Shown here: positions 1 to 64,000 of the stretch, in pieces | Numbering within the stretch: position 1 is the stretch's first letter | Layout of the letters: every line of letters begins with the position of its first letter | Origin: Schmidtea nova | Taxonomy: Eukaryota | Length of the DNA stretch: 64,000 nt | Assembly: GCA_044892505.1 (NCBI GenBank) | Contig: CM097883.1 | Location: forward strand, 216,380,001 to 216,444,000 | Direction: 5' to 3' | Translations under genes and position numbers: made by a program | Notes under the pieces: model-generated | Told to the model about the DNA's origin: nothing | What the model saw: only the letters and a program-made list of their open reading frames with translations | Databases searched by the model: none

Positions 1-11
1 GGAAAAAGCCA

Positions 12-2120
12 ATGTCACCACTTTCGCCAGATGAAAACCAATCATTTGAAAATTCAACAATTTGTTACTTGTGCATGAAACATATAATAGAAAAGGTCAG
101 AGATCACGATCATTTTACAGGAAAATATATGGGTTCCGCATGTAATAAATGTAATATTTCAAGGAAAATTAATGAAATATTGCTCGTTGTGTTTCACAAT
201 TTGAAGGGTTATGATTTACACCATATCCTTAAGCATGGGTTAAATCGTTTTCCGGATTGGAATTTAAGCTGTATTCCTCTTACAACTGAAAAGTTTTTAT
301 CGCTTATTGCATACATCGGTGGAATTTCAATTAAATTTATTGATTCTTATCAGTTTGTCAATGACTCCTTAGCTAAAGCCATCAAAACATTGAACCACTT
401 ACCCATTACAAAATCAGAATTTAATGGGATTATAGTAGAATCAAAAGGAATATTTCCATATAACTTTGCCACTAGTCAAGAAGTTCTGGAAACAACAAAA
501 GAATTACCCCCAATCTGGGATGGGGTTTCAAAAGAAGAATATGAAAAAGCCCAACATATATGGAAAGAAACACGTTGTGAAACATTGATGGATTATCAGT
601 TAATTTATTTGAAACTAGACGTGTTTCTATTGGCTGATTTCTTTCAACAGTTTCGAGCCAAATCTATAGCTCATAATCGATTGGAACCATTGAATTTTTA
701 TGGAATCTCTGGAATGTCTTGGGCATCATCACTTATGACTTTAGATGAACCAATTGAACTGATACGAGAAATGGAAATGTTTAATTTTTATGAAGGAGGA
801 ATTCGTGGTGGCCTTGCTTTTGTGAACAAACATTATGATAAATCAGATGCAACTACAGAGCTATTGTACATAGATATCAATAACCTTTATGGATGGGCCT
901 TAAGTCAAAGCTTGCCGTGTGGAGACTTTAGTTGGATTCATTCAGATCTAGATAAAATCTTAGACGAATGCAAGAATTTAGAATTAGAAACGCTTCCGTA
1001 TGGCTATACCGTAGAAGTTGATTTAGAGATCTCTTCAGAAATTCATGATTTCTTGGATGATCTACCTGTAGCAGCAGAAAAGATGTGTGCTCCAGGATCT
1101 AAAGTAGAAAAGTTAATGTTGACACACTATCCAAAGAAAAATTATGTAATTCATTGGCGGTTACTTCAAATGTTTTTATCATTAGGTGTAAAAGTAATCA
1201 ATATACATAGAGCTGTTAAATTTAAACAGGCTGCTATTTTCAAGAAGTATATTGATGCAAATACTAAGTTAAGAGCTGAGTCGAATAATAGTCTCGATAA
1301 GAGTTATTATAAGCTTTTGAATAATAGTCTGTACGGAAAAACAGTCGAAAATTTGAAGAAAAGAATGAATTTGAGATTATGTAATACTGAACAGAAAATG
1401 ATAACATATGCTTCCAAGCCAACTTTTCAAAGAAGTATCAAGATTGATGATGATTTAATAGCTGCCTTACTAAATAAAGACTCTATTTGTTTGGATAGAC
1501 CCAGCTACATTGGTCAAACTGTACTGGATTTATCTAAACTTAGGATGTATCAGTTACAATATCTGGAGTTAACTAAATATCGAGCACAATTCGGTTGCGA
1601 AATAAATATTGTTGCTGGAGATACCGATAGCTTTTTCTTGGAATGTAAAAATGTTAAATTAGATACATTATTACTGGCAATGGTTAATGAGAATCTCTTG
1701 GATACGTCTAATTATCCTTCGGAACATCCACTCTTTTCCAGAAAATTGGATTCAGTTATCGGAAAGTTCAAGGATGAAAGTAAAGGCGATGGATATAAAG
1801 AATGGGTCTTTTTAAGACCAAAATGTTACAGTTTGTTAGGGGAAAAAGAGTGCAATAAAGCTAAGAGTATAACATTGAAGGATACTAAACTGAATCATCA
1901 GTCGTACCTGGATTGTTATAATAACAGCAAAAGGTTTATAGTACCACAATGTCGAATTGGTACACAAAATCATCAATTATTTAGTTTCCAGCAGTCGAAA
2001 GTTGCTTTAACAAATGCCGATGATAAAAGAATTTGGATTGAAAAGAATAAAAGTCATGCATATGGGTACTATGGTGATGAAAGAAAAATGAAAACAATTT
2101 ACGAAGAAAATAGTTTATAA
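12..2120 (+). CDS. Protein-primed family B DNA polymerase (Maverick type), 5' part outside the window
   Basis: EndoVII-like CYLC...DHDHFTG...CNKCN; exonuclease VFHNLKGYD and FIDSYQF; polymerase motifs YIDINNLYG, KLLNNSLYGKT, AGDTDS. Collinear with 46662-50708. Confidence 0.95.
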   Translation: MSPLSPDENQSFENSTICYLCMKHIIEKVRDHDHFTGKYMGSACNKCNISRKINEILLVVFHNLKGYDLHHILKHGLNRFPDWNLSCIPLTTEKFLSLIAYIGGISIKFIDSYQFVNDSLAKAIKTLNHLPITKSEFNGIIVESKGIFPYNFATSQEVLETTKELPPIWDGVSKEEYEKAQHIWKETRCETLMDYQLIYLKLDVFLLADFFQQFRAKSIAHNRLEPLNFYGISGMSWASSLMTLDEPIELIREMEMFNFYEGGIRGGLAFVNKHYDKSDATTELLYIDINNLYGWALSQSLPCGDFSWIHSDLDKILDECKNLELETLPYGYTVEVDLEISSEIHDFLDDLPVAAEKMCAPGSKVEKLMLTHYPKKNYVIHWRLLQMFLSLGVKVINIHRAVKFKQAAIFKKYIDANTKLRAESNNSLDKSYYKLLNNSLYGKTVENLKKRMNLRLCNTEQKMITYASKPTFQRSIKIDDDLIAALLNKDSICLDRPSYIGQTVLDLSKLRMYQLQYLELTKYRAQFGCEINIVAGDTDSFFLECKNVKLDTLLLAMVNENLLDTSNYPSEHPLFSRKLDSVIGKFKDESKGDGYKEWVFLRPKCYSLLGEKECNKAKSITLKDTKLNHQSYLDCYNNSKRFIVPQCRIGTQNHQLFSFQQSKVALTNADDKRIWIEKNKSHAYGYYGDERKMKTIYEENSL

Positions 2121-2564
2121 TGAAATTATGTTATGATTAATAAAAATAATTAGAAAATGTCTTAGTTTTTATTATGTTTAAATGAAATTTATAATATTTT
2201 TTTTTCTTGTAATCTGGATACTCAAGATTATTAAAAATATATATATATTTTGTGAGTGTTTATTTATTAGTGATTTAAAACGAGTTTTTAGTATTATTTA
2301 AACAAAAGACTTTATTAACCTATTGGTAATATAAAACTAATAAGTAGTTAAAGCATTGTGCCAAAATTTTAATTAAATATATTTTAAGATTTAAACCTAC
2401 TTTATCTTCCAAAATCTCCGTGAATCAATTGAAAATAAAAGTTATTTTGAAATCCCCACCAAATTTTATTTATACAAAATATTTAGAAAACCACTTTTGT
2501 TTAAACACACTAATTATTCTATACGTACTATACATAATTAAAAGTCAATATAATGTTCTTTTAC

Positions 2565-2768
2565 ACACATTTAATTACCGCCAAAGTTCATGTATACACA
2601 CCTAATTCCCACCAAAGTCTATTTACACACACCTAATTCCCACCAAAGTCCGTGTACACACACACTTTATTACCACCAAAGTACATGTACACACACACTT
2701 TATTACCATCAAAGTTGGTTTACACACACCTAATTATCACCAAAGTTTATTTACGCACACTATAATCA
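2565..2768. repeat. About 6 degenerate copies of a ~30-33 bp tandem repeat near the Maverick 0 right end
   Basis: Recurring ACACACCTAATTCCCACCAAAGT core. Confidence 0.85.
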
Positions 2769-3568
2769 TTCGATCGTAAATGTTAGGGGGGGTAAGTGGT
2801 CTAGATGTGACACATCACACTACTATCATTCAATATCTTTTTTTATATTGACATTTTATGTGATACTTATTAGATTTATATATAAATAAAAATAGTTTCT
2901 ATATTATAATATGAATAATTTTAATTTGAACAAAACCTTGCGCTTGGCCAAGCCACTACTTCTCATATAGCCAGGTATGAGATGAAGCGTTATTGGATGT
3001 TTACGCTCACTTCGATGAAAATATGGATCGGAACACTGAAAGGACTCCAGTGAACTATTGATTCACCAAAGCGAATAATGATGGTACGTAGACTAAGTGG
3101 ACCATCATCAGACATATGGAAAATTCATTAATAATAAAAAATAATACGATAATCGTAAAATAATGTGATATTAAATTTAACTTTGATGGGTTGTGTGACA
3201 AAATCTAGAAGAATAAAAGCGGGACATAACCCTATTGATGATTTTGTACTTTGAATAATTTTGATTTTAAATAATAGATTGAGGTGTTATTTGTTTCTTT
3301 GTTTCAATTTGTGTTTGTATTTTGATTAGATATAACCATGTCTGAGATTAGTTCAGAGGGAAAATATAATTAGACAATGTGAGATTTGAGTAACCACCTT
3401 GCGAAGCCATTGTAGGTCAACGATTTTTACCAGCAAAAAGAAAACTAGTAGGAGGTTCTATGAAATTTATAACATTATTTCGAATATTAAGTCAACCACC
3501 ATCATTTACCTCCGAAACTGTGCCATTGATCTATAAGTTGATAACTGTGAGGTGATAATAAGTCCTGA

Positions 3569-4164
3569 ATGACCTATCCTTTAGGCTACCCCAGGTGCGA
3601 CAGACGCATGTTCTCTAGGGATCCCCATTTCGTTATATATCTTCGTTCAGAAACTATGGACTTGACCAAACGGTTAGCAGCAAACCGTCAAGGGATGTAC
3701 ACTGTGCTACATCAAGAGAATCTAACTCTCGAAACAACCATAGTGCGCCCAACTCAGGAGATCAACCAGTTGGGAGAACTACATTTTCCCCTGCTTAAAT
3801 GTGGAAACAAATCCAAAGAATTGGAACGATCACAAAGAGTTCTGTTAGAGCAAATTTTGGAATTCGAAGCCGTGAAACTCGAGTTAAAAGCATGTCTGAG
3901 ATTGGTCGCCCAAGATTACGTTGAGAAACAATTGAAGGTCTTATTTGGCCAATTACCTTCGAAAAATGAATTCAACAATTTCCAGTCGTGAATAGCCTTG
4001 AGCTCGTTAAGGTGACGGGTCGGCATATCGTTAAACAGTCAAGACAAACACCTTCAATCGAGACCATCGTAATCCACGAGTGCTTAAAAAAGAACCAAAT
4101 GGGCGCAAGGTGCCGAAGACAACGTTGTGCGTTTTCAGAGTGTCTCGGAATACAGGTTGATTGA
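3569..4164 (+). pseudogene. Frameshifted homolog of the orphan ORF at 22213-22809
   Basis: LEFEAVKLELKACLRLVAQDYVEKQLK aligns with MEWEATKIELRKCLHSVTASYIEKELR. In another frame, KKNQMGARCRRQRCAFSECLGIQVD aligns with KRKRIGQKRRRQRKLFAQRLQSQVD. Confidence 0.7.
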
Positions 4165-4510
4165 TTGAACAGTTTAACCGATTTCAGCGCTTGCTCAAGA
4201 AATTCTTCCAATGTGAAATTTAATAAATAATTACTGAGTATATTTTCTTTGTTTGATATAAACCTCCCAGTAAATAAGCTAGGACCCTTATAAATATTGA
4301 AATGAGTGACCTAGGAAACATAGAGAAGACCTTCTATCGGCCATGAGCCCGAGAGTGTGACAATGGGGAATAGTGATCTCCACGGCCGTTCAACTGCACA
4401 ATTAGCTCACGCCGTCCAACGTGAGTTCCAACGTGAGATAATTCTAGTGAAATTTCGCGGGTTGTGCATTAAGACCTTGCCATAGACCCATAATCTACCT
4501 GCACCAACAT

Positions 4511-4627
4511 AATCTAAGATTTGACATTAAATTTGGAGCACCACTTGAAGAATCTCTTTCAGTAATTGTATATGGAGTGTTTGAAAAAGAAATATAAATC
4601 AAGTTTAATCGTACAGTGTTAGTATAA
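4511..4627 (+). pseudogene. C-terminal scrap of a Maverick major capsid protein gene
   Basis: Translates NLRFDIKFGAPLEESLSVIVYGVFEKEI*IKFNRTVLV*, matching the end of the MCP at 42888-44108 (NLRLDIKFAKPIDEPVHVIIYGLFENEVQITANRTVLV); one internal stop. Confidence 0.85.
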
Positions 4628-7600
4628 AATATTTTTAATTAATTGAAAAATAGATGAAATATGGATTTTATTTTTATTTATATTAGTTTCATTCAGATTG
4701 ATCATATTGTACGAAAAATATTGGGGAACGAATTTCTTTGAGTTTTTCCATCAGATAAAATTCCTTATATAAATGTCAACAAAGCTTTCATTGTCAATAC
4801 TCAGTCAATACACTCAAATCTTAATGATGAACACTGGCTTACAAATTATGTTAAACAAGATAAAATATGTCTTTGATACAGTGAGTTTCTATTACTTTCC
4901 TATATTAGTTTCAAAACTTCAATCGTCACTGAAGCCAATTGAATATAATAGAATTTGATATCAAAAACCAATGACAAAATCATGTGGTCAGCACTGTTTA
5001 GTTTATTTGTAAACAATGAAAAATAAATAATATTTATATAAAAAAATAAATTTTTAAGTTTAATTACTTTTAATAATTTTCTTTTAAAATATTACAATAA
5101 ATTTTGCAATTGGGTTAATTAGTAAAATACATTACATAAAAAATTTAAGGTTTTATGTTACATATCTTTAGTTTAGTCAGTATTTATGATACATTTATTA
5201 ATAGATAATATTTTTTGTAAAAATTTTAAATATAAAAATGAAATCAATTTATTTAAATATCACTTTTTATATTATTTAAATTATGTAAGTTATTTTTTTA
5301 ATATTTTTTATTTATTGTTAGATTTTATTACCAAGAAATTATTTAAAAATAAATGGAAATATTCAAGAAGATATGTCTAAAGAAGAAATAATCGAAATAT
5401 ACAAAATTATTGAATTAATTCAACTAATAGAAAATGATGATGGATTTATTCCAAATGATTTTAGAGATGGTTGTTCATTTGATTTGAATTTTATTAACTT
5501 AAATATAATATTTTAATTTGGATCAAATAAACGAACAATCAATTTTCGTACAAGCGGTAAATAAAGAACCAATTAAATTAATAACGAAGATAGCAGTTAT
5601 ATTTTGAATTAGAGATTTATAAGTACCATTTTATAATTGAAAAATTTCACTTAATAAAAATATTTTGCAGCAAATGCTTAATTTGTTATTTATTAATTAT
5701 TTAATACCTACTTAATGCTGCTGCCAAGGAATCATCATTTTATATTATTATTCTGGTTTAGGGCTAGGATATCTCTTCGACTAACTGGTGACTTTTACAA
5801 TTTTATGACTTTATGCAATGACTCCTGTTACTCGAGTTGATTGGGTTCTAATTAGATTTTTGACGGTAATCCCGAACTTTCTATTTTATCTTTCAGAGTT
5901 TCTGAAATAAATCGAATTTCTTCTGGGGTTTTCCTAAAAAATATTAAATTACTTTGTTGACCAATCGAGTTCCGGGTTTTTCTTTTTATCACAGGATTTC
6001 CCGATATATAATTTGATCGGGGTAATTGCGTTAATTTTTGTTCGCTAGGACTTCCTCTAAATCATTCAATTATTGTCTGATAACTAGGCAATTTTGTTGA
6101 TGACTGAAGTTTTACATACCGCTCGAGTTTCTCATTAGGTAATTATTTTTTTAATTAATTTCTTTTTTCTTAATATTTCTTTCTTAGGACCCTTTTTTAT
6201 ATTATTATTTTGGATTCGTCTCATCATCTAACATCCGTCCATGTCAGTTTCCCTTGTAAAATTTTAATTTTTTAATTAATTTTTATTATTATTTTTTGAA
6301 TTTACAATGATTTTATTGATTTGCAATTAGTTTTTGTCCTTTTTGTTTTATTTTGTGATCGTTTGGACAAACCATTACAAAATTTTGGAATATAAAGATG
6401 TAGTTTAATTATTCGATTTTATGATAGAAATTAAATATTTTGATATCGTTAATTTTGTTTCATTTTGAATATTGTCTAATTGCATAGTTCCTCTACATAA
6501 ATAATTGTGTTATTGAAATGCATTTAAATTGACAAAACTAATTAAAGGCTCACAATTTCGAACATCTAATTTTTTCATCGAAAGCTTTACAGCTACAACT
6601 TGGGATATTTTATTTTATCATATTGATTAATATCTTGTTCATTGTGGAATGAATTAATTAGTAATCTATCATTAAAAAATTATGACATGTGGATAGACAT
6701 GTAGTTAGAAGAAAACCCGAATGTGATCGTTTTTAATTAAATTTTGATAAAGATTTTAATAAAATTATATTTTATTATTAGTTATTTCAATAAACTAATG
6801 TAAATGGAGCAATAGTTTAGTTTCAAATGATTTTTATAAAAAGAAATGTAAAAACTTATAATTTGAAAGATATAAATTGAAAGCAAAAATTTTTGAAGAC
6901 TTGTTTTTATTTTTGTAATGAACTTTGTAATTAATTATATTTTTAAAATTATGACTGGGTTTAAAATTATGAGTAAAATTAAATCAGAATCTTCGATAAA
7001 TGAATTTGAAATAACAAAACACTTTTACTTAACAATGATGGATTATTTGAATTTGATGAAATTTTCTGTGTAAATTATGACAATAAAAACGTTTTCGAAT
7101 CAAAATGCAAAATCCTCAATGCGTCTATTCACGAGGATATAGAAGTACTTAATGAATTGTGCAAAAGTCATTATCAATTGAATCCTTCCAAAGCAGACTA
7201 TCAAACAATATGTGACAATGAACAATCATTCATATCTTTACCTTATCGACAAATAAAAATGAATAATAATAAGGAACATTAATAATAATGGAGTTGAACA
7301 CCAGCAACAAAGCATCTCAAATTTCAAAGAACCTTTCCAGCAAGTTCGAAAGTAAAAAAGAAAAATCTTAACAATTTGCCCTAATAAGAATTTCTGAATT
7401 GACAATTTATTATTTAAATGTTTCACAAAAAGCTTGCTGATATTTGATTAATTTATTAGAACGAGTTTAAGGAAATTTGAAGTGTTATCTTCGAGTAAAT
7501 GAATAGGATTTCAGTAAATGAAAAAAGAGAATAGGTGAGGAAATTGATATATATCTTCTAACATTAATCCTTGAACCCATGAGACACTAGATCATTATAA

Positions 7601-8560
7601 TTTTAGTGTCAGTGCTTACTTTTTGCTGGTATCCATCCTATGTGCTAGTACTAATGTTGCTTAGCGACATGTAGCCAAAGGTTAAACTGGTTGTGAGGTT
7701 ACTATGGAAAAGAAAAATATAAATTTACCAGTAACTCAGCATTAATAAAAAAAGATTTTTACTTACCAAAATGCATAAGTTAGAAGACGAAATGAAAAGG
7801 AAATTACATAAAATGCGTAGAAAACAGTAAATGAAATGAAATTGGCACTCTTTCTTCAAGATCTTCACTTTATTTCAATTAATATTATAAACATTAGATA
7901 AATTGTTTTAAATAATAGTGTTAGAAGATGGGCGTAGAATAGGGGTTTGAAAATTAAAATATTATATAGTGGGAAATGGAAGGTACAGAATAAGTATACA
8001 TGTGGATCGGATTGGAATGACGATTCAATAATCAATGGAAAACATCAACTTCAATGAATTTATGATTTTAGTGATTCTATATGATGATATTTTACTGTTA
8101 ATCTTATTTGAATTTTTTTTATGATGATAATTATCTATTGAATATTCATGACAATTATGCGATTAAGCTGTGACTATCTGACAATTTTTATTTTATGGGA
8201 TAATTTTATTTTGTTACTCTTAATAAAATATTTTTGACAATTAATTTTTGTAATGACAATTTAACAGCATGACAATTTATCATTTGTGATCTTGCGAACA
8301 TATATTGATATTTTTTATGGTGATGGGCAAAATTTTATATAATTTTGAAAGAATATCTTGTTTTGAAAATATTTTATGTAAATTAATTTTTTTAACTATT
8401 TGGAAAATGGATTATATTTTCATTTATATTTTAATATTTTAATTCAATAAATTATAATAATAATAATAAAATAAATAAATAATATAGATTGTTTAAATTA
8501 AAAATAAATAAATTACTGTTTAAATTATCTTTTTGTTTTCACCTTTGATCTTTTTTTTAT

Positions 8561-8691
8561 TAATATCAATAATTCCCATAATGGATGACTATAGATCAAA
8601 ATTTCTTTTATAAAGGCTGTGCCGAAAAATTGTGCACTTATTTAAAGAAATTTTAATCTATATTCATCCATTATGGGAATTATTGATATTA
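8561..8691. repeat. Inverted repeat, ~48-bp arms with 2 mismatches and a ~34-nt spacer
   Basis: TAATATCAATAATTCCCATAATGGATGACTATAGATCAAAATTTCTTT at 8561-8608 is the reverse complement of 8644-8691 apart from two substitutions. Confidence 0.85.
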
Positions 8692-8869
8692 AAATTACTG
8701 TTTGTTTAAAAAAATTATATTTATGACCTACAAAGGTCAGCAAAATGAAATAATATTCCAAGGTTAAACAATAATTTTGAAAACAATTCTGCTTTGAAAA
8801 CAACTCTATTTTCAAAACAATTTCAATAAACTCATACATTAAAGGAACAACATTGTGAATCTAATAATA

Positions 8870-9201
8870 ACTTCTGAAACCATCTCTACACCATTCGTTC
8901 ATTGACGACCTTGCTCCTAAACACATCACTCATATTTCGTACCGTTTGTCTTGCATTAGACCCACGACGGAACTCGTATTCAAAAATGACACGAATTTTT
9001 GAAATATCCATTGTTTAGAAAAGTTGCTCTACAAATGCCAATTTATAATAAAATCAGATATTTAAATATGCACTATAAAAAGTAATTACCTATTTACGCA
9101 GTAAAACAAAAACAAATAACTTTCGAGCTCAATTATTTAAAATATCAAATGTCAAACTTTGGATTTTGAAAATCCGACATTTCATACTTAATGACCTAAT
9201 A
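8870..9201 (-). mobile_element. 5' fragment of a mariner (Tc1/mariner) transposon
   Basis: From ATG 9011: MDISKIRVIFEYEFRRGSNARQTVRNMSDVFRSKVVNERMV*RWFQK, a mariner N-terminal HTH with a premature stop. The upstream end TA+TTAGGTCATTAAGTATGAAATG resembles a mariner TIR. Confidence 0.8.
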
Positions 9202-10292
9202 AATAAATCTCGAAAAATTATTTAGAACAATTACATTCCTTCGATAGTATCGAGTTTCACAACAAGAGTTTCCGACTAAGAATAGATTCTAAATCGTATG
9301 GAGACGAGATAAACTAAAGAATTGGGTTTCAAAGTTACGCTAACTGTTGTTTTAATTTATATTAAATTAAAAGTTTGATACCAAAAAATACCATGAAATT
9401 AAAGTGTCCTTCCCGTCACACATTATCTCTGAATATCTTGATTTAACAAATATTATATGCCATCATAAATGAATCTTATAAAAAGTTAATATTTTTTCAT
9501 TCATACACCAGATTGTAATCACTTAGACAAGGCTATGAGACGTACATTTTATATTGTGTCGAAGTTTGTCTAAAATGTTTCAACATGAGACAAACGTGCA
9601 AGGAGATTGAAGTCAAATTAATAAAAACTGAAAAATGTAAAATTTATATAAAAATTAAAAATTGACAGATGCTGGGTGAAATTGGTATGTACGGAAGGCT
9701 AATGTAGAGACGAGTACGTAAATGATAATAAAATATCAATGGAAGATCCGTAGAAAAAGATATTCAATAAAAATTAAATATTAATGAATAATATATTTGT
9801 TATGGTTAATAGTAATGAAACGAGTCAATTGGAAAATCGAAAAGGAACTCTACAAAAATCAAATTATCCGAGTCTCAGGCAAAAATAATTGAGTTAATTG
9901 AGAAAATGAAAAGCGTGTCAGCTGGAATATATTACTGGAATAAAGAATAGTGCGGAGTGTTTTGCAAAAATTTTAAATTCTATTGATTTATCGTTTGTAA
10001 ATTGTGTAATTCAATAAAATCGATTGAGTTAGGTTTTAGTGATTTTCAATTATATAAGCACGAGAAGTCAGAGAAGAAACGGTTCCTCTTATCCCATTTT
10101 ATCACAGAAATAGTTGACACTGTGAACCCAAGTCCCAAGATTTGTGAAAAATAGTACCTAATCGATTTTTATACAAACTGCAAACAGGGTAATATTTATT
10201 ATATTAAATATAATTTTTACAAAAAATTTTAGATAATAGAAAACTCTCATTTAATTTTTATTAGTAAAACATAATAATACAGATTAATTAAT

Positions 10293-13200
10293 TTAAAATG
10301 CAAATTTCGCTCTGATTTTCTCCAAATTTTTCGCAATATCACTCGGTTCTTTTCCCAATTCGAAACTGATTGATCTTTGTTTGGATATTTCTAAAGTCGA
10401 GAAAATTTCACACAAATCCCCATCAATAACGTTCTTGCAGGGAAAATAATAAGATCTGTAATGCAAGTGATCCCTCCCCACTAACGAAACATTTTCCGCG
10501 CGAATATGTGATTCAAGAGTCTGGAAAAATTCATAAAAATCATTGCTTTGAAAGGGAACAAGAATTCCAATTCCACCGTTGATAGTTGTATAAACCAATG
10601 ACTCCAAGCCGCTGGGATTTAAAGTGGCTTTCTGTAGACTAGTGACGACTTCCCCGACATAGAAATGGCACAGAACCTCCACCTTCTGACTAGCCCCGCC
10701 TAAATGGCCCCGTTCCCACAGGGCTTTACTGCCGCTGGGATCCTCTTCGACGTCATCTGTTACGTCTTTCGGTAATCTCACTACGGAAATGTTTCCGAAC
10801 TTGTCGGCAGTGGCACAGGTGTCGTTATCAAGCACACAAATGTGGTTCACCCATCGCGTGGTTGTGTCATCGGCAAATATCACCAGCTGGTTCTCGGGCC
10901 GTCGGTGATATTTCACCCAAAATATACTGTCTTGCATGTCGGCAACCACGATGCGACTCTTATGGGCTTGTATTGTCACGATTCGATATGGGAAATTCTG
11001 GAATTAATCAGGTAATATACTCAGAGGGGGTTCCAAAAAAATTAGTCTTTATAAAAATTGAAATTAATCTTGAATGGAAAAGAATGGTAAAAGTATAAAA
11101 TGTTAACTTTTATTCTCGTCCAATTTAATTTTTTCGAAAAAATCAATAAAAGAAAATATTTGTTACAAGAAATATAGTAAAAGGTTTTCGGGGTTCAAGA
11201 AGTGTCTGTAGGTAGAAGCAGATCTATTGTATGATAAAGTTCAAAGTTATACTTTAAAGGATAAATGAAATAGGGTTTTATAGTATTAGAGAGTACCAAT
11301 ATTTCATTTATTAGTGTTCTTTTGGTCATTGTGAAGATTTATATATAATTATATTCTATATAAATAATACAAAATAAAAGTATAAGTGGCCAGGCGATAA
11401 AGAATAAGATATATACGTCTATATTGTATTAAAATTCATCTAAAATATAATTATAAGTTATCAAAAACACTAATAAATTAAATATTAATACTATCCAATG
11501 AAATATTATCACTATCCTATGGGATATTATCACTAGACAATGAGATATTAATACTATCCAATGAAATATTAACACTATCCAATGGGTTATTAATATTATC
11601 CAATGAGATATTAATACTATTCAATGAGTTATTAATACTATCCAATGAGATATTAATACTATCCAATGAAATGTTAACACTATCCAATGAGATATTATCA
11701 CTATCCAATGAGATATTAATACTATCCAATGAAATATTAACACTATCCAATGGGATATTAATACTATCCAATGAAATATTAATACTATCCAATGAAATAT
11801 TAACACTATCCAATGGGTTATTAATATTATCCAATGAGATATTAATACTATTCAATGAGTTATTAATACTATCCAATGAGATATTAATACTATCCAATGA
11901 AATGTTAACACTATCCAATGGGATATTAATACTATCCAATGAAATGTTAACACTATCCAATGGGATATTAATACTATCCAATGGGATATTAATACTATCC
12001 AATGGGATATTAACACTCCAATTAAATATTAACAGCTATTTTTTTAACAATTGTCATTTTGTATGAGGCTTTTACTGACTGAAACGGTTGCAGCATCTGA
12101 AAATTAGATATATTCCGCGCACAAAAAGCAAGAACTGGGTCAAAGTGATAAAACCGAATGTATATATATATATATATATAGGGTTCTTGTGGATTGCATA
12201 ATTCGAAATAAATTAAATATTACCCAAAATTTCATTATTAATAGATCGGCTTACTTTTGACTTTTTGCGGGTTGGCTTATATGCGAGTACATACGGTACG
12301 TGTATTTTTCTATACTCTTCTTTTGTTATATTGTAGGTGCTCTTAGTAAATAATCCTTAAATTGTGTCTGTTTATCTCCTATTTTACGCACTTTATTGTA
12401 AGTTCTATTTTAGTGTCTACATTTTTTGAAAATTTTGATTTGATTTGATTTATTATAATTTTTAAATTATTTTTTTTATTATAAAGATTTAACATTTAGC
12501 AATAATTTTTTAAAATTATTTTAAATTTAATGTAACACTTTATTTAAGCGTTTTTTTTTGAAAATTTCTTATAATTTTTCTTATAATTTTTACTTCTTAT
12601 AATTTTTTAATATTAAAATTATTTATTTTAATTTTAAAAATATTACTTTTTAAATTAAGTTTTTTATTTATAAAGAATTCTTATTTTTCATAAATTTTTT
12701 TAATTATTTTAAATTAAATGTAACAAATCTTATTTTAGCGTTTACATTTATTCAAAATTTTAATATGATCTTATTTTTTATGATAATTTTTTTAATTTAA
12801 AAAAATCATTTTGAAGCAATTTTTTTATTTTAATAAATTTTTAAAAATTATTTTTAATTTAATTTAACACTATTTAAGCGTTTATTTTGCTGAAATTTTT
12901 CATCTGATCTTATTTCTTATAATTTTTCTAATATTAAAATTTTTTATTTTAATTTTAAAAAATATTACTTTTTAAATTAAGTTTTTTATTTTTCTTATTT
13001 TGCATAATTTTTTTTAGTTATTTTAACGCAAAAAATAAAATTTGTTACATTTAATGAAAATTTTGATCTCATTGTATTTTATTATGATTTTTAAANNNNN
13101 NNNNNNNNNNNNNNNNNNNNNNNNNNNNNNNNNNNNNNNNNNNNNNNNNNNNNNNNNNNNNNNNNNNNNNNNNNNNNNNNNNNNNNNNNNNNNNNNNNNN

Positions 13201-13839
13201 NNNNNNNNNNNNNNNNNNNNNNNNNNNNNNNNNNNNNNNNNNNNNNNNNNNNNNNNNNNNNNNNNNNNNNNNNNNNNNNNNNNNNNNNNNNNNNNNNNNN
13301 NNNTTATTTATTATTATTATGTTATTATTATTTTAATTATCATCATTATCATTTATTTTTTTTATTATTTTTGGTATTTTCCGGTTAAAATAATAATAAT
13401 AAAATTAAAATAATGATGATGATTCTGTTGTTTATTGCCTAAATTGGTTTAAAAAGATTTTAAATTGACACTGTTCATTTTTTGATGAGGTCGAGATAAC
13501 CGGAAAGTACCTACTTTTATTTATTTTTAAAAAAATTATATTTTGAATTATTTTCTTTTTATCTATAAAGATTTATCATTTTGCATTGTCTAAGCGCCAA
13601 ATAATTGTGCTTACTTATAGATAGTAAAATTTTGAATAGATGACATGGAATGGTGCATAATAGATCAAAAATTTTAACAAGAAATGTAATATGATGCAAA
13701 GAGTCCCAAAAAATGTTATCAATTGAAATAGTGGATTATTTGCACTGATTTACAGAAATATATTAAAAAAAACAATTATTTGACATGCGCACGTGACAAA
13801 CCCGTTTGCAGCGAGCAAGCATTTGAGATCATTCAATAC

Positions 13840-13895
<56 letters not shown>

Positions 13896-16800
13896 CAAAA
13901 CGGAAACAATCCTTACCTTATTTACTGCCTTTCTTAGCAATTTCTTCTTTCCCATATCATAGATAATCAACCGGTTCGATAGACCAACCAAAAGGCGTCC
14001 TTGGAAACTGCACATAGCATCAGGAGAATCATCAACATTGGTAGTATGGACCAATTCTAGGAATTCCCCAGACTTTGATATCCTGTATGACCTGATATTG
14101 CCGCCATTGTTGCTGTACGGTGACAGTATGCAATCGAGCACCGTGCCAACAATTATGTACTGCTCATCCGGCCTAGAATGTGTGTATACATATATACTGA
14201 CTGATAAACTGGCTTATGCCACCTACTTTGTGGAGAATTTAGCCATCACCATAGAAACGGCAGCTTCGTTTTGCGGCAGCTCGATTTTCTGAACGAATTC
14301 CCCATTTAACGGTTTTATCACTTTGATGATACTGGCCCAGAATCCAGTTCCTGCTTTTGCTGCGCCGAATATATCTTCCGGTAGTTCTTCCTGTAGGAAT
14401 GCAGTCGCCATTTCTTTCGCCAGTTCCTGTTCCTCGTCTGCCGGGGCTTCCTGCATTTTCAAAGCAATTTGCTGCTTGCGTTCCTCCTTCGATTGCCTCG
14501 TGTATGCGTTGTGATCGGTTTCAATGATGATTGCATTGCCCGATTGAGGGTGTAACACAAACCTCCTCGGAGTGTATGTGAGCGGGTGGGAAAGTTGATT
14601 GAAAATCGTTCCGAGTTTCTCGAGTGCTAAAATCCTCAAAGAATTCTGGTAAATAGCTACGATTCCTTCTGGACATTGTTCCGATGAGAATCCACTGGCG
14701 TATTCAAGAGCTTCATAGCTCATCGGGGTTAAATGGAATCGATTTTGATAGGTATAGCTGAGCCATGGGCGAGTTGATATTGCTAGAACTGCTTCGCTGC
14801 CTTGTACCATTATTCGGAACAGTTTTACCGGTTGCGATCCCAAATACCGAGTACGAGTATCCGATAATTCCCCCTTGATAGGATCGATAAGTGCTCTCAA
14901 TAAACCACCGTTTTGTAAGCCAATATTCAAATATAGAGTTCCAGTGTTGCCTTTCTGCTGTTCGCTTTGATCATTGGCGCCTAATTCAGCAATACAAAGT
15001 GATTCGGGGTTCACCGGTAACCCTTGCATTGTCAATTGGGACAGGCAATTAGAAGGATCGAGCAAATACACTCGAACTGTTTGATCACTGAGTCCGACGG
15101 CTAAAAATCGAGACCGTTGTTCTTCCGCCGGTACCGACCCGAGTGCCATGCATATTATGTCGGCTGGAGCTTCTTTGCGGCCTTGGAATTCATTCAATTG
15201 ACCAGAATTGGAGTCCATTTCGAAATAAACCAATTCATTTCCCGTAAGAGCTATTACAACTTGCCGGCGGTTGAGAGCACACTTGACAATCGTTTTTTTC
15301 AATGGTGCACGCCATACATGAACACGACGATCCGGTCGAATGTGACGAATCCCGTCGGGATAAACCTGAACCAATGCATCGTCACCGAGTTGAGCACACA
15401 TTAAGGTTGGTGTTGTACCGAGAAATCCACTGTCGGTAACTTCTTCTACGGTTTCACCGATAGATAAAACTAGAGTTGCATTGATAAAAGAAACTACGAT
15501 GTATGCATCATACAATTCATCCGCGGTACGTTTCACTGTCCAAACTGCATTCGGATGTCCGGGAAGATCGGACTTTGCCATAACTGACACTTCAAGCCCG
15601 TGTGACAATAGTCTCAACGATGATCTCGGACCTCGGCCACATAACACTGCTAACTGTGGCGTATCTTCGTTCGCTAAATCCGCTATGTGACAACCAATTA
15701 TCGGTGCCAAACTATTCATTTCATCAATCTGTACGAGATTTTTCAATGTTCTCGGAGCAAAATAAAATGTATCTCCTTCTTCAAGTGGCATAGCCGACGA
15801 AAACTCCGGTTCATCATCTCCATCCGCAAGATTCGTAATTTGATACAAATAATGATTTCCAAACTCGGTAGCAACAAATAAAAATCCCGTTTTTAAAACA
15901 CACATCGATGTTGCAACTGGAACGGTGTCAAAGTATTTTAATCGCATTTCTCTCACCATTTCACAGTCGGTTTCTAAAGTGATTTTAAAAATATCTCCCT
16001 GTTCAGTTTGTACTAGAAAGAAAAATAATTTCTTTTTCGTTGTATGTGTAGCGCTACAAACGAAAAGCATTCCACGTTCTGGATCCTCTAAATCATTGCG
16101 TCGTCTTGGAATTGGACAACGGATATCCGGCTGGTCACCGAAATTCTTATAAGTGATATAATTTTCAGCGCAAATAATTATCCCAGATGGTCCTTCCTTT
16201 CCACCGGGGACAGAGATCAAAAAATTGGCATTCTCCTCCAATCTTTCACTGTATTTCCTTACGACATGATTTAAACCCAAATCCAACTCATAATATGTGA
16301 GATTTTTCCTAATATCCTCAACAGATGCTCCGGTCGTGTCGGCATCAGCATCGGAATAATCGACTTCTATTACAGCAAATGTTGGATTTTCAAAACCGAC
16401 ATCAACACCAATCATGTGTAAGGTTAATGTATTCGATCGATGGGCTTCAAGTGGTGAAGAAATGGTCAGGTTGTTTTCAGAATCTCGATTGAGCACATAT
16501 ACCATTTTCTGTTTCTCAATTGCACCAATCATTATCGCTCTGCCGTTCGGGTCCATCGCTAGAAATTGACCTGGGACGATTCTACGACAACCGCTTTTAC
16601 CGTATGTTTCCTGTTGGACTTTAATAAAAATGTTTTTAGATGGCATATATTCCAAAATCACAACTCGACCAGAGTCACTTGCCACTACAAGATAGTCTAA
16701 ATTGCATAGCTTAAAATATTTTTATATTTTATAAAAATGAAATAGTACCTTTAATTCCAGTCAAATGAAAAGCGTAAATAGCGCGAATTATTCCAAATAC

Positions 16801-16971
16801 CTCAGTAGACAATAAGGTTTGAATTTTGCCAGATGTTGTATCGGGACGTAATAGCTCTAAAACTTTGCCTTTTGCTACAACGATCTCTTGAACCTTTGTG
16901 CCAGAAAAGTGACCATGTACAGCTTCAATGATAGATGTACTTTTTTGCAGCGTTAAATTATAGAGTTTCAT
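10293..16971 (-). CDS. SF3B3: Splicing factor 3B subunit 3 (SAP130/Rse1); exons 16971-16749, 16696-14227, 14172-13917, 10997-10293
   Basis: Conserved sequence from MKLYNLTLQK through DSGRVVILEY, GRGPRSSLR and [24 protein letters not shown]. GT-AG introns of 52, 54 and 2919 nt join in frame to 3654 nt = 1217 aa. Confidence 0.97.
11481..12020. repeat. 21-bp minisatellite (~25 copies) in SF3B3 intron 3
   Basis: Unit close to TAATACTATCCAATGAGATAT; it generates the repetitive ORFs at 11517-12066. Confidence 0.95.
13843..13893. repeat. (TA)n microsatellite near the SF3B3 intron 3 donor; a shorter one lies at ~12160-12180
   Basis: Direct reading. Confidence 0.95.
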
Positions 16972-17856
16972 TTTAAATCTATTTTAAAATTGAATTAGGG
17001 AGTAAAAATTCAAAATGGCACACTATAGAGTTTAAAAATGTTTGATATTTAAACAAACCTTTTTTTCGTTGATAATTATTTAAAGTAAAAGTATCGATGA
17101 AAAATATCAAAATGTTTTTTATGATTATTAAATTAGAAATTCTTATTAACCAATTTAAATTATGGAACATTTTTAAAACAGAACTTTAGATTTGTAATTT
17201 TCAAATAATTTTCTAATCTCAAATTAGTGTCGTAAATATTTATTTCAATAAAAAACAATTTAGGTATTATAAAAAGATATTGTAAATTTATGAGGCTTTC
17301 ACGCAGTCTACTTATTCTAATATCGTGTATTATTTTGTTAATGAATTAATTTACTTTGTATTACTCGATGATGATGAAATTGGTGGGTTGTTGATCGTCA
17401 ATATGACCTTGACGTTGCTATGGCTCTCGTCAACAACTCAACACATAAAACATTAGATTTAACCATCTTGTTGCCCGTCACAATGTAACGTTGGTAATGC
17501 AACAAATGGGTGGGTATTCGCAATTAGTGAGCGTCGTCAATACGAAACTATGATTGACCGAATAACTCCTGGGTCCAAGGGCTACCGATAGAAGGATTAA
17601 TGCCCATTTTGTCCCTCCTATGCATTATTTACTTTCAAAAAATCATGAGTTATATCGAACTAAATTTACTACTAAACCTCAGTTGATTTTATTCAATTTA
17701 TTCCCTTTAAACATTCAAACAAATAAATTTTTCAAACACAAAAGAAAAACTTTTATGTCAGCTAAAACAACAACATAAACTACAAAGTAAGGCAATAAAT
17801 ACAAGATAAAATATAAATTGTCGATTCATATCACAACAACGTAATGTCAATCACTT

Positions 17857-18387
17857 CTAAGGACTCTTCGGATCTCGCAATCTCGCTTCCTGACGACGTC
17901 TTCGTCGAGCCCTCACTCCTTTGTTGGGTTTCTGCCGTGTAATTTTTGCTGGAACCGGAGGTGTCAGGATCTCTTCTTCGACCCTCACTTGGAACAATTC
18001 TCGAGGTGGACATGAAGATTTCGGCAAGATGGCAGTGATAATGCCGCTATCCACCCTCAATTTCCCGATCAGGAGCTCCTGCTCCCGTATCGTAACACGG
18101 CATGCTCGCAATCTCATTGCGTCTTCTGCAGCCTGTTGTAGAAGCATCTGGTTCTGCTTCTTCAGTTTGTTGTCGGTATCCTTGCCGGACCAGGTCGACT
18201 CCATATCTCTGCACCGCGCTCGAAATTTCTCCATCCGGGAGTTCATAATTTGCAACACGTCAGAGTTTGAGGTTTTCGTCTTTTCCATCTCGGCGAAGCA
18301 CTGATCTACCCATCGATTATGTCGGGCATTTTCCAAAATCAACCGGTGCATCTCCTCAAATTTTTGTTCCAGGTTCATTTCTGACAT
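17857..18387 (-). CDS. Orphan 176-aa coiled-coil protein with an Arg-rich C-terminus
   Basis: Higher-GC single ORF in AT-rich surroundings; TTTTAG immediately before the ATG; tail KGVRARRRRRQ. Shares a downstream DNA motif with the 22-kb ORF. Confidence 0.55.
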   Translation of the reverse strand: MSEMNLEQKFEEMHRLILENARHNRWVDQCFAEMEKTKTSNSDVLQIMNSRMEKFRARCRDMESTWSGKDTDNKLKKQNQMLLQQAAEDAMRLRACRVTIREQELLIGKLRVDSGIITAILPKSSCPPRELFQVRVEEEILTPPVPAKITRQKPNKGVRARRRRRQEARLRDPKSP

Positions 18388-20198
18388 CTAAAATCACACA
18401 TTCAATACACAATTAAGTCATCATCTAACATTATAATTTAATTTTAAATATTCATTTTAAATTATTAAGATAAAAATAATTTTATCGATGAACATTTATT
18501 GATTTTTCACAACCAACTATTATACACAAAATTTATCTCAAAACACAGGGATTTTCACACATTCATTATTAATTACAAGTTTATCCTCAAGTATACCATC
18601 GCCAACTCAATCCAGGGGTCGAAAAATCTTTGATCCATCACATAATTCGGGGTATACGATGTCTGTTGATTTTTAACTAAATCTTTATTATCTTCAAGAT
18701 TTTCTAAATTTGCATGTCTTTTTGTCAGAGAATTTAACGAAATTTTTACTTATCCCCTATACCTAGTGTCTAACTTGTTATTCTCATAGAAATTTTTTAT
18801 AAATTGTATTTTAAATTTTTAATAAATTTATATTTAAATTCTCACCGAGGCATTGGCAACGGTATCTATACAATTATTTCGTTAATTTCATATATTATTT
18901 TTGAAAATTCATTTAGGCTTTTCAAGAACTTTGAGGATGATTTCCGAACTCCAATTCTTACTCTTATTTACAAAATCCAATCCTGATCACTCTCCAGTCA
19001 GGAATATCCACGGACCCCTTATAAAAAGAAAAACTATATAAAAGGAAAACAAAAATTCTCGAATTTTGATTGGTTAATCTACAGTATGTAATTTTGATTT
19101 CTTTAATAAAATTATTGATTTAATTTAATTTTCTTTAGGCATGTTTTTGAATGAAATTTCAAGATCAGATCATTTATTCCACTATACAAAGGAAAATCTA
19201 CTAGTTGGATCGCCCCTAACACAGAAAATTTGGACAACTTCTCAATGCCAAGATTCTCTAATAAAGAAATGAGTATCTTCAAATGACAAGTAAATTATTA
19301 AATTGATTCAGATTTTCTTATTTTTCTTATATTTTAGACAAAGTGAACTCGTTTATGAGATGAAATCTTCGGTTCATTCGCTTTGCAAAGCCTAGAGCAG
19401 ATCATTTTTGGAATTTACTATCGACCTCGTCCTAATCTGATGTTCGTTCAAATAACAATTTTCTTTCTCTCGCCAGAGCCAAATTGGATTTTTTATTCAT
19501 ACGGTGATTCGATTTTAGTGACATTCCACAGCGTTCTCTTCCAGCAAACAGTTTATGACATAAATTTCTGAATAAATCTGGTGTTCGTATTTTTCTATCT
19601 TATGGTTTATTTCGAATGTTTTTATAATATTAAATGTTTTTACAATATTAGGATTAATTTAAATATATTTTCGTTTTTTGTCGTCATTTAAATCGTAGGT
19701 TTCAAGTCATTTAACCAACTTTTAGCTTCCATTTCTAAGGGATTTTTGATATGTTGTTATCCTGAAAAGAGTGATCGACAGTAAAAATTATCTCCTTTAC
19801 CATCCTTGGGTTTCTACGATTGACTTTCCCAACGATGGTATTTAGATCGATTAACTTATTGACCGAAATAGAAAGTGATATAGTCCATCTCAAGGGTGTT
19901 ATATAACGTAGTTCAGACTCTGTGAAAGCTTTAAGCTGTTACAGGCAGCAACTTGTTAGATTTTGGTAGTGATGCAAATAAAAGGGGGAATTTTCGTTTA
20001 ATGATTTAGTAATTTATCTTACCGGATAAAATAGCAAGCGGGTTGACAACTAATGATAAATGGAAAGTTGCTGGGACTACTGGAGGTGATAGGCGGAAGG
20101 TGGACTAATATAAACAGGGCGGTGCAATTTTGAATGAAGATGTGATTTTCATGTGTGATGGGAGATGTATATGTGGATTGTTGATTTCAAATTTGTGT

Positions 20199-21600
20199 AG
20201 TAGACAGAAGTGTGCACCATGAGTCATAGCTAAACAAATAAAATGACGTCATCGGTACCCCCGCCCCCCCCCCGATGACTCATTTTTTTCTTTTTTATGA
20301 CTCATCGATGACGAATTTCCAAAGGTTAAATAAGGTCAAACCTTTTTTAATATTAACCTTATTTAATATTATCCATAATTGCAATATGGATACAAGTTAA
20401 CAAAGACATACACGCAAGTTAATAAAAAATATTCAAGTGTTCAAAATTTTTTAAAACTATATAAGTATCATGCGAAAGATATTTGAGATGTGTGTGTGTG
20501 TATTTTCAAACCTTCAAGATGTCAAAATAAAATAATTAAACTACTACAACGTAATATATATTTATTTTCCTACCCATTTTGACACTGCAATTCATGTGCA
20601 ATATTAACAAAGACATTGCAAAACAGATGCAAGTTAACAAAGACATTGCAGTTGCAAGCCAAGTTAACAAAGACAAGATGTCAAAAAAGACTAATTATTA
20701 ATCACAAAGTGCATTCTCTTTTGGCCAATGATAAAAATAAATTAAATGAAAATACATATATTTTGTATGACATTATATGTATATCACATGATATTCATCA
20801 ATATTAATACCACAAGACTCACACTTATCAATATTTTTTAAACATTTTGAACAAATAATGACATGTCCACAAGGTAAATATAAAATGCCAACTCTATTTA
20901 TATTACATATTGAACAAGTGAGAAATCTTTGTTTGATTTCTTCCAATTTCTTGGTTACATTTACCTCTAAAATATCCACATTCAGCATGAAAGTTCGAAT
21001 AATAGTACGATATTTTCCAAGTCGAAATTCCATACATGACCAGAAAATGGTATTCAAATTGAATTCAGTAGAATCGATATCATTAAGAATCATAATAAAA
21101 CTGGATAATTTCATCATGGATTTATCATATCCGAATGATTCTGTTAAACCGATAATTAATTTATTATTGAAGGATTTGAATAATTTTGAAAGAATGTCGA
21201 TATCGCATTTCTCAATCGATGTTAAAATGTCATCAAGTATTAAAAAGGATTGGACCCAATTGTCCAAAGTAATGAAATTATCTGTAACCTAGTTTAAAAT
21301 AATTAATTAAATTTATATATATTTTTAAAACTAACTTTATTTGTTTCTTTATTTGTTTCTTTATTCATTTTCGTCAATCAATACTATTTACAAGTTGTAT
21401 TTATATTGCAAAAATCAACCAATTTAATAACCAACCATTTTATTGACCAACCAATGATTGAAAGTTTTGCTAAACTGTTACATTGAAATGATGATAAGTG
21501 ACATTGAAAATTAGGTAACAGTATATTTATTATTAGAAATATGTTCAAGTAATGAGCTTTTGCACATCAAAACCATCACAGAATAGGTTCTGCTACTAGG
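20199..21600 (+). mobile_element. Left end of a second Maverick related to the complete one (element B), truncated or interrupted
   Basis: Starts AGTAGACAGAAGTGTGCACCATGAGTCAT, identical to the first 29 nt of the 35137 terminus. Has TGACTCA/TGACGTCA sites, a C run and TAACAAAGACA repeats as in that TIR. 21540-21580 (ATGTTCAAGTAATGAGCTTTTGCACATCAAAACCAT) matches 37520-37560. Confidence 0.8.
20773..21368 (-). CDS. 182-aa protein with C-terminal IAP/MDM2-type RING; exons 21368-21336 and 21288-20773
   Basis: CSICNINRVGILYLPCGHVIICSKCLKNIDKCESC. A 47-nt GT-AG intron joins MNKETNKETNK in frame to VTDNFITLDNW. Confidence 0.75.
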
Positions 21601-22212
21601 GTTCTGCTCGCAATGTTCTGCTACTAAATGTTCTGTCACTATGATAAATACATGAAAAGTTATTATACTATTGAGATAATCACACATATTATTCTTAAAT
21701 TATAGTACAAATATATCAAAAATATATGAAATATACATTACTGCTGGGTTCATGGAGGGGTTAGATGAAAAATGCTCTAACAATGACTAGGGATCCCTCA
21801 TCCATGATCATGCATAAAATTGCAATTTTACACTCAAGCGCCCTTGATTATTTCCCTATATAATCAAGTTGGTGATGCGCAGGGTGGTTAAACAATGATG
21901 GGCAGGTGAGCACTATCGCTAGTACTACTCCCCATTTATGTTTACGGGTCCATTGCTGCCGTTAGAAGGACTTATGCTTTCATCATCTGCTTAGGTATTC
22001 CGCAATAATCTTTTTTAGAAAATTTATATTTAACATTGCGTATTCTGCGAGAAGTGTTTAAATCGAAATGCTCGCTTAATCATTTATTTACCCCTGTTAG
22101 GTATGTTGTGAGAGGAGTTTATACTTTTATTCTACATTTATCTAATTATTTGTCAAGTACTGAATCCATTTAAAAGAACAACAACAATTTTAAATTAACA
22201 CGAAAATTTTAT

Positions 22213-22809
22213 TTAAGTTTTAATTAATTCCGTAAAAACTCCCGCCGGAGGAAAAATTTCCGTCAACAATTCTCCTTCGGTCATCTGATGTAGACCATCT
22301 ACTTGACTCTGTAATCGCTGAGCGAATAATTTCCTCTGTCTTCGCCGTTTCTGCCCAATGCGCTTGCGTTTCTGGTGCGCATTTGCCGATGAGGTGATTG
22401 GGTTTGCTGCAGGAGCCGTCTCATTCCGACTTTCGATTAGATCGGCGACATCCGTGCCAATGGAATTTACAGTCTTCTTTTCCGCTGTCCAAGCTTGATA
22501 CGTAACCGGACGGATTTGCTCTCTGAGTTCTTTCTCGATATATGAGGCAGTTACGGAATGGAGGCATTTTCGGAGTTCTATCTTTGTAGCCTCCCATTCC
22601 ATTTGGTAATCGGCTGCAGTCTGCTGGGCGCGTTCGGTTTTACTGATTTGCTCTTTCATCCGGGCCGGAGCAAACCAGCTTTTGCGCAAGTATGCAATCT
22701 GTGCCTTGGCTTTGATCAATTGTGCCTTGAGGAGACCCAATTCCTTGTCCTGGGCTCTCCGGATCCGCCACATCTTTTCCAATTCTCTCTGTATCAAATC
22801 GGTGGTCAT
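22213..22809 (-). CDS. Orphan 198-aa coiled-coil protein with an Arg/Lys-rich C-terminal segment
   Basis: Intact ORF; TTATAG-A-ATG start context; degenerate homolog at 3569-4164. Confidence 0.7.
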   Translation of the reverse strand: MTTDLIQRELEKMWRIRRAQDKELGLLKAQLIKAKAQIAYLRKSWFAPARMKEQISKTERAQQTAADYQMEWEATKIELRKCLHSVTASYIEKELREQIRPVTYQAWTAEKKTVNSIGTDVADLIESRNETAPAANPITSSANAHQKRKRIGQKRRRQRKLFAQRLQSQVDGLHQMTEGELLTEIFPPAGVFTELIKT

Positions 22810-22989
22810 TCTATAATTTATTTAGGATATTCACTTTATGATTATATGAAAAATTAAAATCTGATTATAGGATTATTAGGTTACGAATACGAACCATTAA
22901 AAATACAAAACCAAAACTCAAAACAACAAAATAAAAACACCGCTGAACATTAATATTTGAACACAATTTAAACATTTTACAATCAGTTT

Positions 22990-23469
22990 TTATCTCCGAA
23001 ACAAGCTATGTAATTCGCTGTTAATCGGCCTCCGACGAAGACGAGCCCAAGAGAATGAGGGTTGTCCTTTCTGGCACTCCTTGCCGAACGGTTTTCGTGG
23101 TAGAAATTCGTGTAGGCCTAGTTGACATAGTTCCCGACGAGGGATGTGCCCCCAATAAATTATACGGCTTGTTCGTCCCTCAGTGTTCTTGACCAATACG
23201 ATCAATCGGCCAAACTTATTTGAGTACGGCCTTTGGGAAATCGGCCAGTTCGGTCCTCCTCGATAGAGTATTTGGTCGTTCCCTCCTGTCCATATCGAGA
23301 ACGGGCATTTTCGGCCAAACCCATGTCGCCACTTATACATCTGGCAGTTGAGGGTTCGCAATATTGATGCCGGTAGATCCTTGAGCTGCGAGATCTTTCC
23401 ATTTTGTATATTCCCTTGTTCCACATCCCGTAGTTGAGTTAATTGATTCATAAGTTCGGCTGTCGACAT
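22990..23469 (-). CDS. Orphan 159-aa basic protein
   Basis: Intact higher-GC ORF; AATATAG-ATG start context; 180 nt upstream of the 198-aa ORF on the same strand. No recognisable domain. Confidence 0.55.
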   Translation of the reverse strand: MSTAELMNQLTQLRDVEQGNIQNGKISQLKDLPASILRTLNCQMYKWRHGFGRKCPFSIWTGGNDQILYRGGPNWPISQRPYSNKFGRLIVLVKNTEGRTSRIIYWGHIPRRELCQLGLHEFLPRKPFGKECQKGQPSFSWARLRRRPINSELHSLFRR

Positions 23470-24173
23470 CTATATTACATTTATTGGATATAGAATATAT
23501 GAGTTAACGGAGGGAATTTGTTGATAAATCATTTATACTGCATATAATCACAAAAGTTACTTAAAATTAAGATTAATTTTATTTCTCTCCGCCGTGATCT
23601 ACCACGGTCGGAATAAAGAGTTCATAATTAGTCCTGTGCTATATACAGCATTCAGGAATATAGAATTTAATACCGATTTCCGCGCTATATACAGCGATCG
23701 GACTATAACTTGGGAACCGCGCCATATACGACGATCGGTCTATTTTTAGTAACTAATTTTAATTTTAACTTGGATTTTCCGACGCATTCCAATGCGATCG
23801 GAATTTATCGACATTATAATTTTGTAGGCGAGATGCCGATTCCGAATGAAATCGGACTTTAGACTACGTTGGATTTTCTTATTTCAGCGAAATTATTCAA
23901 ATTTATTTTATTTGTTGCTCACTGTTTTTCCATGCGAGAGGTTCCATTTCGATTCAATTGACTAAAAATTTAAATGATGAGTATGCCCTACCATGGGGTG
24001 TCCCTCCTTATCAATCCGCCCTCCGCATTCTCCCTATTTGGCCCTCGACACTCGTCCATTGTGCAACCCAGAATTAAATAATTAGTAAATGGTCTGTACT
24101 AGACTAAAAATTCAATCAAATTTTCTAAATAAAATTCTATATCTAACTAAATATTAAAAAGGTTGAACCGCCA

Positions 24174-24885
24174 TGTGAGACCGTGAGGCCCCACAACGAC
24201 GACTCGGACTCCCTCGCCGCGTGAGCAGCATAGGAAGTATAGCTATATGCATTAAAATGTCAATATAAAAAAAAAATAAAATAACGTTTACATATAAAAT
24301 TTTAATTGAATAAAAATCATGGGTACATCATATAAGACAAAATAAAGAAATTACTTCCGTACTTGAATGTGTGGTTCCTTGTATGAAATTCGGTTTTTTC
24401 AAAAAATCTCGTTTTGTTCAATGAAATATTACTTAAATCAAAGTTTAGTCTTGATTGTAAGTTAAAAGTAAAACGTCTGTTGTTGTGATTTTTGGATCGG
24501 TATTTATACTGATCCGTCTGGTTGGATTGACCAATCAGGATCAGGCCGTCCTTCAAAGTATTTTTATTATTTTATTCTAACCTAAACATTATTTTGTTTC
24601 CTTTTCCGGTTTCTCGCTGGGTAGTCCTGGTTTTCCAAGTAATTAATTAATTATTTGCACTATTATTTTATTTAATTCTATCTTTTCTTATTTCAGGCCC
24701 CCTTTTGCTGTTGTTTACCGGTTTATTTTCAAAATTTCCTTTTACTGAAAATTTATCAAATATTATTTGTCGTTTTATTGTTATTTTTAATTTGTTTTTC
24801 TTGTTATTTTTATGTTTATTATTTTCTTATTGTTTTGTGTTTTTGCTCTTTTATTGTGTTTTTAGGTGATTTGGCGGGCCCAACA
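24174..24885 (-). repeat. Putative 3' LTR (~712 bp) of the giant retroelement
   Basis: On the minus strand it begins TGTTGGG and ends GGTCTCACA. Contains ATTGG (24531-24535), TATAAATA (24508-24501) and ATTAAA (24306-24301) followed by a T-rich tract. A G-rich PPT-like tract precedes it at 24902-24886. The second LTR is outside the window, so the boundaries are unconfirmed. Confidence 0.45.
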
Positions 24886-25089
24886 TCACCCGGGGACCCC
24901 TAAAATTGCGTCCCGCAATTAATTATACATAAATACTTATATTCATCATACATAAAAAGTTTTATGGAATTATACACGCAAAGAAAAATCACGTAAGGTG
25001 ATCGAATTTATACTTATCATAAAGTTTGTCAATAAATAGTCAAAAATGTAATGATTTGTCACAATAGTTCGATAAGTTTATCATAATGT

Positions 25090-25659
25090 TTATACAATTT
25101 GCTCGATCGTCTGGCTCGCTTGGGGTTGAGTTCGGGTCCTCTCGTTGATTATTTGTAGCTCGTAGTGGGTTTGGATGTGGTTGAGGTGGCTCCTTATTCG
25201 TCTTTGAGCTCGGTTATCTCGTCTGGAGGTTTGGTTGTAGATTTTCTGCTTTTGTTTTAGGATCTTTATTCTATATGAGGCAATTAGGATTGTGATTGCG
25301 ATGATAGTTGTGCTGATTGCTAGGATTATGATGATTGCTATGATCCATTTTTCTTGATATTCTATTTCAGCTTGGGATAGGCTTTTTATGGGCTCTCTAC
25401 CTTCTTTCAGGATTTTTCGGGTTTCTTTTAATTTCAGTTGTTGGTTACCGAAGATTTGTTGGATTTGATGATCTTGATTGTAGGGGTATTTCTGTCGGAA
25501 TTCGTTGATTTCTTTAATTACTTCTTCGATTAGGCTGTCTACTTTCTGGTAGATTTTGTCGGGTAGAACTCGTAATTGGGTTTCGGTTAGTTGTAGATCT
25601 TCTCTCTGTAGGGTAATGGTTGTTAACCATAGGAGTGTTGCTATTGCGAGCTTTCTCAT
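25090..25659 (-). CDS. Type I membrane protein (~189 aa), last accessory gene of the retroelement
   Basis: Signal-like MRKLAIATLLWLTTITL from ATG 25659 (the ORF-track start at 25692 is GTG); TM WIIAIIIILAISTTIIAITILIASY followed by basic residues. Confidence 0.7.
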   Translation of the reverse strand: MRKLAIATLLWLTTITLQREDLQLTETQLRVLPDKIYQKVDSLIEEVIKEINEFRQKYPYNQDHQIQQIFGNQQLKLKETRKILKEGREPIKSLSQAEIEYQEKWIIAIIIILAISTTIIAITILIASYRIKILKQKQKIYNQTSRRDNRAQRRIRSHLNHIQTHYELQIINERTRTQPQASQTIEQIV

Positions 25660-25734
25660 CTCTTTTATACATCGGTCAATACAGCTTGACACTTTTTATT
25701 TTACATAATTTATTTACACTTGGTTTCCGCACAT

Positions 25735-26796
25735 TTATACAAGGGTTTCGTTGGGTTCGTGAAAACCTTCGTCTTGAGGTTCCACCTGATTTATGGGGAG
25801 TGGCATCCATATTACCGTGCTCCTCCACATTTCGACTTCTTCTCGGTATGTGTGGGATATCTGGATCTCTTCATCTAATAAGTATTCCAGATAGTTCGCT
25901 TGTTCTGTTAGGGTTTCAATTTGTTTTTCTAGTTCTGCCAATTTTTTCTCTCTCTCTTCCTTCTCCATCATTTCGGTCACTGCTGCTGTGATACTTGTTT
26001 CTTTTATTGGTGTTGGTTTTTCTGCCAACTTCTTTCTCAGTTCTTCGTTTTCTTTTGTCAAATTTGTTATGTTCTCTTCATAACTCTGCCTCGTTTCTTC
26101 CAGTCTTTCTTTAGTTCTTTTTAATTCTATTTTCTTCTGGGTGATCACTCCTTGATATCCATTTATGTCTCTTTTCATGTTTTCTTCCTTGTGATTCCAC
26201 ATTCCGGTCAGCATACCTTTTAATTGTTCTTGATTGGCTAAATCTTTTCCCATTCTTTGTACTTGATAAGTTAATTCTTTTATTTTCTTGGCTTGTTCTC
26301 TGATAAATTGTTGTCTTTTCTTACTCCATACTTTATTTGACGCTTCTTGACTGATCTTTTGCCCTAATTCCTCTTTTAATTCATCGATCTCTTTAAACAG
26401 TTTCCAATCATCGCTGTACGCTGTTCGTTCTATTATCTCCCTTGCTTCCTTGTAAGAGTCTTTTGCCTCTTTCTTCCAATATCTTGCTTGTTCTGTGATT
26501 GACTGAATCTTATGGTCTGTTTTTATTTGTTGTCTATCCCTATCCTCTCGTCGCTCTTTCATCATCTCTTTGTAGTATTCGTTTTGTTGTCTTAGCAGTT
26601 TGTAGACTTCTTCTATTTTTTCTCGACTTCTTTGATTTGTTTTCTCGGCTTCTCTTAGTGCTTGGGTTTGTCTTTCCAATTCCTCCTGTTTTCGATAATA
26701 GACATGAATCCATATCCCAGTCCGCTCCATGTGATTTCTGATCATTTCGTCTTGATGTACTGTTACTTCTTGTAAGGTTACTTCTATATTTCCCAT
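25735..26796 (-). CDS. 353-aa long coiled-coil accessory protein
   Basis: Intact ORF rich in E/K/Q/R; starts MGNIEV; AATTATAG-AA-ATG context. Confidence 0.75.
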   Translation of the reverse strand: MGNIEVTLQEVTVHQDEMIRNHMERTGIWIHVYYRKQEELERQTQALREAEKTNQRSREKIEEVYKLLRQQNEYYKEMMKERREDRDRQQIKTDHKIQSITEQARYWKKEAKDSYKEAREIIERTAYSDDWKLFKEIDELKEELGQKISQEASNKVWSKKRQQFIREQAKKIKELTYQVQRMGKDLANQEQLKGMLTGMWNHKEENMKRDINGYQGVITQKKIELKRTKERLEETRQSYEENITNLTKENEELRKKLAEKPTPIKETSITAAVTEMMEKEEREKKLAELEKQIETLTEQANYLEYLLDEEIQISHTYREEVEMWRSTVIWMPLPINQVEPQDEGFHEPNETLV

Positions 26797-26909
26797 TTCT
26801 ATAATTACAGATAAAAAGAATATTTAATCATTTTTTATTTTTATTGTTTTTGATTATTTGTTAATTCATATTGTTTCTATACATTTTATTTACATGGTTA
26901 CTTCCTTCA

Positions 26910-28286
26910 TTACGCCAACCATCCTTTTCTGTCTGTTTTCTCATGCCTCTCCATCTCTATGTATAGCGTGTCTGCATATAGTCGCTCCCATAGGTTTTCT
27001 TTCCTTATAAACATTGGTTCTCCTGCTGCTAGTCCGCATTCTGTTGTTGGTTTTTCGCTCGTACTCGTATGTTTGTCTGTTTCAAAGAACTTTTCTACTG
27101 GTTTTCCCATACTTTTGATTCTTATAATGACTCCTACTTTCAAGGGCCATTCTATTAGGTCATCGTATTCTCCTTTACATAGCGAGAAAAATATTGACAC
27201 GTGTGTTCCTTGTCCTCTTCCGTCTCCATTTGGGTATACTTTCAATCTTATTTTAACCCCGTTTTTCCATAAATAAAATGGTGGGCTTATTACTGCTGTT
27301 TTAGTCATATTTCTGGCTTCTGCTAGTTTGTCTCTGAAATCTGTTATTTTCCATAAGTAAGGTGCGATTGGTAAGTCCCTTCTTTCGTCAATTTCTCGTA
27401 TTAATTGATTATATTGTATTTTCATTCCTTTTCCTAATTCTTCTATGGCTATTATTTTCTTTTCCATTCTTTCGCGAGTTAGTTCAAACTGCTCTCTTGT
27501 TTCTAGTAGTAAACTCATCATTATCTTATGTGATTCTACTTCTTTTTCTAATTTCTGGATTGTCTGTTCCGTTTCTTTTGTCGTTTCGTTTGTCATTTCC
27601 ACATGCGTTAGTGCTGCTTCTTCTAGGTGTTGTTTCATTGATTGCCGCGTCCGCTTTTCTTTGCATCCCTGTTTGTTATATGGACATTCTCTTGGTCTTT
27701 CGGTACATACTTTCCAATGTTCATGTAACTTTACTTCTTCTGTTATTTCGCAATTGTTTGGACAGTTACTTACATATTGTCTGCATACTTTCTCCTCTGT
27801 TATATTCAAGTGTTCCTCTTCGATTTTTCTCCTCGTTTCTCGAGTTTCACAATACTCGCATGCGATTTCTTCTTCTTTACATTCTTCCTTGTGTTGTTCT
27901 CTCTTCTTTAGAGTTATTGTCTGTTGGCATTTCTCGCATTCGGCTCTCTTTTCCTCGCATTTTTCCATATGGTTCTCCAGATTACTTATTTGTCCTTGCC
28001 ATGTACAAGGTGTATTTACGCACTCCGTTGTGGTGCTCATAATTTCTCTTTGGGTTGCTTTGTCCGTTCTGGTTTCGTCCAACACTATTCTTCCTTCCTT
28101 ACATTCTGGGCATGTTGTTATTCCTGTTGCATCTAATTCTTGTATACATTTTGTACATATTCTACATCCACATATCGTTTGTCTGGGTTCTCGTAGTAAA
28201 TTATTACATTTCCCGCAGGTGAGCCTCTTGCTCCATTTTCTGTTTTCTAGTCTCAAAATTTCGATTATTCGTTCTTCTCTGTCCAT
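26910..28286 (-). CDS. Intronless TRAF-family protein (RING, TRAF zinc fingers, coiled coil, MATH); most like the TRAF2/3/5 type
   Basis: RING CGKC...CGCRICTKC...CPEC; zinc fingers such as CTWQGQISNLENHMEKC and HWKVCTERPRECPYNKQGC; MATH YLWKITDF...SPPFY...YPNGDGRGQGTHVSIFF...GEYDDLIEWP. Confidence 0.92.
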   Translation of the reverse strand: MDREERIIEILRLENRKWSKRLTCGKCNNLLREPRQTICGCRICTKCIQELDATGITTCPECKEGRIVLDETRTDKATQREIMSTTTECVNTPCTWQGQISNLENHMEKCEEKRAECEKCQQTITLKKREQHKEECKEEEIACEYCETRETRRKIEEEHLNITEEKVCRQYVSNCPNNCEITEEVKLHEHWKVCTERPRECPYNKQGCKEKRTRQSMKQHLEEAALTHVEMTNETTKETEQTIQKLEKEVESHKIMMSLLLETREQFELTRERMEKKIIAIEELGKGMKIQYNQLIREIDERRDLPIAPYLWKITDFRDKLAEARNMTKTAVISPPFYLWKNGVKIRLKVYPNGDGRGQGTHVSIFFSLCKGEYDDLIEWPLKVGVIIRIKSMGKPVEKFFETDKHTSTSEKPTTECGLAAGEPMFIRKENLWERLYADTLYIEMERHEKTDRKGWLA

Positions 28287-28379
28287 TTTCTACAATAATA
28301 TATACATTCGACTTGTCATTTATTTTTGGTTTTTCTTGTTTTTTATTTTTACATATTTACAATTTTCCGCTTTATTTAT

Positions 28380-28736
28380 CTATGGCTCATTCGTTGAATC
28401 TGGTTCCGCTTCGTTGTTTAGTCTATTTATTACCCAACTCATCCATCCTTCTTCGGATTCTTCTCTTTCTCCTCGTGTTAAATGGTTTATTTCTATTGCT
28501 TGTCTTTGATTGATATTGCTTATATTTTGATTTTCTCTGGTGAGCTCGGTTATCACTCTTTGTTGTTCTTCTATTCTGTGTAATTGTTCGAAACAGTTGT
28601 TATAACTTTCTGATAATAACATTTGTCTTTCCGCTAATTGGTTCTGTAATGAGTTGACTGTTCGTACTAATAAATCACATTGTGCCTTCCATCTCATAGC
28701 CATAGTTATTTCAGTTGTTTCGTCTTGTTCGTTCAT
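28380..28736 (-). CDS. 118-aa coiled-coil accessory protein
   Basis: Intact ORF between pol and TRAF; AATTTAG-AAA-ATG context. Confidence 0.7.
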   Translation of the reverse strand: MNEQDETTEITMAMRWKAQCDLLVRTVNSLQNQLAERQMLLSESYNNCFEQLHRIEEQQRVITELTRENQNISNINQRQAIEINHLTRGEREESEEGWMSWVINRLNNEAEPDSTNEP

Positions 28737-28860
28737 TTTCTAAATTATATACATCGTTTACTTGCTTTTCTATCTTTTTACAATTTTTATAATATCGATA
28801 CCCATACTATTACGGTAATGCTTTGTTATTTACACTATTATTTACAGTCATAATCCGCCC

Positions 28861-31800
28861 CTATACCATCATTATCGTCTTTTCCTCGTATCGTTCTTCA
28901 TCTTCTATTTGTTTCCAGAATTCTTTACCTTTCGTTCTTCTTTGGAGTTCTTGCTGTATCTCTTCTGGTATTTCTATTCTTTGCTTCATAATTTTAATAT
29001 CTGGCCATTGTATGGCTGTCGCTTTGTTTCTCTTTCTGTATCTCCCATATATTATCATGCTTGTCGTCATTATCCCATATGCTATTAATATTCCTATACT
29101 GATTAATCCTATTACTGTTTTTCCACGGTTTGTTGCTTTGATTTTATTCTGATTCGCTTTTATCTCATTTTGGGTTTGAGCCTCTGGCTTCTTCTCCTTC
29201 TGTACTTGATTCTTGACTTTGTTCATTACTTCTTGTGTAGACCAATGGCGATTTAGTAGTTGTTTGACGTTATTTTCTTTTGTTCGGTTTTCCACGTTTC
29301 CTGGTTCGATCTGTTGTTGTAGTTTCTCTGAGATCTGATATAATCCGCATTCTGGTTTTTCTGAACCTTTTCTAGTGAAGGTACATATCGCGTATGTCTT
29401 ATTTACTTCCATTTTCTTTAATTCGACTTTTTCCTTATTCCCTGTTTCTTTACAGTGGGTTAGGTTGCCTTCTTCTCCTTCTGGGTTATGCTTTGTCCAA
29501 CATATTCCTTTCACTGTTTGATCGAGTCCTGTTAATGTCAGAGTTCTTTCTGTTTTGGTTAACTCTTCTTCGTCGAATTTCAGTATTTCTCCTTTTTGAA
29601 ATGTCTTACAATGCTCTATTCCCTCTTGGATTCCTTTCTCCCAGATACATATACTTCCTTCTTCATTCATTTGTATTTCTTGTATTTCGATTTCCTTGTT
29701 TGTTTGTGATTCGTCGCTTGTCTGAACTTGGTATTCCTTCCTTGGTTCGTTGTATGTTCCCCAGCATAGTTTGTTGCTGCTTGTTTTTCTTATTGTTATG
29801 GCCATTTGTTCTATTATTATTCCTCTGTCAAAACGTTTGGACATTGCTATTATTAACGCTATGCATACGCACTCTTGTTGGGGTGATGTTCTTTCTCTCG
29901 TGTTATTGGTGCTTTTCTCCCCTTCTCCTGGTTTATCCGTTGTGTTTCTTATCTGAGTTGCTGGTTGATCTATGGTGTTTTTGATTTCTTTCTTTGTTGG
30001 TTTTACTCTATACCATTCGAGTCTAGGCGTTTCGTATTTTTGACATACGACTGTCTTAGGTAGCCCCGACTTCTTTTCCTTTCCTATTATGCATATCCGA
30101 TGCATGATTCCTCTGTCCATCCCTTCTATTCGTACTATATCCTGGTCGGATTTTCTGATTATACATTTTAGTGGGTTATCTTTCCCAATTGGTTCATCCT
30201 CTCTATTCCAGCATATTTTCTCGACCTCCTGGACATTTACTATTTTTATCCCTGCTTGTAGGTTTGTTGCTTCTTCCCTATTGATTAACGTTAGTATTAT
30301 TGTTAGACCCAACCATTTTGAACTCTGCGGTAGGCTTCTGGTTCGCCTTTCATATTTTTTCTCTTCTCCTTTAATCTCTTTTATTTCCTTGTCTTCGTTG
30401 TTTATTCCTAGTTTTCCGCTTTTTGTTTCTTTCTTATTTGTTTCTTCTCGTGCTTTTTCTTCTAGTATTTCTACTCCATGGCTTGTATTATCTATATTTA
30501 GCCATTGGGTTGTTGATTTTCTTGGGTTTATCTTGCGTATCCATATAGCTGATAACGCGATTATTACTGGTATGGTCGCTGTTAATATTCCTAAGCCAAT
30601 TAGTTCTTTAATTTCTTTATTCTCGTCTGTTTGTATAGATTCGCTTTGGTTGAACATTATTCCGTATTGTCCCTTTAGTTTTCTCATTAATTGTTCTCGT
30701 TCCTCTTGTTTTCTTTTGACTTCTTTGATAACTTCTTCAGGTGTCCATTTTGCTTGAGGATCGGTTATTATTTTTTCTGCGTCCATTTGTTCATTCGTTT
30801 GGCTTAGTTCCTTGAATTCGAGTTTCCTTGCTACTCCTTTTGATGTCGCGTTTGCTGGTGTATAGTAGGTTTCGCATCTTTCTTGTTGGTTTCCTAGTGT
30901 GTTCATTTTTTCTATTGTACATACTTCATACTCGCTATTAAATTGTAGTTTTTCGATCCTGATTTCTTTATTTGTTTTTCTGCACTCTCTTGATTGTCTT
31001 CTTATATGTTTCTGGACTATTATCCAACATATTTCCAATGTTTTATTCTCTATTTTCCATAATGTTAGAGTTGCTGATGTCTTTCTCTCGGGTTTTGTCG
31101 TAACTTCCTGGCTTATTGGTTGTTTATTGCTTTTAAAGGTAGTGGTGTACTTCGGTTTTCCTTTGTTTCGTTGTTTCCTTTTATTTTTCCGTGTTAACGT
31201 TTTGGTTCTTGTTCCGGATGAAGTCGTATGTATTCCGCATTCTAGGTCGTTTATCGTTATCTGATCATTTTTCTTTACCAAACATATTTCGTAGGTTTGT
31301 TTACTTTCTAAACCTTTTATTTGAATCGTCGTTGTTCCTGTGTTTGTTCGACATTGTGGTGTCGTTCTTTTATTTACTTCTTTTTCGTACTTCCTCCAGC
31401 ATACTCCTTTCACATTTGGTTCTATCTCTTTTATTTCTAATGTTATGTTTACTTTCCGCTTGATTTGTTTATTTCTCTTCCTCGTTCTCCTTCGGAACTT
31501 TATTACCTCTCCAGGTTGGAATGTTTTACATTTTGTGGTACCTTTCTTGTTCCTCTCTTTCTCAAGTAGGCATAGTTTGTACATCTTGTCTGCTCTTACT
31601 TCGGATACTTTAATTACTTTGTTTGTTGTTGGCTTTCGACTTTTCCTTATTTCGTTTACGCCGATTTCTTCGTCATTCCTCGCCCAACATTTTATGTTAG
31701 TGTTCTGTGTATCTTCCACTTCTGTTATTGTCATAGTTTCAATTTCTATTCCTTCCTCTAATCGTTTTATTATTATTAGTATGAGTGCTAAGCATAATAC

Positions 31801-34800
31801 TTCCATTTGGTAAGACACTCTTTCGGTTTCGTTTGTGGCAACTCTTGCTTCGGGCCTCTTTATTGTAATTCGTATAGTTGGTGTTGTTTGCTTATCTATT
31901 GCCTGGGGTTTTTTGTTTTCTGTTCCCTGTGTCTCTGTTCTTCCACATTTTCCGAGGATGTAATCTCCTTTGGGTGACTGTTGTATTGTCATGGCTGCTT
32001 TAGGTGTTTGGTATTTTGCACATGCGATTGTGTTGTGTGATCTTGGATGCTTTTGTTTTCTAACGGTGCATATTTTGTACCAGGTATTTAGATCTAGGTC
32101 GTTGATCTCTATGATTTCTTGCTCGTGTTCTGAGATTCTGCAATCCATCGGGCTATTTTGTTCCGTGATTTTGTCCTTTTTCGACCAACATACTCGTTCG
32201 ATTCCCTCTGCGTTTTTTATTTGTATTATTGCCCTTTCTTCACATGTCATTCCCTGACTTGGATTAATTAACGTTATAATCATTGTTAATAATAGTAATT
32301 CTGGTTTGAAGAATGGTTTTATGGTTGATTTATAACCTGTTCTTTGGGTGTCATTTTTATCTCCTTGGTCGTTTTTTCCTTGTTCTCCATCTTCATCTCT
32401 TTGTTTTTCGTCTTCACTTTTCTTTTCTTCCTTGTCTCGTTTCTTGTCTTTTCTCTCGTTTTCCTCTTTATCGGGTGGTTCGTGATCGTTTGAATTTTCT
32501 GAGTTGTTACCGTCGTCACTATCTGTATTGTCATCTCCCCCTGGCTCGTCGAAAATGTCGTCCTCGACATTGATTTCTTCTATCAATTTTGCATATGCTA
32601 ATGTCGTTAGGTTACTTGCCTCAAATTCTTGTGTTTCTACCTGCTCCGGTATTACTTTGTTAGTGGATTTATATTCCAAGATTTCCTTTTTGGCCTTGAT
32701 CCAATTGTTGATGTATGTCTTCATCAATTCTTTCCATTTGCCTGTGTATTTTTCTTCTTTCGGGCTGGTTGTGATTCTTAGATCCTTTCTTTCCATAAAC
32801 ATCTTCAATATCTCTGGCCATTTATACGTTATTAGGGCACTTCTTATACACCAGTTCTGGTTATGTTCTGTAAACTCATTAATCCTGAAAGCTGGTTCGT
32901 TTGTATTCGGGTTGATCCACGTGAGTATTGATTCTGTTAGTTCGACATTGTGCATCATTGTCAATACACTGGGTTTCTTAATTGTTTTGGTTAGGTATTC
33001 TATTTCTTTCTGGTTTGAGACGGTTTTAATGAAACTGACCATTTCCCAATTGTGTGTTAATAATGCTACATCCAATATTGAATTATCTTTATCTGTTTTA
33101 CCTGTAAGTCCTGCACCTGCTTTGTATAGTTCTTCTAATACCTTTGTTTTCGTTTTGGCCCTTGCTGCAAATACCATAAGTGTATCTCCTTTCTCGTCTA
33201 CCCTATTCATATTGCTTCCGCAATTTAGCATTACTCGTGCAATTTCCATTACTTTTCTATCTTTGCCATTTCGTAAAGCTCTATGTATGGGCATTATTCC
33301 GTCCTTTGGTAGTAAAAATGTTACTGGCATCTCCTTTTTTATAGTCGTTATATCGTTGCCATTGTATGTTCCTTTTGCGTATGCGTGTACTTTTTCAACT
33401 AATGCGCCGAGTATTTCCAGTGCATGTTTACTATTCTCGAATTCCGGTAACAATTCTTTTGCTTTTTCTTGTATCGCATCTAGTCTAGCTTGGTATGGTG
33501 CTTCTGCTTTAAAGAGTGGTGTGAGTTTCTTGTTACTTTCTCTTTCTTTTTTCTCTAAAACCTGTTTGCATTTTTCGGGATGGTTTAAGATTTTTACTAA
33601 TTCCTCATATTCGCTTACTATCGTCTGGTATTTCTCGTTAAAATTGTTTATGTCTTTGTATGTTATTAGTTTATCAAGTGGTTTCGCACACCATTTCCTA
33701 ATCTTGTTGAATAAGGCATTCTTTTCTTTATCGAATTGATGTTCTTCTTCATTCTTTGTGATGTTTATGTTTCCTCTATCTAATAAGGTTAGTAATGTCT
33801 TCTGATCACAAGTAAATTTCAAAAGGTATCTTAACAGTGCGTTTTGTCCTTCGCTGTATACTTCGTTTATGTCTAAGACCCATGTATCATCTTCTGGTCG
33901 TTTCCATTTGACTAACTTACGGATCGTGTTGCATTTACCAATTTTGATTGCCTCTTTGATAATGTCTCCTTTAACTAGTTCGTCTATCTCCCAAGTGGAG
34001 TTAGCTATTATGTATTTCAGCATTGGTTGGTGAGAACTCCATATTACGTGATTTAGCACTGTTTTGTCTTCTCTATCTCGTTCTGTCCAACTGAAATGAG
34101 CTTTTATCAATAGATCTATCATTTCTTTATCTGCTTGGTGGATTGCGGCTGTCATTAATGGAGTTTCTTGTTCCCGATTCCCTACGTCCAAGTTTTGGTT
34201 TGTTTCTTTTGCGATTTTTAGGAATTCTTTTGCTCTTTCAATGTTTTTACACTCTATCGCATTATGTAAGGCTGGTTGTCCTCCTACATCTTTCAATAAG
34301 AGTATTTCAGGGATTTTTTCCAATAATTCAGAAATAATTGGTTCGGTTGGTAATCCTTGTGCGTAACGGCTAATTATATGTCTAATATCCCTTGATATGC
34401 CTGCTTCGTCTCTAACATGCCATCTTCCCATTATCTCTCTCGCCTTCAATATGATTTCTTTATTTCTGATTTCTTTTTGCCTTATTTCTGCTTTGTCGTC
34501 TTCAGTTGCATTAGCTCTGAGCATATTTATCCTGGCTGTTTGTGATCTAGTTATTATTCGATTTTCTGGTGTTGTAGTTATCGTTTTAGGCACCTTCTTA
34601 CATCTGCAGGTGTTTACATATATGGGTCGTATTAAGGGTCGATTTATTAGCTTAACTTTGACATTATTGTCCTTTTTGTATATAATTTCATAAGGTCCTC
34701 TTCCAGGTCTTTGGAGTTTCTTAACTGTTCCTGGTATTATTTCGGGAGTTTCTATTATCACCCAATCTCCTGGTTTTAGATCGTTCGCTTTAACATTTTT

Positions 34801-35136
34801 CTTCTGGTCGTGTAAGTCCTTATAACTTTCCTGATAAAATTTAATGTTGAGTTCTGCCGTTTTCCATATTTCCTGCATTCTTTCTTTGAATTTGGTTACG
34901 TAGTCGTCATCTTCCATATATTGCGATAATGGTGGCTGATACTCTAAATCTATGGGCATGTTGCATTCTCTTCCATACATAAGTTGAAATGGGCTTAGTT
35001 TTGTTGCTGCATGTATCGACATTCGGTATGCCATTAAACATAATTTTATGTATTCGTCCCAATCAGTCTGATGTCTGCTGACGTAATTTGATAACATTCT
35101 GATCAATGTACCATTGAATCGCTCCGTTTGTCCATT
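28861..35136 (-). CDS. 3' part of retroelement Pol: integrase C-half, ankyrin repeats and two FN3-like membrane modules
   Basis: NGQTERFNGTLIRML carries the catalytic E; GPY motif RPGRGPYEII; ankyrin-like units at ~34290-33030; repeated W...C...I-x-x-L...Y-x-I-C domains, signal-like segments and two TM helices. The first 23 aa of the ORF-track entry come from the Maverick TIR. Confidence 0.9.
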   Translation of the reverse strand, partial: NGQTERFNGTLIRMLSNYVSRHQTDWDEYIKLCLMAYRMSIHAATKLSPFQLMYGRECNMPIDLEYQPPLSQYMEDDDYVTKFKERMQEIWKTAELNIKFYQESYKDLHDQKKNVKANDLKPGDWVIIETPEIIPGTVKKLQRPGRGPYEIIYKKDNNVKVKLINRPLIRPIYVNTCRCKKVPKTITTTPENRIITRSQTARINMLRANATEDDKAEIRQKEIRNKEIILKAREIMGRWHVRDEAGISRDIRHIISRYAQGLPTEPIISELLEKIPEILLLKDVGGQPALHNAIECKNIERAKEFLKIAKETNQNLDVGNREQETPLMTAAIHQADKEMIDLLIKAHFSWTERDREDKTVLNHVIWSSHQPMLKYIIANSTWEIDELVKGDIIKEAIKIGKCNTIRKLVKWKRPEDDTWVLDINEVYSEGQNALLRYLLKFTCDQKTLLTLLDRGNINITKNEEEHQFDKEKNALFNKIRKWCAKPLDKLITYKDINNFNEKYQTIVSEYEELVKILNHPEKCKQVLEKKERESNKKLTPLFKAEAPYQARLDAIQEKAKELLPEFENSKHALEILGALVEKVHAYAKGTYNGNDITTIKKEMPVTFLLPKDGIMPIHRALRNGKDRKVMEIARVMLNCGSNMNRVDEKGDTLMVFAARAKTKTKVLEELYKAGAGLTGKTDKDNSILDVALLTHNWEMVSFIKTVSNQKEIEYLTKTIKKPSVLTMMHNVELTESILTWINPNTNEPAFRINEFTEHNQNWCIRSALITYKWPEILKMFMERKDLRITTSPKEEKYTGKWKELMKTYINNWIKAKKEILEYKSTNKVIPEQVETQEFEASNLTTLAYAKLIEEINVEDDIFDEPGGDDNTDSDDGNNSENSNDHEPPDKEENERKDKKRDKEEKKSEDEKQRDEDGEQGKNDQGDKNDTQRTGYKSTIKPFFKPELLLLTMIITLINPSQGMTCEERAIIQIKNAEGIERVCWSKKDKITEQNSPMDCRISEHEQEIIEINDLDLNTWYKICTVRKQKHPRSHNTIACAKYQTPKAAMTIQQSPKGDYILGKCGRTETQGTENKKPQAIDKQTTPTIRITIKRPEARVATNETERVSYQMEVLCLALILIIIKRLEEGIEIETMTITEVEDTQNTNIKCWARNDEEIGVNEIRKSRKPTTNKVIKVSEVRADKMYKLCLLEKERNKKGTTKCKTFQPGEVIKFRRRTRKRNKQIKRKVNITLEIKEIEPNVKGVCWRKYEKEVNKRTTPQCRTNTGTTTIQIKGLESKQTYEICLVKKNDQITINDLECGIHTTSSGTRTKTLTRKNKRKQRNKGKPKYTTTFKSNKQPISQEVTTKPERKTSATLTLWKIENKTLEICWIIVQKHIRRQSRECRKTNKEIRIEKLQFNSEYEVCTIEKMNTLGNQQERCETYYTPANATSKGVARKLEFKELSQTNEQMDAEKIITDPQAKWTPEEVIKEVKRKQEEREQLMRKLKGQYGIMFNQSESIQTDENKEIKELIGLGILTATIPVIIALSAIWIRKINPRKSTTQWLNIDNTSHGVEILEEKAREETNKKETKSGKLGINNEDKEIKEIKGEEKKYERRTRSLPQSSKWLGLTIILTLINREEATNLQAGIKIVNVQEVEKICWNREDEPIGKDNPLKCIIRKSDQDIVRIEGMDRGIMHRICIIGKEKKSGLPKTVVCQKYETPRLEWYRVKPTKKEIKNTIDQPATQIRNTTDKPGEGEKSTNNTRERTSPQQECVCIALIIAMSKRFDRGIIIEQMAITIRKTSSNKLCWGTYNEPRKEYQVQTSDESQTNKEIEIQEIQMNEEGSICIWEKGIQEGIEHCKTFQKGEILKFDEEELTKTERTLTLTGLDQTVKGICWTKHNPEGEEGNLTHCKETGNKEKVELKKMEVNKTYAICTFTRKGSEKPECGLYQISEKLQQQIEPGNVENRTKENNVKQLLNRHWSTQEVMNKVKNQVQKEKKPEAQTQNEIKANQNKIKATNRGKTVIGLISIGILIAYGIMTTSMIIYGRYRKRNKATAIQWPDIKIMKQRIEIPEEIQQELQRRTKGKEFWKQIEDEERYEEKTIMMV

Positions 35137-36241
35137 AGTAGACAGAAGTGTGCACCATGAGTCATCGCAGAACAAAGGAAATGACGTCATCGATGAGTCA
35201 TCCATGACCCCCCCGATGACTCATAAATGACGTCATCGATGACTCATAAATGACGTCATCGATGACTCATAAATGACGTCATCGATGACTCATCGATGAC
35301 TCATCGATGACTCATCACATGACTCATCGATGACTCATCGATGACGTCATCGATGACTCATTTCAAATTTGAATTTTATGACGTCATCGATGACTCATTT
35401 CAAATTCAAATTTTAAATTTAAATTCCCAAGGGTCCGATAAGGTCAGACCTTCAAACAAGGGTATCATTCGAAAGGTCTTTTAAAGGTCTATCCAATGGT
35501 CATACCCTCGAGGGTGTATGGAGGATCCTTAACCTTCAAAGGGGTCAAAAACCTTCAACCTTTTACAATCCTTATAATATACATATCAAACAAAAGGTAA
35601 TTGGGAGGTAAGTAAGATGGTCATACCCTCGAAGGTGTATGGAGGATCCTTAACCTTCAAGGGGTCAAAAACCTTCAACCTTTTACAATCCTTATAATAT
35701 ACATATCAAACAAAAGGTAATTGAAGGGTGCACACAATGGTCATACCTTCCAAGGTCTATGGTGGGTGCTCAACCTTCAAAGGGTACAAAACAAGGATAT
35801 AAAGGTAAGTACGGTTTTCTTAATGACTCATCAGTATGACTCATTGGGATGACTCATTAGTATGACTCATCAATATGACTCATCAGTATCACTCATTGGT
35901 ATGACTCATCAGTATGACTCATCAGTATGACTCATCAGTATGACTCATCAGTATGACTCATCAGTATGACTCATCAGTATGACTCATCAATAAATATTAA
36001 CAAAGACAATGCAATCCATGTGCAAAGAAACAAAGACAATGCAATCCATGTGCAACGAAACAAAGACTAATGAAATATAATATTTAATAATAATAATTTT
36101 GTACAGAGATAAATTGTGTGTGTGTGTGTTTAAGACAAATCACAGTACTCATTGAACGCGCGTGAAACGCGCGTTCTTCTTCCTTGTTTTATAAGACAAA
36201 TCACAGTACTCATTGAACGCGCGTGAAACGCGCGTTCTTCT
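35137..36241 (+). repeat. Left TIR (at least 1105 bp) with internal tandem arrays
   Basis: Reverse complement of 51834-52916, differing by one extra 23-bp unit and a 7 versus 8 C run. Contains 11-13 bp TGACTCA/TGACGTCA arrays, ~120-bp direct repeats and two ~58-bp repeats. Confidence 0.95.
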
Positions 36242-36258
36242 TCTTCCCTTGTTGTTTA

Positions 36259-36295
<37 letters not shown>

Positions 36296-36299
36296 TTAT

Positions 36300-36902
36300 T
36301 TATTTATAAATATATTGTTGCGAACGTGTACAAAATTTGGATTCAAAATTATTACTACTAGGAATATTATTCATAGGAACATTATTTACAGGAATTTTAT
36401 TCTTATTAATATTCTCTAACCTTATCGATGTTGCCAATATCAAGATCATTATTAATATGAATAAACTTATGTAATGTAAAACTATCGATGTTTTTTCGCT
36501 TTCAACTGTCTGATTTTGGTATCTGACTTCATATTGTTTTTTAACAATTGTTTGATTCGTACATTTCAAACTTTCAACAATTTTCATCATTATTTTCAAC
36601 ATTATTTTTTCCATTTCTTTATTAATCAAATCATTTTTTGAAGGACATTGTAATTTTATTTTGCTAATTATTTTTTCAATATCATTATTATTAATCAAAT
36701 TATTTTTTGAAGGACATTGATCACATTGTAATTTTATTTGATTGCATTCAGTGTTTGAGTAAACACATATTTCATTATAACTCGCACAAGTACTATCTTC
36801 TCTTCTAAACGGATGGGTTGATTGGCAAGCTTCTAAAGCCTGTTCTCCATCAGTATTTTGAACACACAATAAAAATACAAACATGGTTATAAGCAGTTTC
36901 AT
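36300..36902 (-). CDS. Maverick cargo: signal peptide, Cys-rich ectodomain and TM (~200 aa)
   Basis: MKLLITMFVFLLCVQNTDG from ATG 36902; internal duplication IKLQC(DQC)PSKN(N/D)LIN; TM IVLHYISLFILIMILILATSI. Confidence 0.7.
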   Translation of the reverse strand: MKLLITMFVFLLCVQNTDGEQALEACQSTHPFRREDSTCASYNEICVYSNTECNQIKLQCDQCPSKNNLINNNDIEKIISKIKLQCPSKNDLINKEMEKIMLKIMMKIVESLKCTNQTIVKKQYEVRYQNQTVESEKTSIVLHYISLFILIMILILATSIRLENINKNKIPVNNVPMNNIPSSNNFESKFCTRSQQYIYK

Positions 36903-36967
36903 TTTAAATAAATACAAAATAAAATAAAAAACTAAATTTGTTCATAGTAAAATTTATTAAATAACAA

Positions 36968-37384
36968 TTAGGCGTATCGTGCATTATCAACTCTCCAAAT
37001 TGGAGTTGTCACTTCCTTTTTATCAACCTTGTATCCTTGAATGATTATCGTAACGAACCAGTGTTCTTGATCAATGAAATCGATTGTTTGATAAGCATTA
37101 TGGAAACGAGTCTTCCTGTTATTGATATACATCGTTTCTTTACAAATTAAATTCACATTGATTTTTGAAAATACTCTATTTAGTGCGATAATATCCTCTT
37201 TATCAATAATAATAGATAGACTATCATACAACGACTTTGTTAATTTTACGGGATAAGATAAGCGAAACGGAATTTCTTCTACCAAGAAATAGATTCGGCT
37301 ATCATAATACATCTGGACTGGTTTCACCTCAGTCGGGAATAATCTTTCTTCGCTGACATCATAACCTCGTTTTCGTGAATCCAT
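36968..37384 (-). CDS. Maverick hypothetical protein (~138 aa, probable start MDSRKRG)
   Basis: Intact ORF; the region upstream of it is conserved in element B. Confidence 0.6.
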   Translation of the reverse strand: MDSRKRGYDVSEERLFPTEVKPVQMYYDSRIYFLVEEIPFRLSYPVKLTKSLYDSLSIIIDKEDIIALNRVFSKINVNLICKETMYINNRKTRFHNAYQTIDFIDQEHWFVTIIIQGYKVDKKEVTTPIWRVDNARYA

Positions 37385-37927
37385 TTTTATAAATTGTGAC
37401 AAATTTGTAGAAATGACTTTGTATTTATAGTGAGGACTGGATGCCTTTGTCCAATCACAATCATGCATTTGTATTGCACACGTTATACATGTCTTTGTTG
37501 TAAGTGTGTGTGTGTTGTATATGTTCAAGTAATAAGCTTTTGCATATAAAAACCATAACAAAAGATGTACTGATAGTAAGGGTCTGTAAGTGGATAAAAT
37601 ATTTATTTATATCACAATAATTTATTTTACAATAATTTTTTTTATAAAAAATACTATTTTTAACCTTGGTAAATAAAAAGTTTAATAATTACTCAAAGTT
37701 AAAATAATTAATTAAATTCATAATAATAATTTAAAGTTAAATAAAAAATTATTAATAACTATTACTAAAAACTATTAAAAAACTAAAACTATTTCTTAAA
37801 AAACTGTTACTTAAAAAACTAAAAAACTAATACTAAAAACTAATAAAAACTAAAACTGAAACTAAAAACATTTATTAATATGAAAAACCTAAAAAATCAC
37901 TGTTTACAAATACACACAAATTGATAA

Positions 37928-38476
37928 TCAATGTTCTTCAGGAACTCGGTGACATTCGTCACAATCTGGAGATTCGGGAGACTCCATCGGCTCATCGGAT
38001 TCGATTGGATATGGCCCATCTAGAGTTGGGCAATCAGAATGAGCCGGACAATCTGTAGAATCCATCGATTGATCCGGAGTTGAATTTGGCCATGGCTCCT
38101 TGATATCTTCTTCCTCAATTGTTTCCAGCTGCGAATCGAATTCCTTCAATGCGTTTCTGAGAACCCAAATGTGGTATTTTCGGATCCTCTCGACACAATG
38201 ATCGCATTGATAAGCGCATAATATATGCTCAGCAATGACGGGCAAATCATTGTGGATATTGGCGATATGATCCAAAATTATTTTATTGAGATCGATGCCG
38301 GTCAGCATTTGAATCTTGTACGGCAGAATTTCTGGTGCCGTGTATGCCAAGGTAGGCATTAATTTCGGGAAGATTTCTTCGAGCTTGCCCAGGACCACGT
38401 TCATCAGTTTTCCTGAAAAAGAAATAATATTAAATTTGAAAAAAGATTAATTAAAATCTTTACCATTTTTAATCAT
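37928..38476 (-). CDS. Maverick hypothetical protein with a CxxxCxxC motif; exons 38476-38464 and 38412-37928
   Basis: A 51-nt GT-AG intron joins MIKNG in frame to KLMNVVLG; CAYQCDHC; S/P/D-rich tail. Confidence 0.6.
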
Positions 38477-38670
38477 ATTTTCTTCTAAGCACATTTTTAA
38501 TTCTAAATTATGAGAGAATGTTCTTAGTATATATACGATAGAAACACACATCATGTACGAAATGAACAACTTTCAACCAATAAGAATAAAGTATGCACAA
38601 CATGTCTTTATTCTATCGATACACACTCGACCAATCAGAATCGTGCATTTCCATTGCATGAATATTGCAG

Positions 38671-39138
38671 TCATGAGTCACATGTTAGTATGAAATCAAC
38701 AAAGGCTTTATCTTCTATAATTGATTTTATATCGTTAATAATATTATCAACTATATTAGTATAGTCTTTATTTTTTAATCCTAATATGACTACTTTACCA
38801 CTAGCAAAAATATTGACACACATTGGATTATATTTTGTATATCTTAAAGCTGGAAATAATTCTGGTTCATAAACACATGGAATCAATTTAGATAACTCAT
38901 TTAAATTACAAATAAATCCTAAATCTGCAGTCACAGTTATCGATTGTATTGTTAAATCGTGAGACTTTACTTTTTCATCACTAATAAATTCCTTGCATCC
39001 CATTATTCTATATCTGCCTGTCTTAAAGTATATTATTGGGTATTTTCCACTTCTATCTACAATTTGCTGTGGTTTCCCAGTTGGAAATATCATGTGCGAC
39101 ACATCTGTCTTACCCTTGTAATTAATGTTTCTAATCAT
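38671..39138 (-). CDS. TATA-binding-protein-like protein (155 aa)
   Basis: YEPELFPALRY...NIFASGKVVILGLK matches the TBP second-repeat signature YEPELFPGL...LIFxSGKVVxTGAK. LTIQSITVTADL and IIYFKTGRYRIMG match the inter-repeat strand and the first repeat. Confidence 0.82.
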   Translation of the reverse strand: MIRNINYKGKTDVSHMIFPTGKPQQIVDRSGKYPIIYFKTGRYRIMGCKEFISDEKVKSHDLTIQSITVTADLGFICNLNELSKLIPCVYEPELFPALRYTKYNPMCVNIFASGKVVILGLKNKDYTNIVDNIINDIKSIIEDKAFVDFILTCDS

Positions 39139-39224
39139 TATTAAAAATATTTTAAATCTAACAACAAAGAGATAATTAATATTTTAATCAATATAAACAA
39201 TAATACTAATAAATAATTACAAAC

Positions 39225-39848
39225 ATGGAATTAAGAAATGATGCAGTTTATCAAATTGTCGGTCCGAGCGGGAGCGGAAAAACTTTATTTGTTTGTAAAT
39301 TATTACAATCTAAATTATTCAAATCAAAATTTAATAAAATTTATTGGCATAGGGGTGCTGACGACGAAAGCGGAATGACTCAAGATCAGTTTTGTAAAAT
39401 AAAAATGACAATCATAAAAGGTTTCGATAAAAACTGGTCATCTAGATTAAGAGAAGGGGATGTGATTATTATTGATGACTTGTATCAAGAAGCAAATAAA
39501 GAAAAGGATTTTAATAATTTATTTACGAAAATCGCTAGACACAAAGGTGTTACAGTTATTTTTATTACTCAGAATTTATTTCATCAGGGTGGTAGTCATC
39601 GAACTCGTAATTTAAATGTTCAATATCTTGTTGTTTTTAAAAATCCTCGTGATGCAACAGTTATTGATTTTCTGGCAAGACAAGCTTATCCTTCTAATCG
39701 GAATTTCTTGATTGATGCGTTTCAGGATGCTACAAAATCTCCTCATGGATATCTTTTCTTGGATTTTACGCAACAATGCAGTGATGATTTAAGAGTTAGA
39801 ACTGATATTTTTAACAAGGAAGGAGCCATGGTTTATAAACAAAGTTAA
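39225..39848 (+). CDS. Maverick DNA-packaging ATPase (FtsK-HerA/A32 type)
   Basis: Walker A GPSGSGKT, Walker B IIIDDL, ARHKGVTVIFITQN, VVFKNPRD. Confidence 0.93.
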   Translation: MELRNDAVYQIVGPSGSGKTLFVCKLLQSKLFKSKFNKIYWHRGADDESGMTQDQFCKIKMTIIKGFDKNWSSRLREGDVIIIDDLYQEANKEKDFNNLFTKIARHKGVTVIFITQNLFHQGGSHRTRNLNVQYLVVFKNPRDATVIDFLARQAYPSNRNFLIDAFQDATKSPHGYLFLDFTQQCSDDLRVRTDIFNKEGAMVYKQS

Positions 39849-39868
39849 ATATATTTACAGTAGTAATC

Positions 39869-40405
39869 ATGTTAATGAAATCTAGAGTAAAGTTTGAACG
39901 CTTGATAAAGGCAAGAAAAACAATGAAGAAAACAAAGAAAACAAAGAAAACAAAGAAATCAGTTTCGAAACCCGTTTCTAAAACAAGTTATACTCCTTCG
40001 AAAAAACTAATTATGGATAATTTTCCCAAACAAAATCAAATTCCCCCTATTTTGAAATCTAATCCGAAACAAATACATCATCGGAGTTTTCCGTTTTTTA
40101 ATGCATTGCTAAAAGCCCCCAGTGCTAGAAGAATGGGTATTCTTCAGTCGTTTCCCAATTACGTCATTGATGATTTACTCGCTATTTTAATTAAAGTCGT
40201 ACGAGGTAAAATGAATCTAACTCCTTCTAATCGTCGGGTTTTGAACAAGCATAAAAAACCATTGTTATCACTTGTAAAAACAAAAAATAAAAAACTTATG
40301 CGTAAAATAATATATAAACAACAAGGAGGGTTTATTGCTGCATTATTACCCCTAGCTTTATCGTTATTAGGTGGTGCTGGTTTATTGGGAAAAAGAACGT
40401 CATAA
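39869..40405 (+). CDS. Basic core protein with an adenovirus pX/mu-like C-terminus
   Basis: Very K/R-rich; ends KQQGG|FIAALLPLALSLLGG, similar to adenoviral pX MRGG|xLPxLIP. Confidence 0.7.
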   Translation: MLMKSRVKFERLIKARKTMKKTKKTKKTKKSVSKPVSKTSYTPSKKLIMDNFPKQNQIPPILKSNPKQIHHRSFPFFNALLKAPSARRMGILQSFPNYVIDDLLAILIKVVRGKMNLTPSNRRVLNKHKKPLLSLVKTKNKKLMRKIIYKQQGGFIAALLPLALSLLGGAGLLGKRTS

Positions 40406-40408
40406 ACA

Positions 40409-40621
40409 ATGGGTCAATCATTACCTAATTTAAATTTAAACTTTAAATCTTCTTGTTGTAATGGAGAAGATCTGGACGAACCCGAAAGACGAAGCCGGTT
40501 TCGGTGGAGTCGAAAAGTTAAGGAAAAAAGTACAGAAGTCGAAACAACAGACACAAAGCTGGTTATCGGGGCAACTTGCATACAGTCTAAACAAACCGAT
40601 GCTGAAACGGTTTCCAACTAG
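40409..40621 (+). CDS. Possible small myristoylated protein overprinted on the integrase 5' end
   Basis: MGQSLP...SSCC; ATG 3 nt after the upstream stop; overlaps integrase in another frame. Confidence 0.4.
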   Translation: MGQSLPNLNLNFKSSCCNGEDLDEPERRSRFRWSRKVKEKSTEVETTDTKLVIGATCIQSKQTDAETVSN

Positions 40622-41505
40622 ATCATATAAAACGTATAGAATCAATGATTTGTGGCAAATGGATTTGATGGAAATGATTCCGTATTCAAAAATTAACAAG
40701 GGATACAAGTATATTTTAACATGTATTGATGTTTACAGTCGTTTTGCGCGGGCAATCGCAGTAAAATCGAAATCTGGTAATGATATGGCAATCGCGATCA
40801 AAGCAATGATCAAAAAGGATCGTCCAACAAATTTACAAACCGATTTGGGTAAATTTTAATTATAATTTATTGATTTAATATTTTTTAGGTAAGGAATTTT
40901 ACAACAGTAAAGTCAAGGAAGTTATCAAGGGAATCAATCATTATTCGGTATTCTCGCAATTCAAAGCCGCTCATGTCGAGAGATTTAATCGTACATTACG
41001 AGATCGGCTCAAAAAATATTTTGTACATCAAGGTAATAAAACATGGATTAATGTTTTACCACAAATGATCCATAGTTATAATCATTCTGCTCATCGAGGT
41101 ATAAATGGCAGGAAACCTGCAGAAGTAGTTAATACTGAAAATATCGTGAGTGATACAATAATCAAGAAACCGAAATATAAAATAGGTGATCATGTTCGAA
41201 TTAGTAAAATTAGTGCATCGCCATTCATTAAAAATTTTGATAGTAATTGGAGTGATGAGGTATTTAAAATATCGAAGGTCAACACAGTCCAGAATCCTGT
41301 CATGTATACTATTTCTGACTCTGATAACAATATAGTCAGTGGGAAATTCTATGAACAAGAATTACAAGTTATACCTCCACCTACAATATTTAGAATTCAA
41401 AAAATATTGAAAACTAAAATGGTAGGTAAGGATAAACAATACTATGTCAAATGGCATGGATATAAAGAACCATCATGGATATCGTCAAAAAACATAGTAA
41501 AATGA
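40461..41505 (+). CDS. Maverick retroviral-like integrase with C-terminal chromodomain; exons 40461-40848 and 40889-41505
   Basis: WQMDL (D1); QTDLG|KEF (D2, joined across a 40-nt GT-AG intron); HVERFNRTL (E); chromodomain YYVKWHGYKEPSWI. Confidence 0.93.
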
Positions 41506-42518
41506 ATTTTTATATGATTCTACCTAGCAATAGTTGCCCGAATATCCATCCAGATAATACCGCAAGTAAATTCATGGTCAATTTGCAAAATCCTATTTAT
41601 TTACAAGGAAATTGGGAAGTTGCTCTATTGGATTTTACATTTGTTTACCAACCTTTTCCTTATTATAGTCAATGTAAAATTTTTTACAATAAAATAAGAA
41701 CGACTGTTGCATATGCATTTTTCTCGATATATAATGATAGTGGCGAGCTTAATGTTCCAACTCACACTATTGATCCAGATATCGAAATGCGGTATAGAAG
41801 TGGCAGAATTCTTCTCACATGTAATTTTCTTCCTTATACAATTACATTTAATAATCTTGATGATGCAAAACGAATGGGAAGTAATAAACTGACATTCACA
41901 TGTAATGAAGAAGAATGTGAATTCAGAGTTTTGCAAAAAGCTGGTAGCAAAGATGAAGAAGTATTTAATTTCAGTATATCTTATAATAGAGATGAACGAC
42001 ATGTATTCACGTTCAAGAATGACTTGTATATAACGCATCTAGATGAATTACAGAAATATATTTCCGATAATTGTTCGGATATTTTTACTATTGTTGAATT
42101 AAATAAATTGTTCAAATTCAAACTAAAAGAAAATATTTCTAATGTGAGATTTGATAAATACCTTGTCCATACATTGGGATTAGATAAGGATACATTTAGC
42201 GGTAAAAATATCGTTTCTGGTGTTCGTCAACCGAAAATATCTAAGCTTCATCAGCAATTATTCATATACAGTAACATTATCGAACCGATAATTGTTGGAG
42301 ATTCTTTGGTTCCTTTACTGAAATCGGTATGGATCGAAAAATACGAGGTAGATGAAATTGTTCAAATACAAATAGAAAATCCAATGTATTTATCGCTTTC
42401 GAATTCATGTATAAACAATATAGAAATAAATATCAGGGATGATATTGGAAGATTAATAAACTTTCCAAAAGATTCAAAAACTCATTTAACTCTACATTTT
42501 CGAAAAAACGATGAGTAA
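41502..42518 (+). CDS. Maverick minor capsid (penton-like) protein
   Basis: FYMILPSNS...NTASKF...L-x-G-x-WEVAL at the N-terminus and LFIYSNIIEP...GD...LL...Y...I.INIRDD.G...F...THLTLHFRK at the C-terminus; ATGA overlap with the integrase stop. Confidence 0.88.
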   Translation: MNFYMILPSNSCPNIHPDNTASKFMVNLQNPIYLQGNWEVALLDFTFVYQPFPYYSQCKIFYNKIRTTVAYAFFSIYNDSGELNVPTHTIDPDIEMRYRSGRILLTCNFLPYTITFNNLDDAKRMGSNKLTFTCNEEECEFRVLQKAGSKDEEVFNFSISYNRDERHVFTFKNDLYITHLDELQKYISDNCSDIFTIVELNKLFKFKLKENISNVRFDKYLVHTLGLDKDTFSGKNIVSGVRQPKISKLHQQLFIYSNIIEPIIVGDSLVPLLKSVWIEKYEVDEIVQIQIENPMYLSLSNSCINNIEINIRDDIGRLINFPKDSKTHLTLHFRKNDE

Positions 42519-42891
42519 TCCCGATATAGTTTCTTTGTACAGTAATAGCCAAACTGGTGGCGAATTACCGTATTTTGTAGGTAAACAGTATGGATCAGGT
42601 TGGTTGAAAACTATTGGTAGATTTGCACTTCCAATACTTAAGCGATTAGGTAGTTTTGGATTCAATACTGCCAAGGATGTTATCATGAAAGATAATAAAA
42701 TATTACCATCATTGAAAACAAATGCTTTGGCCGCAGTTAATAAAGCTATACCTACTGTAACAAAAATGATTCCTTCAATTACAAATATGTTTACAAAAAA
42801 TGAACCTGAACCTGTACCAGTAGGACCAAGACGTAAACGAAGACGTATAAACAAACGAATGAAAGGTCATGGAACTATATTTGAAGAATGA
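42511..42891 (+). CDS. Small virion protein with protease-site-like motifs and an amphipathic helix (pVI-like)
   Basis: QTGG and QYGSG motifs, WLKTIGRFALPILKRLG helix, basic tail PRRKRRR; lies between the minor and major capsid genes. Confidence 0.7.
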   Translation: MSNPDIVSLYSNSQTGGELPYFVGKQYGSGWLKTIGRFALPILKRLGSFGFNTAKDVIMKDNKILPSLKTNALAAVNKAIPTVTKMIPSITNMFTKNEPEPVPVGPRRKRRRINKRMKGHGTIFEE

Positions 42892-44108
42892 TTTGCGGTA
42901 AATCTGAATTATGTATTTTTGATCGACCAAGCCCCCAAGCAGTTATTGAATATGGGGTGTTTGAAGATGTGTTTCCAATGAATTCTATTACAGATAGTAG
43001 AAATGATGTTGAATTTTACATTAATGGATCGGCAACCGAATATTTGGATTTGAACGATACGTTATTATCCGTTACGGTCAAAGTTGTAGATAAAGATAAA
43101 AATAAATTAGTTGATGCGAGTGATGTAGTACCTAATAATTACTTGTTTCATACACTTTTCAAAGATGTGATTCTTGGATTTAATAATATAAAAATCGAGG
43201 GTGGAAACAATACATATGCACACAAGGCAATAATCGAAACTATTTTAAATTATACTAGTGATTCAAAAGAAACTTGTCTTACTCCAATGGGATATGGTGC
43301 AAGCGACGATAGAAAAAAGTGGATCAAGGGATCGAAACTTTTTAACATGTGTTCATCATTACAACTTGATTTTATGGATCAACCTAAATACTTACTTCCC
43401 GGAGTTAATGTACATATTAGATTGAAGCGATCTGATTCTGCATTATCACTGAAATCGGCAACTGGGAAACCAATACTCCAATTAGTAGACGCTAAATTAA
43501 TGGTAAGAAGAGTTCGGTGTGAATCTTCAGTTTTGGCCGGTCATCAAATTGGTTTAAATAGCAAACATGCAATTTATCCGATAAAATCCAAAGAAATAGT
43601 TTCGTTTGCTATTGGGAAAGGTGCATCGTCATTTTACAAGGAGCAAATATTTGGAGATAGAAGAATGCCTAATTTCATTCTTGTGGCTTTTCAAACTGAA
43701 AATCAATATAACGGATCATATGCTGAATCTTCATCTTCATTCAAACACTTTAATGTAACTTCATTATCATTATCGAAAAATACCGATTATCGAGAAACTT
43801 ATACTCAAGATTTTGAAAATGATAATTTTAGTGCCACATATATGCAAAGTCTTGTCCGAAATTTAGGATATTTGGATAAAAACTTGAATTGTGGTATAAG
43901 TCTGGATGAATTTAAAGCAAAATATCCATTCTTTACATTTGTTCTGGCTCCCGATTTCGATTTGAATCAAAGTCAAATCCCACAAAACGGTAATTTAAGG
44001 CTAGATATAAAGTTTGCAAAACCCATTGATGAACCGGTTCATGTAATTATATATGGATTGTTTGAAAATGAAGTACAAATTACTGCCAATCGAACAGTAC
44101 TGGTTTGA
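42888..44108 (+). CDS. Maverick major capsid protein (double jelly-roll)
   Basis: SELCIF...Q, VEFYING...YLDLNDT.L, KYLLPGV..HIRLKRS, GNLRLDIKFAKP; 406 aa. Confidence 0.92.
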   Translation: MICGKSELCIFDRPSPQAVIEYGVFEDVFPMNSITDSRNDVEFYINGSATEYLDLNDTLLSVTVKVVDKDKNKLVDASDVVPNNYLFHTLFKDVILGFNNIKIEGGNNTYAHKAIIETILNYTSDSKETCLTPMGYGASDDRKKWIKGSKLFNMCSSLQLDFMDQPKYLLPGVNVHIRLKRSDSALSLKSATGKPILQLVDAKLMVRRVRCESSVLAGHQIGLNSKHAIYPIKSKEIVSFAIGKGASSFYKEQIFGDRRMPNFILVAFQTENQYNGSYAESSSSFKHFNVTSLSLSKNTDYRETYTQDFENDNFSATYMQSLVRNLGYLDKNLNCGISLDEFKAKYPFFTFVLAPDFDLNQSQIPQNGNLRLDIKFAKPIDEPVHVIIYGLFENEVQITANRTVLV

Positions 44109-44158
44109 GCAGAGCTCAAACAGTATAAATAACCAAAGTTATTATTATTATTATAATT

Positions 44159-44535
44159 ATGGAGTAAGTTTTTAATTGAATAATTATTTATTTTTAATTA
44201 GTTCTATTCAGGTATTACAACAAGGTAAAAAACTATTGGGAAACCAATTTCTTGGAGTTTTTCCGTTAGATAAAATTCCTTATTTGAAAATGAATCAAGC
44301 CATCATTGTAAATACTCACACTTCTACTTTGGGCGGTGAACATTGGATTGCGGTTTACGTGAAACCGGATCGAATACATGTATTTGATCCCTTTGGATAT
44401 TATTATCCAAATTTACTTGTTCGAAAATTGCAAACTATTGGTAAACCTATTGTGTATAATAGAATTCGGTATCAACATCCATTAACAATCACTTGTGGAC
44501 AACATTGCCTTGCATGGCTAAAATCTATGTTATAA
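44159..44535 (+). CDS. Adenain-like cysteine protease; exons 44159-44163 and 44202-44535
   Basis: Catalytic H (GEHWIAV), D (FDPFG) and C (TCGQHC). A 38-nt GTAAGT...TTAG intron gives the start MDSIQVL. Confidence 0.9.
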
Positions 44536-44567
44536 ACAATTTAGTTTAATAAATGTTATTGTAAAAA

Positions 44568-44969
44568 ATGACTTGTTATTTTATTGATATGTACGGTTAT
44601 AATGATATTGGAGGAACAATTATTAAGGAATTATGCATTATGAATGTAAATAGTATTTTCACACCCTTGTATTATATATACAGTGATTTATCTTTCTGGC
44701 CTGATCGTATAGAATCGTTTGAAGGACAAGATTATTTTTGCCCAAAATGTATAATGGATGATATTGAAAATAAAGGAGCTATATTCTATGTTACAGATAA
44801 TGAAAAGTTGCAAGTTTTAAAGAAATATTTCCCGAAATTGAGATTAATTAAATATAATTTTAAAGAATTTGAAGATGTTCCAGAAAATATCTCATGTCCA
44901 TATAAAGACCATAGTATGTGTGCATATAAAGGATGCTTGTCTGGTGTAATTGATTATTTAAAACAATAA
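44568..44969 (+). CDS. Maverick small protein, possibly DEDD-exonuclease-like
   Basis: N-terminal IDMYGY...IKELCI and C-terminal CPYKDHSMCA resemble a recurrent Polinton ORF; assignment by eye only. Confidence 0.5.
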   Translation: MTCYFIDMYGYNDIGGTIIKELCIMNVNSIFTPLYYIYSDLSFWPDRIESFEGQDYFCPKCIMDDIENKGAIFYVTDNEKLQVLKKYFPKLRLIKYNFKEFEDVPENISCPYKDHSMCAYKGCLSGVIDYLKQ

Positions 44970-45475
44970 ATGTATTATTCGTGTTTTATTATTATTAATA
45001 TTAATATTATTAATATTTTTATAAACTTGCAGAATTCACATCCAATTTGCAGATTAACATCCATCTAGCTATACTTTTCGATAATTATAAAGAAATTGCA
45101 TGCAGGCACGCATGCAGACACTCAATTATTTCACATATAAATCGACTTGGGTGTATTCACATCTGCATCTACACCTATAAGATATTTCATAAACACTTTA
45201 GTCACGTAGTGTCTTTGTATCGTTGCATCCGACATGCATCGTGCAATATAACAAAGACATGATTCATACTTGGTGAGTGAATTATTAACACACATACTTG
45301 GTGAGAGATTTTTAACATACATACTCAGTGTGCACACATACTTTTTCTACCCTATCTCGCTTGTGATTGGCTCGTGAATAAAGTTTGTAATAAACGTGAT
45401 ATATACTATATGTTTTCATTATTTCGTCACAATTTAAACAATCTTTTAAAAATTTCAAATTATTATTATTAAACA

Positions 45476-46031
45476 ATGAACAACATTTCTCAATCGATTA
45501 AAGAAAATATCCGTAGGAATAGATTTGGTAATTTCTATTTTATTTATTTTATAAATTTTATAACAAATTAATTATAGGAAAAATGAATCTCAACATGAAG
45601 ATTTCAACCAATTTAAATACCGAAAAAGATACTGAAAAAGAGAATGAAAATGGTAAAAATTTTAAAAAATACTAATTTCATTATTGTTATTATTATTATT
45701 ACAGTAACAAATGTACAATTAACAACTCAATACTATGCAGCTAGCAGAAACGAAAGATTAAACGTTGATATCGATGGTAATTGTTTCTTTTATTTATTAT
45801 TATTAAATGATTAATTTAAAGCCGAAGAAACTTCCGAAATTAATATGCCCCTGATTAGGGAAGATCAAAATATGCCCCTGATTAGGGAAGATCAAAATAT
45901 GCCCCTTATTAGGGATGAACCCATGCCCCTTATTAGGGATGAACCCATGCCCCTTATTAGGGAAGAAAGTATGCCCCTTATTAGGGATGTTGCTGCACCA
46001 GAAGATGATCGCTATAATGGTCGGCAGAAAT
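45476..46031 (+). CDS. Multi-exon ORF with MPLIR(E/D) repeats; exons 45476-45527, 45578-45652, 45705-45776, 45822-46031 (3' end unresolved)
   Basis: Three GT-AG introns (50, 52, 45 nt) all in phase 1 keep one frame that matches ORF 45845-46096; probable further donor GTACGT at 46032. Confidence 0.6.
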
Positions 46032-46199
46032 GTACGTTTTTATTTATTTTTTATAAATTATTTATAAATTATTTATTTCAATTTTTTATAAATTAACTTT
46101 TATTGTACAAATTTTATTTATAAGTTCTATTTTATTATTTAATTATAACATCAAAGTTATTAAATAATAAAATAGTAATTATAAATAAATATTATACAA

Positions 46200-46490
46200 T
46201 AAAAATAAACTATGAAAATTTTATTTAAATGATCGATTTTATGACAATGAAACTATGAAAATTTTATTTAAATGATCGATTTTATGACAATGAAACTATG
46301 AAAATTTTATTTAAATGTTCGATTTTATGACAATGAAACTATGAAAATTTTATTTAAATGATCGATTTTATGACAATGAAACTATGAAAATTTTATTATA
46401 ATGATCGATTTTATGACAATGAAAATTTTATTATAATGATCGATTTTATGACTATGAAAATTTTATTAAAAAGATTGATTTTATGACAAT
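46200..46490. repeat. 43-bp tandem repeat (~6 copies) upstream of PolB
   Basis: Unit AAACTATGAAAATTTTATTTAAATGATCGATTTTATGACAATG at 46207, 46250 and onward. Confidence 0.9.
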
Positions 46491-46661
46491 CTTATTTTAT
46501 GAGAAAATATATTTTATGAGAAATGATAAATTATAATATTTTTATGATACATGACATTATTATACATCCGATATTGAATTTATAGTTTAAATTCAATATC
46601 GATTGTATAATAATTATTATATACTTTATAACATTATTTTTTATAATAAAATCTTGATATT

Positions 46662-49600
46662 TTGATAAATTTAGGTAAACTATACAGTTCTTATTGTAAT
46701 AGTACTTTTCATAATGACTGTCATAGTCTTATGGAAAAGTACTATTATTACAAATATAATAGTATTTTTTACCTTATTTGCCCTACTTGCAAAACTTTAC
46801 AAACATGCACATACATCGAATTCTACAATACACATAGAAACCATTTAACACAATTCAATGGTTCTAAAAAGAATTTGTTTAACTCCATTTTTGCTAATAC
46901 TATTAAACAAAATAATGTGGACAGTGTTCCCAAATTATTAAAAAGTAATGTGGACTGCGTTCCCAAACAAGTAATTATTAATGTGGACTCTGTCCCAATC
47001 TCTTGCAATGTGGACTGTGTTCCCAACCAAATAATCAATAATGTGGAATGTGTTCCCAAATTATTAAAAAGAACAAATACAGAAACAGTTTGTGAAACAC
47101 CAAATAAAATAGGTAAATTTGAGGTTATTGATATAAGTGACGATGATGACGATGTGGTTGTTATTTCGTCAGATGAAGAGGAAATAGACCCTATAGTTTT
47201 AAACTGTTACTCTGTTAAGCAAATAGGTTTAGGGTTAATATCTGTTGATTCTGATCTCAATAATTCGCACATCATCGTTAAGATGGATGTTGCACATTTA
47301 AATTTAAATAATCTTTCTGTTCCATCTCTTTTACTAGAAAAATTAACATCGATTATTTCTGCCATGAAATCTGTTAAGATCCAATTTTGTATAAAGGTTG
47401 AAATGATGAAAGACGATGAATACCAGTCTTTTGTCATTTCAAATTCAGCGCGTGTATGGACGACTGATTTCATTGATGAGGGCGTTACACATCTCAACGA
47501 AAAAATTATCCAAATGAACGAGAAGGGTTCAAATTGGAAATTAAATAAAATAGAATATATTAGTTTTGTAATAACGAAATACTCTGAAATTACCAGATTA
47601 AGAGGTAAAAAATTTCTTTCAACACCGAAATCTTTACTGAATAAGGATTGCATTATCAATGTCAATAACACCGACAATCTTTGCTTCCTTTATAGTGTCT
47701 TGTCTGTTAAAAATTATAATCAGGTTGATGATGAAATTCGACATTTACCAACAACTTATAACTTGACATCACTTCGCTTTGATATAAATGATATGCCAAT
47801 GAAGCTAAGTAACATTAGCAGATTTGAATTATCAAACCCCGGTTATGCAATTAATGTATTATCGTATGACGAAAATGCGTTAGTTGACTTGACTAATAAA
47901 AGTGAAGTGATGAAACATCCATTCATCGATATTATCTATAAAAGTAAAGTAGTGGGGGGCACTGTCATAAACCTACTTTTAATTGAAAATAAAAAAGAAT
48001 TTCATTACGCAGGAATATATAACATCGACAAATTTTTAAATTGTAAAACTTCGGCGATAACCCCAGTGAGAATTTATAATAAATGGTGTCCTAGGTGCTT
48101 GCATGGCTTCCGTAATTCAGATACATTCAAGAGACATCGTGGTCTTTGTGATGCCAACCAAATAGGCACAACTTTGTATACACTTCCTAATAATAAATTT
48201 TTACGTTTTAGCGACTGGACGAAGACAGTGACCCCTCCTTTTGTAATTTATGCCGATTTTGAGGCAATTTTACCTCGCGACTCGAAATATTACCAAAAAC
48301 ATTTGCCCATTTCTGCGGGTTTATTACTTATTAATAATTTCACTGGGGTTAAATTATATAAATCCTTCTATGGCCTTGATTGCGTTGCCAAATTCCTGCA
48401 AGAAATTGAAAATATAAGTCGAAAAATTGTAACGCCCTATTATTTCGCAAATAAAAATAAGCAAATAATATTAACCTACGAAGACATGCAACATTTTTCT
48501 TATGCAACACACTGCTACTTGTGTGAAAATATTTTAGTAAATCCTGTTAAAGACCACGATCACTTTACAGGTGCTTACCTAGGAGCAGCATGCAACGAAT
48601 GTAATATAAATAGGCAAATTCGACACACTTTGCCGATAGTTTTTCATAATCTACGGGGATATGATTTACATCATATCCTCAAATTCGGACTTTCTAAATA
48701 CGAATCGTGGAACATTAGCTGTGTTCCTGTCACCAGTGAGAAGTTTCTCAGTCTTTTTGCGAGAATCGGATCACTCACAGTGAAGTTTATCGATTCGTAT
48801 CAATTTGCCAGCGAATCTCTAAATAACTTAGTAAAAACTCTAACATCTTTTCCTCTTACTTCTTCGGAATTTACCGGGACTATTATCACCAGTAAGGGAA
48901 TTTTTCCATATGATGTTGCTACATCTTTATCTGTCTTGAGGTCGATCACTGAATTGCCGCCGATTTGGGAAGGTGTCGAAATTGCTGATTATGAAAAGGC
49001 AAAAGAAATATGGAGAGAAAATTCGTGTACCTCATTATTTGATTATATGATGGTTTACATGAAACTCGACATATTTCTTTTGGCTGATTATTTTCAACAA
49101 TTTCGTGCAAAGAGTATAGCTCATAATAAACTTGAGCCGTTGAATTTTTTGGGTATACCAGGTATGAGCTGGTGTTCTGCATTAATGACTTTGGAATCTC
49201 CTATCGAGCTTTTGCAAGATATGGAGATGTACAACTTTTTTGAGGGTGGAATCAGGGGCGGCCTCACTTTCGTTAATAAACATCATGTTAAATCAGGCCC
49301 AGATACAGAGTTGCTGTATATAGATATTAATAATCTGTATGGCTGGGCTCTTTCACAAAACTTACCGGACGGGGACTTTGTTTGGGTCACGGATGACCAC
49401 TTGCTTCATGACATCTTGTTGGAGTGCACTACGGTTGATTTATGTTCACTTAACTATGGTTATACCATAGAAGTGGATTTAGAGATACCGGCATCTATTC
49501 ACGACTTACTGGATGATTTACCAGTAGCTGCTGAAAAGATGTGTGTGCCAGGTTCGAAGGTGCATAAGTTGCTTTTGACGCACATGCCTAAGAAAAACTA

Positions 49601-50708
49601 TGTGCTTCATTGGCGACTTTTGCAGATGTTTCTGAGGTTAGGTGTTGTAGTGACCAAAATACATCGAGCTATTAAATACCATCAAAGTAGGCTTTTTAAG
49701 AAATACGTTGATACAAATACTGCTTTGAGAGCTTCTTCCACCACGAAACTCGACAAAAATTATTTTAAGTTATTAAATAACAGTCTCTACGGCAAAACCG
49801 TAGAGAATCTGAAAAAACGTATAAATTTAAGACTGTGCAATTCGGCACGTAAATTAATAACATATAGCAGTAGCCCGTATTTTAGGAAATCAACGAAAAT
49901 TGACCATAATCTTATATCAGTGCTTTTGAGGAAGGAGTCTGTGTGTTTAGATAGGCCAAGTTATATAGGACAGACGGTCTTGGACTTGTCTAAACTAAGA
50001 ATGTATGAACTACAATATATAGAGTTAGAGAAATATAGGAAAGAGTTTAATTGTAAGATTAATATTGCAGCAGGAGACACAGACTCCTTTTTTCTTGAAA
50101 TTGTTAATTGTAGGCTTTCTGTTCTTTTGCCCGCTATGGTGAGGGATCAACTTTTAGATACTTCGAACTATGACCCGAGCCATCCCTTATTTTCGCGTAA
50201 TTTGGATTCAGTTATAGGAAAGTTTAAGGACGAAAATAAGGGCTTCAAATATGAAGAGTGGGTTTTTCTTCGCCCTAAATGCTATAGTTTACTTGGCGAC
50301 GAGGAGTGTTTAAAAGCCAAGGGCATATGTTTGGCTACTGCGGGACTTAACCATTCGCATTACCTAGACTGTTACACAACAAGTAAAATATATAAAGTCC
50401 CGCAGTTTCGTATAGTCTCAAAAAATCATCAGGTTTATAGTGTCAAAAATACAAAAACGGCACTCAATTGCAACGACGACAAACGCAATTGGGTGTCGAA
50501 AAACAAAAGTTTTGCATATGGGCACTATAGGGTAGAAAATACTATTATAGGTTATGATGAAACAATTACCCCAGCCGAACCTGATGGATTTGATGATGAG
50601 GAGTTCGATGATGGCGAAACGGCTGAATCGCGCAGACTCCACGAATACCTGGTGAGGATGGAGCAGCAATTGCGTGATCAGCCATCTACATCCACCGGTA
50701 TATATTGA
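46662..50708 (+). CDS. Protein-primed family B DNA polymerase with a terminal-protein-like N-terminal region
   Basis: CFLYSVLS, YADFE, EndoVII-like KDHDHFTG, FHNLRGYD, YIDINNLYG, KLLNNSLYGKT, AGDTDS. N-terminal NVD(S/C)VP repeats. True start uncertain (the ORF-track start is TTG). Confidence 0.96.
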   Translation: MINLGKLYSSYCNSTFHNDCHSLMEKYYYYKYNSIFYLICPTCKTLQTCTYIEFYNTHRNHLTQFNGSKKNLFNSIFANTIKQNNVDSVPKLLKSNVDCVPKQVIINVDSVPISCNVDCVPNQIINNVECVPKLLKRTNTETVCETPNKIGKFEVIDISDDDDDVVVISSDEEEIDPIVLNCYSVKQIGLGLISVDSDLNNSHIIVKMDVAHLNLNNLSVPSLLLEKLTSIISAMKSVKIQFCIKVEMMKDDEYQSFVISNSARVWTTDFIDEGVTHLNEKIIQMNEKGSNWKLNKIEYISFVITKYSEITRLRGKKFLSTPKSLLNKDCIINVNNTDNLCFLYSVLSVKNYNQVDDEIRHLPTTYNLTSLRFDINDMPMKLSNISRFELSNPGYAINVLSYDENALVDLTNKSEVMKHPFIDIIYKSKVVGGTVINLLLIENKKEFHYAGIYNIDKFLNCKTSAITPVRIYNKWCPRCLHGFRNSDTFKRHRGLCDANQIGTTLYTLPNNKFLRFSDWTKTVTPPFVIYADFEAILPRDSKYYQKHLPISAGLLLINNFTGVKLYKSFYGLDCVAKFLQEIENISRKIVTPYYFANKNKQIILTYEDMQHFSYATHCYLCENILVNPVKDHDHFTGAYLGAACNECNINRQIRHTLPIVFHNLRGYDLHHILKFGLSKYESWNISCVPVTSEKFLSLFARIGSLTVKFIDSYQFASESLNNLVKTLTSFPLTSSEFTGTIITSKGIFPYDVATSLSVLRSITELPPIWEGVEIADYEKAKEIWRENSCTSLFDYMMVYMKLDIFLLADYFQQFRAKSIAHNKLEPLNFLGIPGMSWCSALMTLESPIELLQDMEMYNFFEGGIRGGLTFVNKHHVKSGPDTELLYIDINNLYGWALSQNLPDGDFVWVTDDHLLHDILLECTTVDLCSLNYGYTIEVDLEIPASIHDLLDDLPVAAEKMCVPGSKVHKLLLTHMPKKNYVLHWRLLQMFLRLGVVVTKIHRAIKYHQSRLFKKYVDTNTALRASSTTKLDKNYFKLLNNSLYGKTVENLKKRINLRLCNSARKLITYSSSPYFRKSTKIDHNLISVLLRKESVCLDRPSYIGQTVLDLSKLRMYELQYIELEKYRKEFNCKINIAAGDTDSFFLEIVNCRLSVLLPAMVRDQLLDTSNYDPSHPLFSRNLDSVIGKFKDENKGFKYEEWVFLRPKCYSLLGDEECLKAKGICLATAGLNHSHYLDCYTTSKIYKVPQFRIVSKNHQVYSVKNTKTALNCNDDKRNWVSKNKSFAYGHYRVENTIIGYDETITPAEPDGFDDEEFDDGETAESRRLHEYLVRMEQQLRDQPSTSTGIY

Positions 50709-51833
50709 GGTAAATTTATTTATTATTTTATTCATTTTCATTATTATTATTATTATTATTATAGACTATACGCCAATAGGAAAAAGAAGAAGAAAAATAT
50801 TAAGAAGAATATTGATGATTTTTACTATGAACAAAGCTTTATTTGGAATAAATTGAATGGAAATAAATTTTTTAATTTAAAATAATTGTTGTTTTTTCCC
50901 TATTGGGTTATATTTTTTAAATATTTGTTGAATTTTATTTTTATAAGTTTTTATTATTTTTGTTAATATTATATTTTTTCTATGNNNNNNNNNNNNNNNN
51001 NNNNNNNNNNNNNNNNNNNNNNNNNNNNNNNNNNNNNNNNNNNNNNNNNNNNNNNNNNNNNNNNNNNNNNNNNNNNNNNNNNNNNNNNNNNNNNNNNNNN
51101 NNNNNNNNNNNNNNNNNNNNNNNNNNNNNNNNNNNNNNNNNNNNNNNNNNNNNNNNNNNNNNNNNNNNNNNNNNNNNNNNNNNNNNNNNNNNNNNNNNNN
51201 NNNNNNNNNNNNNNNNNNNNNNNNNNNNNNNNNNNNNNNNNNNNNNNNNNNNNNNNNNNNNNNNNNNNNNNNNNNNNNNNNNNNNNNNNNNNNNNNNNNN
51301 NNNNNNNNNNNNNNNNNNNNNNNNNNNNNNNNNNNNNNNNNNNNNNNNNNNNNNNNNNNNNNNNNNNNNNNNNNNNNNNNNNNNNNNNNNNNNNNNNNNN
51401 NNNNNNNNNNNNNNNNNNNNNNNNNNNNNNNNNNNNNNNNNNNNNNNNNNNNNNNNNNNNNNNNNNNNNNNNNNNNNNNNNNNNNNNNNNNNNNNNNNNN
51501 NNNNNNNNNNNNNNNNNNNNNNNNNNNNNNNNNNNNNNNNNNNNNNNNNNNNNNNNNNNNNNNNNNNNNNNNNNNNNNNNNNNNNNNNNNNNNNNNNNNN
51601 NNNNNNNNNNNNNNNNNNNNNNNNNNNNNNNNNNNNNNNNNNNNNNNNNNNNNNNNNNNNNNNNNNNNNNNNNNNNNNNNNNNNNNNNNNNNNNNNNNNN
51701 NNNNNNNNNNNNNNNNNNNNNNNNNNNNNNNNNNNNNNNNNNNNNNNNNNNNNNNNNNNNNNNNNNNNNNNNNNNNNNNNNNNNNNNNNNNNNNNNNNNN
51801 NNNNNNNNNNNNNNNNNNNNNNNNNNNNNNNNN

Positions 51834-52916
51834 AGAAGAACGCGCGTTTCACGCGCGTTCAATGAGTACTGTGATTTGTCTTATAAAACAAGGAAGAAGA
51901 ACGCGCGTTTCACGCGCGTTCAATGAGTACTGTGATTTGTCTTAAACACACACACACACAATTTATCTCTGTACAAAATTATTATTATTAAATATTATAT
52001 TTCATTAGTCTTTGTTTCGTTGCACATGGATTGCATTGTCTTTGTTTCTTTGCACATGGATTGCATTGTCTTTGTTAATATTTATTGATGAGTCATACTG
52101 ATGAGTCATACTGATGAGTCATACTGATGAGTCATACTGATGAGTCATACTGATGAGTCATACTGATGAGTCATACCAATGAGTGATACTGATGAGTCAT
52201 ATTGATGAGTCATACTAATGAGTCATCCCAATGAGTCATACTGATGAGTCATTAAGAAAACCGTACTTACCTTTATATCCTTGTTTTGTACCCTTTGAAG
52301 GTTGAGCACCCACCATAGACCTTGGAAGGTATGACCATTGTGTGCACCCTTCAATTACCTTTTGTTTGATATGTATATTATAAGGATTGTAAAAGGTTGA
52401 AGGTTTTTGACCCCTTGAAGGTTAAGGATCCTCCATACACCTTCGAGGGTATGACCATCTTACTTACCTCCCAATTACCTTTTGTTTGATATGTATATTA
52501 TAAGGATTGTAAAAGGTTGAAGGTTTTTGACCCCTTTGAAGGTTAAGGATCCTCCATACACCCTCGAGGGTATGACCATTGGATAGACCTTTAAAAGACC
52601 TTTCGAATGATACCCTTGTTTGAAGGTCTGACCTTATCGGACCCTTGGGAATTTAAATTTAAAATTTGAATTTGAAATGAGTCATCGATGACGTCATAAA
52701 ATTCAAATTTGAAATGAGTCATCGATGACGTCATCGATGAGTCATCGATGAGTCATGTGATGAGTCATCGATGAGTCATCGATGAGTCATCGATGACGTC
52801 ATTTATGAGTCATCGATGACGTCATTTATGAGTCATCGGGGGGGGTCATGGATGACTCATCGATGACGTCATTTCCTTTGTTCTGCGATGACTCATGGTG
52901 CACACTTCTGTCTACT
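51834..52916 (-). repeat. Right TIR (at least 1083 bp; inner boundary in the N gap)
   Basis: Reverse complement of the left TIR. Confidence 0.95.
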
Positions 52917-53939
52917 TCCATTCGTTTGCGGGTGATATGGTGAAGTTCTCAATTTTGCTATTCTGAAATAGTTTGTCACCTCGTTCAATAACTCACTCAT
53001 AAAATTAGTTCCTTGGTCTGTGAGTATTTGTTTTGGAGTTCCGTATCTGCAACATATTTCTTCCACTAGAATTTTTGCTACGGTTTTTGCTCTTTGGTCT
53101 TGCATGGCAAATGCTTCCGGGAATTTCGTCAGATAATCCGTTATTACCAATATATAAATATTTCCGTTTAAACTTTCTGGTAATGGTCCTATTACGTCCA
53201 TTGCTATAGTTGTCATTGGCTCTGCTGGTATCGGCATTGGTTGTAGCGGGTTCTTCCATTTCTTCCCACTATCCTTTCTGGTTGCGCAAGTTAGACAATT
53301 TTTAATCCATTCCTTTATATCTTCTTCCATTGTTCGCCAATAATATTTTTGTCTCATACGATTCATGGTCTTTTTCTCGGACATATGACCTCCCAATTTC
53401 CCATCATGGTATTGGATCATTATCTCTTTCCTTCTGTTTTCCGGTAAACACATCAATCTCTTTTCCCCGTCTTGTATTAACAACCATCCTTTATTTATTA
53501 TGTAGCGATGTTGATATTTTCCTATATGTTCCTTTAATTCTTTATTATCTTTGAATACCTCCATGTTTCGAGATGTTAGGAACTCTATGATTTGTCCTAA
53601 TTCTTTGTCTTCTTGTTGATCTTTCTTAAGCTCGCTAAAATCTAAATCTTCTGCTATTAATACACAAATTCGTTGTACATCAGGATCGGTTAATTCCGGA
53701 AATGTCAGTCTTGACATACAGTCTGCATTCGCATTTGCTCGTCCTGATTTAAATTTTATGTCCGGTGAGTACTCCTGTAACTGCATTGCCCATCGCATTA
53801 GTCTACTAGATGTTTCCTTGTGCTGTCCTAACCATACAAGCGGTTGGTGATCTGTTGTTATGCAGATGATGTGTCCCCATAATAAATATTTAAAGTGTTT
53901 AATAGCTAATATAATCGCTAATGCTTCCCGTTCTGTCAC
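52917..53939 (-). CDS. Retroelement Pol middle part: RNase H end and integrase N-half
   Basis: TEREALAIILAIKHF, TDHQPL, GRANANADCMSR; HHCC zinc finger; IAMDVIGPL (D1), TDQGTNF (D2); ends YHPQTNG at the TSD. Confidence 0.93.
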
Positions 53940-55960
53940 TGAGTAATTTTCTCATGCTTTTTGAATGTTCGGCTATAATATCCGATTACCCGTTCCTTTC
54001 CTTCGTCGTCGTATTGTCCTAATACGGCTCCTGCTGCATATCCGCTTGCATCTGTTGCAAGTAGGAATGGCTTCTTGAAGTCTGGGTGTACCAATATGGG
54101 TGCGGTTATCAGTTTATCTCTCAATGTTTCAAAAGCTGTTTGTTGTTCATCTCCCCATATGAATGATACATCTTTCTTTACCAGCTCCTGTATAGGCTTT
54201 GCGATTCCGGCGTAATCTTTTATAAACTTTCTATAATATCCACATAATCCGAGGAATTCTTGTATTTGGGTTATTGTTTTTGGTACTGGGCATTCTTTTA
54301 CTTTGTCGATATTTCTAGGATCCGGTTCTTTTCCTTTTGCTGACACTATATGTCCTAAAAATGTAACCTTTTCTTTTGCCCAATCGCATTTTGATGGCTT
54401 GAGTTTTAACTTCCATTGTCTAAGCCTAACGAATACATCTCGAATATCCTGTATGTGTTGTTCAAACGTGCTAAAATAAATTAATAAGTCGTCTATGTAG
54501 ACCATACACTGCTTTATTCCATGGGTGACGAAAGTCATGCATCTCTGAAATGATGCTGGTGCGTTCGTTAATCCAAATGGCATCTTTCGAAATTGATATA
54601 GGTCTCTACCGATGGTAAAGGCAGTTTTCTCTTTATCTTCTTCCTTCATTTTTATTTGCCAATATCCGCTTTTCAGATCTAACGACGTAAAATATGCTGC
54701 TCCCTGTAAGGTTAATAACATTTCATTGATGTCCGGTAATGGGTAGGTATCTCTTTTTGTCACTGTATTCAATCTTCGATAGTCGATGCAGAATCTCTGT
54801 GTTCCGTCTTTTTTCTTTACCATTACCACTGGAAATTGCCAGGGTGAACAACTGGGTTCGATTACTTCTGCATCCAACATTTTCTTCACTTCTGCTTCTG
54901 CTACTGCTTTCTGTGCTTCCGCTAATTTGTACGGCCTTAATGCAATTGGTGTTTCATCTGTTAATGGTATTGTATGTAGTGTGACATCACATGTTCCTAG
55001 ATCTAAATCGGATGCTGCAAATATGTCCTTATACTCCATCAAAAGTTTTTCTAACTGCTTCTTTTGATCCTCATTTAATAATTCACTATCAATATTCCAG
55101 GTTGGTTCTTTATCTTCCTCTGCTCCTTCTATTGGTAGTTCGATATCCATCATTGGGGTTAATTTACCTAATCTTTCGTTTTCGTAGATTATTTTGTCCT
55201 CCTCGTCGAAATTTACCACGTTTATTGGGATTTCTCCATTATCATTTATGTTGACTAATCCTCTTGCCATTGGCAACGCTTTTCTTTTCTCGAATCTCTT
55301 ACTTGGTTCGAAAATCATATCCCCTTGGATTGTCGGGTCTATTTTTACGTAACATATTTTTTCCTTTCTTGCGGGTATTATCATTTGCTTTGAACTTGTC
55401 ACTTTGGCTTCTATTGCGCATATTTGTCCTGTGCGATCCTTTAGTCTCATTGTTCCGAGGTCGATTACAATCTCTTTAAATAGTGCTGGCATCAAATCTG
55501 TTCCGATAATGCAAGGTACGCTTAATGCTGGTATGACAGCTACGTACGTATCGATTTCCGTGTTTAAATGGCGTATTTTTACCCACCATCTTCCTGCTAC
55601 TTCTACAACTTCTTTGCTACATGCAATTACATGGACGTTTGTCCTTTCTATTTCCCGTCTTTGCTCTTGTGGTATCCATTTGATGTCGATGGCGGAAATG
55701 TTTGCTCCATTGTCGATCATTGCTTCGATTTCTCTTCCGTTAATTTCTATTGTCGTGGTTAATACTGGACCTGTGTTTGATGACATTACGGCGATCGTGT
55801 GTGTATCTCCTTGTGGATCTACGCTTCTACATCTTCTCATTTTATAATCTTCTGGTATCATGGGGTATACATTTGTCATTGGCATCATTTGCATTGTGCT
55901 ATTTTTCCTCCTTGTAGTGGTTCTTGATACATTGTTGGTGGAGGTGCGTAACATTTCCAT
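53936..55960 (-). CDS. Retroelement Pol 5' part: aspartic protease, reverse transcriptase and RNase H start; frameshift at ~53947
   Basis: AMIDNGAN, RFCIDYRRLN, LDLKSGYWQI, FGLTNAPASFQ, VYIDD, LATDAS. Adding one A to GAGAAAATTAC restores HEKNYSVTERE and joins the next ORF. Confidence 0.95.
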   Translation of the reverse strand: MEMLRTSTNNVSRTTTRRKNSTMQMMPMTNVYPMIPEDYKMRRCRSVDPQGDTHTIAVMSSNTGPVLTTTIEINGREIEAMIDNGANISAIDIKWIPQEQRREIERTNVHVIACSKEVVEVAGRWWVKIRHLNTEIDTYVAVIPALSVPCIIGTDLMPALFKEIVIDLGTMRLKDRTGQICAIEAKVTSSKQMIIPARKEKICYVKIDPTIQGDMIFEPSKRFEKRKALPMARGLVNINDNGEIPINVVNFDEEDKIIYENERLGKLTPMMDIELPIEGAEEDKEPTWNIDSELLNEDQKKQLEKLLMEYKDIFAASDLDLGTCDVTLHTIPLTDETPIALRPYKLAEAQKAVAEAEVKKMLDAEVIEPSCSPWQFPVVMVKKKDGTQRFCIDYRRLNTVTKRDTYPLPDINEMLLTLQGAAYFTSLDLKSGYWQIKMKEEDKEKTAFTIGRDLYQFRKMPFGLTNAPASFQRCMTFVTHGIKQCMVYIDDLLIYFSTFEQHIQDIRDVFVRLRQWKLKLKPSKCDWAKEKVTFLGHIVSAKGKEPDPRNIDKVKECPVPKTITQIQEFLGLCGYYRKFIKDYAGIAKPIQELVKKDVSFIWGDEQQTAFETLRDKLITAPILVHPDFKKPFLLATDASGYAAGAVLGQYDDEGKERVIGYYSRTFKKHEKITQ

Positions 55961-58900
55961 GCGTCGGCTGGATTCTTTTCGATGTATTGTGGTGCTTGGT
56001 TCTTATACACTTGTCCTCCCTTATAGTCGTCATCGTCATCATCGTCGTCACTCGAATCATTTTGGGTTTTATATCCTTTCATCCTCTCCCATAAACCTTT
56101 TCTTTCTCTCTTGAGCTGTTGTCTTGCTTGTTCGTCATTCATTATCTTTTTAAATTTTCGTCCTACTTCTTCATCTGTTCCCTTCATTTTTGCGAGTATC
56201 TTCAACAATCTCTTTATTCGATGTATGTCCTTTGAGTGTCCGTGCAACACCATCGTTTTCGCAAGGAATGGTAAAAACCCTACTACCATTTTCCAATTCA
56301 CTTTCTTTTCTCTCTTGTAGATGTCAAAACACGCGAGCATTTGCGTTATTATCACTCTGACGATTTGTATTATTAATATAACCCCCAGTATTCCAGCCAT
56401 CATTTGTCCGAATATCAGAAATCTTCCCCACATTGCTTTCATCATATTTTCTGTGGCTTTCTTGAAATGTGCTGGTGACAACAACAGCTCATAATTCGGT
56501 CCTTCTCGATAATTCGTTCCTCCCGTTATCGTTACGATATTTGACAGTAATGCTTCTCTTCTCGCTGGAAATAATATATTCTGCCTTGCTGCTTCTAAAT
56601 CCTTTGGACTATATATTCCGTTGTTTGAGACATCTACGTCGCTGAATTGCCTATCCTTTGACAACTGCATTAATTCGAATTCTCTTGGTGCTATCACTTC
56701 GGATCTTCCTGGGAACATAACCCATTTACCATCTGGTTTCTGATAAAGCGGTCCATACGCATTACTACAGTTGAATGGATTTGGTTCAAACCCTGGTGGA
56801 TTGATGATTCTCGTCACCGGTTGAACGTATCGTACTTTTCCTTTGTAGTCGATTTCTAACTCATTTGTACAGGTTCCAGGTTTCAACTGCGTTGTTGCTG
56901 CTAGCGACGCGTGTGTCTTTTCGCAAATGTATACGTACATTGCTTCTCCAACCACTCTTCCGAAATGTCCTTCTCTCAGTGGTAATAATGGCATCGCGCT
57001 ATCTGGATTCGTAATCGCTACGGCCAACTTCGTCTTTAATATTTCTCGATTCAGTATACAATCATTATTTATCAGATCGTAGTACACTTTTTGTAATGAG
57101 GCTTGTCCTCTATGGAATAGGAAATCCATTTTATTATTCACATACAAGTGTAGTTTGATATCCATTGTGTCGATTTTGGGTTTCGCATTCGGCACTTCTT
57201 GTTTTGACACATATATTCCTGGGTAATTCGTTTCGTATACCGTTGTACTACACTTAAGGGTTGCTTTCCCTTTTATGAACCTCATTCCCACATCCTGATT
57301 TGTGGTTATCAACACTGTTGGTGTGGCTCTCATCTCTATCCGTTTTTCTCTATGATCTGGTTTCAGTTGTCTTTTATTCTCTAAAGCTTCCTTGAGATGC
57401 TTTGCTCTAGCTTTGTCGTCATCGTCTTCTTCCTGGAACGTTTTTCCTTGAATTTCGTCGAACTGTGCTCCTTGTAGCAGTTGTAATTGACATTCGTTCA
57501 CCTTTGGTTTGTATACTAATGTTGACATTCCCGTTTGACACATGCTCCTGTCGATTTTACACATGGATAACGTTTTCATTTCTCCCGTTGTTGGTTCGAA
57601 GAATGCTTCGTAGCTTTTTAGTTCGACTATATACGTATCCATCACCACTAAGTTGGTTGCGGGTACTCCGAATATCGGGTAGGTTTCTCCATGACAATAT
57701 CCTTCTCCTCCCGTAATCCGTCCTGCTACATAGTATGTCTGTTGCAGCATCATTCCTGGCTTTCCTCTTATCTTGATTTTATCTCTTGTTGTTACTTCTC
57801 CATGTTTAAACAGTGCTTCGCAGTCTTCTCCTTGTAACATGATTGGTTCTCTTTCCGTTCCTGGCATGACAATTGCTGAATAATGTCCTCTCCCGCAGTA
57901 GAATGCGAATCTCGTCTTCTGCACTTTACATTCATTCACCATTGTCTTTATGAGTTCTGCTTCTTGATACACGTGGTACCATTGTTCCTTTTTAATCTTT
58001 TGCAACTCTACTGGAGTTGCATCTTTGCATTGCTCCGTACCTCTCAATGAATACTTTTCTCCTAACTTCATTTGGTCGCAATCAAACACTTCGAATGCTG
58101 TTGCGCTATCGGTGCTAATCATCCATATCAACATCATCATTATTATAGAGCTCAAATTCATTGATGACTTCGCGTTTCCTGTTCCTGCTTGTTCTTTTTC
58201 TAACTCTTCTAATATTTTTTCGAATTTCTTTTTCATATTCTTGGCTTGCGTTTTCTTCTGGTTAGTTTTTATAAATGTTTCCCATCCTCCTTTGTTAATG
58301 ACGTATGGTTCTATTTCTCTGGCTATAATTTTTGCGGTATTTTTTATATGTCTCTCTAATGCAGTGGGTTTTGGTCGACCTCTACTCAGTGTCAACAGAT
58401 TGTAGATCGTGTATGCAATGGCTATTACGTATTTATTATCAGTTTCCGCTCCTTCTGTCAATTTCTTTATTAACGTGGTGGTTCCTTGCCAGTCTAGATG
58501 ATTTGACTTCGTCTTTTCTTTTATGAATTCCGGTAAGATGGGTGCGATTGCGCTGTGTAGTGACTTCGCCTTTTCGCTTATTTCAGTTATCCGCCAGTAT
58601 TTTCTCAATTCCGGATCAATTATTGCCAATATTTCCATTATTGTTTTCGATATCCATTCCTCCCCTTGACATATTGGTGTTGTCTCTTTTTCTTTCATCT
58701 CCGCAATTTTATTTAGTTTCCTTAGGCATAATTCCCATTGATCTTGTCTCTTTTCATCTTTATTTCTTATAACTACAGTTGCTGGATCTGTCTTAGGTCT
58801 ACCTCGAGGTCGTCTATCCATTCCTGTACCTGTTTCCACAAACCTTGTTGCCCGTCCGGTTTCTTCCGTGACATCTCTTGGTTCGTTAGCTCTTTCCTCT

Positions 58901-61900
58901 AACCATCTTTCCATTTCTTGTGTTAATTGTATATTTTCGACATTCGCTCCTCTCGTTTCGTCTTCTGTCAAATCGTTTACTTCTTCTATTATTATTTCTT
59001 CTTCGACTTCTGTTTCTCCGGTGTTGGTTACTTGTATTGTCGTAGGTAGTTCTTGTATTCTTTCGAAAATGTTATCGTCTTTTTCCTTTGTTAATTCGGT
59101 TAGCTCTTCTATCATATCGTCGCTATCCGTCAAAATTTCGTCTACGTCGTATGGTTGTGGTGGAGTCATTTCTCTATTCCCTCTGGATGTTGTCTCAGAT
59201 CGTCTTGAACTTGTCCCTGGCGTTAGTACTGATTTCATCGGGCTCGGCGTACTTATACTTCCGTGTGGTTTATGGTTTTCTTCTTTACGTTTCAATGGTT
59301 GCCCCGCTATTGCTTCCACTGTCAGGGTATTCATGAGATCTAGTTGTGCTGGCGTTATTCCAATTTCCAAACTGTTATCTAATGATCGTCCTTGGTGTTG
59401 TAAATGGAATGGTGGTTCGTATCTCAATTTCTTTTTAATATCTCGAATTTTTTCTGCTATTCCAACCCACAATTCCTCCTTATCCTTGTTTGGGTATATT
59501 ATTCTTAAATGTACCTTTTGTGGAATTTCTTGCGAGAATTCTTGATTTCTCCATTTCCTGATTACGTGGTCTAGTTGTTCCGGGCACCACTCGTTAACTC
59601 TTTTATATTCCGCGATTGCTTTTGCTACTTTACGCAAGCATGTTATATCCTCCCCATTTACCACGAAAAAATCTGCGAGACCCTTTATTACTTTTCTCTT
59701 ACCGTGCGCATTAGTTTTTAATATTTCGACAAATTCTTCCGTTTTTTGCTTTTCCCTTTCTAGCCACATAGCCGCGGTTTCTGGTCCATCTAGGTCTATT
59801 GGCGTAGCTTTCCTTGTCACCATGCAAACTCTTCCTATCTCTGGTTCGCAGTCATCTTCAATTCCTCTTTTATATTCTTCTTCATATTCCCCTTCTTTTG
59901 GTTCCCAACATTTTCCTTTCTCGTTCCATTGTTTTTCTACGGGTGTTTGTATTCGTCTGTTGAGATTGAGTTCTTCTAATACGTTTTCCCACTCTGGCCA
60001 ACTTCGCCAATTTCGATAAATTTCTACTATTTGTTGTAATTTACGCACAACTTTTTTCCGTCGTTCCCGTTCTCTTTTCTCGTCTTTAGCAGTTTCTCTG
60101 GGTGTATCGTTCATTCTGCTAACGTGGATGGTTTGGTGATTATCCCATATACCGATTTTGTATAGTCGTCTCTCATCGTGATCCCATAATACATGTTCGT
60201 TGTATTGTATGATTATGTCGTCTTCCCATTCGTCTTCTGGTTCTCTTTGCACTAGTGTCTCGTTAATGACATTTATTAATTCTTTAATGGTGCAATCCGC
60301 TACCACTTCAATTTCTTTGGTGTCTTCATTAGTCAATTCTACTGAAATTTTTAGATCCGTTATTTGCCCTTGTCTAAACATTGTTTTTCCCATTTTTGCG
60401 ATTAATTTGTCGTGTGAGATCTGTGACCATCTCGTGTGGCTTGTGTCACGTATGCACTCAATACATCGTTTCAATTTCTCGTATTCGCTTCTCATTAACT
60501 CTTTTCTATGTTTTTTGACTTGTGGTATGATTTGTTCTATCAGGGAATTTAGATTCTTTCGTAAGACTCGTTCTTTCTCGTATTCTAACCGTGGTTTTAT
60601 TCTCCTTTCGAAGCACGTGTTTGCTTCCCTTGCAACTTCTTGTAGGTTCTCTTCTTCCTTTTCATCACATATTGATAACAGGGTTATTTCTCCTGGCCAT
60701 ATACCTGTTTCTACTAAGTGCGTTCTTTTCTTTACGAGTCTATTCTGCGAATAGATGAATTTGTTTTTATATGAGCTCCCTAGCCTGTTCTCTACCCATC
60801 TGTAGATATCGTCTGTAAATGGAGTTTTAATCCAGATTCTTGGTGTAGATGTATTTATTATTATTGAGATGGTGTAATTGAGGAGTGGTTCCTCTATTAA
60901 TTTCCCTACGTATCGATTCAACATGTCTACTTCCCGGTCTTGTAACCATTCTTTGTAGTTCATTTGTAATAATGCTTTCATGAATTTCCGGTATTGTTTC
61001 TTATCCATGAACTCTTCGTTATATATTACTTCTAGCGAGTTATCTAGTAATTTCTGGATTTCATCTACTTTTATCTGTGTAGGTTCTGAGGTCTTTACTA
61101 CTTTTCTCTCTTTATTTTCGTCTTCGGATTCGTTTAATATGTCTCCTGCTAGGCTACTGATGTCACTATCTTCTTCCTCATCGGAAAACTCTCTGGTGGT
61201 ATTTCTTAACATATTAATATGTGCTATTTGGTTCGTTTTCCCTTGTATATTCTCCGTTGGTTTTGTTTTGTTTTTTCTGATTTCTGGTGTTAGTTCATTT
61301 TTGTCCTCTATTACTTCGACTTTTTCCATTTTCTTTCCCAACTCGTCTATCTCTTTTAAACGTCTTCTTATCATTTTTCCTTCAAATATTCGCCTGATTC
61401 GGGTTTCGTGACGTATTGGTGGTGGAATTTCTTCTGGTTCTATTTCTTTAATAATCATCACGTTTCTTTTTGTTTCTACTACTCCCAAGTTTTCCCATAT
61501 GTCCGTTAATTCCAACTTTACTTTTGGCGCACCTTCTATTTGTAGGAACGCTTCTCTGGGCAGTTTCGTTACTCCTGGGACCATCTGGTTTACTTTGTTG
61601 AATAATATTCCCACTTCTTCTTTTACGTTATACTGGAATCTAAACACGGATTTGTTGGGCATGATTACCATCATTCCTCTTTTCCAAATCTCCTTTCCTT
61701 CTTCCTGGTTTATCTCGGTTTCCACTTCCTTTTTTGTTTCTTTTTCTACTTCTTCATCTTTTTGTACTATCTCTTTTCGACTTTCGTTGTCGGCTGGATT
61801 TGGGTCTATCGAATTTATTTCCGGTGTGGTTTCTTTCTCGTGGTTATCTGTTTGCTTTATTGCTCTCATCATGTTAATTCTTATAGGTTGTCGTTCTCTT

Positions 61901-63669
61901 TCTTTCTGTTTTTGTTCATCCTCTCTTTGTATTCTTGCCCATTCCTGAGCATGTCGTGCTTGACTTTCTCGATTCAATCGTTCGTTTTCGCTTTCTATTT
62001 TTCTCATCATGTTAATTTGCTGTTGATTGATTTGCGGATTTCCTCTCGTCGTATTGTTTATAAGTTCCGTCAACCTTTGAACTTCTTGCATCAAATGTAT
62101 TTCTTTGGTGGTGGTTTTGTTCTGACTATTGTTATTATTGACTTGTTGGTTCCCATAATCTGGTCGGTTTACGGTATTTGTTTGATTTCCGTAATTTGGT
62201 CGGCTCCCATTACTCTGCCAGTTTCCTCGCTGATTACTTTTTTGTCCGCAATTTCTTGAATAGTGACCAGGTCGTCCGCAATTAAAACAGATTATTGTAG
62301 AACATCTGCTTTCCGAGTGTCCTTTAACTCCACATTTTCCGCAATTCAAATTTTGATAGCATTCTTGCTGCCAGTGTCCCAACTTCCCGCATGTTTTACA
62401 TTGTTTTGTTTGTCTTTGAGGGTTGTAATTGTTTTGGTTTTCAAAGTTCTGCACTTTATTTCCTTCATTCCTTCGTTGAGGGGGTGGTCGGTTTAATTGT
62501 TGCGAATTTGGAATGTGATTGTTGAGATTTACCTCTGGTTCGGTTTGTGCTGTGTCCATGGCTAAATAAATTCTGCCCTCACTTCCTATCATATGCAATT
62601 CGAATCTGTTAGCTGTTTCTAACGCTTGATCAATGGTCTTGCATCCTTGGCATCCAACTTGCGCTCTTATGTCGGGTCTTCTTAATCCTCCTATGAAGAT
62701 GGCTGCCATTAACTCCTCGTTTATTGGACCTCCATCCTTGAATACCGATTTTGCTAATTTTTTCAGTTCACTTGCGTATACCGCATTAGATTCATTCATC
62801 TTTTGTTTCCTCATTGAAAATTCTATGAATGCCTCGCTTAGCACTTTATTTATTCCAAATGTTTGTTGGAAAAAATCCTTTATCGCTGTCCAGCTTGTAG
62901 GTGGATTGGTACCATTTTTCGCTTCCAAATATAGGTCCAATGCACTATCTTTCAAATATAACTGAATTCTGCTTACTGTTGTTTCCGCTTTCCACTTGCA
63001 TACTTCTACGAATATGCCAAATTCTTTTAAAAAGGTTTCTAATTTACTCGCATCTCCGTTAAACGGTTCTCCTGAAAATTTATCCTTTATTTCTTCTCTT
63101 GGTTCACCCATTTCAATTCCGCTGTCTTGAGTTATTTTACTTTCGTTTCCTCTTGTTTCTAGTTCGTTGTTATGTTCGTCTTCTGTTTCACTCGAGCTTG
63201 AATCGCTTTCTGTTTCTCTTATTACTTCGTTATCCGATTTTATACTTTCGTTATCACTCTCGTTGATTTCTATCTCTGGTTCTACCTCGTTTTCTACTTC
63301 TTCGATATTATCGTTGTTAGTTTCGTCGATCTCTCCTTCTTGTTCTATCTCGTGTTCTATTTCTTCGATATTATCGTTGTTAGTTTCGTCGCTTTCTATT
63401 TCACTTGTTTGGTTCTCCTTGGGTTCCGCTTGGTTTTCTTTGTTACTTGAGCTGTTGCTTACTATTGACAATTTATCGTTTTCGATAATCGATTTATCTC
63501 TTATTATTCTCCTCGCTTTACTCCCTTGTGGGTTCTTGTTGTTATCTTTGCCGGCTTTCTGCTTTTTTGTTGTTTTTGTTGTTGTACTAATTTTGTCTTT
63601 TTTGTTAATATTGCTGCCGACTTCCTTTTCCGTTGGCTTTACTACGACAATCTTTGCTCCTTTTCTCAA
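55885..63669 (-). CDS. ORF1 polyprotein (2594 aa): Gag, accessory domains and envelope glycoprotein
   Basis: Capsid-like region from MGEP (63111; FNGD...LETFL...LYLKDSALDLY); three CX2CX4HX4C knuckles at 62401-62248; signal-like MNLSSIIMMMLIWMIS then AFEVFDC; Cys-rich ectodomain and TM at ~56425-56330. No ATG at the ORF 5' end. Confidence 0.9.
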   Translation of the reverse strand: MRKGAKIVVVKPTEKEVGSNINKKDKISTTTKTTKKQKAGKDNNKNPQGSKARRIIRDKSIIENDKLSIVSNSSSNKENQAEPKENQTSEIESDETNNDNIEEIEHEIEQEGEIDETNNDNIEEVENEVEPEIEINESDNESIKSDNEVIRETESDSSSSETEDEHNNELETRGNESKITQDSGIEMGEPREEIKDKFSGEPFNGDASKLETFLKEFGIFVEVCKWKAETTVSRIQLYLKDSALDLYLEAKNGTNPPTSWTAIKDFFQQTFGINKVLSEAFIEFSMRKQKMNESNAVYASELKKLAKSVFKDGGPINEELMAAIFIGGLRRPDIRAQVGCQGCKTIDQALETANRFELHMIGSEGRIYLAMDTAQTEPEVNLNNHIPNSQQLNRPPPQRRNEGNKVQNFENQNNYNPQRQTKQCKTCGKLGHWQQECYQNLNCGKCGVKGHSESRCSTIICFNCGRPGHYSRNCGQKSNQRGNWQSNGSRPNYGNQTNTVNRPDYGNQQVNNNNSQNKTTTKEIHLMQEVQRLTELINNTTRGNPQINQQQINMMRKIESENERLNRESQARHAQEWARIQREDEQKQKERERQPIRINMMRAIKQTDNHEKETTPEINSIDPNPADNESRKEIVQKDEEVEKETKKEVETEINQEEGKEIWKRGMMVIMPNKSVFRFQYNVKEEVGILFNKVNQMVPGVTKLPREAFLQIEGAPKVKLELTDIWENLGVVETKRNVMIIKEIEPEEIPPPIRHETRIRRIFEGKMIRRRLKEIDELGKKMEKVEVIEDKNELTPEIRKNKTKPTENIQGKTNQIAHINMLRNTTREFSDEEEDSDISSLAGDILNESEDENKERKVVKTSEPTQIKVDEIQKLLDNSLEVIYNEEFMDKKQYRKFMKALLQMNYKEWLQDREVDMLNRYVGKLIEEPLLNYTISIIINTSTPRIWIKTPFTDDIYRWVENRLGSSYKNKFIYSQNRLVKKRTHLVETGIWPGEITLLSICDEKEEENLQEVAREANTCFERRIKPRLEYEKERVLRKNLNSLIEQIIPQVKKHRKELMRSEYEKLKRCIECIRDTSHTRWSQISHDKLIAKMGKTMFRQGQITDLKISVELTNEDTKEIEVVADCTIKELINVINETLVQREPEDEWEDDIIIQYNEHVLWDHDERRLYKIGIWDNHQTIHVSRMNDTPRETAKDEKRERERRKKVVRKLQQIVEIYRNWRSWPEWENVLEELNLNRRIQTPVEKQWNEKGKCWEPKEGEYEEEYKRGIEDDCEPEIGRVCMVTRKATPIDLDGPETAAMWLEREKQKTEEFVEILKTNAHGKRKVIKGLADFFVVNGEDITCLRKVAKAIAEYKRVNEWCPEQLDHVIRKWRNQEFSQEIPQKVHLRIIYPNKDKEELWVGIAEKIRDIKKKLRYEPPFHLQHQGRSLDNSLEIGITPAQLDLMNTLTVEAIAGQPLKRKEENHKPHGSISTPSPMKSVLTPGTSSRRSETTSRGNREMTPPQPYDVDEILTDSDDMIEELTELTKEKDDNIFERIQELPTTIQVTNTGETEVEEEIIIEEVNDLTEDETRGANVENIQLTQEMERWLEERANEPRDVTEETGRATRFVETGTGMDRRPRGRPKTDPATVVIRNKDEKRQDQWELCLRKLNKIAEMKEKETTPICQGEEWISKTIMEILAIIDPELRKYWRITEISEKAKSLHSAIAPILPEFIKEKTKSNHLDWQGTTTLIKKLTEGAETDNKYVIAIAYTIYNLLTLSRGRPKPTALERHIKNTAKIIAREIEPYVINKGGWETFIKTNQKKTQAKNMKKKFEKILEELEKEQAGTGNAKSSMNLSSIIMMMLIWMISTDSATAFEVFDCDQMKLGEKYSLRGTEQCKDATPVELQKIKKEQWYHVYQEAELIKTMVNECKVQKTRFAFYCGRGHYSAIVMPGTEREPIMLQGEDCEALFKHGEVTTRDKIKIRGKPGMMLQQTYYVAGRITGGEGYCHGETYPIFGVPATNLVVMDTYIVELKSYEAFFEPTTGEMKTLSMCKIDRSMCQTGMSTLVYKPKVNECQLQLLQGAQFDEIQGKTFQEEDDDDKARAKHLKEALENKRQLKPDHREKRIEMRATPTVLITTNQDVGMRFIKGKATLKCSTTVYETNYPGIYVSKQEVPNAKPKIDTMDIKLHLYVNNKMDFLFHRGQASLQKVYYDLINNDCILNREILKTKLAVAITNPDSAMPLLPLREGHFGRVVGEAMYVYICEKTHASLAATTQLKPGTCTNELEIDYKGKVRYVQPVTRIINPPGFEPNPFNCSNAYGPLYQKPDGKWVMFPGRSEVIAPREFELMQLSKDRQFSDVDVSNNGIYSPKDLEAARQNILFPARREALLSNIVTITGGTNYREGPNYELLLSPAHFKKATENMMKAMWGRFLIFGQMMAGILGVILIIQIVRVIITQMLACFDIYKREKKVNWKMVVGFLPFLAKTMVLHGHSKDIHRIKRLLKILAKMKGTDEEVGRKFKKIMNDEQARQQLKRERKGLWERMKGYKTQNDSSDDDDDDDDYKGGQVYKNQAPQYIEKNPADAWKCYAPPPTMYQEPLQGGKIAQCK

Positions 63670-64000
63670 GGGGATTACTTTTGTATTCTCAATTTTCTTG
63701 TCCTATCTCTTATCGTATTCTGATTCTTCTTGCTTGATTGATTGATTTGATTGATTTGTATATTTAAAATACAAAGGTCCTCAACGATACATTATTGTTA
63801 TCGTCGCGCTTTTATTCCCTTTCTTTCGGGATTACTTATTACTGGGTTTTCATTATTTCCCCATTCCCAGATTCTCCTTTATTTTTAGTCTATTTAAATT
63901 ATCTATAGACTGGTCACAATTATCTATTTATGTCGTAATAATTATCTATACTTTATAAATCAATTACTTTTCCCACAGTTGCCCAATTTATTGGTCGCTC

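What the first reader, a model, noticed from the sequence alone, without database searches (positions are those of the whole stretch)
24174..64000. Giant enveloped gypsy-like retroelement carrying a cell-death and immune-signalling toolkit
Seen: one strand-coherent element over 22 kb with a 2594-aa ORF1, a Pol of 3104 aa once the Maverick and a 1-nt deletion are repaired (9315 nt, an exact codon multiple), and four further genes. Recognised by motif: Gag/CCHC, PR-RT-RH-IN, an envelope glycoprotein, TRAF and ankyrin repeats; less certainly ubiquitin-like, Bcl-2-like and FN3-like domains. Established: ordinary Ty3/gypsy elements are about 5-10 kb with gag, pol and sometimes a 3' env, while Bcl-2, ankyrin and TRAF-pathway modulators are typical of large DNA viruses. 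From memory, the nearest precedent is the giant planarian Burro elements; I cannot verify any relationship. Inference: an infectious or recently infectious retrovirus-like lineage that manipulates host apoptosis and innate signalling.
Basis: partly seen in the sequence, partly recalled or inferred. Interest (0 to 1): 0.96.

Follow-up and report, generated by a model that had tools for sequence, protein, structure and literature searches.

The report
Burro-like giant enveloped retroelement copy
This is a real, very large retrovirus-like element of the Burro type already described in planarian flatworms, carrying an envelope gene, a Bcl-2-like domain, a TRAF gene and ankyrin repeats; this copy is broken by a nested Maverick transposon, so it is striking but belongs to a known kind.

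Summary
On the minus strand, 24174-35136 and 52917-64000 are two halves of one Ty3/gypsy-type retroelement (about 22 kb in the window; its 5' end lies beyond 64000). They are split by a young 17.8-kb Maverick. The N gap lies inside the Maverick. An identical 6-bp flanking duplication, and alignment of both pol flanks to adjacent stretches of one integrase in five relatives, show that the halves belong together.

Confirmed with tools: Gag with three CCHC knuckles, a class III (mononegavirus-G-like) envelope protein in frame with Gag, PR-RT-RH-IN closest to Ty3, two ankyrin blocks and a full-length TRAF. A Bcl-2 fold sits just upstream of Env. Weak or generic: the ubiquitin-like segments, and "FN3-like", which is a generic beta-sandwich repeat. 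BIR and dUTPase were not found.

This architecture matches published Burro/GYPSM1 planarian elements and flatworm GAG-ENV-POL errantiviruses, so it is a new member of a known kind. Its Env is at most 39% identical, over its length, to anything in 1.84 billion cluster representatives.

Pol is broken twice (one frameshift, one insertion). Host manipulation is inferred, not shown.

New here: a conserved Bcl-2-like, hydrophobic segment, Env arrangement, and an orphan two-module repeat extension of Pol.

The parts
24174..24885 (-). Putative 3' LTR (712 nt, TG..CA ends, TATA-like motif)
   Evidence: Read directly. The A-rich sense composition ends here. There is no second copy in the window, so the bounds are unverified.
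25090..25692 (-). 200-codon ORF, small membrane protein (hydrophobic segment at aa 113-142), no family
25735..26796 (-). 353-codon ORF, coiled-coil-like (weak SMC/Rad50/filament matches only)
26910..28286 (-). Full-length TRAF gene: RING and zinc fingers, coiled coil, TRAF-C/MATH
   Evidence: Pfam MATH_2 E 1.3e-21 and zf-TRAF E 3.1e-7. PDB: TRAF3/5/2 TRAF-C E 1e-23, and TRAF6 RING-ZF E 2e-13 on aa 21-147.
28380..28736 (-). 118-codon ORF, coiled-coil-like, no family
28861..56002 (-). pol (PR-RT-RH-IN plus a C-terminal extension of about 1,800 codons), given as one broken gene. It has two breaks: one frameshift and one nested Maverick insertion. There are no in-frame stops inside the pieces.
55484..55756 (-). 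Retroviral aspartyl protease domain
   Evidence: PF00077 E 9.1e-7
54344..54820 (-). Reverse transcriptase domain
   Evidence: PF00078 E 3.8e-37. Best solved relatives are Ty3 RT 4ol8 (E 8e-72) and Ty3 Gag-Pol 7q5b.
53769..54157 (-). RNase H domain
   Evidence: PF17917 and PF17919
53271..53444 (-). Integrase H2C2 zinc-binding domain; the rve core follows it
   Evidence: PF17921 E 3.2e-21, PF00665 E 5.6e-12
34000..34269 (-). Ankyrin repeat block 1 in the pol extension
   Evidence: Ank_2 E 1.5e-12 / 1.4e-14
33028..33285 (-). Ankyrin repeat block 2 in the pol extension
   Evidence: Ank_2 E 2.9e-5
30529..32304 (-). Repeat module A: hydrophobic leader, four ~95-aa Cys/Trp beta-sandwich repeats, an internal hydrophobic segment, a transmembrane segment
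29050..30348 (-). Repeat module B, paralogue of A (32% identity over 208 aa, E 5e-25): three repeats and a transmembrane segment
   Evidence: No homologue in the 5.8-billion-protein search.
35137..52916 (.). Nested Maverick/Polinton. TIRs 35137-36241 and 51834-52916 are 100% identical. It is flanked by an identical 6-bp duplication. The N gap 50985-51833 lies inside it.
   Evidence: rve core, chromodomain, Peptidase_C5, A32-like ATPase, pPolB homologue
55885..63669 (-). ORF1: Gag, accessory region and Env in one uninterrupted frame (2594 codons; the frame is open from 63702; first ATG at codon 187)
62680..62961 (-). Gag capsid-like region
   Evidence: Retrotrans_gag E 4.7e-4, below the curated cut-off. 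Similar to the gag of relatives.
62248..62400 (-). Three CCHC zinc knuckles
59284..61680 (-). Span holding four candidate ubiquitin-like (beta-grasp) segments: 61444-61680, 60664-60888, 60109-60360, 59284-59523
   Evidence: Weak only. Ubiquitin_4 E 0.038 for one segment. A profile of the four segments against PDB is not significant.
58252..58674 (-). Bcl-2-like domain (ORF1 aa 1666-1806) with a BH2-like GGW motif
   Evidence: Alignment A2. Profile against PDB: Bcl-xL/A1/BAX at E 0.016-0.09. AF2 pLDDT 71, pTM 0.69. All top 50 Foldseek PDB hits are Bcl-2 family, TM 0.5-0.7. Viral Bcl-2 homologues appear in BFVD.
55888..58155 (-). Env: signal-like hydrophobic segment (aa 1839-1854), class III fusion glycoprotein ectodomain, transmembrane segment (aa 2418-2448), ~145-aa tail
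   Evidence: PF24664 E 5.6e-71, hydropathy, 921 relatives

Best explanation
It is an integrated copy of a giant Ty3/gypsy-type, envelope-carrying LTR retroelement of the Burro / GAG-ENV-POL 'errantivirus' kind known from planarian flatworms. It sits next to a host SF3B3 gene. It is inactivated in pol by one frameshift and by a very recent Maverick insertion.

Shown:
- Gene order is Gag (three CCHC knuckles), a ~1,350-aa accessory region ending in a Bcl-2-fold domain, and a class III Env, all in one frame.
- Then comes PR-RT-RH-IN with a ~1,800-codon extension holding two ankyrin blocks and two paralogous repeat modules, each with a transmembrane segment.
- Then four small ORFs, including a complete TRAF, and then a putative LTR.

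Inferred mechanism:
- An LTR-driven genomic RNA is translated into giant polyproteins that thread the ER membrane.
- The hydrophobic segment after the Bcl-2-like domain acts as the Env signal sequence. After cleavage it would leave the Gag-accessory-Bcl-2 part membrane-anchored on the cytosolic side, like a tail-anchored Bcl-2.
- The Env ectodomain is lumenal, and its transmembrane segment returns the chain to the cytosol for PR-RT-RH-IN.
- The protease cuts out the units. Gag, RT and IN carry out ordinary retrotransposition, and the class III fusogen allows cell-to-cell or animal-to-animal passage.
- The Bcl-2-like, TRAF and ankyrin parts would keep the producing cell alive and dampen or redirect TNF-receptor/NF-kB-type signalling, as host-derived homologues do in large DNA viruses.
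For: One unit: (shared composition, TIRs, identical 6-bp flanks, pol flanks adjacent on one integrase in five relatives).

Ty3/gypsy: PR-RT-RH-IN order; best solved RT is Ty3 at E 8e-72.

Env: PF24664 E 5.6e-71.

Family architecture: relatives at 30-39% Env and 35-52% pol identity carry CCHC...Env in one ORF, or Env-PR-RT-RH-IN in one ORF. One has capsid-CCHC-Env-PR-RT-RH-IN in a single 2146-aa ORF.

Bcl-2 fold.

Conserved spacing: in four lineages a hydrophobic segment follows the GGW motif by 23-42 residues, and Env follows it.

TRAF. Ankyrin.

Literature: Burro/GYPSM1 has the same set of features, with env in frame between gag and pol (PMC6431247). GAG-ENV-POL with class III Env occurs in Platyhelminthes (PMC13524379). 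BURRO1 is transcribed and PIWI-controlled in planarians (PMC8532177).

Host: SF3B3 is 98-99% identical to one unnamed UniParc protein and 73% to named lophotrochozoan proteins, including flukes.
Against: - No Burro1-4/GYPSM1 sequence could be obtained, so membership rests on architecture and literature, not on a tree.
- The host species is not identified.
- BIR and dUTPase, reported for Burro1, were not detected.
- TRAF is a separate 3' ORF here, whereas in Burro1 it is inside ORF1.
- ORF1 and pol are in different frames (pol at -1) with no canonical slippery heptamer in the overlap. Burro1 and most relatives have one ORF, so this may be a third break.
- The accessory regions have no detectable similarity in the relatives fetched, apart from the pre-Env domain.
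- The 5' LTR and PBS lie outside the window.
- Each repeat module has an extra internal hydrophobic segment that complicates a simple topology.
- No expression or protein data exist for this element.
Confidence: 0.85

Rival explanations
1. The core retroelement is real, but the 3' block (the 118-, 458-, 353- and 200-codon ORFs) is not part of it. On this reading, TRAF and its neighbours are intronless host genes or remains of another element, and the LTR call at 24174-24885 is wrong.
For: None of these ORFs has a counterpart in the nine related loci. Only one LTR can be seen. The 13 nt after the LTR look like a primer-binding site, which is unexpected after a 3' LTR.
Against: The ORFs lie on the same strand, tightly packed and without introns, and share the same A-rich sense-strand skew as the rest. 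That skew stops at the putative LTR. MATH_TRAF_C is a published component of Burro elements, either inside ORF1 or as an accessory ORF. Relatives also carry varying extra ORFs after pol.
Confidence: 0.1
2. The span is an assembly mosaic: the scaffold joined two different loci through the N gap or through the identical Maverick TIRs, so the two halves never formed one element.
For: There is an N gap of estimated length inside the Maverick, next to a 100% identical TIR of over 1 kb. This is a classic place for misjoins.
Against: The same 6 bp flank the two outer TIR ends. In five relatives the upstream pol piece ends, and the downstream piece begins, on adjacent overlapping stretches of one integrase. 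Composition is the same in both halves. At most the join could link two equivalent copies.
Confidence: 0.04
3. The element is as described, but its Bcl-2-like, TRAF, ankyrin and repeat modules do not manipulate host death or immune signalling. They serve the element's own assembly, trafficking or membrane handling, or they are neutral passengers in a decaying copy.
For: There is no functional evidence at all. The Bcl-2-like domain is only 8-18% identical to solved family members, with a medium-confidence model. The accessory regions turn over quickly between relatives. This copy's pol is broken.
Against: Very long frames stay open despite about 6% stop-prone codons. The Bcl-2-like, hydrophobic segment, Env arrangement is kept in four lineages that are under 40% identical. 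The TRAF keeps all family domains.
Confidence: 0.25

Closest known systems
Burro1-4 / GYPSM1 giant gypsy-like LTR retrotransposons of planarians (Jurka 2007; Grohme et al. 2018; Arkhipova & Yushenova 2019, PMC6431247)
   Same: Internal region over 20 kb. Gag with three CCHC knuckles. Env in frame between gag and pol, with hits to mononegavirus glycoproteins. BCL2-like domain just before env. Ankyrin repeats, MATH/TRAF and coiled-coil ('Smc') motifs. AT-rich host.
   Different: Burro1 is one 4,873-aa gag-to-pol ORF with MATH_TRAF_C inside it, plus BIR and dUTPase. Here ORF1 and pol are in different frames, TRAF is a complete separate gene 3' of pol, and BIR and dUTPase are not detected. Pol carries a two-module repeat extension that the text read here does not mention. 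Sequence identity to Burro could not be measured.
GAG-ENV-POL 'errantiviruses' with gB-type class III Env in Nematoda, Bryozoa and Platyhelminthes (PMC13524379; Sacco et al. 2022, as cited there)
   Same: Ty3/gypsy pol, a class III fusogen placed before pol, and occurrence in flatworms. The compact relatives found here (for example a 2146-aa capsid-CCHC-Env-PR-RT-RH-IN ORF) fit this description.
   Different: Those elements are of ordinary size, with no reported cell-death or signalling domains. The present element adds more than 10 kb of accessory coding sequence.
Drosophila gypsy/ZAM-type errantiviruses (Metaviridae)
   Same: LTR retroelement of the Ty3/gypsy lineage with an envelope gene.
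   Different: Their env is an F-type (baculovirus F-like) gene placed 3' of pol and expressed from a spliced RNA. Their size is about 7-8 kb.
Viral Bcl-2 homologues and TRAF/ankyrin-based modulators of large DNA viruses (herpes-, pox-, adeno-, asfar- and iridoviruses)
   Same: The Bcl-2 fold is recovered by structure search, including viral members. The presumed logic is to keep the infected cell alive and steer signalling.
   Different: Here the domain is part of a retroelement polyprotein, and its membrane anchor appears to be shared with the Env signal sequence. Cellular Bcl-2 proteins match better than viral ones.
Maverick/Polinton elements (the nested insertion)
   Same: Long TIRs, a 6-bp duplication, a pPolB homologue, an rve integrase core, an adenovirus-type cysteine protease and an A32-like ATPase.
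   Different: It also encodes a TBP-like protein. Its TIRs are built from tandem arrays rich in TGACTCA/TGACGTCA motifs. Capsid genes were not recognised by Pfam.

Membership tests
Ty3/gypsy LTR retroelements (Metaviridae) | pol domain order PR-RT-RH-IN | tested here: met
   Pfam order RVP, RVT_1, RNase H, Integrase_H2C2, rve along the strand
Ty3/gypsy LTR retroelements (Metaviridae) | RT closest to Ty3/gypsy RTs | tested here: met
   Best solved relatives are Ty3 RT 4ol8 (E 8e-72) and Ty3 Gag-Pol 7q5b (E 1e-70), ahead of caulimovirus, foamy and gamma-retroviral RTs. No tree was built.
Ty3/gypsy LTR retroelements (Metaviridae) | Two LTRs, with a PBS after the 5' LTR and a PPT before the 3' LTR | tested here: inconclusive
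   Only one candidate LTR lies in the window. The 5' end is beyond 64000. No clear polypurine tract was seen.
Burro / GYPSM1 family | Giant internal region (well above 10 kb) | tested here: met
   About 22 kb of element sequence in the window, excluding the Maverick
Burro / GYPSM1 family | Gag with retrotrans_gag motif and CCHC knuckles at the N-terminus | tested here: met
   Three CCHC knuckles. Retrotrans_gag at E 4.7e-4, below the cut-off.
Burro / GYPSM1 family | Env in frame between gag and pol, related to mononegavirus fusion glycoproteins | tested here: met
   PF24664 E 5.6e-71 inside ORF1, downstream of the CCHC knuckles
Burro / GYPSM1 family | BCL2-like domain before env | tested here: met
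   Fold search and profile search. Pfam's own Bcl-2 model does not hit.
Burro / GYPSM1 family | MATH_TRAF_C and ankyrin repeats | tested here: met
   TRAF is a separate 3' ORF here.
Burro / GYPSM1 family | Ubi2/SUMO-like domain | tested here: inconclusive
   Four beta-grasp-like segments seen by eye. One gives Ubiquitin_4 at E 0.038. The profile against PDB is not significant.
Burro / GYPSM1 family | BIR domain, and dUTPase between PR and RT (reported for Burro1) | tested here: not met
   No Pfam match even at E up to 10 for the PR-RT spacer, and no BIR anywhere. Sequence search only.
Burro / GYPSM1 family | Single gag-env-pol ORF | tested here: not met
   Pol is in the -1 frame relative to ORF1, with an overlap and no canonical slippery heptamer. 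It cannot be decided whether this is native or a mutation.
Burro / GYPSM1 family | Sequence relatedness (RT/IN clade) to Burro1-4/GYPSM1 | not testable with these tools
   No Burro or Repbase sequence was available. The protein collections gave only unnamed relatives at 30-52% identity.
Burro / GYPSM1 family | Host in planarians (Dugesiidae) | tested here: inconclusive
   Host SF3B3 is 98-99% identical to an unnamed UniParc entry and 73% to named lophotrochozoans. The sequence is AT-rich.
Bcl-2 family | Helical-bundle Bcl-2 fold | tested here: met
   AF2 model with 8 helices, pLDDT 71. All top 50 PDB matches are Bcl-2 family, TM 0.5-0.7, probability 1.0, E 3e-3 to 2e-2.
Bcl-2 family | BH2-type motif (W..GGW) and a BH1-like stretch | tested here: met
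   GGW is invariant in four lineages. The profile hits the BH2 region of Bcl-xL at E 0.016, and BH1-BH2 of A1 at E 0.08.
Bcl-2 family | C-terminal hydrophobic anchor after BH2 | tested here: met
   A hydrophobic segment lies 23-42 residues after GGW in four lineages. It is also the Env signal-like segment.
Bcl-2 family | BH3-peptide binding / anti-apoptotic activity | not testable with these tools
   Functional property
TRAF family | N-terminal RING and TRAF zinc fingers, coiled coil, C-terminal TRAF-C (MATH) | tested here: met
   zf-TRAF and MATH. aa 21-147 match the TRAF6/5/2 RING-ZF structures, and aa 292-444 match TRAF3/5/2/1/4 TRAF-C.
Class III viral fusion glycoproteins (rhabdovirus G / chuvirus G type) | Sequence membership, plus type I layout (signal sequence, ectodomain, one transmembrane segment, tail) | tested here: met
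   PF24664 and hydropathy. The fold itself was not modelled.
Fibronectin type III domain | FN3 sequence profile or specific fold match | tested here: inconclusive
   fn3 E 0.056. The model is a 7-strand beta-sandwich, pLDDT 76. Matches are spread over Ole e 1, pilins, FN3 scaffolds and CnaB at TM 0.45-0.62.
Maverick/Polinton | TIRs, 6-bp duplication, pPolB, rve integrase, adenoviral-type protease, packaging ATPase | tested here: met
   Capsid genes were not identified.

The most novel reading that the evidence does not exclude
The element uses a flavivirus-like, membrane-threaded polyprotein strategy not described for retroelements. One hydrophobic segment serves both as the tail anchor of a Bcl-2-like survival domain and as the signal sequence of a class III Env, an arrangement conserved in at least four deeply diverged lineages. 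In addition, its Pol carries an orphan family of seven beta-sandwich repeats in two membrane-anchored modules, which would be extra surface or ER-lumenal proteins with no relative among 5.8 billion proteins.
Probability: 0.3. Interest if true: 0.7.

Novelty: new member of a known kind. Interest (0 to 1): 0.45.

Why it matters
Burro-type elements are the largest known LTR retroelements. They are major components of planarian genomes and are transcribed in differentiated tissues under PIWI control. This well-preserved copy gives a concrete, annotated example in which the cell-death claim is checked by fold, not by motif alone.

The copy has these features:
- Env in frame between gag and pol.
- A structurally supported Bcl-2-like domain placed directly before the Env signal segment.
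- A complete TRAF gene.
- A large orphan extension of Pol.

The analysis also shows that compact relatives with the same Gag-Env-Pol order, some with the Bcl-2-like domain, occur in several unrelated public assemblies.

It does not open a new category. The main features were published in 2007-2019 and 2026.

Tried and rejected
- Exact look-up of the TRAF protein in public assemblies found nothing.
- A word-indexed homologue search with the whole 2114-aa piece returned only integrase-end matches. The same search with repeat module B returned nothing.
- PDB sequence searches with Env, the Bcl-2-like piece alone, and the 841-aa middle of ORF1 gave nothing useful. One search failed through my own frame slip and was corrected.
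- NCBIfam gave nothing. Rfam gave no family in the window. No tRNA genes were found. The bacterial promoter/terminator scan is irrelevant here.
- My self-BLAST script for internal repeats printed nothing. The module duplication was then shown with protein comparison.
- The Grohme et al. 2018 paper could not be opened, and no supplements are held for the eLife paper.
- Tracing the host through run and assembly accessions in the literature failed.
- I considered that the LTR might be the 5' LTR of a second downstream element, because of the PBS-like 13-mer. I rejected this as unsupported: the downstream 4 kb has no gag, no A-rich skew and no similarity to the element's leader.

These imply where its frame changes.

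Full report
**1. What is there**

All long ORFs between about 25 kb and 64 kb lie on the minus strand, except in a central block. Reading that strand from 64000 downwards gives this order:
- a 2594-codon ORF1 (63669-55885);
- pol pieces with protease, RT, RNase H and integrase;
- a 17.8-kb block with the opposite gene layout;
- a 2114-codon ORF;
- ORFs of 118, 458, 353 and 200 codons;
- a 712-nt stretch with TG..CA ends.

The two outer blocks share an unusual sense-strand composition (A 43-46%, T 18-19%), and it stops at the putative LTR. With about 0.06 stop-prone codons per codon, frames of 2,000-2,600 codons are far beyond chance.

**2. The gap and contiguity**

The window has two N runs. 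The one in the finding (50985-51833) lies inside the central block, directly next to its right terminal inverted repeat.

The central block is a Maverick/Polinton:
- Its TIRs (35137-36241 and 51834-52916) are 100% complementary over at least 1,083 nt. The match stops only at the gap edge.
- It encodes an rve integrase core with a chromodomain ORF, an adenovirus-type cysteine protease and an A32-like ATPase.
- It encodes a protein-primed polymerase homologue, 63-68% identical to a neighbouring copy that hits PF03175.

The same 6 bp flank the two outer TIR ends.

I did not cut the insertion out. I compared the pol pieces apart with five related loci. In every one, the upstream piece ends and the downstream piece begins on adjacent, slightly overlapping stretches of a single integrase.

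So the two halves of the retroelement come from one target site, and the gap does not bear on that. Whether the Maverick interior is continuous across the gap remains unknown.

**3. Domain content, tested**

| Region | Result |
|---|---|
| ORF1, Gag | capsid-like region (weak) and three CCHC knuckles |
| ORF1, last ~750 residues | viral class III fusion glycoprotein, PF24664 E 5.6e-71 |
| ORF1, hydropathy | exactly two hydrophobic segments: a signal-like one before the ectodomain and a transmembrane one after it |
| Pol, RT | closest to Ty3 among solved structures, E 8e-72 |
| Pol extension | after the integrase the frame stays open ~1,800 more codons, with two ankyrin blocks |
| Pol extension | two paralogous modules, 32% identity, E 5e-25 |
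| 458-codon ORF | complete TRAF: RING and zinc fingers matching TRAF6/5/2 structures, zf-TRAF, coiled coil, TRAF-C matching TRAF3/5/2 at E 1e-23 |

The two paralogous modules are built from seven ~95-residue repeats with invariant Cys-Trp and Cys positions. Each module ends in a transmembrane segment.

**4. The less certain domains**

*Bcl-2-like.* Pfam and single-sequence PDB searches are silent. However, weak BLAST matches showed that several relatives share the domain just upstream of Env.
- An alignment of four lineages has an invariant GGW in a BH2-like context.
- Its profile hits Bcl-xL, A1 and BAX in the PDB at E 0.016-0.09.
- An AlphaFold model built on it is an eight-helix bundle (pLDDT 71, pTM 0.69).
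- All top 50 Foldseek matches in the PDB are Bcl-2 family members (TM 0.5-0.7), and viral Bcl-2 homologues lead in BFVD.

I take the Bcl-2 fold as supported.

*Ubiquitin-like.* Four segments look like beta-grasp domains by eye. One gives Ubiquitin_4 at E 0.038. A four-segment profile is not significant against the PDB. This is inconclusive.

*FN3-like.* A repeat unit models as a seven-strand beta-sandwich (pLDDT 76), but its matches are generic: Ole e 1, pilins, FN3 scaffolds and CnaB. Module B has no homologue in the 5.8-billion-protein search.

*BIR and dUTPase.* Neither was found.

**5. Relatives**

An exhaustive HMMER search with Env found 921 proteins.
- The best full-length matches (29-39% identical) are long polyproteins.
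- Behind them come ~650-residue proteins at 23-27%, one cluster of which a source names as a beetle genomic 'Glycoprotein'.

Their contigs come from three ENA metagenome assemblies and one NCBI assembly. They show the same order:
- CCHC...Env in one ORF;
- Env-PR-RT-RH-IN in one ORF;
- in one case capsid-CCHC-Env-PR-RT-RH-IN in a single 2146-residue ORF.

Some have other extra genes after pol (RNase_T) or ankyrin before PR.

Apart from the pre-Env domain and gag, the accessory regions of the window's element have no detectable counterpart in these loci.

**6. Comparison with what is known**

The review of giant transposons (PMC6431247) describes planarian Burro/GYPSM1 elements with these features:
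- an internal region up to 25 kb;
- Gag with CCHC knuckles;
- MATH_TRAF_C, Ubi2/SUMO-like, BCL2-like, BIR and ankyrin domains;
- dUTPase;
- env in frame between gag and pol, with hits to mononegavirus glycoproteins.

A 2026 survey reports GAG-ENV-POL errantiviruses with class III Env in Nematoda, Bryozoa and Platyhelminthes (PMC13524379).

The present element fits this kind closely. It differs from Burro1 as described in four ways: separate frames for ORF1 and pol; TRAF as a 3' gene; no BIR or dUTPase detected; and the repeat-module extension.

I could not obtain Burro sequences, so membership by phylogeny is untested.

The neighbouring host SF3B3 gene is 98-99% identical to one unnamed UniParc protein, and 73% to named lophotrochozoan proteins including flukes. 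This is compatible with a planarian but does not prove it.

**7. State of this copy**

- ORF1 has no stop or frameshift in 2594 codons. Its first ATG is codon 187, although the frame is clearly coding upstream (0 stops against 19-20 in the other frames).
- Pol is broken twice: one frameshift and one Maverick insertion.
- The ORF1/pol boundary is a -1 overlap without a canonical slippery heptamer. Most relatives and Burro1 have one ORF there, so it may be a third break or a lineage feature.
- The 5' LTR and PBS are outside the window.

The pieces sum to about 3,100 codons.

**8. How it most likely works**

Shown: the gene order, the domains and the membrane segments.

Inferred:
- Translation of membrane-threaded polyproteins.
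- The hydrophobic segment 23-42 residues after the BH2-like motif is conserved in four lineages. It would act as the Env signal sequence and, after cleavage, as the tail anchor of the Bcl-2-like domain. That is the position where cellular Bcl-2 proteins carry their anchor.
- Env would be lumenal, and Pol would return to the cytosol.
- Protease processing and ordinary reverse transcription and integration.
- The Bcl-2-like, TRAF and ankyrin parts would act on host survival and TNF-receptor/NF-kB-type signalling.

None of the host-directed functions is tested.

**9. Verdict**

This is a real, well-preserved but defective copy of a Burro-like giant enveloped retroelement. It is a new member of a known kind. 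Interest is moderate. The new points are the fold-level support for Bcl-2, the conserved Bcl-2/signal-segment/Env arrangement, and the orphan repeat modules.

Slip declared: two checkpoint notes hold pol ORF-piece bounds copied from the ORF listing.

Noticed in passing
window 38671-39138 (-), inside the Maverick: The Maverick encodes a TATA-binding-protein-like ORF (PF00352, E 7.8e-15), an unusual passenger for this kind of element.
   Followed up: no
window 35137-36241 and 51834-52916: The Maverick TIRs are built from tandem arrays of 13-, 23- and ~120-nt units packed with TGACTCA / TGACGTCA (AP-1/CRE-like) motifs.
   Followed up: no
window 12-2120, 4511-5018, 20199-20283: Further Maverick pieces. 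These are a pPolB ORF (PF03175, E 6.6e-32; 63-68% aa identity to the nested copy), a stretch like the end of the 406-codon ORF and the protease ORF of the nested copy, and a TIR end 82% identical to that of the nested copy. The locus is therefore a cluster of Mavericks.
   Followed up: partly
window 10296-16971 (-): Host splicing factor SF3B3 in three large exons, 98-99% identical to an unnamed UniParc protein. An N gap (13096-13303) and a 21-nt tandem array (11340-12116) lie in its intron.
   Followed up: partly
window 24161-24173 (-): The 13 nt immediately after the putative LTR end begin with TGG and look like a tRNA primer-binding site. This is expected after a 5' LTR, not a 3' LTR. No gag or matching leader follows.
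   Followed up: partly
window 63111-63702 (-): The ORF1 frame is open for 197 codons before its first ATG, with no ATG in any frame of that stretch. In this stretch the ORF1 frame has 0 stops, against 19-20 in the other two frames. The start of Gag may be supplied by splicing or a non-AUG start, or the start codon may be lost.
   Followed up: partly
window 20773-21267, 22213-22809, 22990-23469 (-): A RING-finger ORF (zf-C3HC4_3, E 1.9e-9) and two GC-rich ORFs without family lie between the Maverick TIR end and the LTR. Their origin is unknown.
   Followed up: no
L001 9547-11622; L009 16542-17882: Compact relatives of the element carry an RNase_T-type exonuclease ORF after pol, a different accessory gene from those in the window.
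   Followed up: no
window 46164-46502: A 43-nt tandem repeat array (about 8 copies, up to 99% identical) lies just upstream of the Maverick polymerase ORF.
   Followed up: no

What the first reader, a model, noticed from the sequence alone, without database searches (positions are those of the whole stretch)
25090..28860. Operon-like 3' gene cluster with stereotyped ~100-nt spacers
Seen: spacers of 124, 93, 113 and 75 nt. All four contain TGTAAATA on the coding strand (28846-28839 and 28834-28827, 28361-28354, 26894-26887, 25718-25711), three contain AATAAA, and three end in an AT-rich TAG 2-3 nt before the ATG (TTTAG-AAA-ATG, TTGTAG-AAA-ATG, TTATAG-AA-ATG). The same AG-next-to-ATG context occurs at 18387, 22809, 23469 and SF3B3. 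Established: nematode and tunicate operons are resolved by polyadenylation plus spliced-leader trans-splicing over similar spacers, and UGUAHAUA is the Pumilio element. Inference: the element uses host trans-splicing (or alternative cis-splicing from one donor) to express downstream genes, possibly under PUF control.
Basis: partly seen in the sequence, partly recalled or inferred. Interest (0 to 1): 0.76.

Follow-up and report, generated by a model that had tools for sequence, protein, structure and literature searches.

The report
Spliced gene cassette of giant retrotransposon
Four intact extra genes at the end of a giant flatworm retrotransposon are separated by short spacers that each carry a conserved motif about 15 bases after the stop codon and, in three of the four, a conserved TAG just before the next start codon, so each gene is likely expressed by splicing, probably to the element's own leader and possibly to the host's spliced leader.

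Summary
Observation confirmed. The spacers lie in the 3' accessory cassette (118-aa ORF, TRAF, coiled-coil, membrane protein) of a ~30-kb Burro-type Ty3/gypsy LTR retrotransposon of a planarian; a Maverick interrupts its integrase. In 14 spacers from three families (TRAF proteins 37-54% identical to the window's), TGTAAA sits 14-20 nt after the stop codon in 12 (shuffles 0.18) and YAG lies 0-7 nt before the ATG in 13 (2.8). AATAAA is at chance level. The host has SL RNA genes, so trans-splicing is possible. However, the LTR has an AUG-free leader with a conserved GTAAT donor, and no Burro ORF start tested was found joined to SL among about 1,045 genomic SL copies (weak negative). Best reading: cis-splicing from a common leader (0.5), with the motif as a stop-anchored RNA-binding site, Pumilio-like; SL operon 0.3. 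No RNA run was available. The scan reached a similar common-leader reading on other DNA. Side findings: an LTR family whose LTRs carry SL plus captured spliced host mRNAs, and Burro-type LTR ends just upstream of 4 of 7 host SL acceptors.

The parts
28861..35136 (-). 3' part of pol: integrase C-terminal half continuing in frame into ankyrin repeats and a long tail; ends at the stop before spacer 1
   Evidence: Ank_2 E 1.5e-12; integrase identity from tblastn to related elements
28737..28860 (-). Spacer 1 (124 nt): TGTAAATA at 28846 (+14) and 28834; acceptor-like TTTAG ending 28740
   Evidence: both motifs and the AG kept in 19 of 19 copies
28380..28736 (-). 118-aa accessory ORF, no Pfam family
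   Evidence: intact in 19 of 19 copies, dN/dS about 0.23; 33-51% identical homologues in two other families
28287..28379 (-). Spacer 2 (93 nt): TGTAAATA at 28361 (+18), second TGTAAA, A-rich middle, TTGTAG ending 28290
26910..28286 (-). TRAF-like protein (zf-TRAF and MATH), 458 aa
   Evidence: MATH_2 E 1.3e-21; intact in 17 of 19 copies, dN/dS about 0.19
26797..26909 (-). Spacer 3 (113 nt): TGTAAATA at 26894 (+15), TTATAG ending 26799
25735..26796 (-). Coiled-coil protein, 353 aa
   Evidence: only a weak Filament hit below cut-off; intact in 19 of 19, dN/dS about 0.21
25660..25734 (-). Spacer 4 (75 nt): TGTAAATA at 25718 (+16); ends AAGAG|ATG (distal AG 19 of 19, proximal 16 of 19)
   Evidence: the orthologous spacer in family 3 ends CAG|AA|ATG
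25090..25659 (-). 189-aa protein with hydrophobic N-terminus and one likely membrane segment (inferred from sequence)
   Evidence: intact in 19 of 19, dN/dS about 0.33; 34% homologue in family 3
21742..24889 (-). 3' LTR (3148 bp, TG...CA), 99.8% identical to the 5' LTR at L021:5345-2198 (beyond the window); 4-bp target duplication GTAA
24349..24535 (-). LTR promoter and leader: ATTGG 24535, TATAAATA 24508, AUG-free leader, candidate donors GTAATA 24432 and GTAATT 24354 followed by a T-rich tract
   Evidence: same layout in family 3; GTAAT or GTAAC kept in 15 of 16 variant leader ends
22990..23469 (-). LTR-internal ORF (159 aa) behind TAG|ATG
22213..22809 (-). LTR-internal ORF (198 aa) behind TAG|A|ATG
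35137..52916 (.). Maverick/Polinton insertion splitting the integrase (TIRs about 1.1 kb, 6-bp TSD TCCATT)
52917..63111 (-). gag (CCHC knuckle) with env-like fusion glycoprotein in frame, then protease-RT-RNaseH-integrase (frames broken in this copy)
   Evidence: Monjiviricetes_fusion E 4.9e-71, RVT_1, rve
17381..18779 (-). LTR fragment of another Burro-type family with the 176-aa ORF at 18387; ends 410 nt upstream of the host SF3B3 ATG

Best explanation
The spacers are conserved junctions between four intact accessory genes of a Burro LTR retrotransposon, and each downstream gene is likely expressed as its own mRNA by cis-splicing the short AUG-free leader of the 5' LTR to the AG just before its start codon, while the TGTAAATA pair 14-20 nt after each stop codon is predicted to bind a Pumilio-like protein on the translated message. 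Shown: element identity, ORF selection, motif and AG conservation, and the LTR leader and donor anatomy. Inferred: that the AGs are used, that the partner is the LTR donor, and that the acceptors are deliberately weak so that full-length genomic RNA survives. Speculative: what the bound protein does (stability or translation control, or shielding long 3' UTRs from NMD as the RSV stability element does).
For: YAG 0-7 nt before ATG in 13 of 14 spacers of three families (shuffle mean 2.8, max 9); 13 of 14 spacers also hold upstream ATGs, which such splicing would remove. TAG kept in all 100 listed of 141 S1/S2 start contexts; the single off-pattern hit is an A-run slip with TAG intact. The AG-to-ATG distance changes between orthologues (TRAF 3 nt in family 1, 1 nt in families 2 and 3) and CAG replaces TAG, so it is not a retained stop codon. 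LTRs of family 1, its subfamily and family 3 have ATTGG, TATA, an AUG-free leader and a GTAAT donor. A cis donor out-competes SL for an acceptor, shown for an LTR in a cestode (PMC4558846, passages). No SL-Burro junction was found. Spacer acceptors are A-rich (last 60 nt 21-35% T) unlike five host SL acceptors (40-51% T). The motif is anchored to the stop (+14 to +20 in 12 of 14; shuffle mean 0.18, max 3) while spacer length varies from 73 to 289 nt; it differs at 2 of 760 positions versus 139 of 6935 in the rest of the spacers. Planarian poly(A) sites lack UGUA enrichment (PMC5068929, passages).
Against: No spliced molecule was seen: 0 leader-ORF junctions in genomic copies. The LTR donor could serve only the nearby LTR ORFs, leaving distal acceptors to SL as in an operon. 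The leader would have to reach acceptors about 20-24 kb away past several others. No equally clear leader was identified in family 2. Spacer length matches flatworm intercistronic distances (median 99 bp in S. mansoni, PMC12582326; mode about 100 bp in Macrostomum, PMC8629364). The SL-capture set is small and redundant (35 junction classes among loci in hand), so its silence is weak. The 14 spacers are partly orthologous (about 6 independent positions). Only 10 of 14 carry the full 8-mer at +14 to +18. The A-richness is also just the element's general strand bias.
Confidence: 0.5

Rival explanations
1. Operon resolution by host machinery: the pre-mRNA is cleaved and polyadenylated in each spacer and the host SL is trans-spliced onto the next AG, giving monocistronic mRNAs with very short 3' UTRs. 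This may also run alongside cis-splicing.
For: Three SL RNA genes with donor and Sm-like site at G000:C2:409.01 Mb. SL is joined at host AGs in 7 of 7 source genes found. Spacers of about 100 nt match flatworm operons. Flatworm acceptors often take both cis and trans partners (PMC12582326). 4 of 7 host SL acceptors have a Burro-type LTR end 435-671 nt upstream in sense.
Against: AATAAA at chance and absent from spacer 1. No UGUA at planarian poly(A) sites. An upstream cis donor exists. No SL-Burro junction: 0 of 71 (compared by eye), 0 of 100 listed of 259, 0 hits. Full-length genomic RNA must escape every cleavage site.
Confidence: 0.3
2. One polycistronic RNA is translated by termination-reinitiation or internal entry on the A-rich spacers, the stop-proximal motif holding the ribosome or a factor.
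For: The motif is fixed to the stop codon; spacers are A-rich and fold weakly.
Against: 13 of 14 spacers contain upstream ATGs; a conserved YAG behind a T-richer tract is not needed for reinitiation.
Confidence: 0.08
3. Each ORF has its own internal promoter, with TGTAAATA read as a forkhead-type DNA site (recalled consensus).
For: Smaller env-bearing gypsy elements in the same genome show an ATTGG plus TATA promoter before their 3' ORF.
Against: Those promoter spacers are about 400 nt; family 1 spacers have no ATTGG or CCAAT within 200 nt of the ATG (0 of 4; 4 of 14 over all families). The motif is strand-specific and stop-anchored.
Confidence: 0.07

Closest known systems
Burro / GYPSM1 giant gypsy-like LTR retrotransposons of planarians (PMC6431247, passages)
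   Same: About 30 kb; gag with CCHC knuckle; env-like fusion glycoprotein between gag and pol; ankyrin, MATH-TRAF and BIR/RING accessory domains; accessory ORFs.
   Different: TRAF here is a separate ORF 3' of pol; ORFs lie inside the LTRs. The passages read say nothing on how accessory ORFs are expressed or on spacer motifs.
Complex retroviruses and errantiviruses: subgenomic mRNAs from one 5' donor to several acceptors (recalled)
   Same: LTR promoter, short leader, weak alternative acceptors before each ORF.
   Different: The candidate donor is inside the LTR upstream of the primer-binding site; ORFs do not overlap and are separated by stereotyped spacers; about seven accessory ORFs; no Rev-like export factor identified.
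Flatworm and nematode operons resolved by SL trans-splicing (PMC12582326, PMC8629364, passages)
   Same: Same-strand genes about 100 nt apart, acceptor near the ATG, SL machinery present in the host.
   Different: Inside a retroelement that must also make uncut genomic RNA; spacers A-rich; an upstream cis donor exists; SL use not shown.
Rous sarcoma virus RNA stability element (PMC4764554, passages)
   Same: A position-dependent cis element just after a stop codon on a retroviral RNA with ORFs downstream.
   Different: The RSE is 400 nt and binds PTBP1; this is a short UGUA pair repeated after nearly every ORF, with no function tested.
Pumilio response element UGUANAUA (recalled)
   Same: Exact 8-mer match in 10 of 14 spacers at +14 to +18 in 3' UTR position.
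   Different: The second copy is usually UGUAAAAA and UGUA is scattered through the spacers (54 versus 8.6 expected), so another UGUA-binding protein is possible.

Membership tests
Burro-type giant Ty3/gypsy LTR retrotransposon | Two long direct LTRs with TG...CA ends, target duplication and primer-binding site | tested here: met
   3148-bp LTRs 99.8% identical, GTAA TSD, tRNA-Pro-like PBS (tRNA assignment recalled)
Burro-type giant Ty3/gypsy LTR retrotransposon | PR-RT-RH-IN order | tested here: met
Burro-type giant Ty3/gypsy LTR retrotransposon | env-like fusion glycoprotein in frame between gag and pol | tested here: met
   Monjiviricetes_fusion and zf-CCHC in one 2408-aa ORF; feature per PMC6431247
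Burro-type giant Ty3/gypsy LTR retrotransposon | Length near 30 kb with TRAF, ankyrin and BIR/RING cargo | tested here: met
   About 29.8 kb without the Maverick; domains (BIR in family 2 only)
Burro-type giant Ty3/gypsy LTR retrotransposon | Sequence identity to the named Burro1-4 references | not testable with these tools
   References not held; the primary paper could not be opened
SL-resolved eukaryotic operon | Host has SL RNA and trans-splices | tested here: met
SL-resolved eukaryotic operon | Short same-strand spacers with a 3' acceptor | tested here: met
SL-resolved eukaryotic operon | SL joined to the downstream ORFs | tested here: inconclusive
   No junction in genomic SL copies; small redundant sample; three acceptor contexts of families 2 and 3 not covered
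SL-resolved eukaryotic operon | Poly(A) site in each spacer | tested here: inconclusive
   AATAAA at chance level; no 3'-end data
Common-leader (retrovirus-like) cis-splicing | AUG-free leader with conserved donor after the promoter | tested here: met
   Families 1, 1b and 3; not resolved in family 2
Common-leader (retrovirus-like) cis-splicing | Leader-ORF junction molecules | not testable with these tools
   No RNA holder listed; none among genomic copies
Pumilio response element | UGUANAUA in a 3' UTR, conserved | tested here: met
Pumilio response element | PUF binding and regulation | not testable with these tools
   needs CLIP, EMSA or RNAi

The most novel reading that the evidence does not exclude
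Burro is a retrotransposon organised as a true eukaryotic operon: it borrows the host's spliced leader to cut a row of captured immune and apoptosis genes (TRAF, IAP-like) out of one transcript, and puts all of them under one stop-anchored Pumilio-type switch. The same genome shows two further links between LTR elements and SL: a family that stores SL-capped host mRNAs in its LTRs, and Burro-type LTRs sitting just upstream of host SL acceptors.
Probability: 0.3. Interest if true: 0.82.

Novelty: new variant of a known kind. Interest (0 to 1): 0.58.

Why it matters
Burro elements are among the largest LTR retrotransposons and are abundant in planarian genomes, but how their many accessory genes are expressed was not described in the papers I could search. 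The spacers give a concrete grammar (stop, 15 nt, UGUA pair, A-rich stretch, YAG, ATG) conserved across families with 28-55% protein identity. Either outcome is informative: retrovirus-like multi-acceptor splicing in a Ty3/gypsy element, or a mobile element run as an SL operon. One long-read or 5' RACE experiment separates them, and PIWI knockdown is reported to raise Burro RNA (PMC8532177, passages). The SL-capturing LTR family found on the way is a fossil record of host trans-spliced 5' ends and a candidate mechanism for gene capture.

Tried and rejected
RNA evidence: no RNA holder listed. The four listed runs are contigs of unrecorded type that run unspliced across spacers and carry a transposase-type adapter (label recalled), so probably DNA. 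Their summed depth is highest at the LTR TATA bin and flat over the spacers, but contig depth cannot rank parts and is not used. Spliced retrocopies: 16 leader ends with a non-G next base were all unspliced variants; 1 hit for an altered S1/S2 upstream context was an A-run slip. An in-frame deleted family-3 copy (L113) has no splice-like junction by inspection. The idea that the SL's AUG supplies the gag start was dropped: in-frame stops lie between the candidate acceptors and gag. The reading frame of the SL AUG does not discriminate, since both Burro and host junctions occur at several distances. The first SL-gene pattern found nothing because of a variant Sm site; a looser one found 3 genes. 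Protein database search with TRAF gave only 2 distant hits at E 1e-40 or better among 3228 candidates. Host control: TGTAAA at +12 to +22 after the stop in 0 of 30 host TRAF loci, many near-identical paralogues; 2 of 30 carry a similar pair at +11 and are among the three best BLAST matches, but the MATH tree does not resolve a donor. No shared hairpin in the four spacers. The enolase locus was not followed up as an operon control. Family-2 spacers ank>118aa and 150aa>TM come from a damaged copy with uncertain stops; both are the misses and were kept in the count, and one further family-2 spacer was left out. Literature: 0 papers hold all of retrotransposon, spliced leader, subgenomic, trans-spliced; 0 hold spliced leader, retrocopies, LTR, template switch; the listings showed none on Burro accessory-gene expression. 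Two key papers were not held, and subscription journals and unread supplements may bear on novelty.
Full report
Context. The cluster is on the minus strand at the 3' end of a giant LTR retrotransposon. A 2408-aa ORF holds a CCHC knuckle and a fusion glycoprotein, followed by protease, RT, RNase H and integrase; a Maverick with 1.1-kb inverted repeats splits the integrase, whose second half runs in frame into ankyrin repeats and ends at 28861. The 3' LTR is 24889-21742; its partner lies just beyond the window, 99.8% identical, with a GTAA target duplication. Env between gag and pol, TRAF, ankyrin and BIR cargo and a size near 30 kb match the Burro elements of planarians (PMC6431247, passages). 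The host carries the exact planarian spliced leader.

Observation. All stated coordinates are right. TGTAAATA is present in all four spacers (shuffle P about 0.05-0.06 each) and absent from the rest of the two element segments scanned. AATAAA is at chance. The ORFs at 23469 and 22809 are inside the LTR, 18387 belongs to an LTR fragment of another family, and SF3B3 is a host gene with its AG 7 nt from the ATG.

The cassette is under selection. The search scored 38 of 874 candidates, all 97-100% identical including the window itself. In 19 other copies, 74 of 76 ORF copies are intact, dN/dS is about 0.19-0.33 (differences counted against the window copy, so not independent), the motifs differ at 2 of 760 positions against 139 of 6935 elsewhere in the spacers, and the AG of spacers 1-3 is kept in 19 of 19. 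Genome-wide, all 100 listed of 141 S1/S2 start contexts read TAG.

The grammar is old. Two diverged families (TRAF 54% and 37% identical) keep it. Over 14 spacers, TGTAAA starts 14-20 nt after the stop in 12 (shuffle mean 0.18, max 3), YAG lies 0-7 nt before the ATG in 13 (mean 2.8, max 9), and TGTA occurs 54 times (mean 8.6). The two motif misses are from a damaged family-2 copy. The spacers are partly orthologous, about six independent positions. Spacer length varies from 73 to 289 nt while the stop-to-motif distance does not, so the motif is tied to the stop codon. About 15 nt is where a terminating ribosome stops covering the RNA (recalled), which fits a protein site on the translated message better than a nuclear poly(A) signal; planarian poly(A) sites show no UGUA enrichment (PMC5068929, passages). 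Host TRAF 3' ends show the motif in that window in 0 of 30 loci, with 2 near misses at +11.

Which donor? The host can trans-splice: three SL RNA genes with donor, hairpins and Sm-like site. The SL 3' end also occurs 1045 times (control 0), mostly in a separate LTR family whose LTRs hold SL plus captured host mRNA. For 9 captured 5' ends searched, the source gene was found in 7, and in all 7 an AG sits at the junction; one shows an intron missing from the captured copy. I used this as a fossil library of SL targets. No Burro ORF start appeared: 0 of 71 SL-A(1-3)TG junctions (compared by eye), 0 of 100 listed of 259, 0 hits for three further starts. The library is redundant, so this is weak. 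On the cis side, LTRs of family 1, its subfamily and family 3 have ATTGG, TATA, an AUG-free leader and a GTAAT donor, and a cis donor out-competes SL (PMC4558846, passages). No leader-ORF junction exists in genomic copies either. Against the cis reading, the donor could serve only nearby LTR ORFs, and spacer size matches flatworm operons (PMC12582326; PMC8629364; passages). Flatworm acceptors often take both partners, though least at operon sites.

Other rivals. Smaller env-bearing gypsy elements in this genome show an ATTGG and TATA promoter in a 400-nt spacer; the family-1 spacers lack it. Reinitiation is disfavoured by upstream ATGs in 13 of 14 spacers.

Verdict. A real, conserved expression module of a known element type. 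Cis-splicing from the LTR leader 0.5, SL operon 0.3, reinitiation 0.08, internal promoters 0.07. The motif matches the Pumilio element (recalled), but binding and effect are untested; an NMD-shield role by analogy to the RSV stability element (PMC4764554, passages) is speculative. Earlier AI notes reached a common-leader reading on other DNA; they are not independent support. Also read as passages: PMC10899757 with its supplement Fig. S6 text, PMC7346339, PMC8532177.

Noticed in passing
G000 genome-wide, e.g. L159-L170 (C1:5643001, C1:10500001, C1:68221501): An LTR family of about 5-7.5 kb whose LTRs (1.0-2.0 kb, TG...CA, 99.4-100% identical within a copy, often in (ATT)n tracts) consist of about 105 nt of fixed sequence, the full 42-nt spliced leader, then differing spliced host-mRNA 5' pieces and a short fixed end. 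12 of 13 fetched regions show two such LTRs; 1045 exact SL-end hits; 7 of 7 source genes found have AG at the junction. The internal frame carries HSP90 and ubiquitin fragments and no RT or integrase hit. Likely capture by strand transfer through the shared SL (inferred). PMC12582326 notes only partial leaders near LTR/LINE elements in parasitic flatworms. Possibly more novel than the assigned finding.
   Followed up: partly
L190, L206, L213, L253; window 17381 upstream of SF3B3: The end of a family-2-type Burro LTR lies in sense orientation 435-671 nt upstream of 4 of 7 host SL acceptors, and 410 nt upstream of the SF3B3 ATG. Background is 10 hits in 838 kb, about 0.4% per such window. Suggests targeted insertion at, or co-option as promoter of, such genes. 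No control of non-SL gene starts was run.
   Followed up: partly
L180-L182 (G000:C2:409.01 Mb): Three SL RNA genes in a cluster, leader ending in AUG, GTACGG donor, Sm-like AATTTTTAA, three hairpins.
   Followed up: yes
G000, one search list: More than 40 dispersed enolase N-terminal fragments lacking profile positions 61-77; probably amplified inside a mobile element.
   Followed up: no
L075, L077: Two host TRAF-like loci carry TGTAAATAAAATATGTAAA 11 nt after the stop, like the Burro spacer motif, and are among the best BLAST matches to the Burro TRAF; the tree is unresolved.
   Followed up: partly
window 63111-63700: An acidic open frame of 197 codons (121-149 in family 3) without ATG precedes gag and ends in a conserved QDSGI motif, suggesting a non-AUG or spliced start.
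   Followed up: partly
L055:6805-7202, L060:6538-6953: Smaller env-bearing gypsy families have ATTGG, TATA, a GTAAT donor, a short intron-like stretch and TTTTAG before their single 3' ORF: an internal-promoter design.
   Followed up: partly
window 35137-52916; 20199-21550; 1-5000; L061, L174: Mavericks repeatedly insert in or beside these LTR elements; the window's Maverick encodes a TBP-like protein at 38671-39138.
   Followed up: no
window 28861-32330: The pol tail holds a hydrophobic segment followed by repeated cysteine-containing units and membrane-like segments, resembling a surface protein fused to integrase; no Pfam hit.
   Followed up: no

What the first reader, a model, noticed from the sequence alone, without database searches (positions are those of the whole stretch)
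26910..28286. Full-length intronless TRAF carried inside the retroelement
Seen: complete RING, zinc finger, coiled coil and MATH architecture in one ORF, with the same A-rich codon bias as pol and inside the putative LTR boundary. The RING His is replaced by Cys (CGCRIC). The host gene and the Maverick genes in this window have introns; this gene has none. Inference: an old mRNA-derived capture kept under selection, acting as an E3 or dominant-negative adaptor in TNFR/TLR signalling.
Basis: partly seen in the sequence, partly recalled or inferred. Interest (0 to 1): 0.82.

Follow-up and report, generated by a model that had tools for sequence, protein, structure and literature searches.

The report
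Whole TRAF gene in giant retroelement
A 30-kb retroelement resembling the known planarian 'Burro' elements carries a complete, selectively conserved TRAF signalling gene, likely taken once long ago from the host and predicted to help keep host cells alive, which extends a partly known cargo rather than revealing a new kind of system.

Summary
An intact 458-codon TRAF (RING, five zinc fingers, coiled coil, MATH; minus strand) lies inside a young 29.8-kb Burro-like gypsy element (LTRs 99.8% alike, 4-bp target duplication). It is fixed cargo: all 59 copies checked in two lineages sit in element context, and at least six lineages hold it in the same slot. dN/dS is about 0.11.

The His-to-Cys RING and the one-exon coding region are shared with host TRAFs, so neither shows an element-specific change or capture through mRNA.

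Trees give one old capture from the planarian TRAF radiation, donor unresolved; sampled host TRAF clades do not descend from the element. Accessory genes carry a conserved splice-acceptor-like motif just before the ATG. The commonest lineage has an IAP gene directly behind its TRAF; the window's lineage lacks it. The most likely role is a pro-survival scaffold with weak ligase activity of its own (untested).

MATH/TRAF cargo in Burro is published, and this scan noted the full-length gene four times before on other DNA. Verdict: new variant of a known kind, interest 0.45.

The parts
26910..28286 (-). TRAF accessory gene, 458 aa, intact
28101..28217 (-). RING with eight Cys (His replaced by Cys), aa 24-62
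27615..28022 (-). five TRAF-type zinc fingers, aa 89-224
27384..27614 (-). coiled coil (TRAF-N), aa 225-301
26952..27359 (-). MATH / TRAF-C domain, aa 310-445
28290..28305 (-). T-rich tract plus TAG ending 4 nt before the TRAF ATG; predicted splice acceptor
28380..28736 (-). small accessory ORF (118 aa) with its own acceptor-like motif; a homologue precedes the TRAF in every lineage examined
25735..26796 (-). coiled-coil accessory ORF (353 aa) with acceptor-like motif
25090..25659 (-). last accessory ORF (189 aa) with a hydrophobic, membrane-like stretch
21742..24885 (-). 3' LTR (3144 bp, TG...CA on the element strand); the 5' LTR lies beyond the window at window-equivalent 66198-69341
28861..35136 (-). 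tail of the polyprotein: integrase end, ankyrin repeats, repeated FN3-like units (weak) and hydrophobic stretches
35137..52916 (.). Maverick/Polinton inserted in the integrase region; 1.1-kb inverted ends, TCCATT duplication; not part of the retroelement
52917..53951 (-). RNase H end and integrase (zinc finger and core)
53936..56002 (-). protease, reverse transcriptase, RNase H (separate frame in this copy)
55885..63702 (-). gag with CCHC knuckles, unassigned region, mononegavirus-type fusion glycoprotein (env) in one frame

Best explanation
The gene is a complete TRAF that travels as a fixed, selectively conserved accessory gene of a Burro-like giant gypsy retroelement; it was likely captured once, long ago, from the planarian host's TRAF family, is predicted to be made from a spliced sub-genomic RNA, and likely works as a trimeric scaffold that would tilt signalling toward survival of the cell that replicates the element. 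Shown: architecture, position, copy number, linkage, purifying selection, one element clade within the planarian Cys-RING TRAFs. Inferred: splicing to the acceptor before the ATG (cis from the 5' leader, or spliced-leader trans-splicing); trimer formation through coiled coil and MATH; recruitment of an IAP or a host TRAF that supplies most of the ligase activity, as in the TRAF2-cIAP and TRAF5-TRAF6 pairs. Odds by step: cargo 0.98, selection 0.95, single old capture from host 0.85, spliced expression 0.7, pro-survival scaffold role 0.5.
For: Cargo: 40 of 40 scored DNA hits are full-length at 98-100% on three chromosomes. Integrase lies within 10 kb in 34 of 39 lineage-A and 17 of 20 lineage-B copies; the other 8 keep the polyprotein tail and small ORF, and 7 of them show internal deletions. 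13 of 13 further loci show the same slot. Selection: pairwise dN/dS 0.15-0.18 against lineages E, D, B; codon-model omega 0.11 over 13 sequences and 428 codons, lnL -7737 against -8146 for the best of three omega=1 fits; 26 zinc ligands unchanged in 36 of 36 full-length copies. Capture: element clade 100/99 and 96/94 inside a planarian clade 99/98 and 100/100. Splicing: strict acceptor test passed before the TRAF ATG in 7 of 8 lineages, against 2 of 373 internal ATGs; YAG within 4 nt of the ATG in 39 of 39 A and 17 of 18 B copies. Scaffold: positions matching TRAF6 I72/L74 are K/N, and an I72D/L74R mutant loses Ubc13 binding (PMC5702613, passages); the linker Arg of the RING dimer is kept. Lineage C has a BIR-RING IAP gene directly behind the TRAF in 12 of 12 loci picked by their BIR hit. 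Burro1's IAP protects stem cells (second-hand, PMC13465017).
Against: No expression, binding or activity was shown. The window's lineage has no IAP gene (113-bp spacer), so a partner would have to come in trans. All eight RING ligands are conserved and RING dN/dS is 0.25-0.33 on only 40 codons. Loss of I72/L74 is also seen in ordinary TRAF2/3/5 and in two Dendrocoelum TRAFs, so it says little on its own; lineages C, J and D keep a hydrophobic residue there. The acceptor test was designed after seeing lineage A, lineages are related, and the last ORF fails it in 4 of 4. The donor clade is unresolved (AU p 0.47) and element rows have biased letter make-up. The only virus-encoded TRAF I found in print promotes apoptosis (PMC3352826, title and passages). 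Copies for the within-lineage counts were top hits, biased toward intact ones.
Confidence: 0.55

Rival explanations
1. The element TRAF is an autonomous E3 ligase that ubiquitinates host or element targets.
For: Eight RING ligands are invariant; the Cys-RING is the normal host form; the linker Arg is kept; RING dN/dS is below 1.
Against: K/N at the TRAF6 I72/L74 positions, where 6 of 6 host TRAFs tabulated keep Ile or Leu at the first; TRAF5 alone has diminished activity and TRAF2 appears not to bind E2 (PMC5702613).
Confidence: 0.2
2. It is a dominant-negative decoy that joins host TRAF trimers or occupies receptor tails and damps immune or death signalling.
For: The MATH groove keeps the basic-x-Tyr...Gly-Asp-Gly part, while the serine loop and the Ser of the ASG motif differ and vary among lineages; the E2 face is altered in lineages A, B, E.
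Against: A decoy would not need a RING and five zinc fingers under purifying selection. The His-to-Cys change that prompted the idea is a host trait. Host TRAFs also vary in that loop.
Confidence: 0.17
3. The direction was reversed: host Cys-RING one-exon TRAFs descend from element copies.
For: The host genes are one-exon, and the three planarian-type clades form an unresolved fork.
Against: No host gene nests in the element clade; both host clades have Dendrocoelum members; host genes lack the A bias (30-40% against 56-69% at four-fold sites); TRAFs with a Cys-RING also occur in echinoderms.
Confidence: 0.07
4. The gene is neutral baggage, or a single host gene caught by chance inside this element.
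For: Its 3' position next to the LTR would keep it in deleted copies without any selection.
Against: Omega 0.11; 1,774 motif matches against 0 in the control; variants fall 119/52/35 on codon positions 3/1/2.
Confidence: 0.01

Closest known systems
Burro1-4 / GYPSM1 giant Ty3/gypsy elements of planarians (as described in PMC6431247, section 7 read whole; Jurka 2007 and Grohme 2018 not seen)
   Same: About 30 kb with long LTRs; gag, then a mononegavirus-type env in frame, then PR-RT-RH-IN; ankyrin repeats; TRAF-C/MATH cargo; accessory ORFs.
   Different: There MATH lies inside the polyprotein (S. mediterranea) or in an upstream accessory ORF (D. tigrina), and no RING or zinc fingers are described for it. 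Here a complete TRAF is a separate gene downstream of the polyprotein. The window's lineage has no BIR; lineage C has one directly behind the TRAF.
Burro1 B-IAP (Lee et al. 2026; not held, seen only through passages of PMC13465017)
   Same: Captured cell-death regulator carried by a Burro element; lineage C carries a BIR-RING gene.
   Different: That is an IAP with shown function; the TRAF here has no functional data.
Planarian host TRAFs (Smed-TRAF-2A/B type; Dendrocoelum TRAF-2, -4, -5)
   Same: Same architecture, Cys-RING, one-exon RING-to-MATH region in several genes.
   Different: About 28-31% identity; no A bias; low copy number; the element clade is a separate third branch.
ISKNV ORF111L viral TRAF (PMC3352826, title and passages)
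   Same: TRAF with RING, coiled coil and MATH encoded by a selfish genome.
   Different: 296 aa, in a fish DNA virus, pro-apoptotic through TRADD; relatedness not tested, an independent capture is assumed.
Vertebrate TRAF2/3/5
   Same: RING, five zinc fingers, coiled coil, MATH; best PDB matches are TRAF3, TRAF5, TRAF2.
   Different: His ligand replaced by Cys; receptor-binding loop diverged; not orthologous in the trees.

Membership tests
Burro-like giant gypsy elements | About 30 kb, LTR-bounded | tested here: met
   29,814 bp without the nested Maverick; 3144-bp LTRs
Burro-like giant gypsy elements | Gypsy order PR-RT-RH-IN | tested here: met
Burro-like giant gypsy elements | Mononegavirus-type env in frame between gag and pol | tested here: met
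   Monjiviricetes_fusion E 6e-71 in the gag frame; one frame through pol in 2 of 5 lineage-B copies
Burro-like giant gypsy elements | Ankyrin repeats | tested here: met
Burro-like giant gypsy elements | MATH_TRAF_C cargo | tested here: met
   Present, but as a full TRAF downstream of the polyprotein
Burro1-4 proper | BIR domain | tested here: not met
   None in the window's ORFs; present in lineage C. Filed as Burro-like, not as Burro1
Burro1-4 proper | BCL2-like domain before env | tested here: inconclusive
   No Pfam or PDB sequence hit; a low-confidence model (pLDDT 48) gave BAK at E 0.24 among globins
Burro1-4 proper | Ubiquitin-like and dUTPase-like domains | tested here: inconclusive
   No Pfam hit in the pieces scanned; the paper used HHpred
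Burro1-4 proper | Sequence identity or RT phylogeny with GYPSM1/Burro1 | not testable with these tools
   No reference sequence was obtained
TRAF family | Coiled coil plus MATH | tested here: met
TRAF family | N-terminal RING and zinc fingers | tested here: met
Canonical C3HC4 TRAF RING | His as fourth zinc ligand | tested here: not met
   Cys here and in host planarian TRAFs
TRAF family | Trimer formation, receptor-tail binding, ubiquitin-ligase activity | not tested
   No complex prediction was obtained; needs bench work
Retrocopy (mRNA-derived capture) | Loss of introns present in the donor | tested here: inconclusive
   The nearest host clades have RING to MATH in one exon, so intron loss cannot be scored

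The most novel reading that the evidence does not exclude
Burro-like elements carry an operon-like survival module, a TRAF followed by an IAP and membrane proteins, each behind its own splice acceptor and perhaps resolved by the flatworm's spliced-leader system. The element TRAF recruits the element IAP as a private TRAF2-cIAP-type complex, and well over a thousand element-borne TRAF genes make up a large share of TRAF dosage, and of the 'TRAF expansion' counted in planarian transcriptomes.
Probability: 0.2. Interest if true: 0.75.

Novelty: new variant of a known kind. Interest (0 to 1): 0.45.

Why it matters
Burro elements were known to carry a MATH domain, and one of their captured genes (an IAP) is reported to protect planarian stem cells. 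A complete TRAF held under purifying selection across lineages only 37-78% alike, next to an IAP in the commonest lineage, suggests these elements carry a working piece of the death/survival pathway, not loose domains. It gives a direct test of the 'tinkerer' idea and warns that transcriptome counts of planarian TRAFs may include element genes. It also corrects two tempting readings: the Cys-RING and the lack of introns are host traits.

Tried and rejected
Expression: no RNA holder listed; four runs of unknown kind gave only short contigs and no informative joint. Neither bears on expression. NF-kB and TNF-receptor families: no match in G000, but the controls were silent too, so absence is not shown. 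Metagenome scan with P0097, the unnamed sister of the element clade: no locus, so whether it is element-borne stays open. Homologue search for the lineage-C IAP: nothing at E 1e-6. BCL2-like region: inconclusive. Splice donors: one GTAAGT in the 6.3-kb leader, about chance level by my estimate. A-versus-C dN/dS (0.38) and the coiled-coil values are near saturation and not relied on. The first 53-row tree finished only as a quick tree; smaller careful trees followed (26 and 22 rows, long-branch and unnamed rows dropped). Rejected: His-to-Cys as an element change; intron loss as proof of mRNA capture; the element as source of the sampled host TRAF cluster (11 of 12 cluster rows form their own clade at 100/99 and the twelfth joins another host gene). 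Not held: Lee 2026 and Grohme 2018; their figures and supplements may already show the full TRAF.

Full report
OBSERVATION. The ORF runs from the ATG at 28286 to the stop at 26910 on the minus strand, 458 aa, unbroken. Pfam gives MATH_2 (E 1e-21) and zf-TRAF (E 3e-7). The RING scores under the curated cut-offs, but the N-terminal 149 aa match TRAF6, TRAF5 and TRAF2 RING-zinc-finger chains (E 1e-13 to 1e-11). An AlphaFold model on an 11-row alignment (mean pLDDT 79.5, pTM 0.37) shows a 77-residue helix before the MATH domain and matches TRAF1/2/3/5 structures. The Cys/His spacing gives five zinc fingers. A at four-fold sites is 69%, like RT (65%) and unlike the host exons (21-32%).

THE ELEMENT. 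The gene lies between two 3144-bp LTRs, 21742-24885 and window-equivalent 66198-69341, with 5 mismatches and TTAC on both flanks: a young insertion. A 17.8-kb Maverick with a TCCATT duplication sits in its integrase region; without it the element is 29.8 kb. Upstream lie gag and a mononegavirus-type fusion protein in one frame, then PR-RT-RH-IN and ankyrin repeats. This copy has frame changes between env and protease and near RNase H, so it cannot encode the whole polyprotein; its TRAF is intact. The layout matches the Burro elements of planarians in PMC6431247 (section 7 read whole). The host is called a planarian on protein evidence: a host TRAF in G000 pairs closely with Dugesia japonica TRAF-2A.

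CARGO, NOT A HOST GENE. A DNA search scored 40 of 586 candidates; all 40 are full-length at 98-100%. A RING motif pattern has 1,774 matches against 0 for the reversed control, host genes and broken copies included; a tighter pattern, mostly this lineage, has 165. Of 39 lineage-A copies, 34 have integrase within 10 kb and 36 have the 458-aa frame. Of 20 lineage-B copies, 17 have integrase and 18 a full frame. The 8 without integrase keep the polyprotein tail and the small upstream ORF, and 7 of them show internal deletions. These were top hits, biased toward intact copies. Thirteen loci picked by motif variant all show the same slot. Lineages (my labels) E, D, B, J and C are 78, 70, 52, 43 and 37% identical to the window's TRAF.

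SELECTION. Pairwise dN/dS is 0.15 (A-E, CI 0.11-0.21), 0.16 (A-D) and 0.18 (A-B), against 0.02 for integrase and RT and about 0.1 for the other accessory genes; A-C (0.38) is near saturation. Within lineages it is 0.22 (36 A copies), 0.16 (16 B copies against a reference) and 0.15 (9 C copies). A codon model on 13 sequences and 428 codons gives omega 0.11, lnL -7737 against -8146 for the best of three fits with omega fixed at 1. Twenty-six zinc ligands are unchanged in 36 of 36 full-length A copies; His132 was missed by an index slip but is invariant in the 11-row alignment.

TWO ARGUMENTS THAT FAIL. His-to-Cys: among 30 host TRAF loci, all 16 RING motifs found have Cys there (two are duplicates on unplaced contigs). 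So do Dendrocoelum TRAF-2, -4 and -5 and three echinoderm TRAF3-like proteins; 15 of 105 RING-bearing fetched proteins have Cys. No introns: seven host TRAFs have RING to MATH in one frame, with A at four-fold sites of 30-40% and no element protein within 1.5 kb. Capture through RNA stays plausible for a retroelement, but intron loss cannot show it.

ORIGIN. In careful trees the element TRAFs form one clade (100/99 with LG+G4, 26 rows; 96/94 with a mixture model, 22 rows) inside a planarian-type clade (99/98; 100/100). The two host clades each include Dendrocoelum genes. The fork among the three is open (56/7 for one pairing; AU p 0.47 for the other). An unnamed protein, P0097, is sister to the element clade on a long branch. 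In a MATH-only tree 11 of 12 rows, mostly from a large host cluster on C2, form a separate clade (100/99). So: one old capture, donor unresolved, and no sign that the sampled host genes came from the element. Element rows have a biased letter make-up, which weakens placement.

EXPRESSION ROUTE (inferred). The TRAF, small and coiled-coil ORFs are preceded by a T-rich tract and YAG a few bases before the ATG. A strict test passes for TRAF in 7 of 8 lineages (for C at its second ATG) against 2 of 373 internal ATGs; gag fails in 3 of 3 and the last ORF in 4 of 4. The motif holds in 39 of 39 A and 17 of 18 B copies. The test was built after seeing lineage A. It fits sub-genomic splicing, or spliced-leader resolution of an operon, which flatworms use (PMC8629364, passages). 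No RNA evidence was available.

MECHANISM (inferred). The positions matching TRAF6 I72/L74 are K/N; mutating these in TRAF6 abolishes Ubc13 binding, and TRAF5 can complete a heterodimer despite weak activity alone (PMC5702613, passages). The linker Arg is kept. Ordinary TRAF2/3/5 also lack I72/L74, and lineages C, J and D keep a hydrophobic residue, so this is a lean, not proof. In MATH the basic-x-Tyr...Gly-Asp-Gly part is kept in all six lineages, while the serine loop varies; the binding roles of these residues are recalled from TRAF2 work, not from a call. In lineage C, the commonest motif variant among the 100 matches listed, a 389-aa BIR-RING IAP gene follows the TRAF. Sixteen of 17 listed BIR hits in the first 61 Mb of C1 pair with a listed motif (my comparison), and 12 of 12 loci fetched by their BIR hit show the pair, 9 with a full TRAF frame. 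Lineages A, B, D, E and H have only 89-118 bp there. C branches first, so loss of the IAP in the others or gain in C are both possible. I favour a pro-survival scaffold that borrows ligase activity (0.55), over an autonomous E3 (0.2) or a decoy (0.17). Binding was not tested.

COMPARISON WITH WHAT IS KNOWN. PMC6431247 reports MATH_TRAF_C, BIR, BCL2-like and ankyrin motifs in Burro, and a MATH-bearing upstream accessory ORF in D. tigrina. Burro1's IAP protects stem cells (second-hand, PMC13465017 passages). Planarian TRAF expansion and TRAF survival phenotypes are described without a link to elements in the passages I saw (PMC6109357, PMC7586133, PMC8807557, PMC7958881); PMC7586133 has no occurrence of 'retro' or 'transpos' in its main text. 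Burro1 is piRNA-silenced and expressed on piwi loss (PMC8532177, passages). PMC11410931 (passages) has no occurrence of TRAF. A viral TRAF exists in a fish iridovirus (PMC3352826, listing and passages). Searches showed no paper on a full RING-zinc-finger TRAF as a separate Burro gene, but Jurka 2007, Grohme 2018 and Lee 2026 were not seen and may show it. The scan's own notes list this gene four times, twice in this genome; they agree and are not independent support. One of them suggests the element may explain part of the host TRAF expansion; my trees do not support that for the sampled host genes.

VERDICT. Real element cargo under purifying selection; Burro-like, with BIR absent from this lineage; new variant of a known kind; interest 0.45.

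Noticed in passing
window 20198-21741 and L031 (window-equivalent about 69346-74836): The retroelement itself sits inside another Maverick-like element: the left flank starts with the same terminal motif and matches inverted sequence beyond the 5' LTR. Nesting is Maverick, Burro-like, Maverick.
   Followed up: partly
L200-L211 (G000 C1, C2): Lineage C carries a 389-aa BIR-RING IAP gene directly behind the TRAF, with its own acceptor-like motif; dN/dS among 9 copies 0.26.
   Followed up: yes
L142-L145, L148: 3 of 3 sampled lineage-C copies and one lineage-D copy go from protease straight to the ankyrin region without RT or integrase: possibly an abundant non-autonomous form that keeps the cargo.
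   Followed up: no
window 26952-27359 against L150: Synonymous divergence between lineages A and E is much lower in MATH (dS 0.34) than in RING and zinc fingers (0.9-1.1), hinting at recombination between lineages.
   Followed up: no
window 28861-32400: The polyprotein ends in repeated FN3-like units (weak Pfam hits only) with hydrophobic stretches, like a receptor-type membrane protein; the number of units differs among lineages.
   Followed up: no
window 22213-22809 and 22990-23469 (-): Two ORFs inside the LTR; homologues of the first (29-42% identity) occur in lineages B, D, E and H, of the second (29%) in E and H.
   Followed up: no
window 38671-39183 (-): The Maverick carries a TBP-like domain gene (Pfam TBP E 9e-15).
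   Followed up: no
window 20773-21288 (-): RING (zf-C3HC4_3) ORF in the outer Maverick-like element.
   Followed up: no
G000:C2 about 405-455 Mb; G000:C3 43.80-43.90 Mb: A large host TRAF cluster with tandem arrays and split frames in the coiled coil, and a separate cluster of three one-exon TRAFs related to Dendrocoelum TRAF-2/-5.
   Followed up: partly
window 10293-16721 (-): Host gene of the DDB1/RSE1/CPSF1 family in at least two large frames.
   Followed up: no

Follow-up and report, generated by a model that had tools for sequence, protein, structure and literature searches.

We describe seven FN3-like units, arranged as two related modules that each end in a transmembrane (TM) helix, at the 3' end of a retroelement pol gene in a 64,000-nucleotide stretch of Schmidtea nova DNA (the window). 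We show that these repeats are old, that they lie within pol, and that they have an A-rich composition in common with the element. These features raise the possibility, on the whole an unlikely one, that an enveloped gypsy-type element releases receptor-like proteins from its polyprotein end, that these are built on an FN3 variant which lacks strand A and is stabilised by disulfides, and that they signal through the element's own TRAF or act as the attachment half alongside the fusogen. To our knowledge, self-contained receptor-adaptor modules are found only in large DNA viruses. Giant Env-bearing gypsy elements are regarded as proviruses that interfere with the apoptosis and ubiquitin pathways of their hosts (PMC6431247); apart from Env, the known cargo of such elements is intracellular. 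Receptor-like surface proteins behind integrase would, if real, widen such interference to include the cell surface or particle attachment and make Pol the membrane-tethered loop of a flavivirus-like polyprotein; FN3-TM cargo could let the element alter the surface of host cells. The modules can be expressed alone, and through them one can ask directly if elements of this kind have effects outside the cell.

Repeat structure and age of the modules

The modules occupy the end of an ORF of 2119 aa (28861-35220, minus strand), with the following features in coding order:

32266..32298, minus: H1, internal signal-like stretch of 11 hydrophobic residues followed by a small-x-small cleavage-like site (hydrophobicity)
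32002..32250, minus: unit A1, FN3-like, four core Cys plus one (unit alignments)
31768..31800, minus: H2, 11 hydrophobic residues that line up with H1, H4 and H5, cleavage site a poor match (hydrophobicity)
31516..31749, minus: unit A2, FN3-like, three Cys (unit alignments)
31222..31455, minus: unit A3, FN3-like, very basic linkers on both sides (unit alignments; Pfam fn3 E 0.071, under cut-off)
30856..31077, minus: unit A4, FN3-like, counterpart in B absent (unit alignments)
30538..30603, minus: TM-A, preceded by a helical stalk motif common to B (hydrophobicity)
30316..30537, minus: predicted cytosolic loop or tail A, basic residues and QW motif (32% identity to tail B)
30283..30315, minus: H4, internal signal or signal-anchor-like stretch (hydrophobicity)
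30025..30267, minus: unit B1, FN3-like (unit alignments; Fn3_Dep-1_1st E 0.097, under cut-off)
29839..29871, minus: H5, 11-residue hydrophobic stretch (hydrophobicity, model)
29596..29823, minus: unit B2, FN3-like, three Cys, low-confidence sandwich model (pLDDT 53)
29332..29559, minus: unit B3, FN3-like, six strands matching FN3 B-G (pLDDT 73; Z 7.8)
29044..29118, minus: TM-B (hydrophobicity)
28861..29043, minus: predicted cytosolic tail B, QW motif, stop codon (sequence)

The preliminary description had aligned modules A and B unit by unit, and all 10 paired peptides that it quoted, as well as both QW motifs, are indeed present in their places in this ORF. The internal similarity is borne out by formal alignment: blastp of A against B gives 30% identity over 360 columns (E 1.6e-43), and the Smith-Waterman score of 452 exceeds the best values from 300 full shuffles (99) and from 300 local shuffles of 10 aa (121). 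Seven domains can be recognized as claimed, with z of at least 3.2 for all 21 unit pairs, the best partners being A1-B1 (z 25-28), A2-B2 (z 15) and A3-B3 (z 14). A pattern derived from the units matches seven times when the window is read in six frames, each time in the FN3 region, and never in 5000 shuffles, a count that is circular by construction. The module is thus duplicated in tandem, but the two copies are not equal, A having four units and B three. In the proposed W...C...Y-x-(I/L/V)-C motif, the Tyr occurs in only five of the seven units, and A2 and B2 have three Cys instead of four. Across all seven units three Cys are invariant, and the fourth is found in five. Cys makes up 2.7% of the FN3 region, regularly spaced, versus 1.3% of the integrase-ankyrin part. 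At the places matching the very basic linkers of A, module B has acidic residues or nothing.

Nucleotide identity between A and B by codon position is 0.53/0.61/0.47 against an expected 0.32/0.28/0.36, different codons encode 44 of the 107 identical residues, and blastn recovers short patches only, which together point to an old duplication kept at the protein level. The low DNA identity also excludes a duplication made by the assembly. The frame of the FN3 region is free of stops over 1147 codons, as against 127 and 55 stops in the other two frames. Sense-strand A amounts to 0.49 and 0.47 in the modules and 0.41-0.45 in gag, pol and the TRAF gene, versus 0.30 in a host SF3B3 exon and 0.33 in the Maverick PolB. 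The single intron-free open frame from integrase to tail, the A-rich strand bias of the element, unlike that of host SF3B3, and the codon-position pattern of protein-level constraint make it very improbable that a neighboring host gene or a neutrally carried stretch was joined to integrase by chance, or that the junction is an artefact of assembly, even though just one copy was seen, the element is broken, and relatives were not found in the protein collections searched.

The element and its broken copy

The FN3-bearing ORF forms the 3' part of the pol gene in a Burro-like giant gypsy element, whose parts, together with a Maverick inserted into it, are:

55885..63702, minus: Gag with three CCHC knuckles, long accessory region, internal signal peptide, Env-type fusion glycoprotein and TM (Pfam, hydrophobic runs)
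53936..56002, minus: protease, RT, start of RNase H (RVP 9.1e-7, RVT_1 3.8e-37, RT_RNaseH_2 3.1e-24)
52917..53951, minus: rest of RNase H, integrase zinc finger, first part of integrase core (Integrase_H2C2 3.3e-21, rve 5.6e-12)
35137..52916, no strand given: Maverick/Polinton in the integrase core (TIRs, ends, TSD, ORFs)
34591..35136, minus: C-terminal part of integrase, start of the FN3-bearing ORF (33% identical to residues 1171-1346 of the gypsy Pol P0001, E 4e-27)
33016..34269, minus: two ankyrin-repeat blocks with a helical region between (Ank_2 2.6e-10 and 1.2e-7; whole ORF 1.6e-12)
32356..32568, minus: acidic/charged low-complexity linker (sequence)
28380..28736, minus: small coiled-coil accessory ORF (no Pfam family above cut-off)
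26910..28286, minus: complete TRAF (RING, zinc fingers, coiled coil, MATH) in one open frame (MATH_2 1.3e-21)
25735..26796, minus: coiled-coil accessory ORF (sequence, Pfam scan)
25090..25659, minus: small ORF with N-terminal hydrophobic stretch and TM (hydrophobic runs)

The element thus combines Gag, Env, PR-RT-RH-IN, ankyrins and a separate TRAF, and the PR-RT-RH-IN order after Gag is that of a Ty3/gypsy LTR retroelement by Pfam and Pol alignments. The Gag-Env ORF spans 2605 codons from stop to stop and matches zf-CCHC (2.9e-7) and, in frame with Gag, Monjiviricetes_fusion (PF24664, 5.7e-71), with Retrotrans_gag (1.3e-4) and Ubiquitin_4 (0.036) both under their cut-offs. An in-frame internal signal peptide precedes Env at about 58100-58160 by its hydrophobic run; the segment before it has no Pfam or PDB match, and its BCL2-like or ubiquitin-like resemblance is by eye only. 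The protease-RT segment is 36% identical to a named gypsy Pol (P0001), with which the insert between PR and RT also aligns; this insert is of a size that fits a dUTPase-like domain, and a dUTPase Pfam match is absent from it. The PR-RT frame differs from that of the Gag-Env ORF, with the change near 55.9 kb, and a second change lies near 53.95 kb, at the start of the RNase H/integrase segment; either may reflect decay, recoding or assembly error. The FN3-bearing ORF opens with 28 codons of Maverick sequence, followed by the C-terminal part of integrase, the ankyrin blocks (about 33811-34269 and 33016-33303) and the FN3 region, 0.6 kb downstream of which lies the TRAF ORF. The best PDB match of the latter is TRAF3 (1.3e-23), and its identity to animal TRAFs is 24-37%. 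No repeat was found between 63001-64000 and 16001-25100, nor an LTR pair in a self-comparison of the window, beyond which the 5' end of the element lies.

The 17.8-kb insert has 1.1-kb terminal inverted repeats that are 98% identical, AG...CT ends, a 6-bp target-site duplication (35131-35136 and 52917-52922), and ORFs for an A32-type ATPase, an integrase-chromodomain protein and PolB, all of which we take to be hallmarks of the Maverick/Polinton family. Its PolB is 66% identical to a second PolB at 3-2120 of the window. The upstream integrase segment (52917..53951), which Maverick cuts off, matches P0001 up to residue 1173, such that both flanks match adjoining residues (1171-1173) of one gypsy Pol. 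The statement that Pol ends in the modules is therefore right for the pol gene of an Env-bearing LTR retroelement, but the ORF itself has no RT, which lies about 19 kb away on the far side of Maverick. With integrase split by Maverick and two frame changes upstream, an RT-FN3 polyprotein cannot come from this broken copy. An intact relative with the fusion in one chain was not found in the protein collections searched.

Burro/GYPSM1 are described as giant gypsy-like LTR retrotransposons of dugesiid planarians, with cargo rich in apoptosis and ubiquitination domains (PMC6431247). Like them, our element has a CCHC Gag, a mononegavirus-like Env between gag and pol, PR-RT-RH-IN, ankyrin repeats, TRAF/MATH and a weak ubiquitin-like domain, here under cut-off; its summed coding span of about 5,500-5,700 codons compares with 4,873 and 5,140 aa reported there. 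Unlike in both cases described in PMC6431247, the TRAF is a complete, separate downstream ORF. Further unlike Burro, a BIR match is absent from the eight element ORFs scanned within the window, the 5' part of the element lying outside it, and this copy carries two frame changes and a Maverick. The likeness is one of described domain content; none of the searches retrieved a Burro sequence. The word 'fibronectin' has no occurrence, and FN3-TM modules go unmentioned, in the main text of PMC6431247.

Fold of the units

Structure models of single units make it probable that these are FN3-like beta-sandwiches. The model of B3 is a six-stranded sandwich, providing moderate evidence for the proposed FN3-like domains; among the matches listed its nearest solved folds are FN3 (best Z 7.8, below the caution level of 8; rmsd 2.1 A, 70 residues aligned), generic domains of fibronectin, tenascin and Dscam at 17% identity or less. 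Of the 50 rows listed, 48 are FN3 domains or scaffolds derived from FN3, judged by title or by the identity of the protein. Foldseek with this model found nothing at E<=0.001 and placed TCR Ig (V) domains at the top, and predicted viral structures likewise gave no match at E<=0.001. Strand A is unmodelled in B3, where residues 1-12 stay below pLDDT 50, and in A1 and B1 there are no more than about six residues to form it. The B2 model is poor, with mixed Ig/FN3 rows (Z up to 6.7), and places H5 as a helix outside the sandwich. Pfam fn3 lists one of the seven units (A3), behind unrelated chance matches, the best score being 13.7 bits against a cut-off of 25. Homologues of the modules were undetectable in the protein collections searched. 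A language-model search put FN3-plus-TM proteins first at 0.82, a lead only.

The units resemble the FN3 domains of animal cell-surface and matrix proteins (fibronectin, tenascin, Dscam, cytokine receptors; FNDC4/FNDC5-type FN3-TM proteins) in the topology of strands B-G, in the Leu-to-Tyr spacing before strand F, and in their tandem arrangement with a TM and a short tail. Unlike animal FN3, they have an unmodelled strand A, two probable disulfides and no sequence match above cut-off. The suggested specific link to LRR-FN3 receptors found no backing, as no LRR-FN3 domain is among the 50 fold rows listed and the best folds are generic FN3. One Lrrn4cl cluster appears in the language-model list (0.79, rank 19).

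Membrane topology, expression and role

Both modules end, as described earlier, in a TM helix (aa 1540-1561 and 2035-2059), with basic residues after each, and a similar QW-bearing tail; the signal-like stretches noted before several units correspond to four 11-residue hydrophobic stretches, H1, H2, H4 and H5. The paired Cys, these stretches, and the TMs with basic tails make secreted or membrane proteins a reasonable reading of the sequence, but not as products of an RT-FN3 polyprotein from this copy. We consider ER topology by a polyprotein route fairly likely. By the classical small-x-small rule, the cleavage site is clean at H1 only, and poor at H2 and H4. H2 and H5 each lie between two supposedly lumenal domains; were they to stop translocation, homologous units would come to lie on opposite sides of the membrane, an awkward topology. 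The furin-like sites proposed earlier are not borne out: the 2119-aa ORF has no R-x-[K/R]-R, the seven R-x-x-R sites of the region do not significantly exceed chance (shuffled mean 4.6, p 0.17), the first RRTR is inside the A-specific basic insertion, and the second, between TM-A and H4, is on the predicted cytosolic side.

The short 11-residue cores, the poor sites at H2 and H4, and N-glycan sequons that show no enrichment in the FN3 region (11 versus 9.0 shuffled, p 0.27) would suit units that are wholly or partly cytosolic, or in which only H2 and H5 act as signals, and which serve as intracellular interaction modules of Pol like the ankyrin repeats. The invariant Cys and the two full-length TM helices with C-terminal basic residues argue against this reading, which we regard as quite improbable. 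Scarcely better placed, and still improbable, is the reading that the modules are made independently of Pol, on subgenomic RNAs produced by splicing or trans-splicing, with each signal-like stretch starting its own protein. Such separate expression would remove the topology problem of H2 and H5, and would fit four hydrophobic stretches in register before units, a Met directly before H2, the third ORFs of LTR elements, typically made from spliced messages (PMC5408684), and flatworm spliced leaders that end in AUG (PMC12582326). The spliced transcript earlier envisaged for the region alone is disfavored in that just one of the 32 TTNYAG acceptor-like sites of the element lies there, inside A1, and none directly before H1, H2, H4 or H5, the nearest upstream ones being 0.6 kb before H1. 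By contrast, the 3' accessory ORFs have such sites just 5' of their ATG; the spacer motif marking these ORFs is absent from 20,428 coding bases, and H1, H4 and H5 have no Met ahead of the hydrophobic core.

Our best explanation, plausible if short of an even chance, is that the modules are surface glycoproteins which the element captured and has kept for a long time, and which enter the ER as part of a polyprotein and act on host signalling. A host cell-surface protein of compact, disulfide-containing FN3-like domains would have been captured as accessory cargo at the 3' end of pol, its domain would have expanded into three or four units, and an old duplication would have taken in the complete signal-FN3-TM-tail module. 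In family members that are intact, the FN3 region would most likely be translated as the polyprotein end, threaded into the ER by H1, as the internal signal does for Env, and released from the cytosolic enzymes by signal peptidase and the element protease. The products might be one two-headed or two single-pass surface glycoproteins, with A1/B1 perhaps shed. Flavivirus, pestivirus and bunyavirus glycoprotein precursors are polyproteins processed at internal signal sequences. Our ORF resembles them in its signal-like stretches inside a long frame ahead of lumenal domains, and differs in that these follow RT and integrase and that single short hydrophobic stretches lie between lumenal domains. 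Bdelloid rotifer LTR retrotransposons have additional ORF3 proteins, including captured Env-like and small TM proteins (PMC5408684); unlike our modules, these are separate ORFs, and 'fibronectin' is absent from the main text of that paper.

The main rival, which we hold unlikely and which comes near the earlier suggestion of partners for Env, takes the modules for particle attachment proteins that partner the Env fusogen in two-component entry or aid cell-to-cell spread. Env is a member of the mononegaviral fusion-glycoprotein family, a stalk bearing tandem domains would suit this role, and a single polyprotein, as reported for Burro1 (PMC6431247), would give Gag, Env and FN3 proteins equally on one membrane. 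The very basic linkers of module A could bind glycosaminoglycans, but they are acidic or missing in B. Against it, too, stand the absence of a direct Env link and of significant predicted viral structure matches; moreover, the Burro elements in PMC6431247 have Env with FN3 not noted, suggesting that Env can work without such modules.

Were they captured surface glycoproteins, as we favor, the likeliest job of the FN3 products would be to alter host cell-surface signalling as receptor mimics or decoys, beside the TRAF, ankyrin and ubiquitin-like cargo; this signalling role is a guess, with odds somewhat below even. In each tail a [PSAT]-x-Q-x-x-[DN] word, which resembles a TRAF-binding motif, follows the TM at a distance of 9-10 residues; the word also occurs eight times elsewhere in 4724 residues. 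EBV LMP1 is a viral receptor mimic that recruits TRAFs; the FN3 proteins would likewise be membrane proteins with a short juxtamembrane Gln-containing word of this kind, but single-pass with an FN3 ectodomain, with the TRAF encoded by the element and the motif match loose. Counting against our explanation, the SSSF-like and NIASG-like stretches, which line the peptide groove, are not the same in the MATH domain of the element as in six animal TRAFs.

A duplicated FN3-like module in the 3' part of pol

The two FN3-like repeat modules, A and B, which the preliminary description had read on the minus strand as a tandem duplication within a reverse-transcriptase polyprotein, constitute a real feature. 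All ten of the paired peptides that it quoted, and both QW, were recovered in place, and a formal alignment of the modules spans 360 columns at 30% identity (E 1.6e-43), with a local score of 452 against maxima of 99 and 121 in 300 full and 300 local shuffles. Seven units, or single FN3-like domains, are present, four in module A (A1-A4) and three in module B (B1-B3); all 21 unit pairs have z of at least 3.2, with A1-B1, A2-B2 and A3-B3 as best partners. Three cysteines and one tryptophan are invariant across the units, and a fourth cysteine, found in five of the seven, is absent from both A2 and B2. Each module is closed by a transmembrane segment (TM) with basic residues after it, and the predicted cytosolic tails that follow are 32% identical. 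That the FN3 region is a passenger or an artefact strikes us as highly improbable. We also observed a stalk motif, W-[TS]-x-[EQ]-E-V, conserved before each TM (30747 and 29244, minus strand); it is reminiscent of helix 1 in SAM or Myb domains, and it may be an oligomerisation helix.

At the DNA level, blastn between the modules retrieves short patches only, the three codon positions are 53, 61 and 47% identical against 32, 28 and 36% expected, and different codons are used at 44 of the 107 identical residues. Hence, the duplication is old. The low DNA identity likewise rules out an assembly duplication as the source of the modules. In a tree of the seven units none of the four inner branches is starred and only A2+B2 stands out (89/85); therefore, we claim no order of duplication.

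The ORF bearing the modules contains no reverse transcriptase, and what stands of the earlier polyprotein reading is that this ORF is the 3' part of a pol. The element, a Burro-like giant gypsy retroelement, is split by a Maverick, from which the first 28 codons of the ORF derive; as the two flanks of the insert match a single named gypsy Pol at residues that adjoin (up to 1173 and from 1171), the ORF is assigned to the interrupted pol of the element, as its 3' part.

Features of the element and its insert (window coordinates)
28861-35220, minus strand: FN3-bearing ORF, 2119 codons stop to stop
35137-52916: Maverick/Polinton, with 1.1-kb inverted repeats 98% identical, AG...CT ends and a 6-bp target-site duplication
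52917-53951: RNase H-integrase, upstream of the FN3-bearing ORF
53936-56002: protease-RT, upstream of the RNase H-integrase
Upstream, 2605-codon ORF: Gag and zinc knuckles, as well as a fusion glycoprotein of the mononegavirus type (E 5.7e-71 for the latter)
28737-28860, 28287-28379, 26797-26909 and 25660-25734, minus strand: spacers between the 3' ORFs

Two ankyrin blocks lie between the integrase and the FN3 modules, and four accessory ORFs follow downstream, one of them coding for a complete TRAF. An A-rich sense strand is common to all parts of the element (0.41-0.49), as against 0.30 in a host SF3B3 exon and 0.33 in the Maverick PolB. At about 55.9 kb and again at about 53.95 kb the reading frame shifts in the upstream ORFs, through decay, recoding or an assembly error.

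Several further observations pertain to these parts. The Maverick is near-complete; TGACTCA/TGACGTCA words abound in its terminal repeats, its ORF at 38671-39183 is TBP-like (Pfam 9e-15), and an assembly gap falls at 50985-51833. Between Gag and Env (58200-60400, minus strand), segments resemble by eye a pair of ubiquitin-like domains and a helix bundle of the BCL2 type, the only match in this interval being Ubiquitin_4 (E 0.036, under its cut-off). The last accessory ORF (25090-25659) codes for a small protein that has a signal, a TM and a basic tail and falls in no assigned family. CCAAT-like and TATA-like words at 24480-24560 (minus strand) may mark the promoter of a putative 3' LTR.

Fold of the repeat units

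Sequence profiles are not decisive for the identity of the units: Pfam fn3 and Fn3_Dep-1_1st each match one of the seven (E 0.071 and 0.097), under the cut-off and ranked behind chance matches. Each unit profile, when run on PDB sequences, drew a single chance match. A viral structure library gave no match at E<=0.001, PHROGs no family for the FN3 region, and Rfam no entry. An AlphaFold2 model of B3, built from the seven-unit alignment, has six strands (mean pLDDT 73, residues 1-12 unresolved). Compared with 48,161 solved chains, it is headed by FN3 domains of fibronectin, Dscam and tenascin (Z 7.8, rmsd 2.1 A, 70 aligned), with the caution that Z under 8 may mean merely a common arrangement; going by titles or by the nature of the proteins, FN3 domains or FN3-derived scaffolds make up 48 of the best 50 rows. 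Foldseek returned nothing at E<=0.001, ranking Ig domains of T-cell receptors first with FN3 rows interspersed. The model of H5, a signal-like stretch, with B2 is poor (pLDDT 53), placing H5 as a helix outside the sandwich, and its fold matches are a mixture of Ig and FN3 (Z up to 6.7). A language-model search had FNDC5- and FNDC4-like proteins at its top (0.82 and 0.81), a result that serves as no more than a lead; a second search, with B2-B3, was weaker, with low recognition, unnamed bacterial clusters first and fn3 at 0.76. Taken together, the models make an FN3-like sandwich probable, one that may be without strand A. The top fold rows show no particular kinship to LRR-FN3 receptors.

Expression and processing

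Of the signal-like stretches preceding units, H1 and H2 lie in module A, and H4 and H5 at B1 and B2; each has an 11-residue hydrophobic core, in register, which is the length of a signal peptide and short for a TM. A comparable internal signal is found in Env, in frame with Gag. Counting against a simple polyprotein picture, a clean cleavage site is present at H1 only, H2 and H5 are each flanked on both sides by a domain that should be lumenal, and the FN3 region shows no enrichment of sequons. That the FN3-like domains are cytosolic is a reading we hold to be very doubtful.

All seven TGTA[ACT]ATA words of the element fall within 405 spacer bases, and the 20,428 coding bases are free of them (mean 0.34 and maximum 4 in 2000 dinucleotide shuffles), the word having first been noticed in the same spacers and then tested. 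It is a Pumilio element, and UGUA is also a 3'-end-processing word. AATAAA occurs in three of the four spacers, and an acceptor-like TAG stands just before the ATG in three. A T-rich stretch ending in TAG precedes each of the ATGs at 28736, 28286 and 26796, two of which are preceded by a match to UUNYAG, an acceptor motif that PMC12582326 reports from parasitic flatworms. On sequence grounds, the spacers look like those of an operon resolved by 3'-end cleavage and cis- or trans-splicing. No such signals precede H1, H2, H4 or H5; of the element's 32 acceptor-like sites, a single one falls within the FN3 region, inside A1. This difference from the 3' ORFs suggests that the FN3 modules would be made within the polyprotein and the 3' ORFs from their own processed RNAs; separate transcripts for the modules appear improbable.

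Furin processing at the RRTR sites of the preliminary description is not supported, and we reject it: R-x-[K/R]-R is absent, R-x-x-R occurs at chance level (p 0.17), and the second RRTR lies on the predicted cytosolic side. Separation of the 2A type is also rejected, as the NPGP motif is absent from both long ORFs (Gag-Env and FN3-bearing).

Possible function and relationship to known elements

Since the remaining cargo of the element includes TRAF, ankyrin and ubiquitin-like domains, and the tails carry a TRAF-motif-like word, we tentatively favor the FN3 proteins being mimics in host signaling. The word in question, [PSAT]-x-Q-x-x-[DN], which we take to resemble a TRAF-binding motif, is kept in both tails just after the TM; its eight further occurrences in the two long ORFs weaken this argument. 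The argument from TRAF binding is further weakened by the MATH domain of the element, which, compared with six animal TRAFs, diverges in groove-lining stretches that are usually conserved. The TRAF of the element (26910-28286) is complete in one open frame, and its sequence is compatible with a version that may have altered specificity or a decoy role. The main rival, attachment of the particle by FN3 proteins acting beside Env, fits equal synthesis on one membrane and the stalked multi-domain shape, but nothing links these proteins to Env, and we deem it rather unlikely.

The anatomy of the element matches the planarian Burro giant gypsy elements as described in section 7 of PMC6431247, which lists Gag, MATH/TRAF, Ubl, BCL2-like, Env, PR, dUTPase-like, RT, RH, IN, ankyrin and BIR. 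We term it Burro-like without claiming Burro membership, the likeness being one of described anatomy and not of RT kinship or host comparison. The word "fibronectin" is absent from the main text of that paper, whose figure and supplement could carry FN3. In Schmidtea, piRNAs target both Burro1 and Polintons, according to passages of PMC8532177; those of PMC13238120 contain nothing on structure.

The FN3 region gave no match at E<=0.001 among 1,835,955,588 representatives and no relative among 2451 candidate longer proteins, the latter being weak evidence by the search's own note. The integrase-ankyrin part has 12 matches among 7284 candidates, none with both RT and ankyrin and none with fn3, and no intact integrase-ankyrin-FN3 chain was found among these candidates. 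Exact look-up in protein collections recovered none of six window proteins. The collections behind the homologue searches may simply lack the repeats of the host. Judged by titles and abstract starts, together with passages of PMC11410931 and PMC5408684, the literature describes no LTR retroelement that carries FN3 modules, though such modules may be annotated in the primary descriptions of Burro (Grohme 2018; Jurka 2007) or in the figure or supplements of PMC6431247. Thus, what is new here, within the searches made, is the presence of FN3 modules in a giant retroelement of an already known kind.

Elsewhere in the window, Maverick remnants lie at 3-5000 and 20198-21606; they include a PolB 66% identical to that of the intact insert, a RING-finger ORF (20773-21288) and, at 20198, an end resembling a TIR. 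Two related short coiled-coil ORFs, at 3569-3991 (plus strand) and 22213-22821 (minus strand), are 29% identical across 70 aa (E 2e-9) and probably of mobile origin; the segment 17857-18387 resembles them by eye. A host gene for an SF3B3-type splicing factor with few large exons occupies 10293-16721 (minus strand), and one of its introns contains tandem copies of a 21-bp unit, at roughly 11466-12040.

Follow-up and report, generated by a model that had tools for sequence, protein, structure and literature searches.

Why would the TIRs of a Maverick be filled with consensus sites for bZIP proteins, and what might read them? The question is raised by Maverick A, which lies in the 64,000-nt stretch of DNA analysed here (the window) together with an end of a related element, B, and an end of a third, C; all TIR comparisons below are between element ends within this 64-kb window. 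Maverick/Polinton elements were reportedly described by Kapitonov and Jurka in 2006 and by Pritham in 2007.

An apparently intact Maverick inside a giant retroelement

Maverick A spans 17.8 kb (35137-52916). It is flanked by a perfect 6-bp target-site duplication (TSD) of the Maverick/Polinton kind, its termini (AGTAG...CTACT) show the short AG/AGT terminal repeat of Mavericks, its TIRs align over at least 1083 bp, inside the Maverick range of 100-1500 bp, and it carries the packaging ATPase and adenovirus-type protease expected of such an element. Every Maverick/Polinton feature tested is present, the exception being the jelly-roll capsid fold, which was not confirmed. The 17.8-kb length, long TIRs, 6-bp TSD, AG...CT ends and two gene blocks, and likewise the set of protein-primed family B polymerase, integrase, ATPase and protease, agree with published accounts of these elements (PMC8097293, PMC10748475). 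The end motif, AGTAGA, differs in its sixth base from the (AGT)2 given there for vertebrate Mavericks (PMC8097293). The ends are laid out as follows:

35131-35136 (+): left TSD, TCCATT; the identical six bases follow the right end
35137-36241 (+): left TIR, at least 1105 bp; the right copy runs into an N gap
35137-35156 (+): terminal 20 bp, starting AGTAG, identical in A and B
35157-35398 (unstranded): outer bZIP-site array, 12 ATGASTCAT and 6 ATGACGTCAT, mostly 11-12 nt apart
35401-35822 (unstranded): middle block rich in AAGGT/ACCTT, holding 2.5 copies of a 120-bp repeat (35494-35791)
35823-35991 (unstranded): inner bZIP-site array, 13 units of 13 bp, with intact ATGACTCAT in 12
35999-36076 (+): three AACAAAGAC words and TGCA words in a 30-bp repeat; they recur in element B and, separately, 5' of two internal genes
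36155-36230 (unstranded): ACGCG four times on each strand, within a repeat of two copies that closes the inner side of the TIR
50985-51833: assembly gap of 849 N, cutting the right TIR
51834-52916 (-): right TIR, with 12 TRE in the 13-bp array (52088-52252) and 11 TRE plus 5 CRE in the outer array (52677-52896)
52917-52922 (+): right TSD, TCCATT
20199-20700 (+): end of element B, with the 20-bp terminus as in A, 3 TRE and 1 CRE, an AAGGT block and four AACAAAGAC words

The terminal 20 bp shared by A and B are likely the origin core and the integrase end. Tandem repeats in the Maverick A region have periods of 11, 13, 23, 30, 37 and 120 bp. The word AACAAAGA(C), which we take to be Sox/HMG-like, recurs at 37499 (-), 45250 (+), 39164 (+), 35999-36067 and 20399-20674; it is present in the inner blocks of the A and B TIRs and 5' of internal genes, with TGCA, CCAAT and CACACA words, and the recurrence possibly reflects a shared promoter grammar. 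An Rfam scan of 35000-53000 gave 0 matches and so no structured RNA, and a search for look-alikes of the TIR in phages gave no match.

The element is inserted in the integrase of a giant Ty3/gypsy element in which Pfam identifies ankyrin repeats, a TRAF gene and, within the gag ORF, a fusion protein of mononegavirus type. Such a layout has been described for planarian Burro elements (PMC6431247), and on this likeness the genes adjoining Maverick A are retroelement genes. The original prediction had the arrays possibly driving neighbouring genes, a part that was not supported: the flanking ORFs belong to the retroelement, and the closest gene of the host, SF3B3, has its start at 16971 (-), 18 kb from Maverick A. 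In a FastTree phylogeny with 34 named references, no free-living flatworm among them, the sister branch of this SF3B3 consists of parasitic flatworms (SH-like support 100), a placement that indicates a free-living flatworm as host. The four bZIP sites of element B (20219-20305) lie 3.2 kb upstream of the SF3B3 start, which is the sole plausible host target in the window.

Several further observations concern this setting. The Burro-like element occupies ~21700-35136 and 52917-64000 (-). Its gag is accompanied by the fusion glycoprotein and its pol is spread over several frames; it also has an ORF with ankyrin and FN3-like parts and a complete TRAF gene (26910-28286). In other animals TRAFs signal to JNK, and by analogy a link between this TRAF gene and the AP-1 arrays of Maverick A is possible. 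The insertions appear to be nested, with Maverick B (20199-21700) followed by the retroelement (from 21700 onward) and the related Maverick A (35137-52916) inside the retroelement. Two ORFs at 3569-3991 (+) and 22213-22809 (-) are distantly related (26-29% identity) and are probably parts of retroelement LTR regions.

Arrays of TRE and CRE words fill the TIRs

The original prediction of dense arrays of AP-1 and CRE sites was borne out in most of its detail. The left outer array (35157-35398) holds the predicted 12 TGA(C/G)TCA (TRE) and 6 TGACGTCA (CRE) words, TREs beginning at +21 and CREs at +45 counted from the left terminus; 13 of the 17 centre-to-centre gaps have the claimed 11-12 nt and the other four measure 23-25.5 nt. 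The 12 TGACTCA said to lie in 13-bp units are found in 13 units at 35823-35991, the core of unit 6 being changed. Mirroring in the right TIR, also claimed, is seen as 11 TRE plus 5 CRE and 12 TRE, and the reduced form reported for element B as 3 TRE plus 1 CRE at 20219-20305. The words are indeed the TRE and CRE consensus (PMC7412551).

In total the left TIR has 24 TRE and 6 CRE and the right TIR 23 and 5, or 58 sites per element, and sites cover 276 of the 1105 bases of the left TIR. Without exception, the 62 sites at the element ends (A and B) are extended by an A before and a T after, giving 50 ATGASTCAT and 12 ATGACGTCAT; all 12 CREs are thus ATGACGTCAT, and they are interleaved with the TREs. 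The orientation of TREs in the outer array is 10:2. When the left TIR was compared with 1000 dinucleotide shuffles, none reached its 24 TRE (mean 0.35) or its 6 CRE (mean 0.05), and 30 extended sites stand against 0.06 expected. At the end of element B, 4 extended sites stand against 0.01 expected (0 of 1000 shuffles), and the 60,245 background bases of the window hold 2 TRE, no CRE and no extended site. The arrays are a real, non-chance feature. As dinucleotide shuffles ignore tandem duplication, the tests of core against spacer given below are the stronger ones.

Two further claims stood in part. A copy-number difference between the two TIRs does appear, as a single 22-nt indel comprising one TRE and one CRE; the alignment has 0 mismatches in the other 1083 bases, but the indel sits beside a C-run and the right TIR abuts the 849-N gap, so that it may be an assembly error. 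AGGTCA-like half-sites do lie between the arrays in the forms GGGTCA (2) and TGGTCA (3), but AGGTCA itself occurs only once, and the word enriched in the middle block is instead AAGGT/ACCTT (17 in the TIR vs 1.7 expected; 5 in B vs 0.7), with AAGGTCA-N-ACCTT common to A and B. A nuclear-receptor response element is a weak reading of this block: exact AGGTCA is found once in the middle block of A and once in B, never paired, although a factor that binds single half-sites is conceivable. In addition, an ATG in the left TIR opens an outward frame of 2114 codons (28861-35205, minus strand) that runs into the downstream retroelement ORF; since every site contains ATG, this frame is probably due to chance.

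Sites are conserved relative to their spacers

Because tandem duplication can inflate the count of any word, we compared the core with the spacer. The sites of A-left and B are separated by 14 distinct spacers of 2-22 nt, and across these the core shows two bZIP geometries plus one mutant, and nothing else. Relative to the commonest unit, the 13-bp array differs at 1 of its 117 core and 8 of its 52 spacer positions (Fisher p 3.7e-4); when distinct variants are counted, the numbers are 1 core vs 4 spacer (p 0.034). Of the first 56 bases of A and B, 51 agree; the 5 that do not are confined to the 15-nt spacer that separates the TRE at +21 from the CRE at +45. Deeper in, the two ends align only in short patches while the order of blocks is kept: bZIP sites, AAGGT, AACAAAGAC/TGCA. 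The sites thus appear conserved relative to the spacers, in a pattern that resembles turnover under selection for binding, as judged from two related ends with few independent changes.

The third Maverick end, assigned to element C by position only, lies at 2824. Its terminus, on the minus strand, reads AGTAGT, and a related polymerase precedes it by 700 bp. The 31-bp array of this end (2555-2824) contains 0 TRE, 0 CRE and no ATGAC, and is made of the words TAATTA, AGGTGTG and CTTTG(G/A)T. A Maverick end that lacks TRE and CRE implies that replication and integration do not generally require these sites, and the comparison suggests that TIR arrays are family-specific.

Two observations on element B belong here. 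It has a RING ORF (C3HC4; 20773-21117, minus strand; Pfam E 9.4e-10) that is absent from A and that we take to be IAP-like. B (21539-21606) and A (37519-37586) share a non-coding stretch of 68 nt at 82% identity, which in A lies upstream of the ORF at 36968-37468.

Genes of Maverick A read towards the TIRs

The gene content of Maverick A is as follows:

36300-36902, 36968-37468 and 37928-38404 (-): three left-arm ORFs, all reading towards the left TIR
38671-39138 (-): TBP-like gene, 155 aa (Pfam TBP E 7.8e-15; model pLDDT 94)
39139-39224: 86-bp gap from which two gene blocks diverge
39225-39848 (+): packaging ATPase (Pfam Pox_A32 E 1.1e-6)
40461-41505 (+): retroviral-type integrase with chromodomain, in two frames (Pfam rve E 4.4e-9, Chromo E 4.6e-5)
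41475-44108 (+): three ORFs of 347, 126 and 406 aa
44206-44535 (+): adenovirus-type protease (Pfam Peptidase_C5 E 2.4e-6)
46731-50708 (+): protein-primed family B polymerase, 66% identical over 692 aa to the window ORF 12-2120

The polymerase ORF gave no direct match to DNA_pol_B_2; its relative at 12-2120, which by position is the polymerase of element C, matches that family with E 6.6e-32. Tandem repeats of 27, 24, 43, 35 and 33 bp, several units of which contain ATCGAT, were observed at 45842-47071, before and inside the polymerase start. The ORFs of 347, 126 and 406 aa are presumably minor capsid, core and major capsid proteins, candidates by position and resemblance. No Pfam match was found for the capsid candidates, the minor capsid one being searched by Pfam alone; there was no relevant PDB sequence match and no phage match for a capsid candidate, and its single-sequence structure model reached pLDDT 32. 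Among the left-arm ORFs, the one at 36300-36902 has a weak DUF match only (Pfam), and searches assigned no family to those at 36968-37468 and 37928-38404, the one weak relative found (P0216, E 9.6e-5) being itself without a Pfam family.

The TBP-like protein is better defined. With its structure model as query, the top 44 Foldseek matches are TBP chains, and all those listed with E <=0.001 are TBP. Of 95 sequence matches, 82 are close (E <=2.7e-15), mostly to short proteins, and these 82 close relatives form a separate family. A profile search with the TBP-like alignment gave 0 loci in a set of genome contigs that excludes eukaryotic, viral and metagenome contigs, and TBP is not mentioned in excerpts of two Polinton papers (PMC11161782, PMC10748475).

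Within the integrase, a 40-nt stretch at 40849-40888 (GT..AG, 93% AT) has the length that accounts for the frame change, and we read it as a predicted intron. This explains the two frames better than a broken integrase, which we rejected, and the element is read as young and apparently intact. Besides this one the scan gave 8 candidates, some of them certainly false; candidate short AT-rich GT..AG introns were noted at 44164-44201, 38413-38463, 45653-45704 and 50710-50764. Together, the integrase intron and the TBP-fold gene make it appear that the element uses host Pol II.

All sizeable genes of Maverick A read from the 39139-39224 gap towards the TIRs. Among ORFs of at least 40 aa in 35137-37700, just one reads inward, a frame of 47 codons within the array. 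Distances to the start codons are 0.9-3.2 kb from the left inner array and, for the polymerase, 5.4 kb from the right one. A role of the arrays as proximal promoter was rejected, as no element gene starts there. Since no gene reads inward from the left TIR, any enhancer would work at 0.9-11 kb.

A proposed landing array for host Jun/ATF dimers

ATGAC is probably the optimal AP-1 half-site; flanking bases are reported to matter, and CREB1 may favour G before TGACG. On balance we favour a reading in which the TIR arrays are landing sites for host bZIP proteins of Jun/ATF type and enhance, from a distance, the Pol II genes that the element carries; which protein binds, that it enhances and what signal induces it are what we infer from the sequence. 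The TIR would be a modular cis-regulatory region of Maverick A, in which a host dimer from the Jun/ATF (AP-1) group of bZIPs reads ATGAC half-sites that overlap (TRE) or abut (CRE). Slippage would have multiplied the sites, and selection on the element would have preserved the core. When host AP-1 rises, as on wounding, stress or differentiation, dimers would load on both ends and open the chromatin of the integrated copy, and the arrays would then enhance internal Pol II promoters over a long range, 0.9-3.2 kb inward on the left.

The two geometries that occur in the arrays, TRE and CRE and no others, are the two that AP-1 proteins accept (PMC5349851, PMC7412551). Jun heterodimers read both (PMC7412551), and the affinity of AP-1 proteins for the CRE form is just a little lower (Kim and Struhl 1995, quoted in PMC5349851). 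Because TRE and CRE are two arrangements of one half-site, both read by AP-1, a single class of Jun/ATF dimer suffices. For the same reason the cAMP/CREB input that the CREs had been taken to imply need not be assumed, AP-1 proteins binding ATF/CREB sites as well (PMC5349851). Planarians have jun and fos orthologues with a link to the wound response, and their wound genes are subject to modulation by JNK (PMC4055413); planarian Polintons, silenced by PIWI and piRNAs, gain H3K4me3 and RNA during differentiation (PMC8532177). The host of Maverick A is probably regenerative. Excerpts of PMC11410931, PMC9849279 and PMC10558129, which include planarian chromatin work, contained no reference to AP-1 or bZIP.

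A binder encoded by the element itself was sought among its own products. A Pfam scan of 14 element ORFs found no bZIP domain, and a scan for the basic-region motif followed by heptads found none in the six frames of the window. The unassigned left-arm ORFs could encode an array binder, and the 849-N gap in the right arm could leave room for a hidden short gene.

Alternative explanations

In adenovirus ITRs the origin core is followed directly by sites for host NFI and Oct-1, and the polyomavirus origin is stimulated by AP-1 sites. With these precedents, host bZIPs might bind the arrays mainly as auxiliary origin factors that assist the terminal protein-polymerase at the start of protein-primed replication, or might keep the ends accessible to excision, a possibility that we regard as unlikely and that is compatible with an enhancer, the primary function being what differs. 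It gains from the position of the first TRE (+21) and CRE (+45), whose distance from the terminus is equal in A and B despite the changed spacer, from genes that point towards the TIRs and not away from them, and from baculovirus hrs, which are both origins and enhancers (PMC13513840). An origin helper would, however, need one or two sites and not 30, and the 13-bp array lies 690-850 bp from the end; moreover, the element C end has no such sites and B manages with 4.

TBP binds TATA DNA and not ATGAC dyads, a point that bears on whether the repeats merely resemble AP-1 sites and are bound by an element-encoded protein (for replication, packaging or viral transactivation): the sole DNA-binding accessory protein identified in Maverick A has the TBP fold. 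We give this explanation little credence. The ORFs at 36968-37468 and 37928-38404 without a family, and the part of the right arm hidden in the 849-N gap, leave space for such a protein, but the bZIP motif is absent from every frame, and tolerance of both the 7-bp and the 8-bp geometry is a known property of bZIP proteins (PMC5349851).

About as improbable is a neutral minisatellite or hairpin end, in which slippage and fold-back would have multiplied a palindromic seed and the AP-1/CRE match would be incidental. The outer array does fold strongly as single-stranded DNA (-84.1 kcal/mol, z -13.4), tandem arrays are common to Maverick A and the C end, and fold-back at the dyad centre could convert TRE to CRE. 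The 13-bp array, with the same core, nevertheless does not fold (z +1.5). Reshuffled units of the outer array fold as well in 102 of 200 cases, and when site orientation is randomised the array folds as well or better in 193 of 200, against an actual TRE orientation of 10:2; on these three grounds selection for a hairpin was rejected. Conservation of core over spacer likewise argues against neutrality.

Finally, a decoy by which amplified extrachromosomal copies titrate host AP-1 and so dampen apoptosis or immune signalling, or a silencer by which repressive bZIPs of ATF3/JDP2 type quiet the element, is highly improbable: 58 sites per element do exceed an enhancer's need, ATF3-containing dimers also bind TRE and CRE (PMC5349851) and the RING ORF of element B, if IAP-like, hints at apoptosis control, but the high copy number that titration calls for is without evidence and the other motif blocks in fixed order fit a composite regulatory region better.

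Relation to known systems

Maverick A differs from known Mavericks in having a TIR filled with bZIP consensus arrays and a TBP-like gene. It also has predicted short introns, whereas intact vertebrate Mavericks are intronless (PMC8097293). In C. elegans, Polinton_CE_TIR repeats, which are largely Polinton TIR, are likewise associated with putative transcription-factor sites (PMC11414722); that passage, on trans-splicing, names neither a factor nor an array (PMC11414722). Our literature search found no prior report of AP-1 arrays in Maverick/Polinton TIRs; Repbase and the founding papers of 2006-2007 may already mention such repeats.

Viral counterparts include baculovirus hrs, on which Landais et al. 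(2006) is said to be earlier work. Like the arrays, hrs are repeated cis-elements with clustered CRE/TRE words said to recruit host bZIPs (PMC13513840), and the number of words in such clusters correlates with enhancer strength (PMC13513840). In contrast to Maverick A, hrs are scattered in a circular genome, with 30-bp palindromes bound by viral IE1, and each holds 2-13 degenerate CRE-like and 0-2 TRE words (PMC13513840 and its Table 2). Maverick A is an integrating element whose terminal repeats contain 28-30 perfect sites, and a search of its ORFs identified no co-activator of viral type. That the arrays are true hrs was rejected: ~30-bp imperfect palindromes with an EcoRI core in ~72-bp repeats are absent, and the likeness is one of analogy only. 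That viruses enlist host bZIPs by way of repeated CRE/TRE words has a precedent in baculovirus hrs; the place, purity and density of the Maverick A arrays are new.

Adenovirus ITRs are short, with single sites, and the early genes read inward from them. Maverick A resembles them as a protein-primed linear genome with a short conserved end followed by sites for host transcription factors, and differs in a TIR of more than 1.1 kb, multimerised sites and genes that read outward. Adenovirus ITRs also contain Sp1 sites (PMC11946086). The CRE repeats of the HTLV-1 LTR and the Meq/Jun sites of Marek's disease virus are further cases in which viral CRE/TRE tie expression or reactivation to host bZIPs; unlike Maverick A, these viruses have their own bZIP or co-activator and a small number of sites adjoining a promoter (PMC7412551, PMC11946086).

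Implications

A literature search found no report on what activates Mavericks, and Maverick particles were unobserved as of PMC8097293. The arrays suggest that Maverick A may respond to wound and stress signals of its host, and a TIR made of consensus AP-1/ATF sites points to a candidate trigger for Maverick activity. This can be checked in existing wound and knock-down data, the host belonging to a group with JNK in the wound response (PMC4055413) and Polintons held by PIWI (PMC8532177). Planarian reporters have suffered from low expression, the CMV promoter having given no signal (PMC13563047); if the array is an enhancer, it would be a candidate strong native regulatory part for them.

More broadly, and in our own estimate rather doubtfully, Maverick families may partition host cell states by swapping the transcription-factor arrays of their TIRs, much as retroviral LTRs do. 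A and B would be wired to AP-1, so that injury or regeneration wakes the element and its own TBP-like protein then serves the late genes, and C would use another array. If this is true, TIR arrays would predict when and where any Maverick reactivates, and would offer a handle on the trigger of Maverick activity and particle formation.
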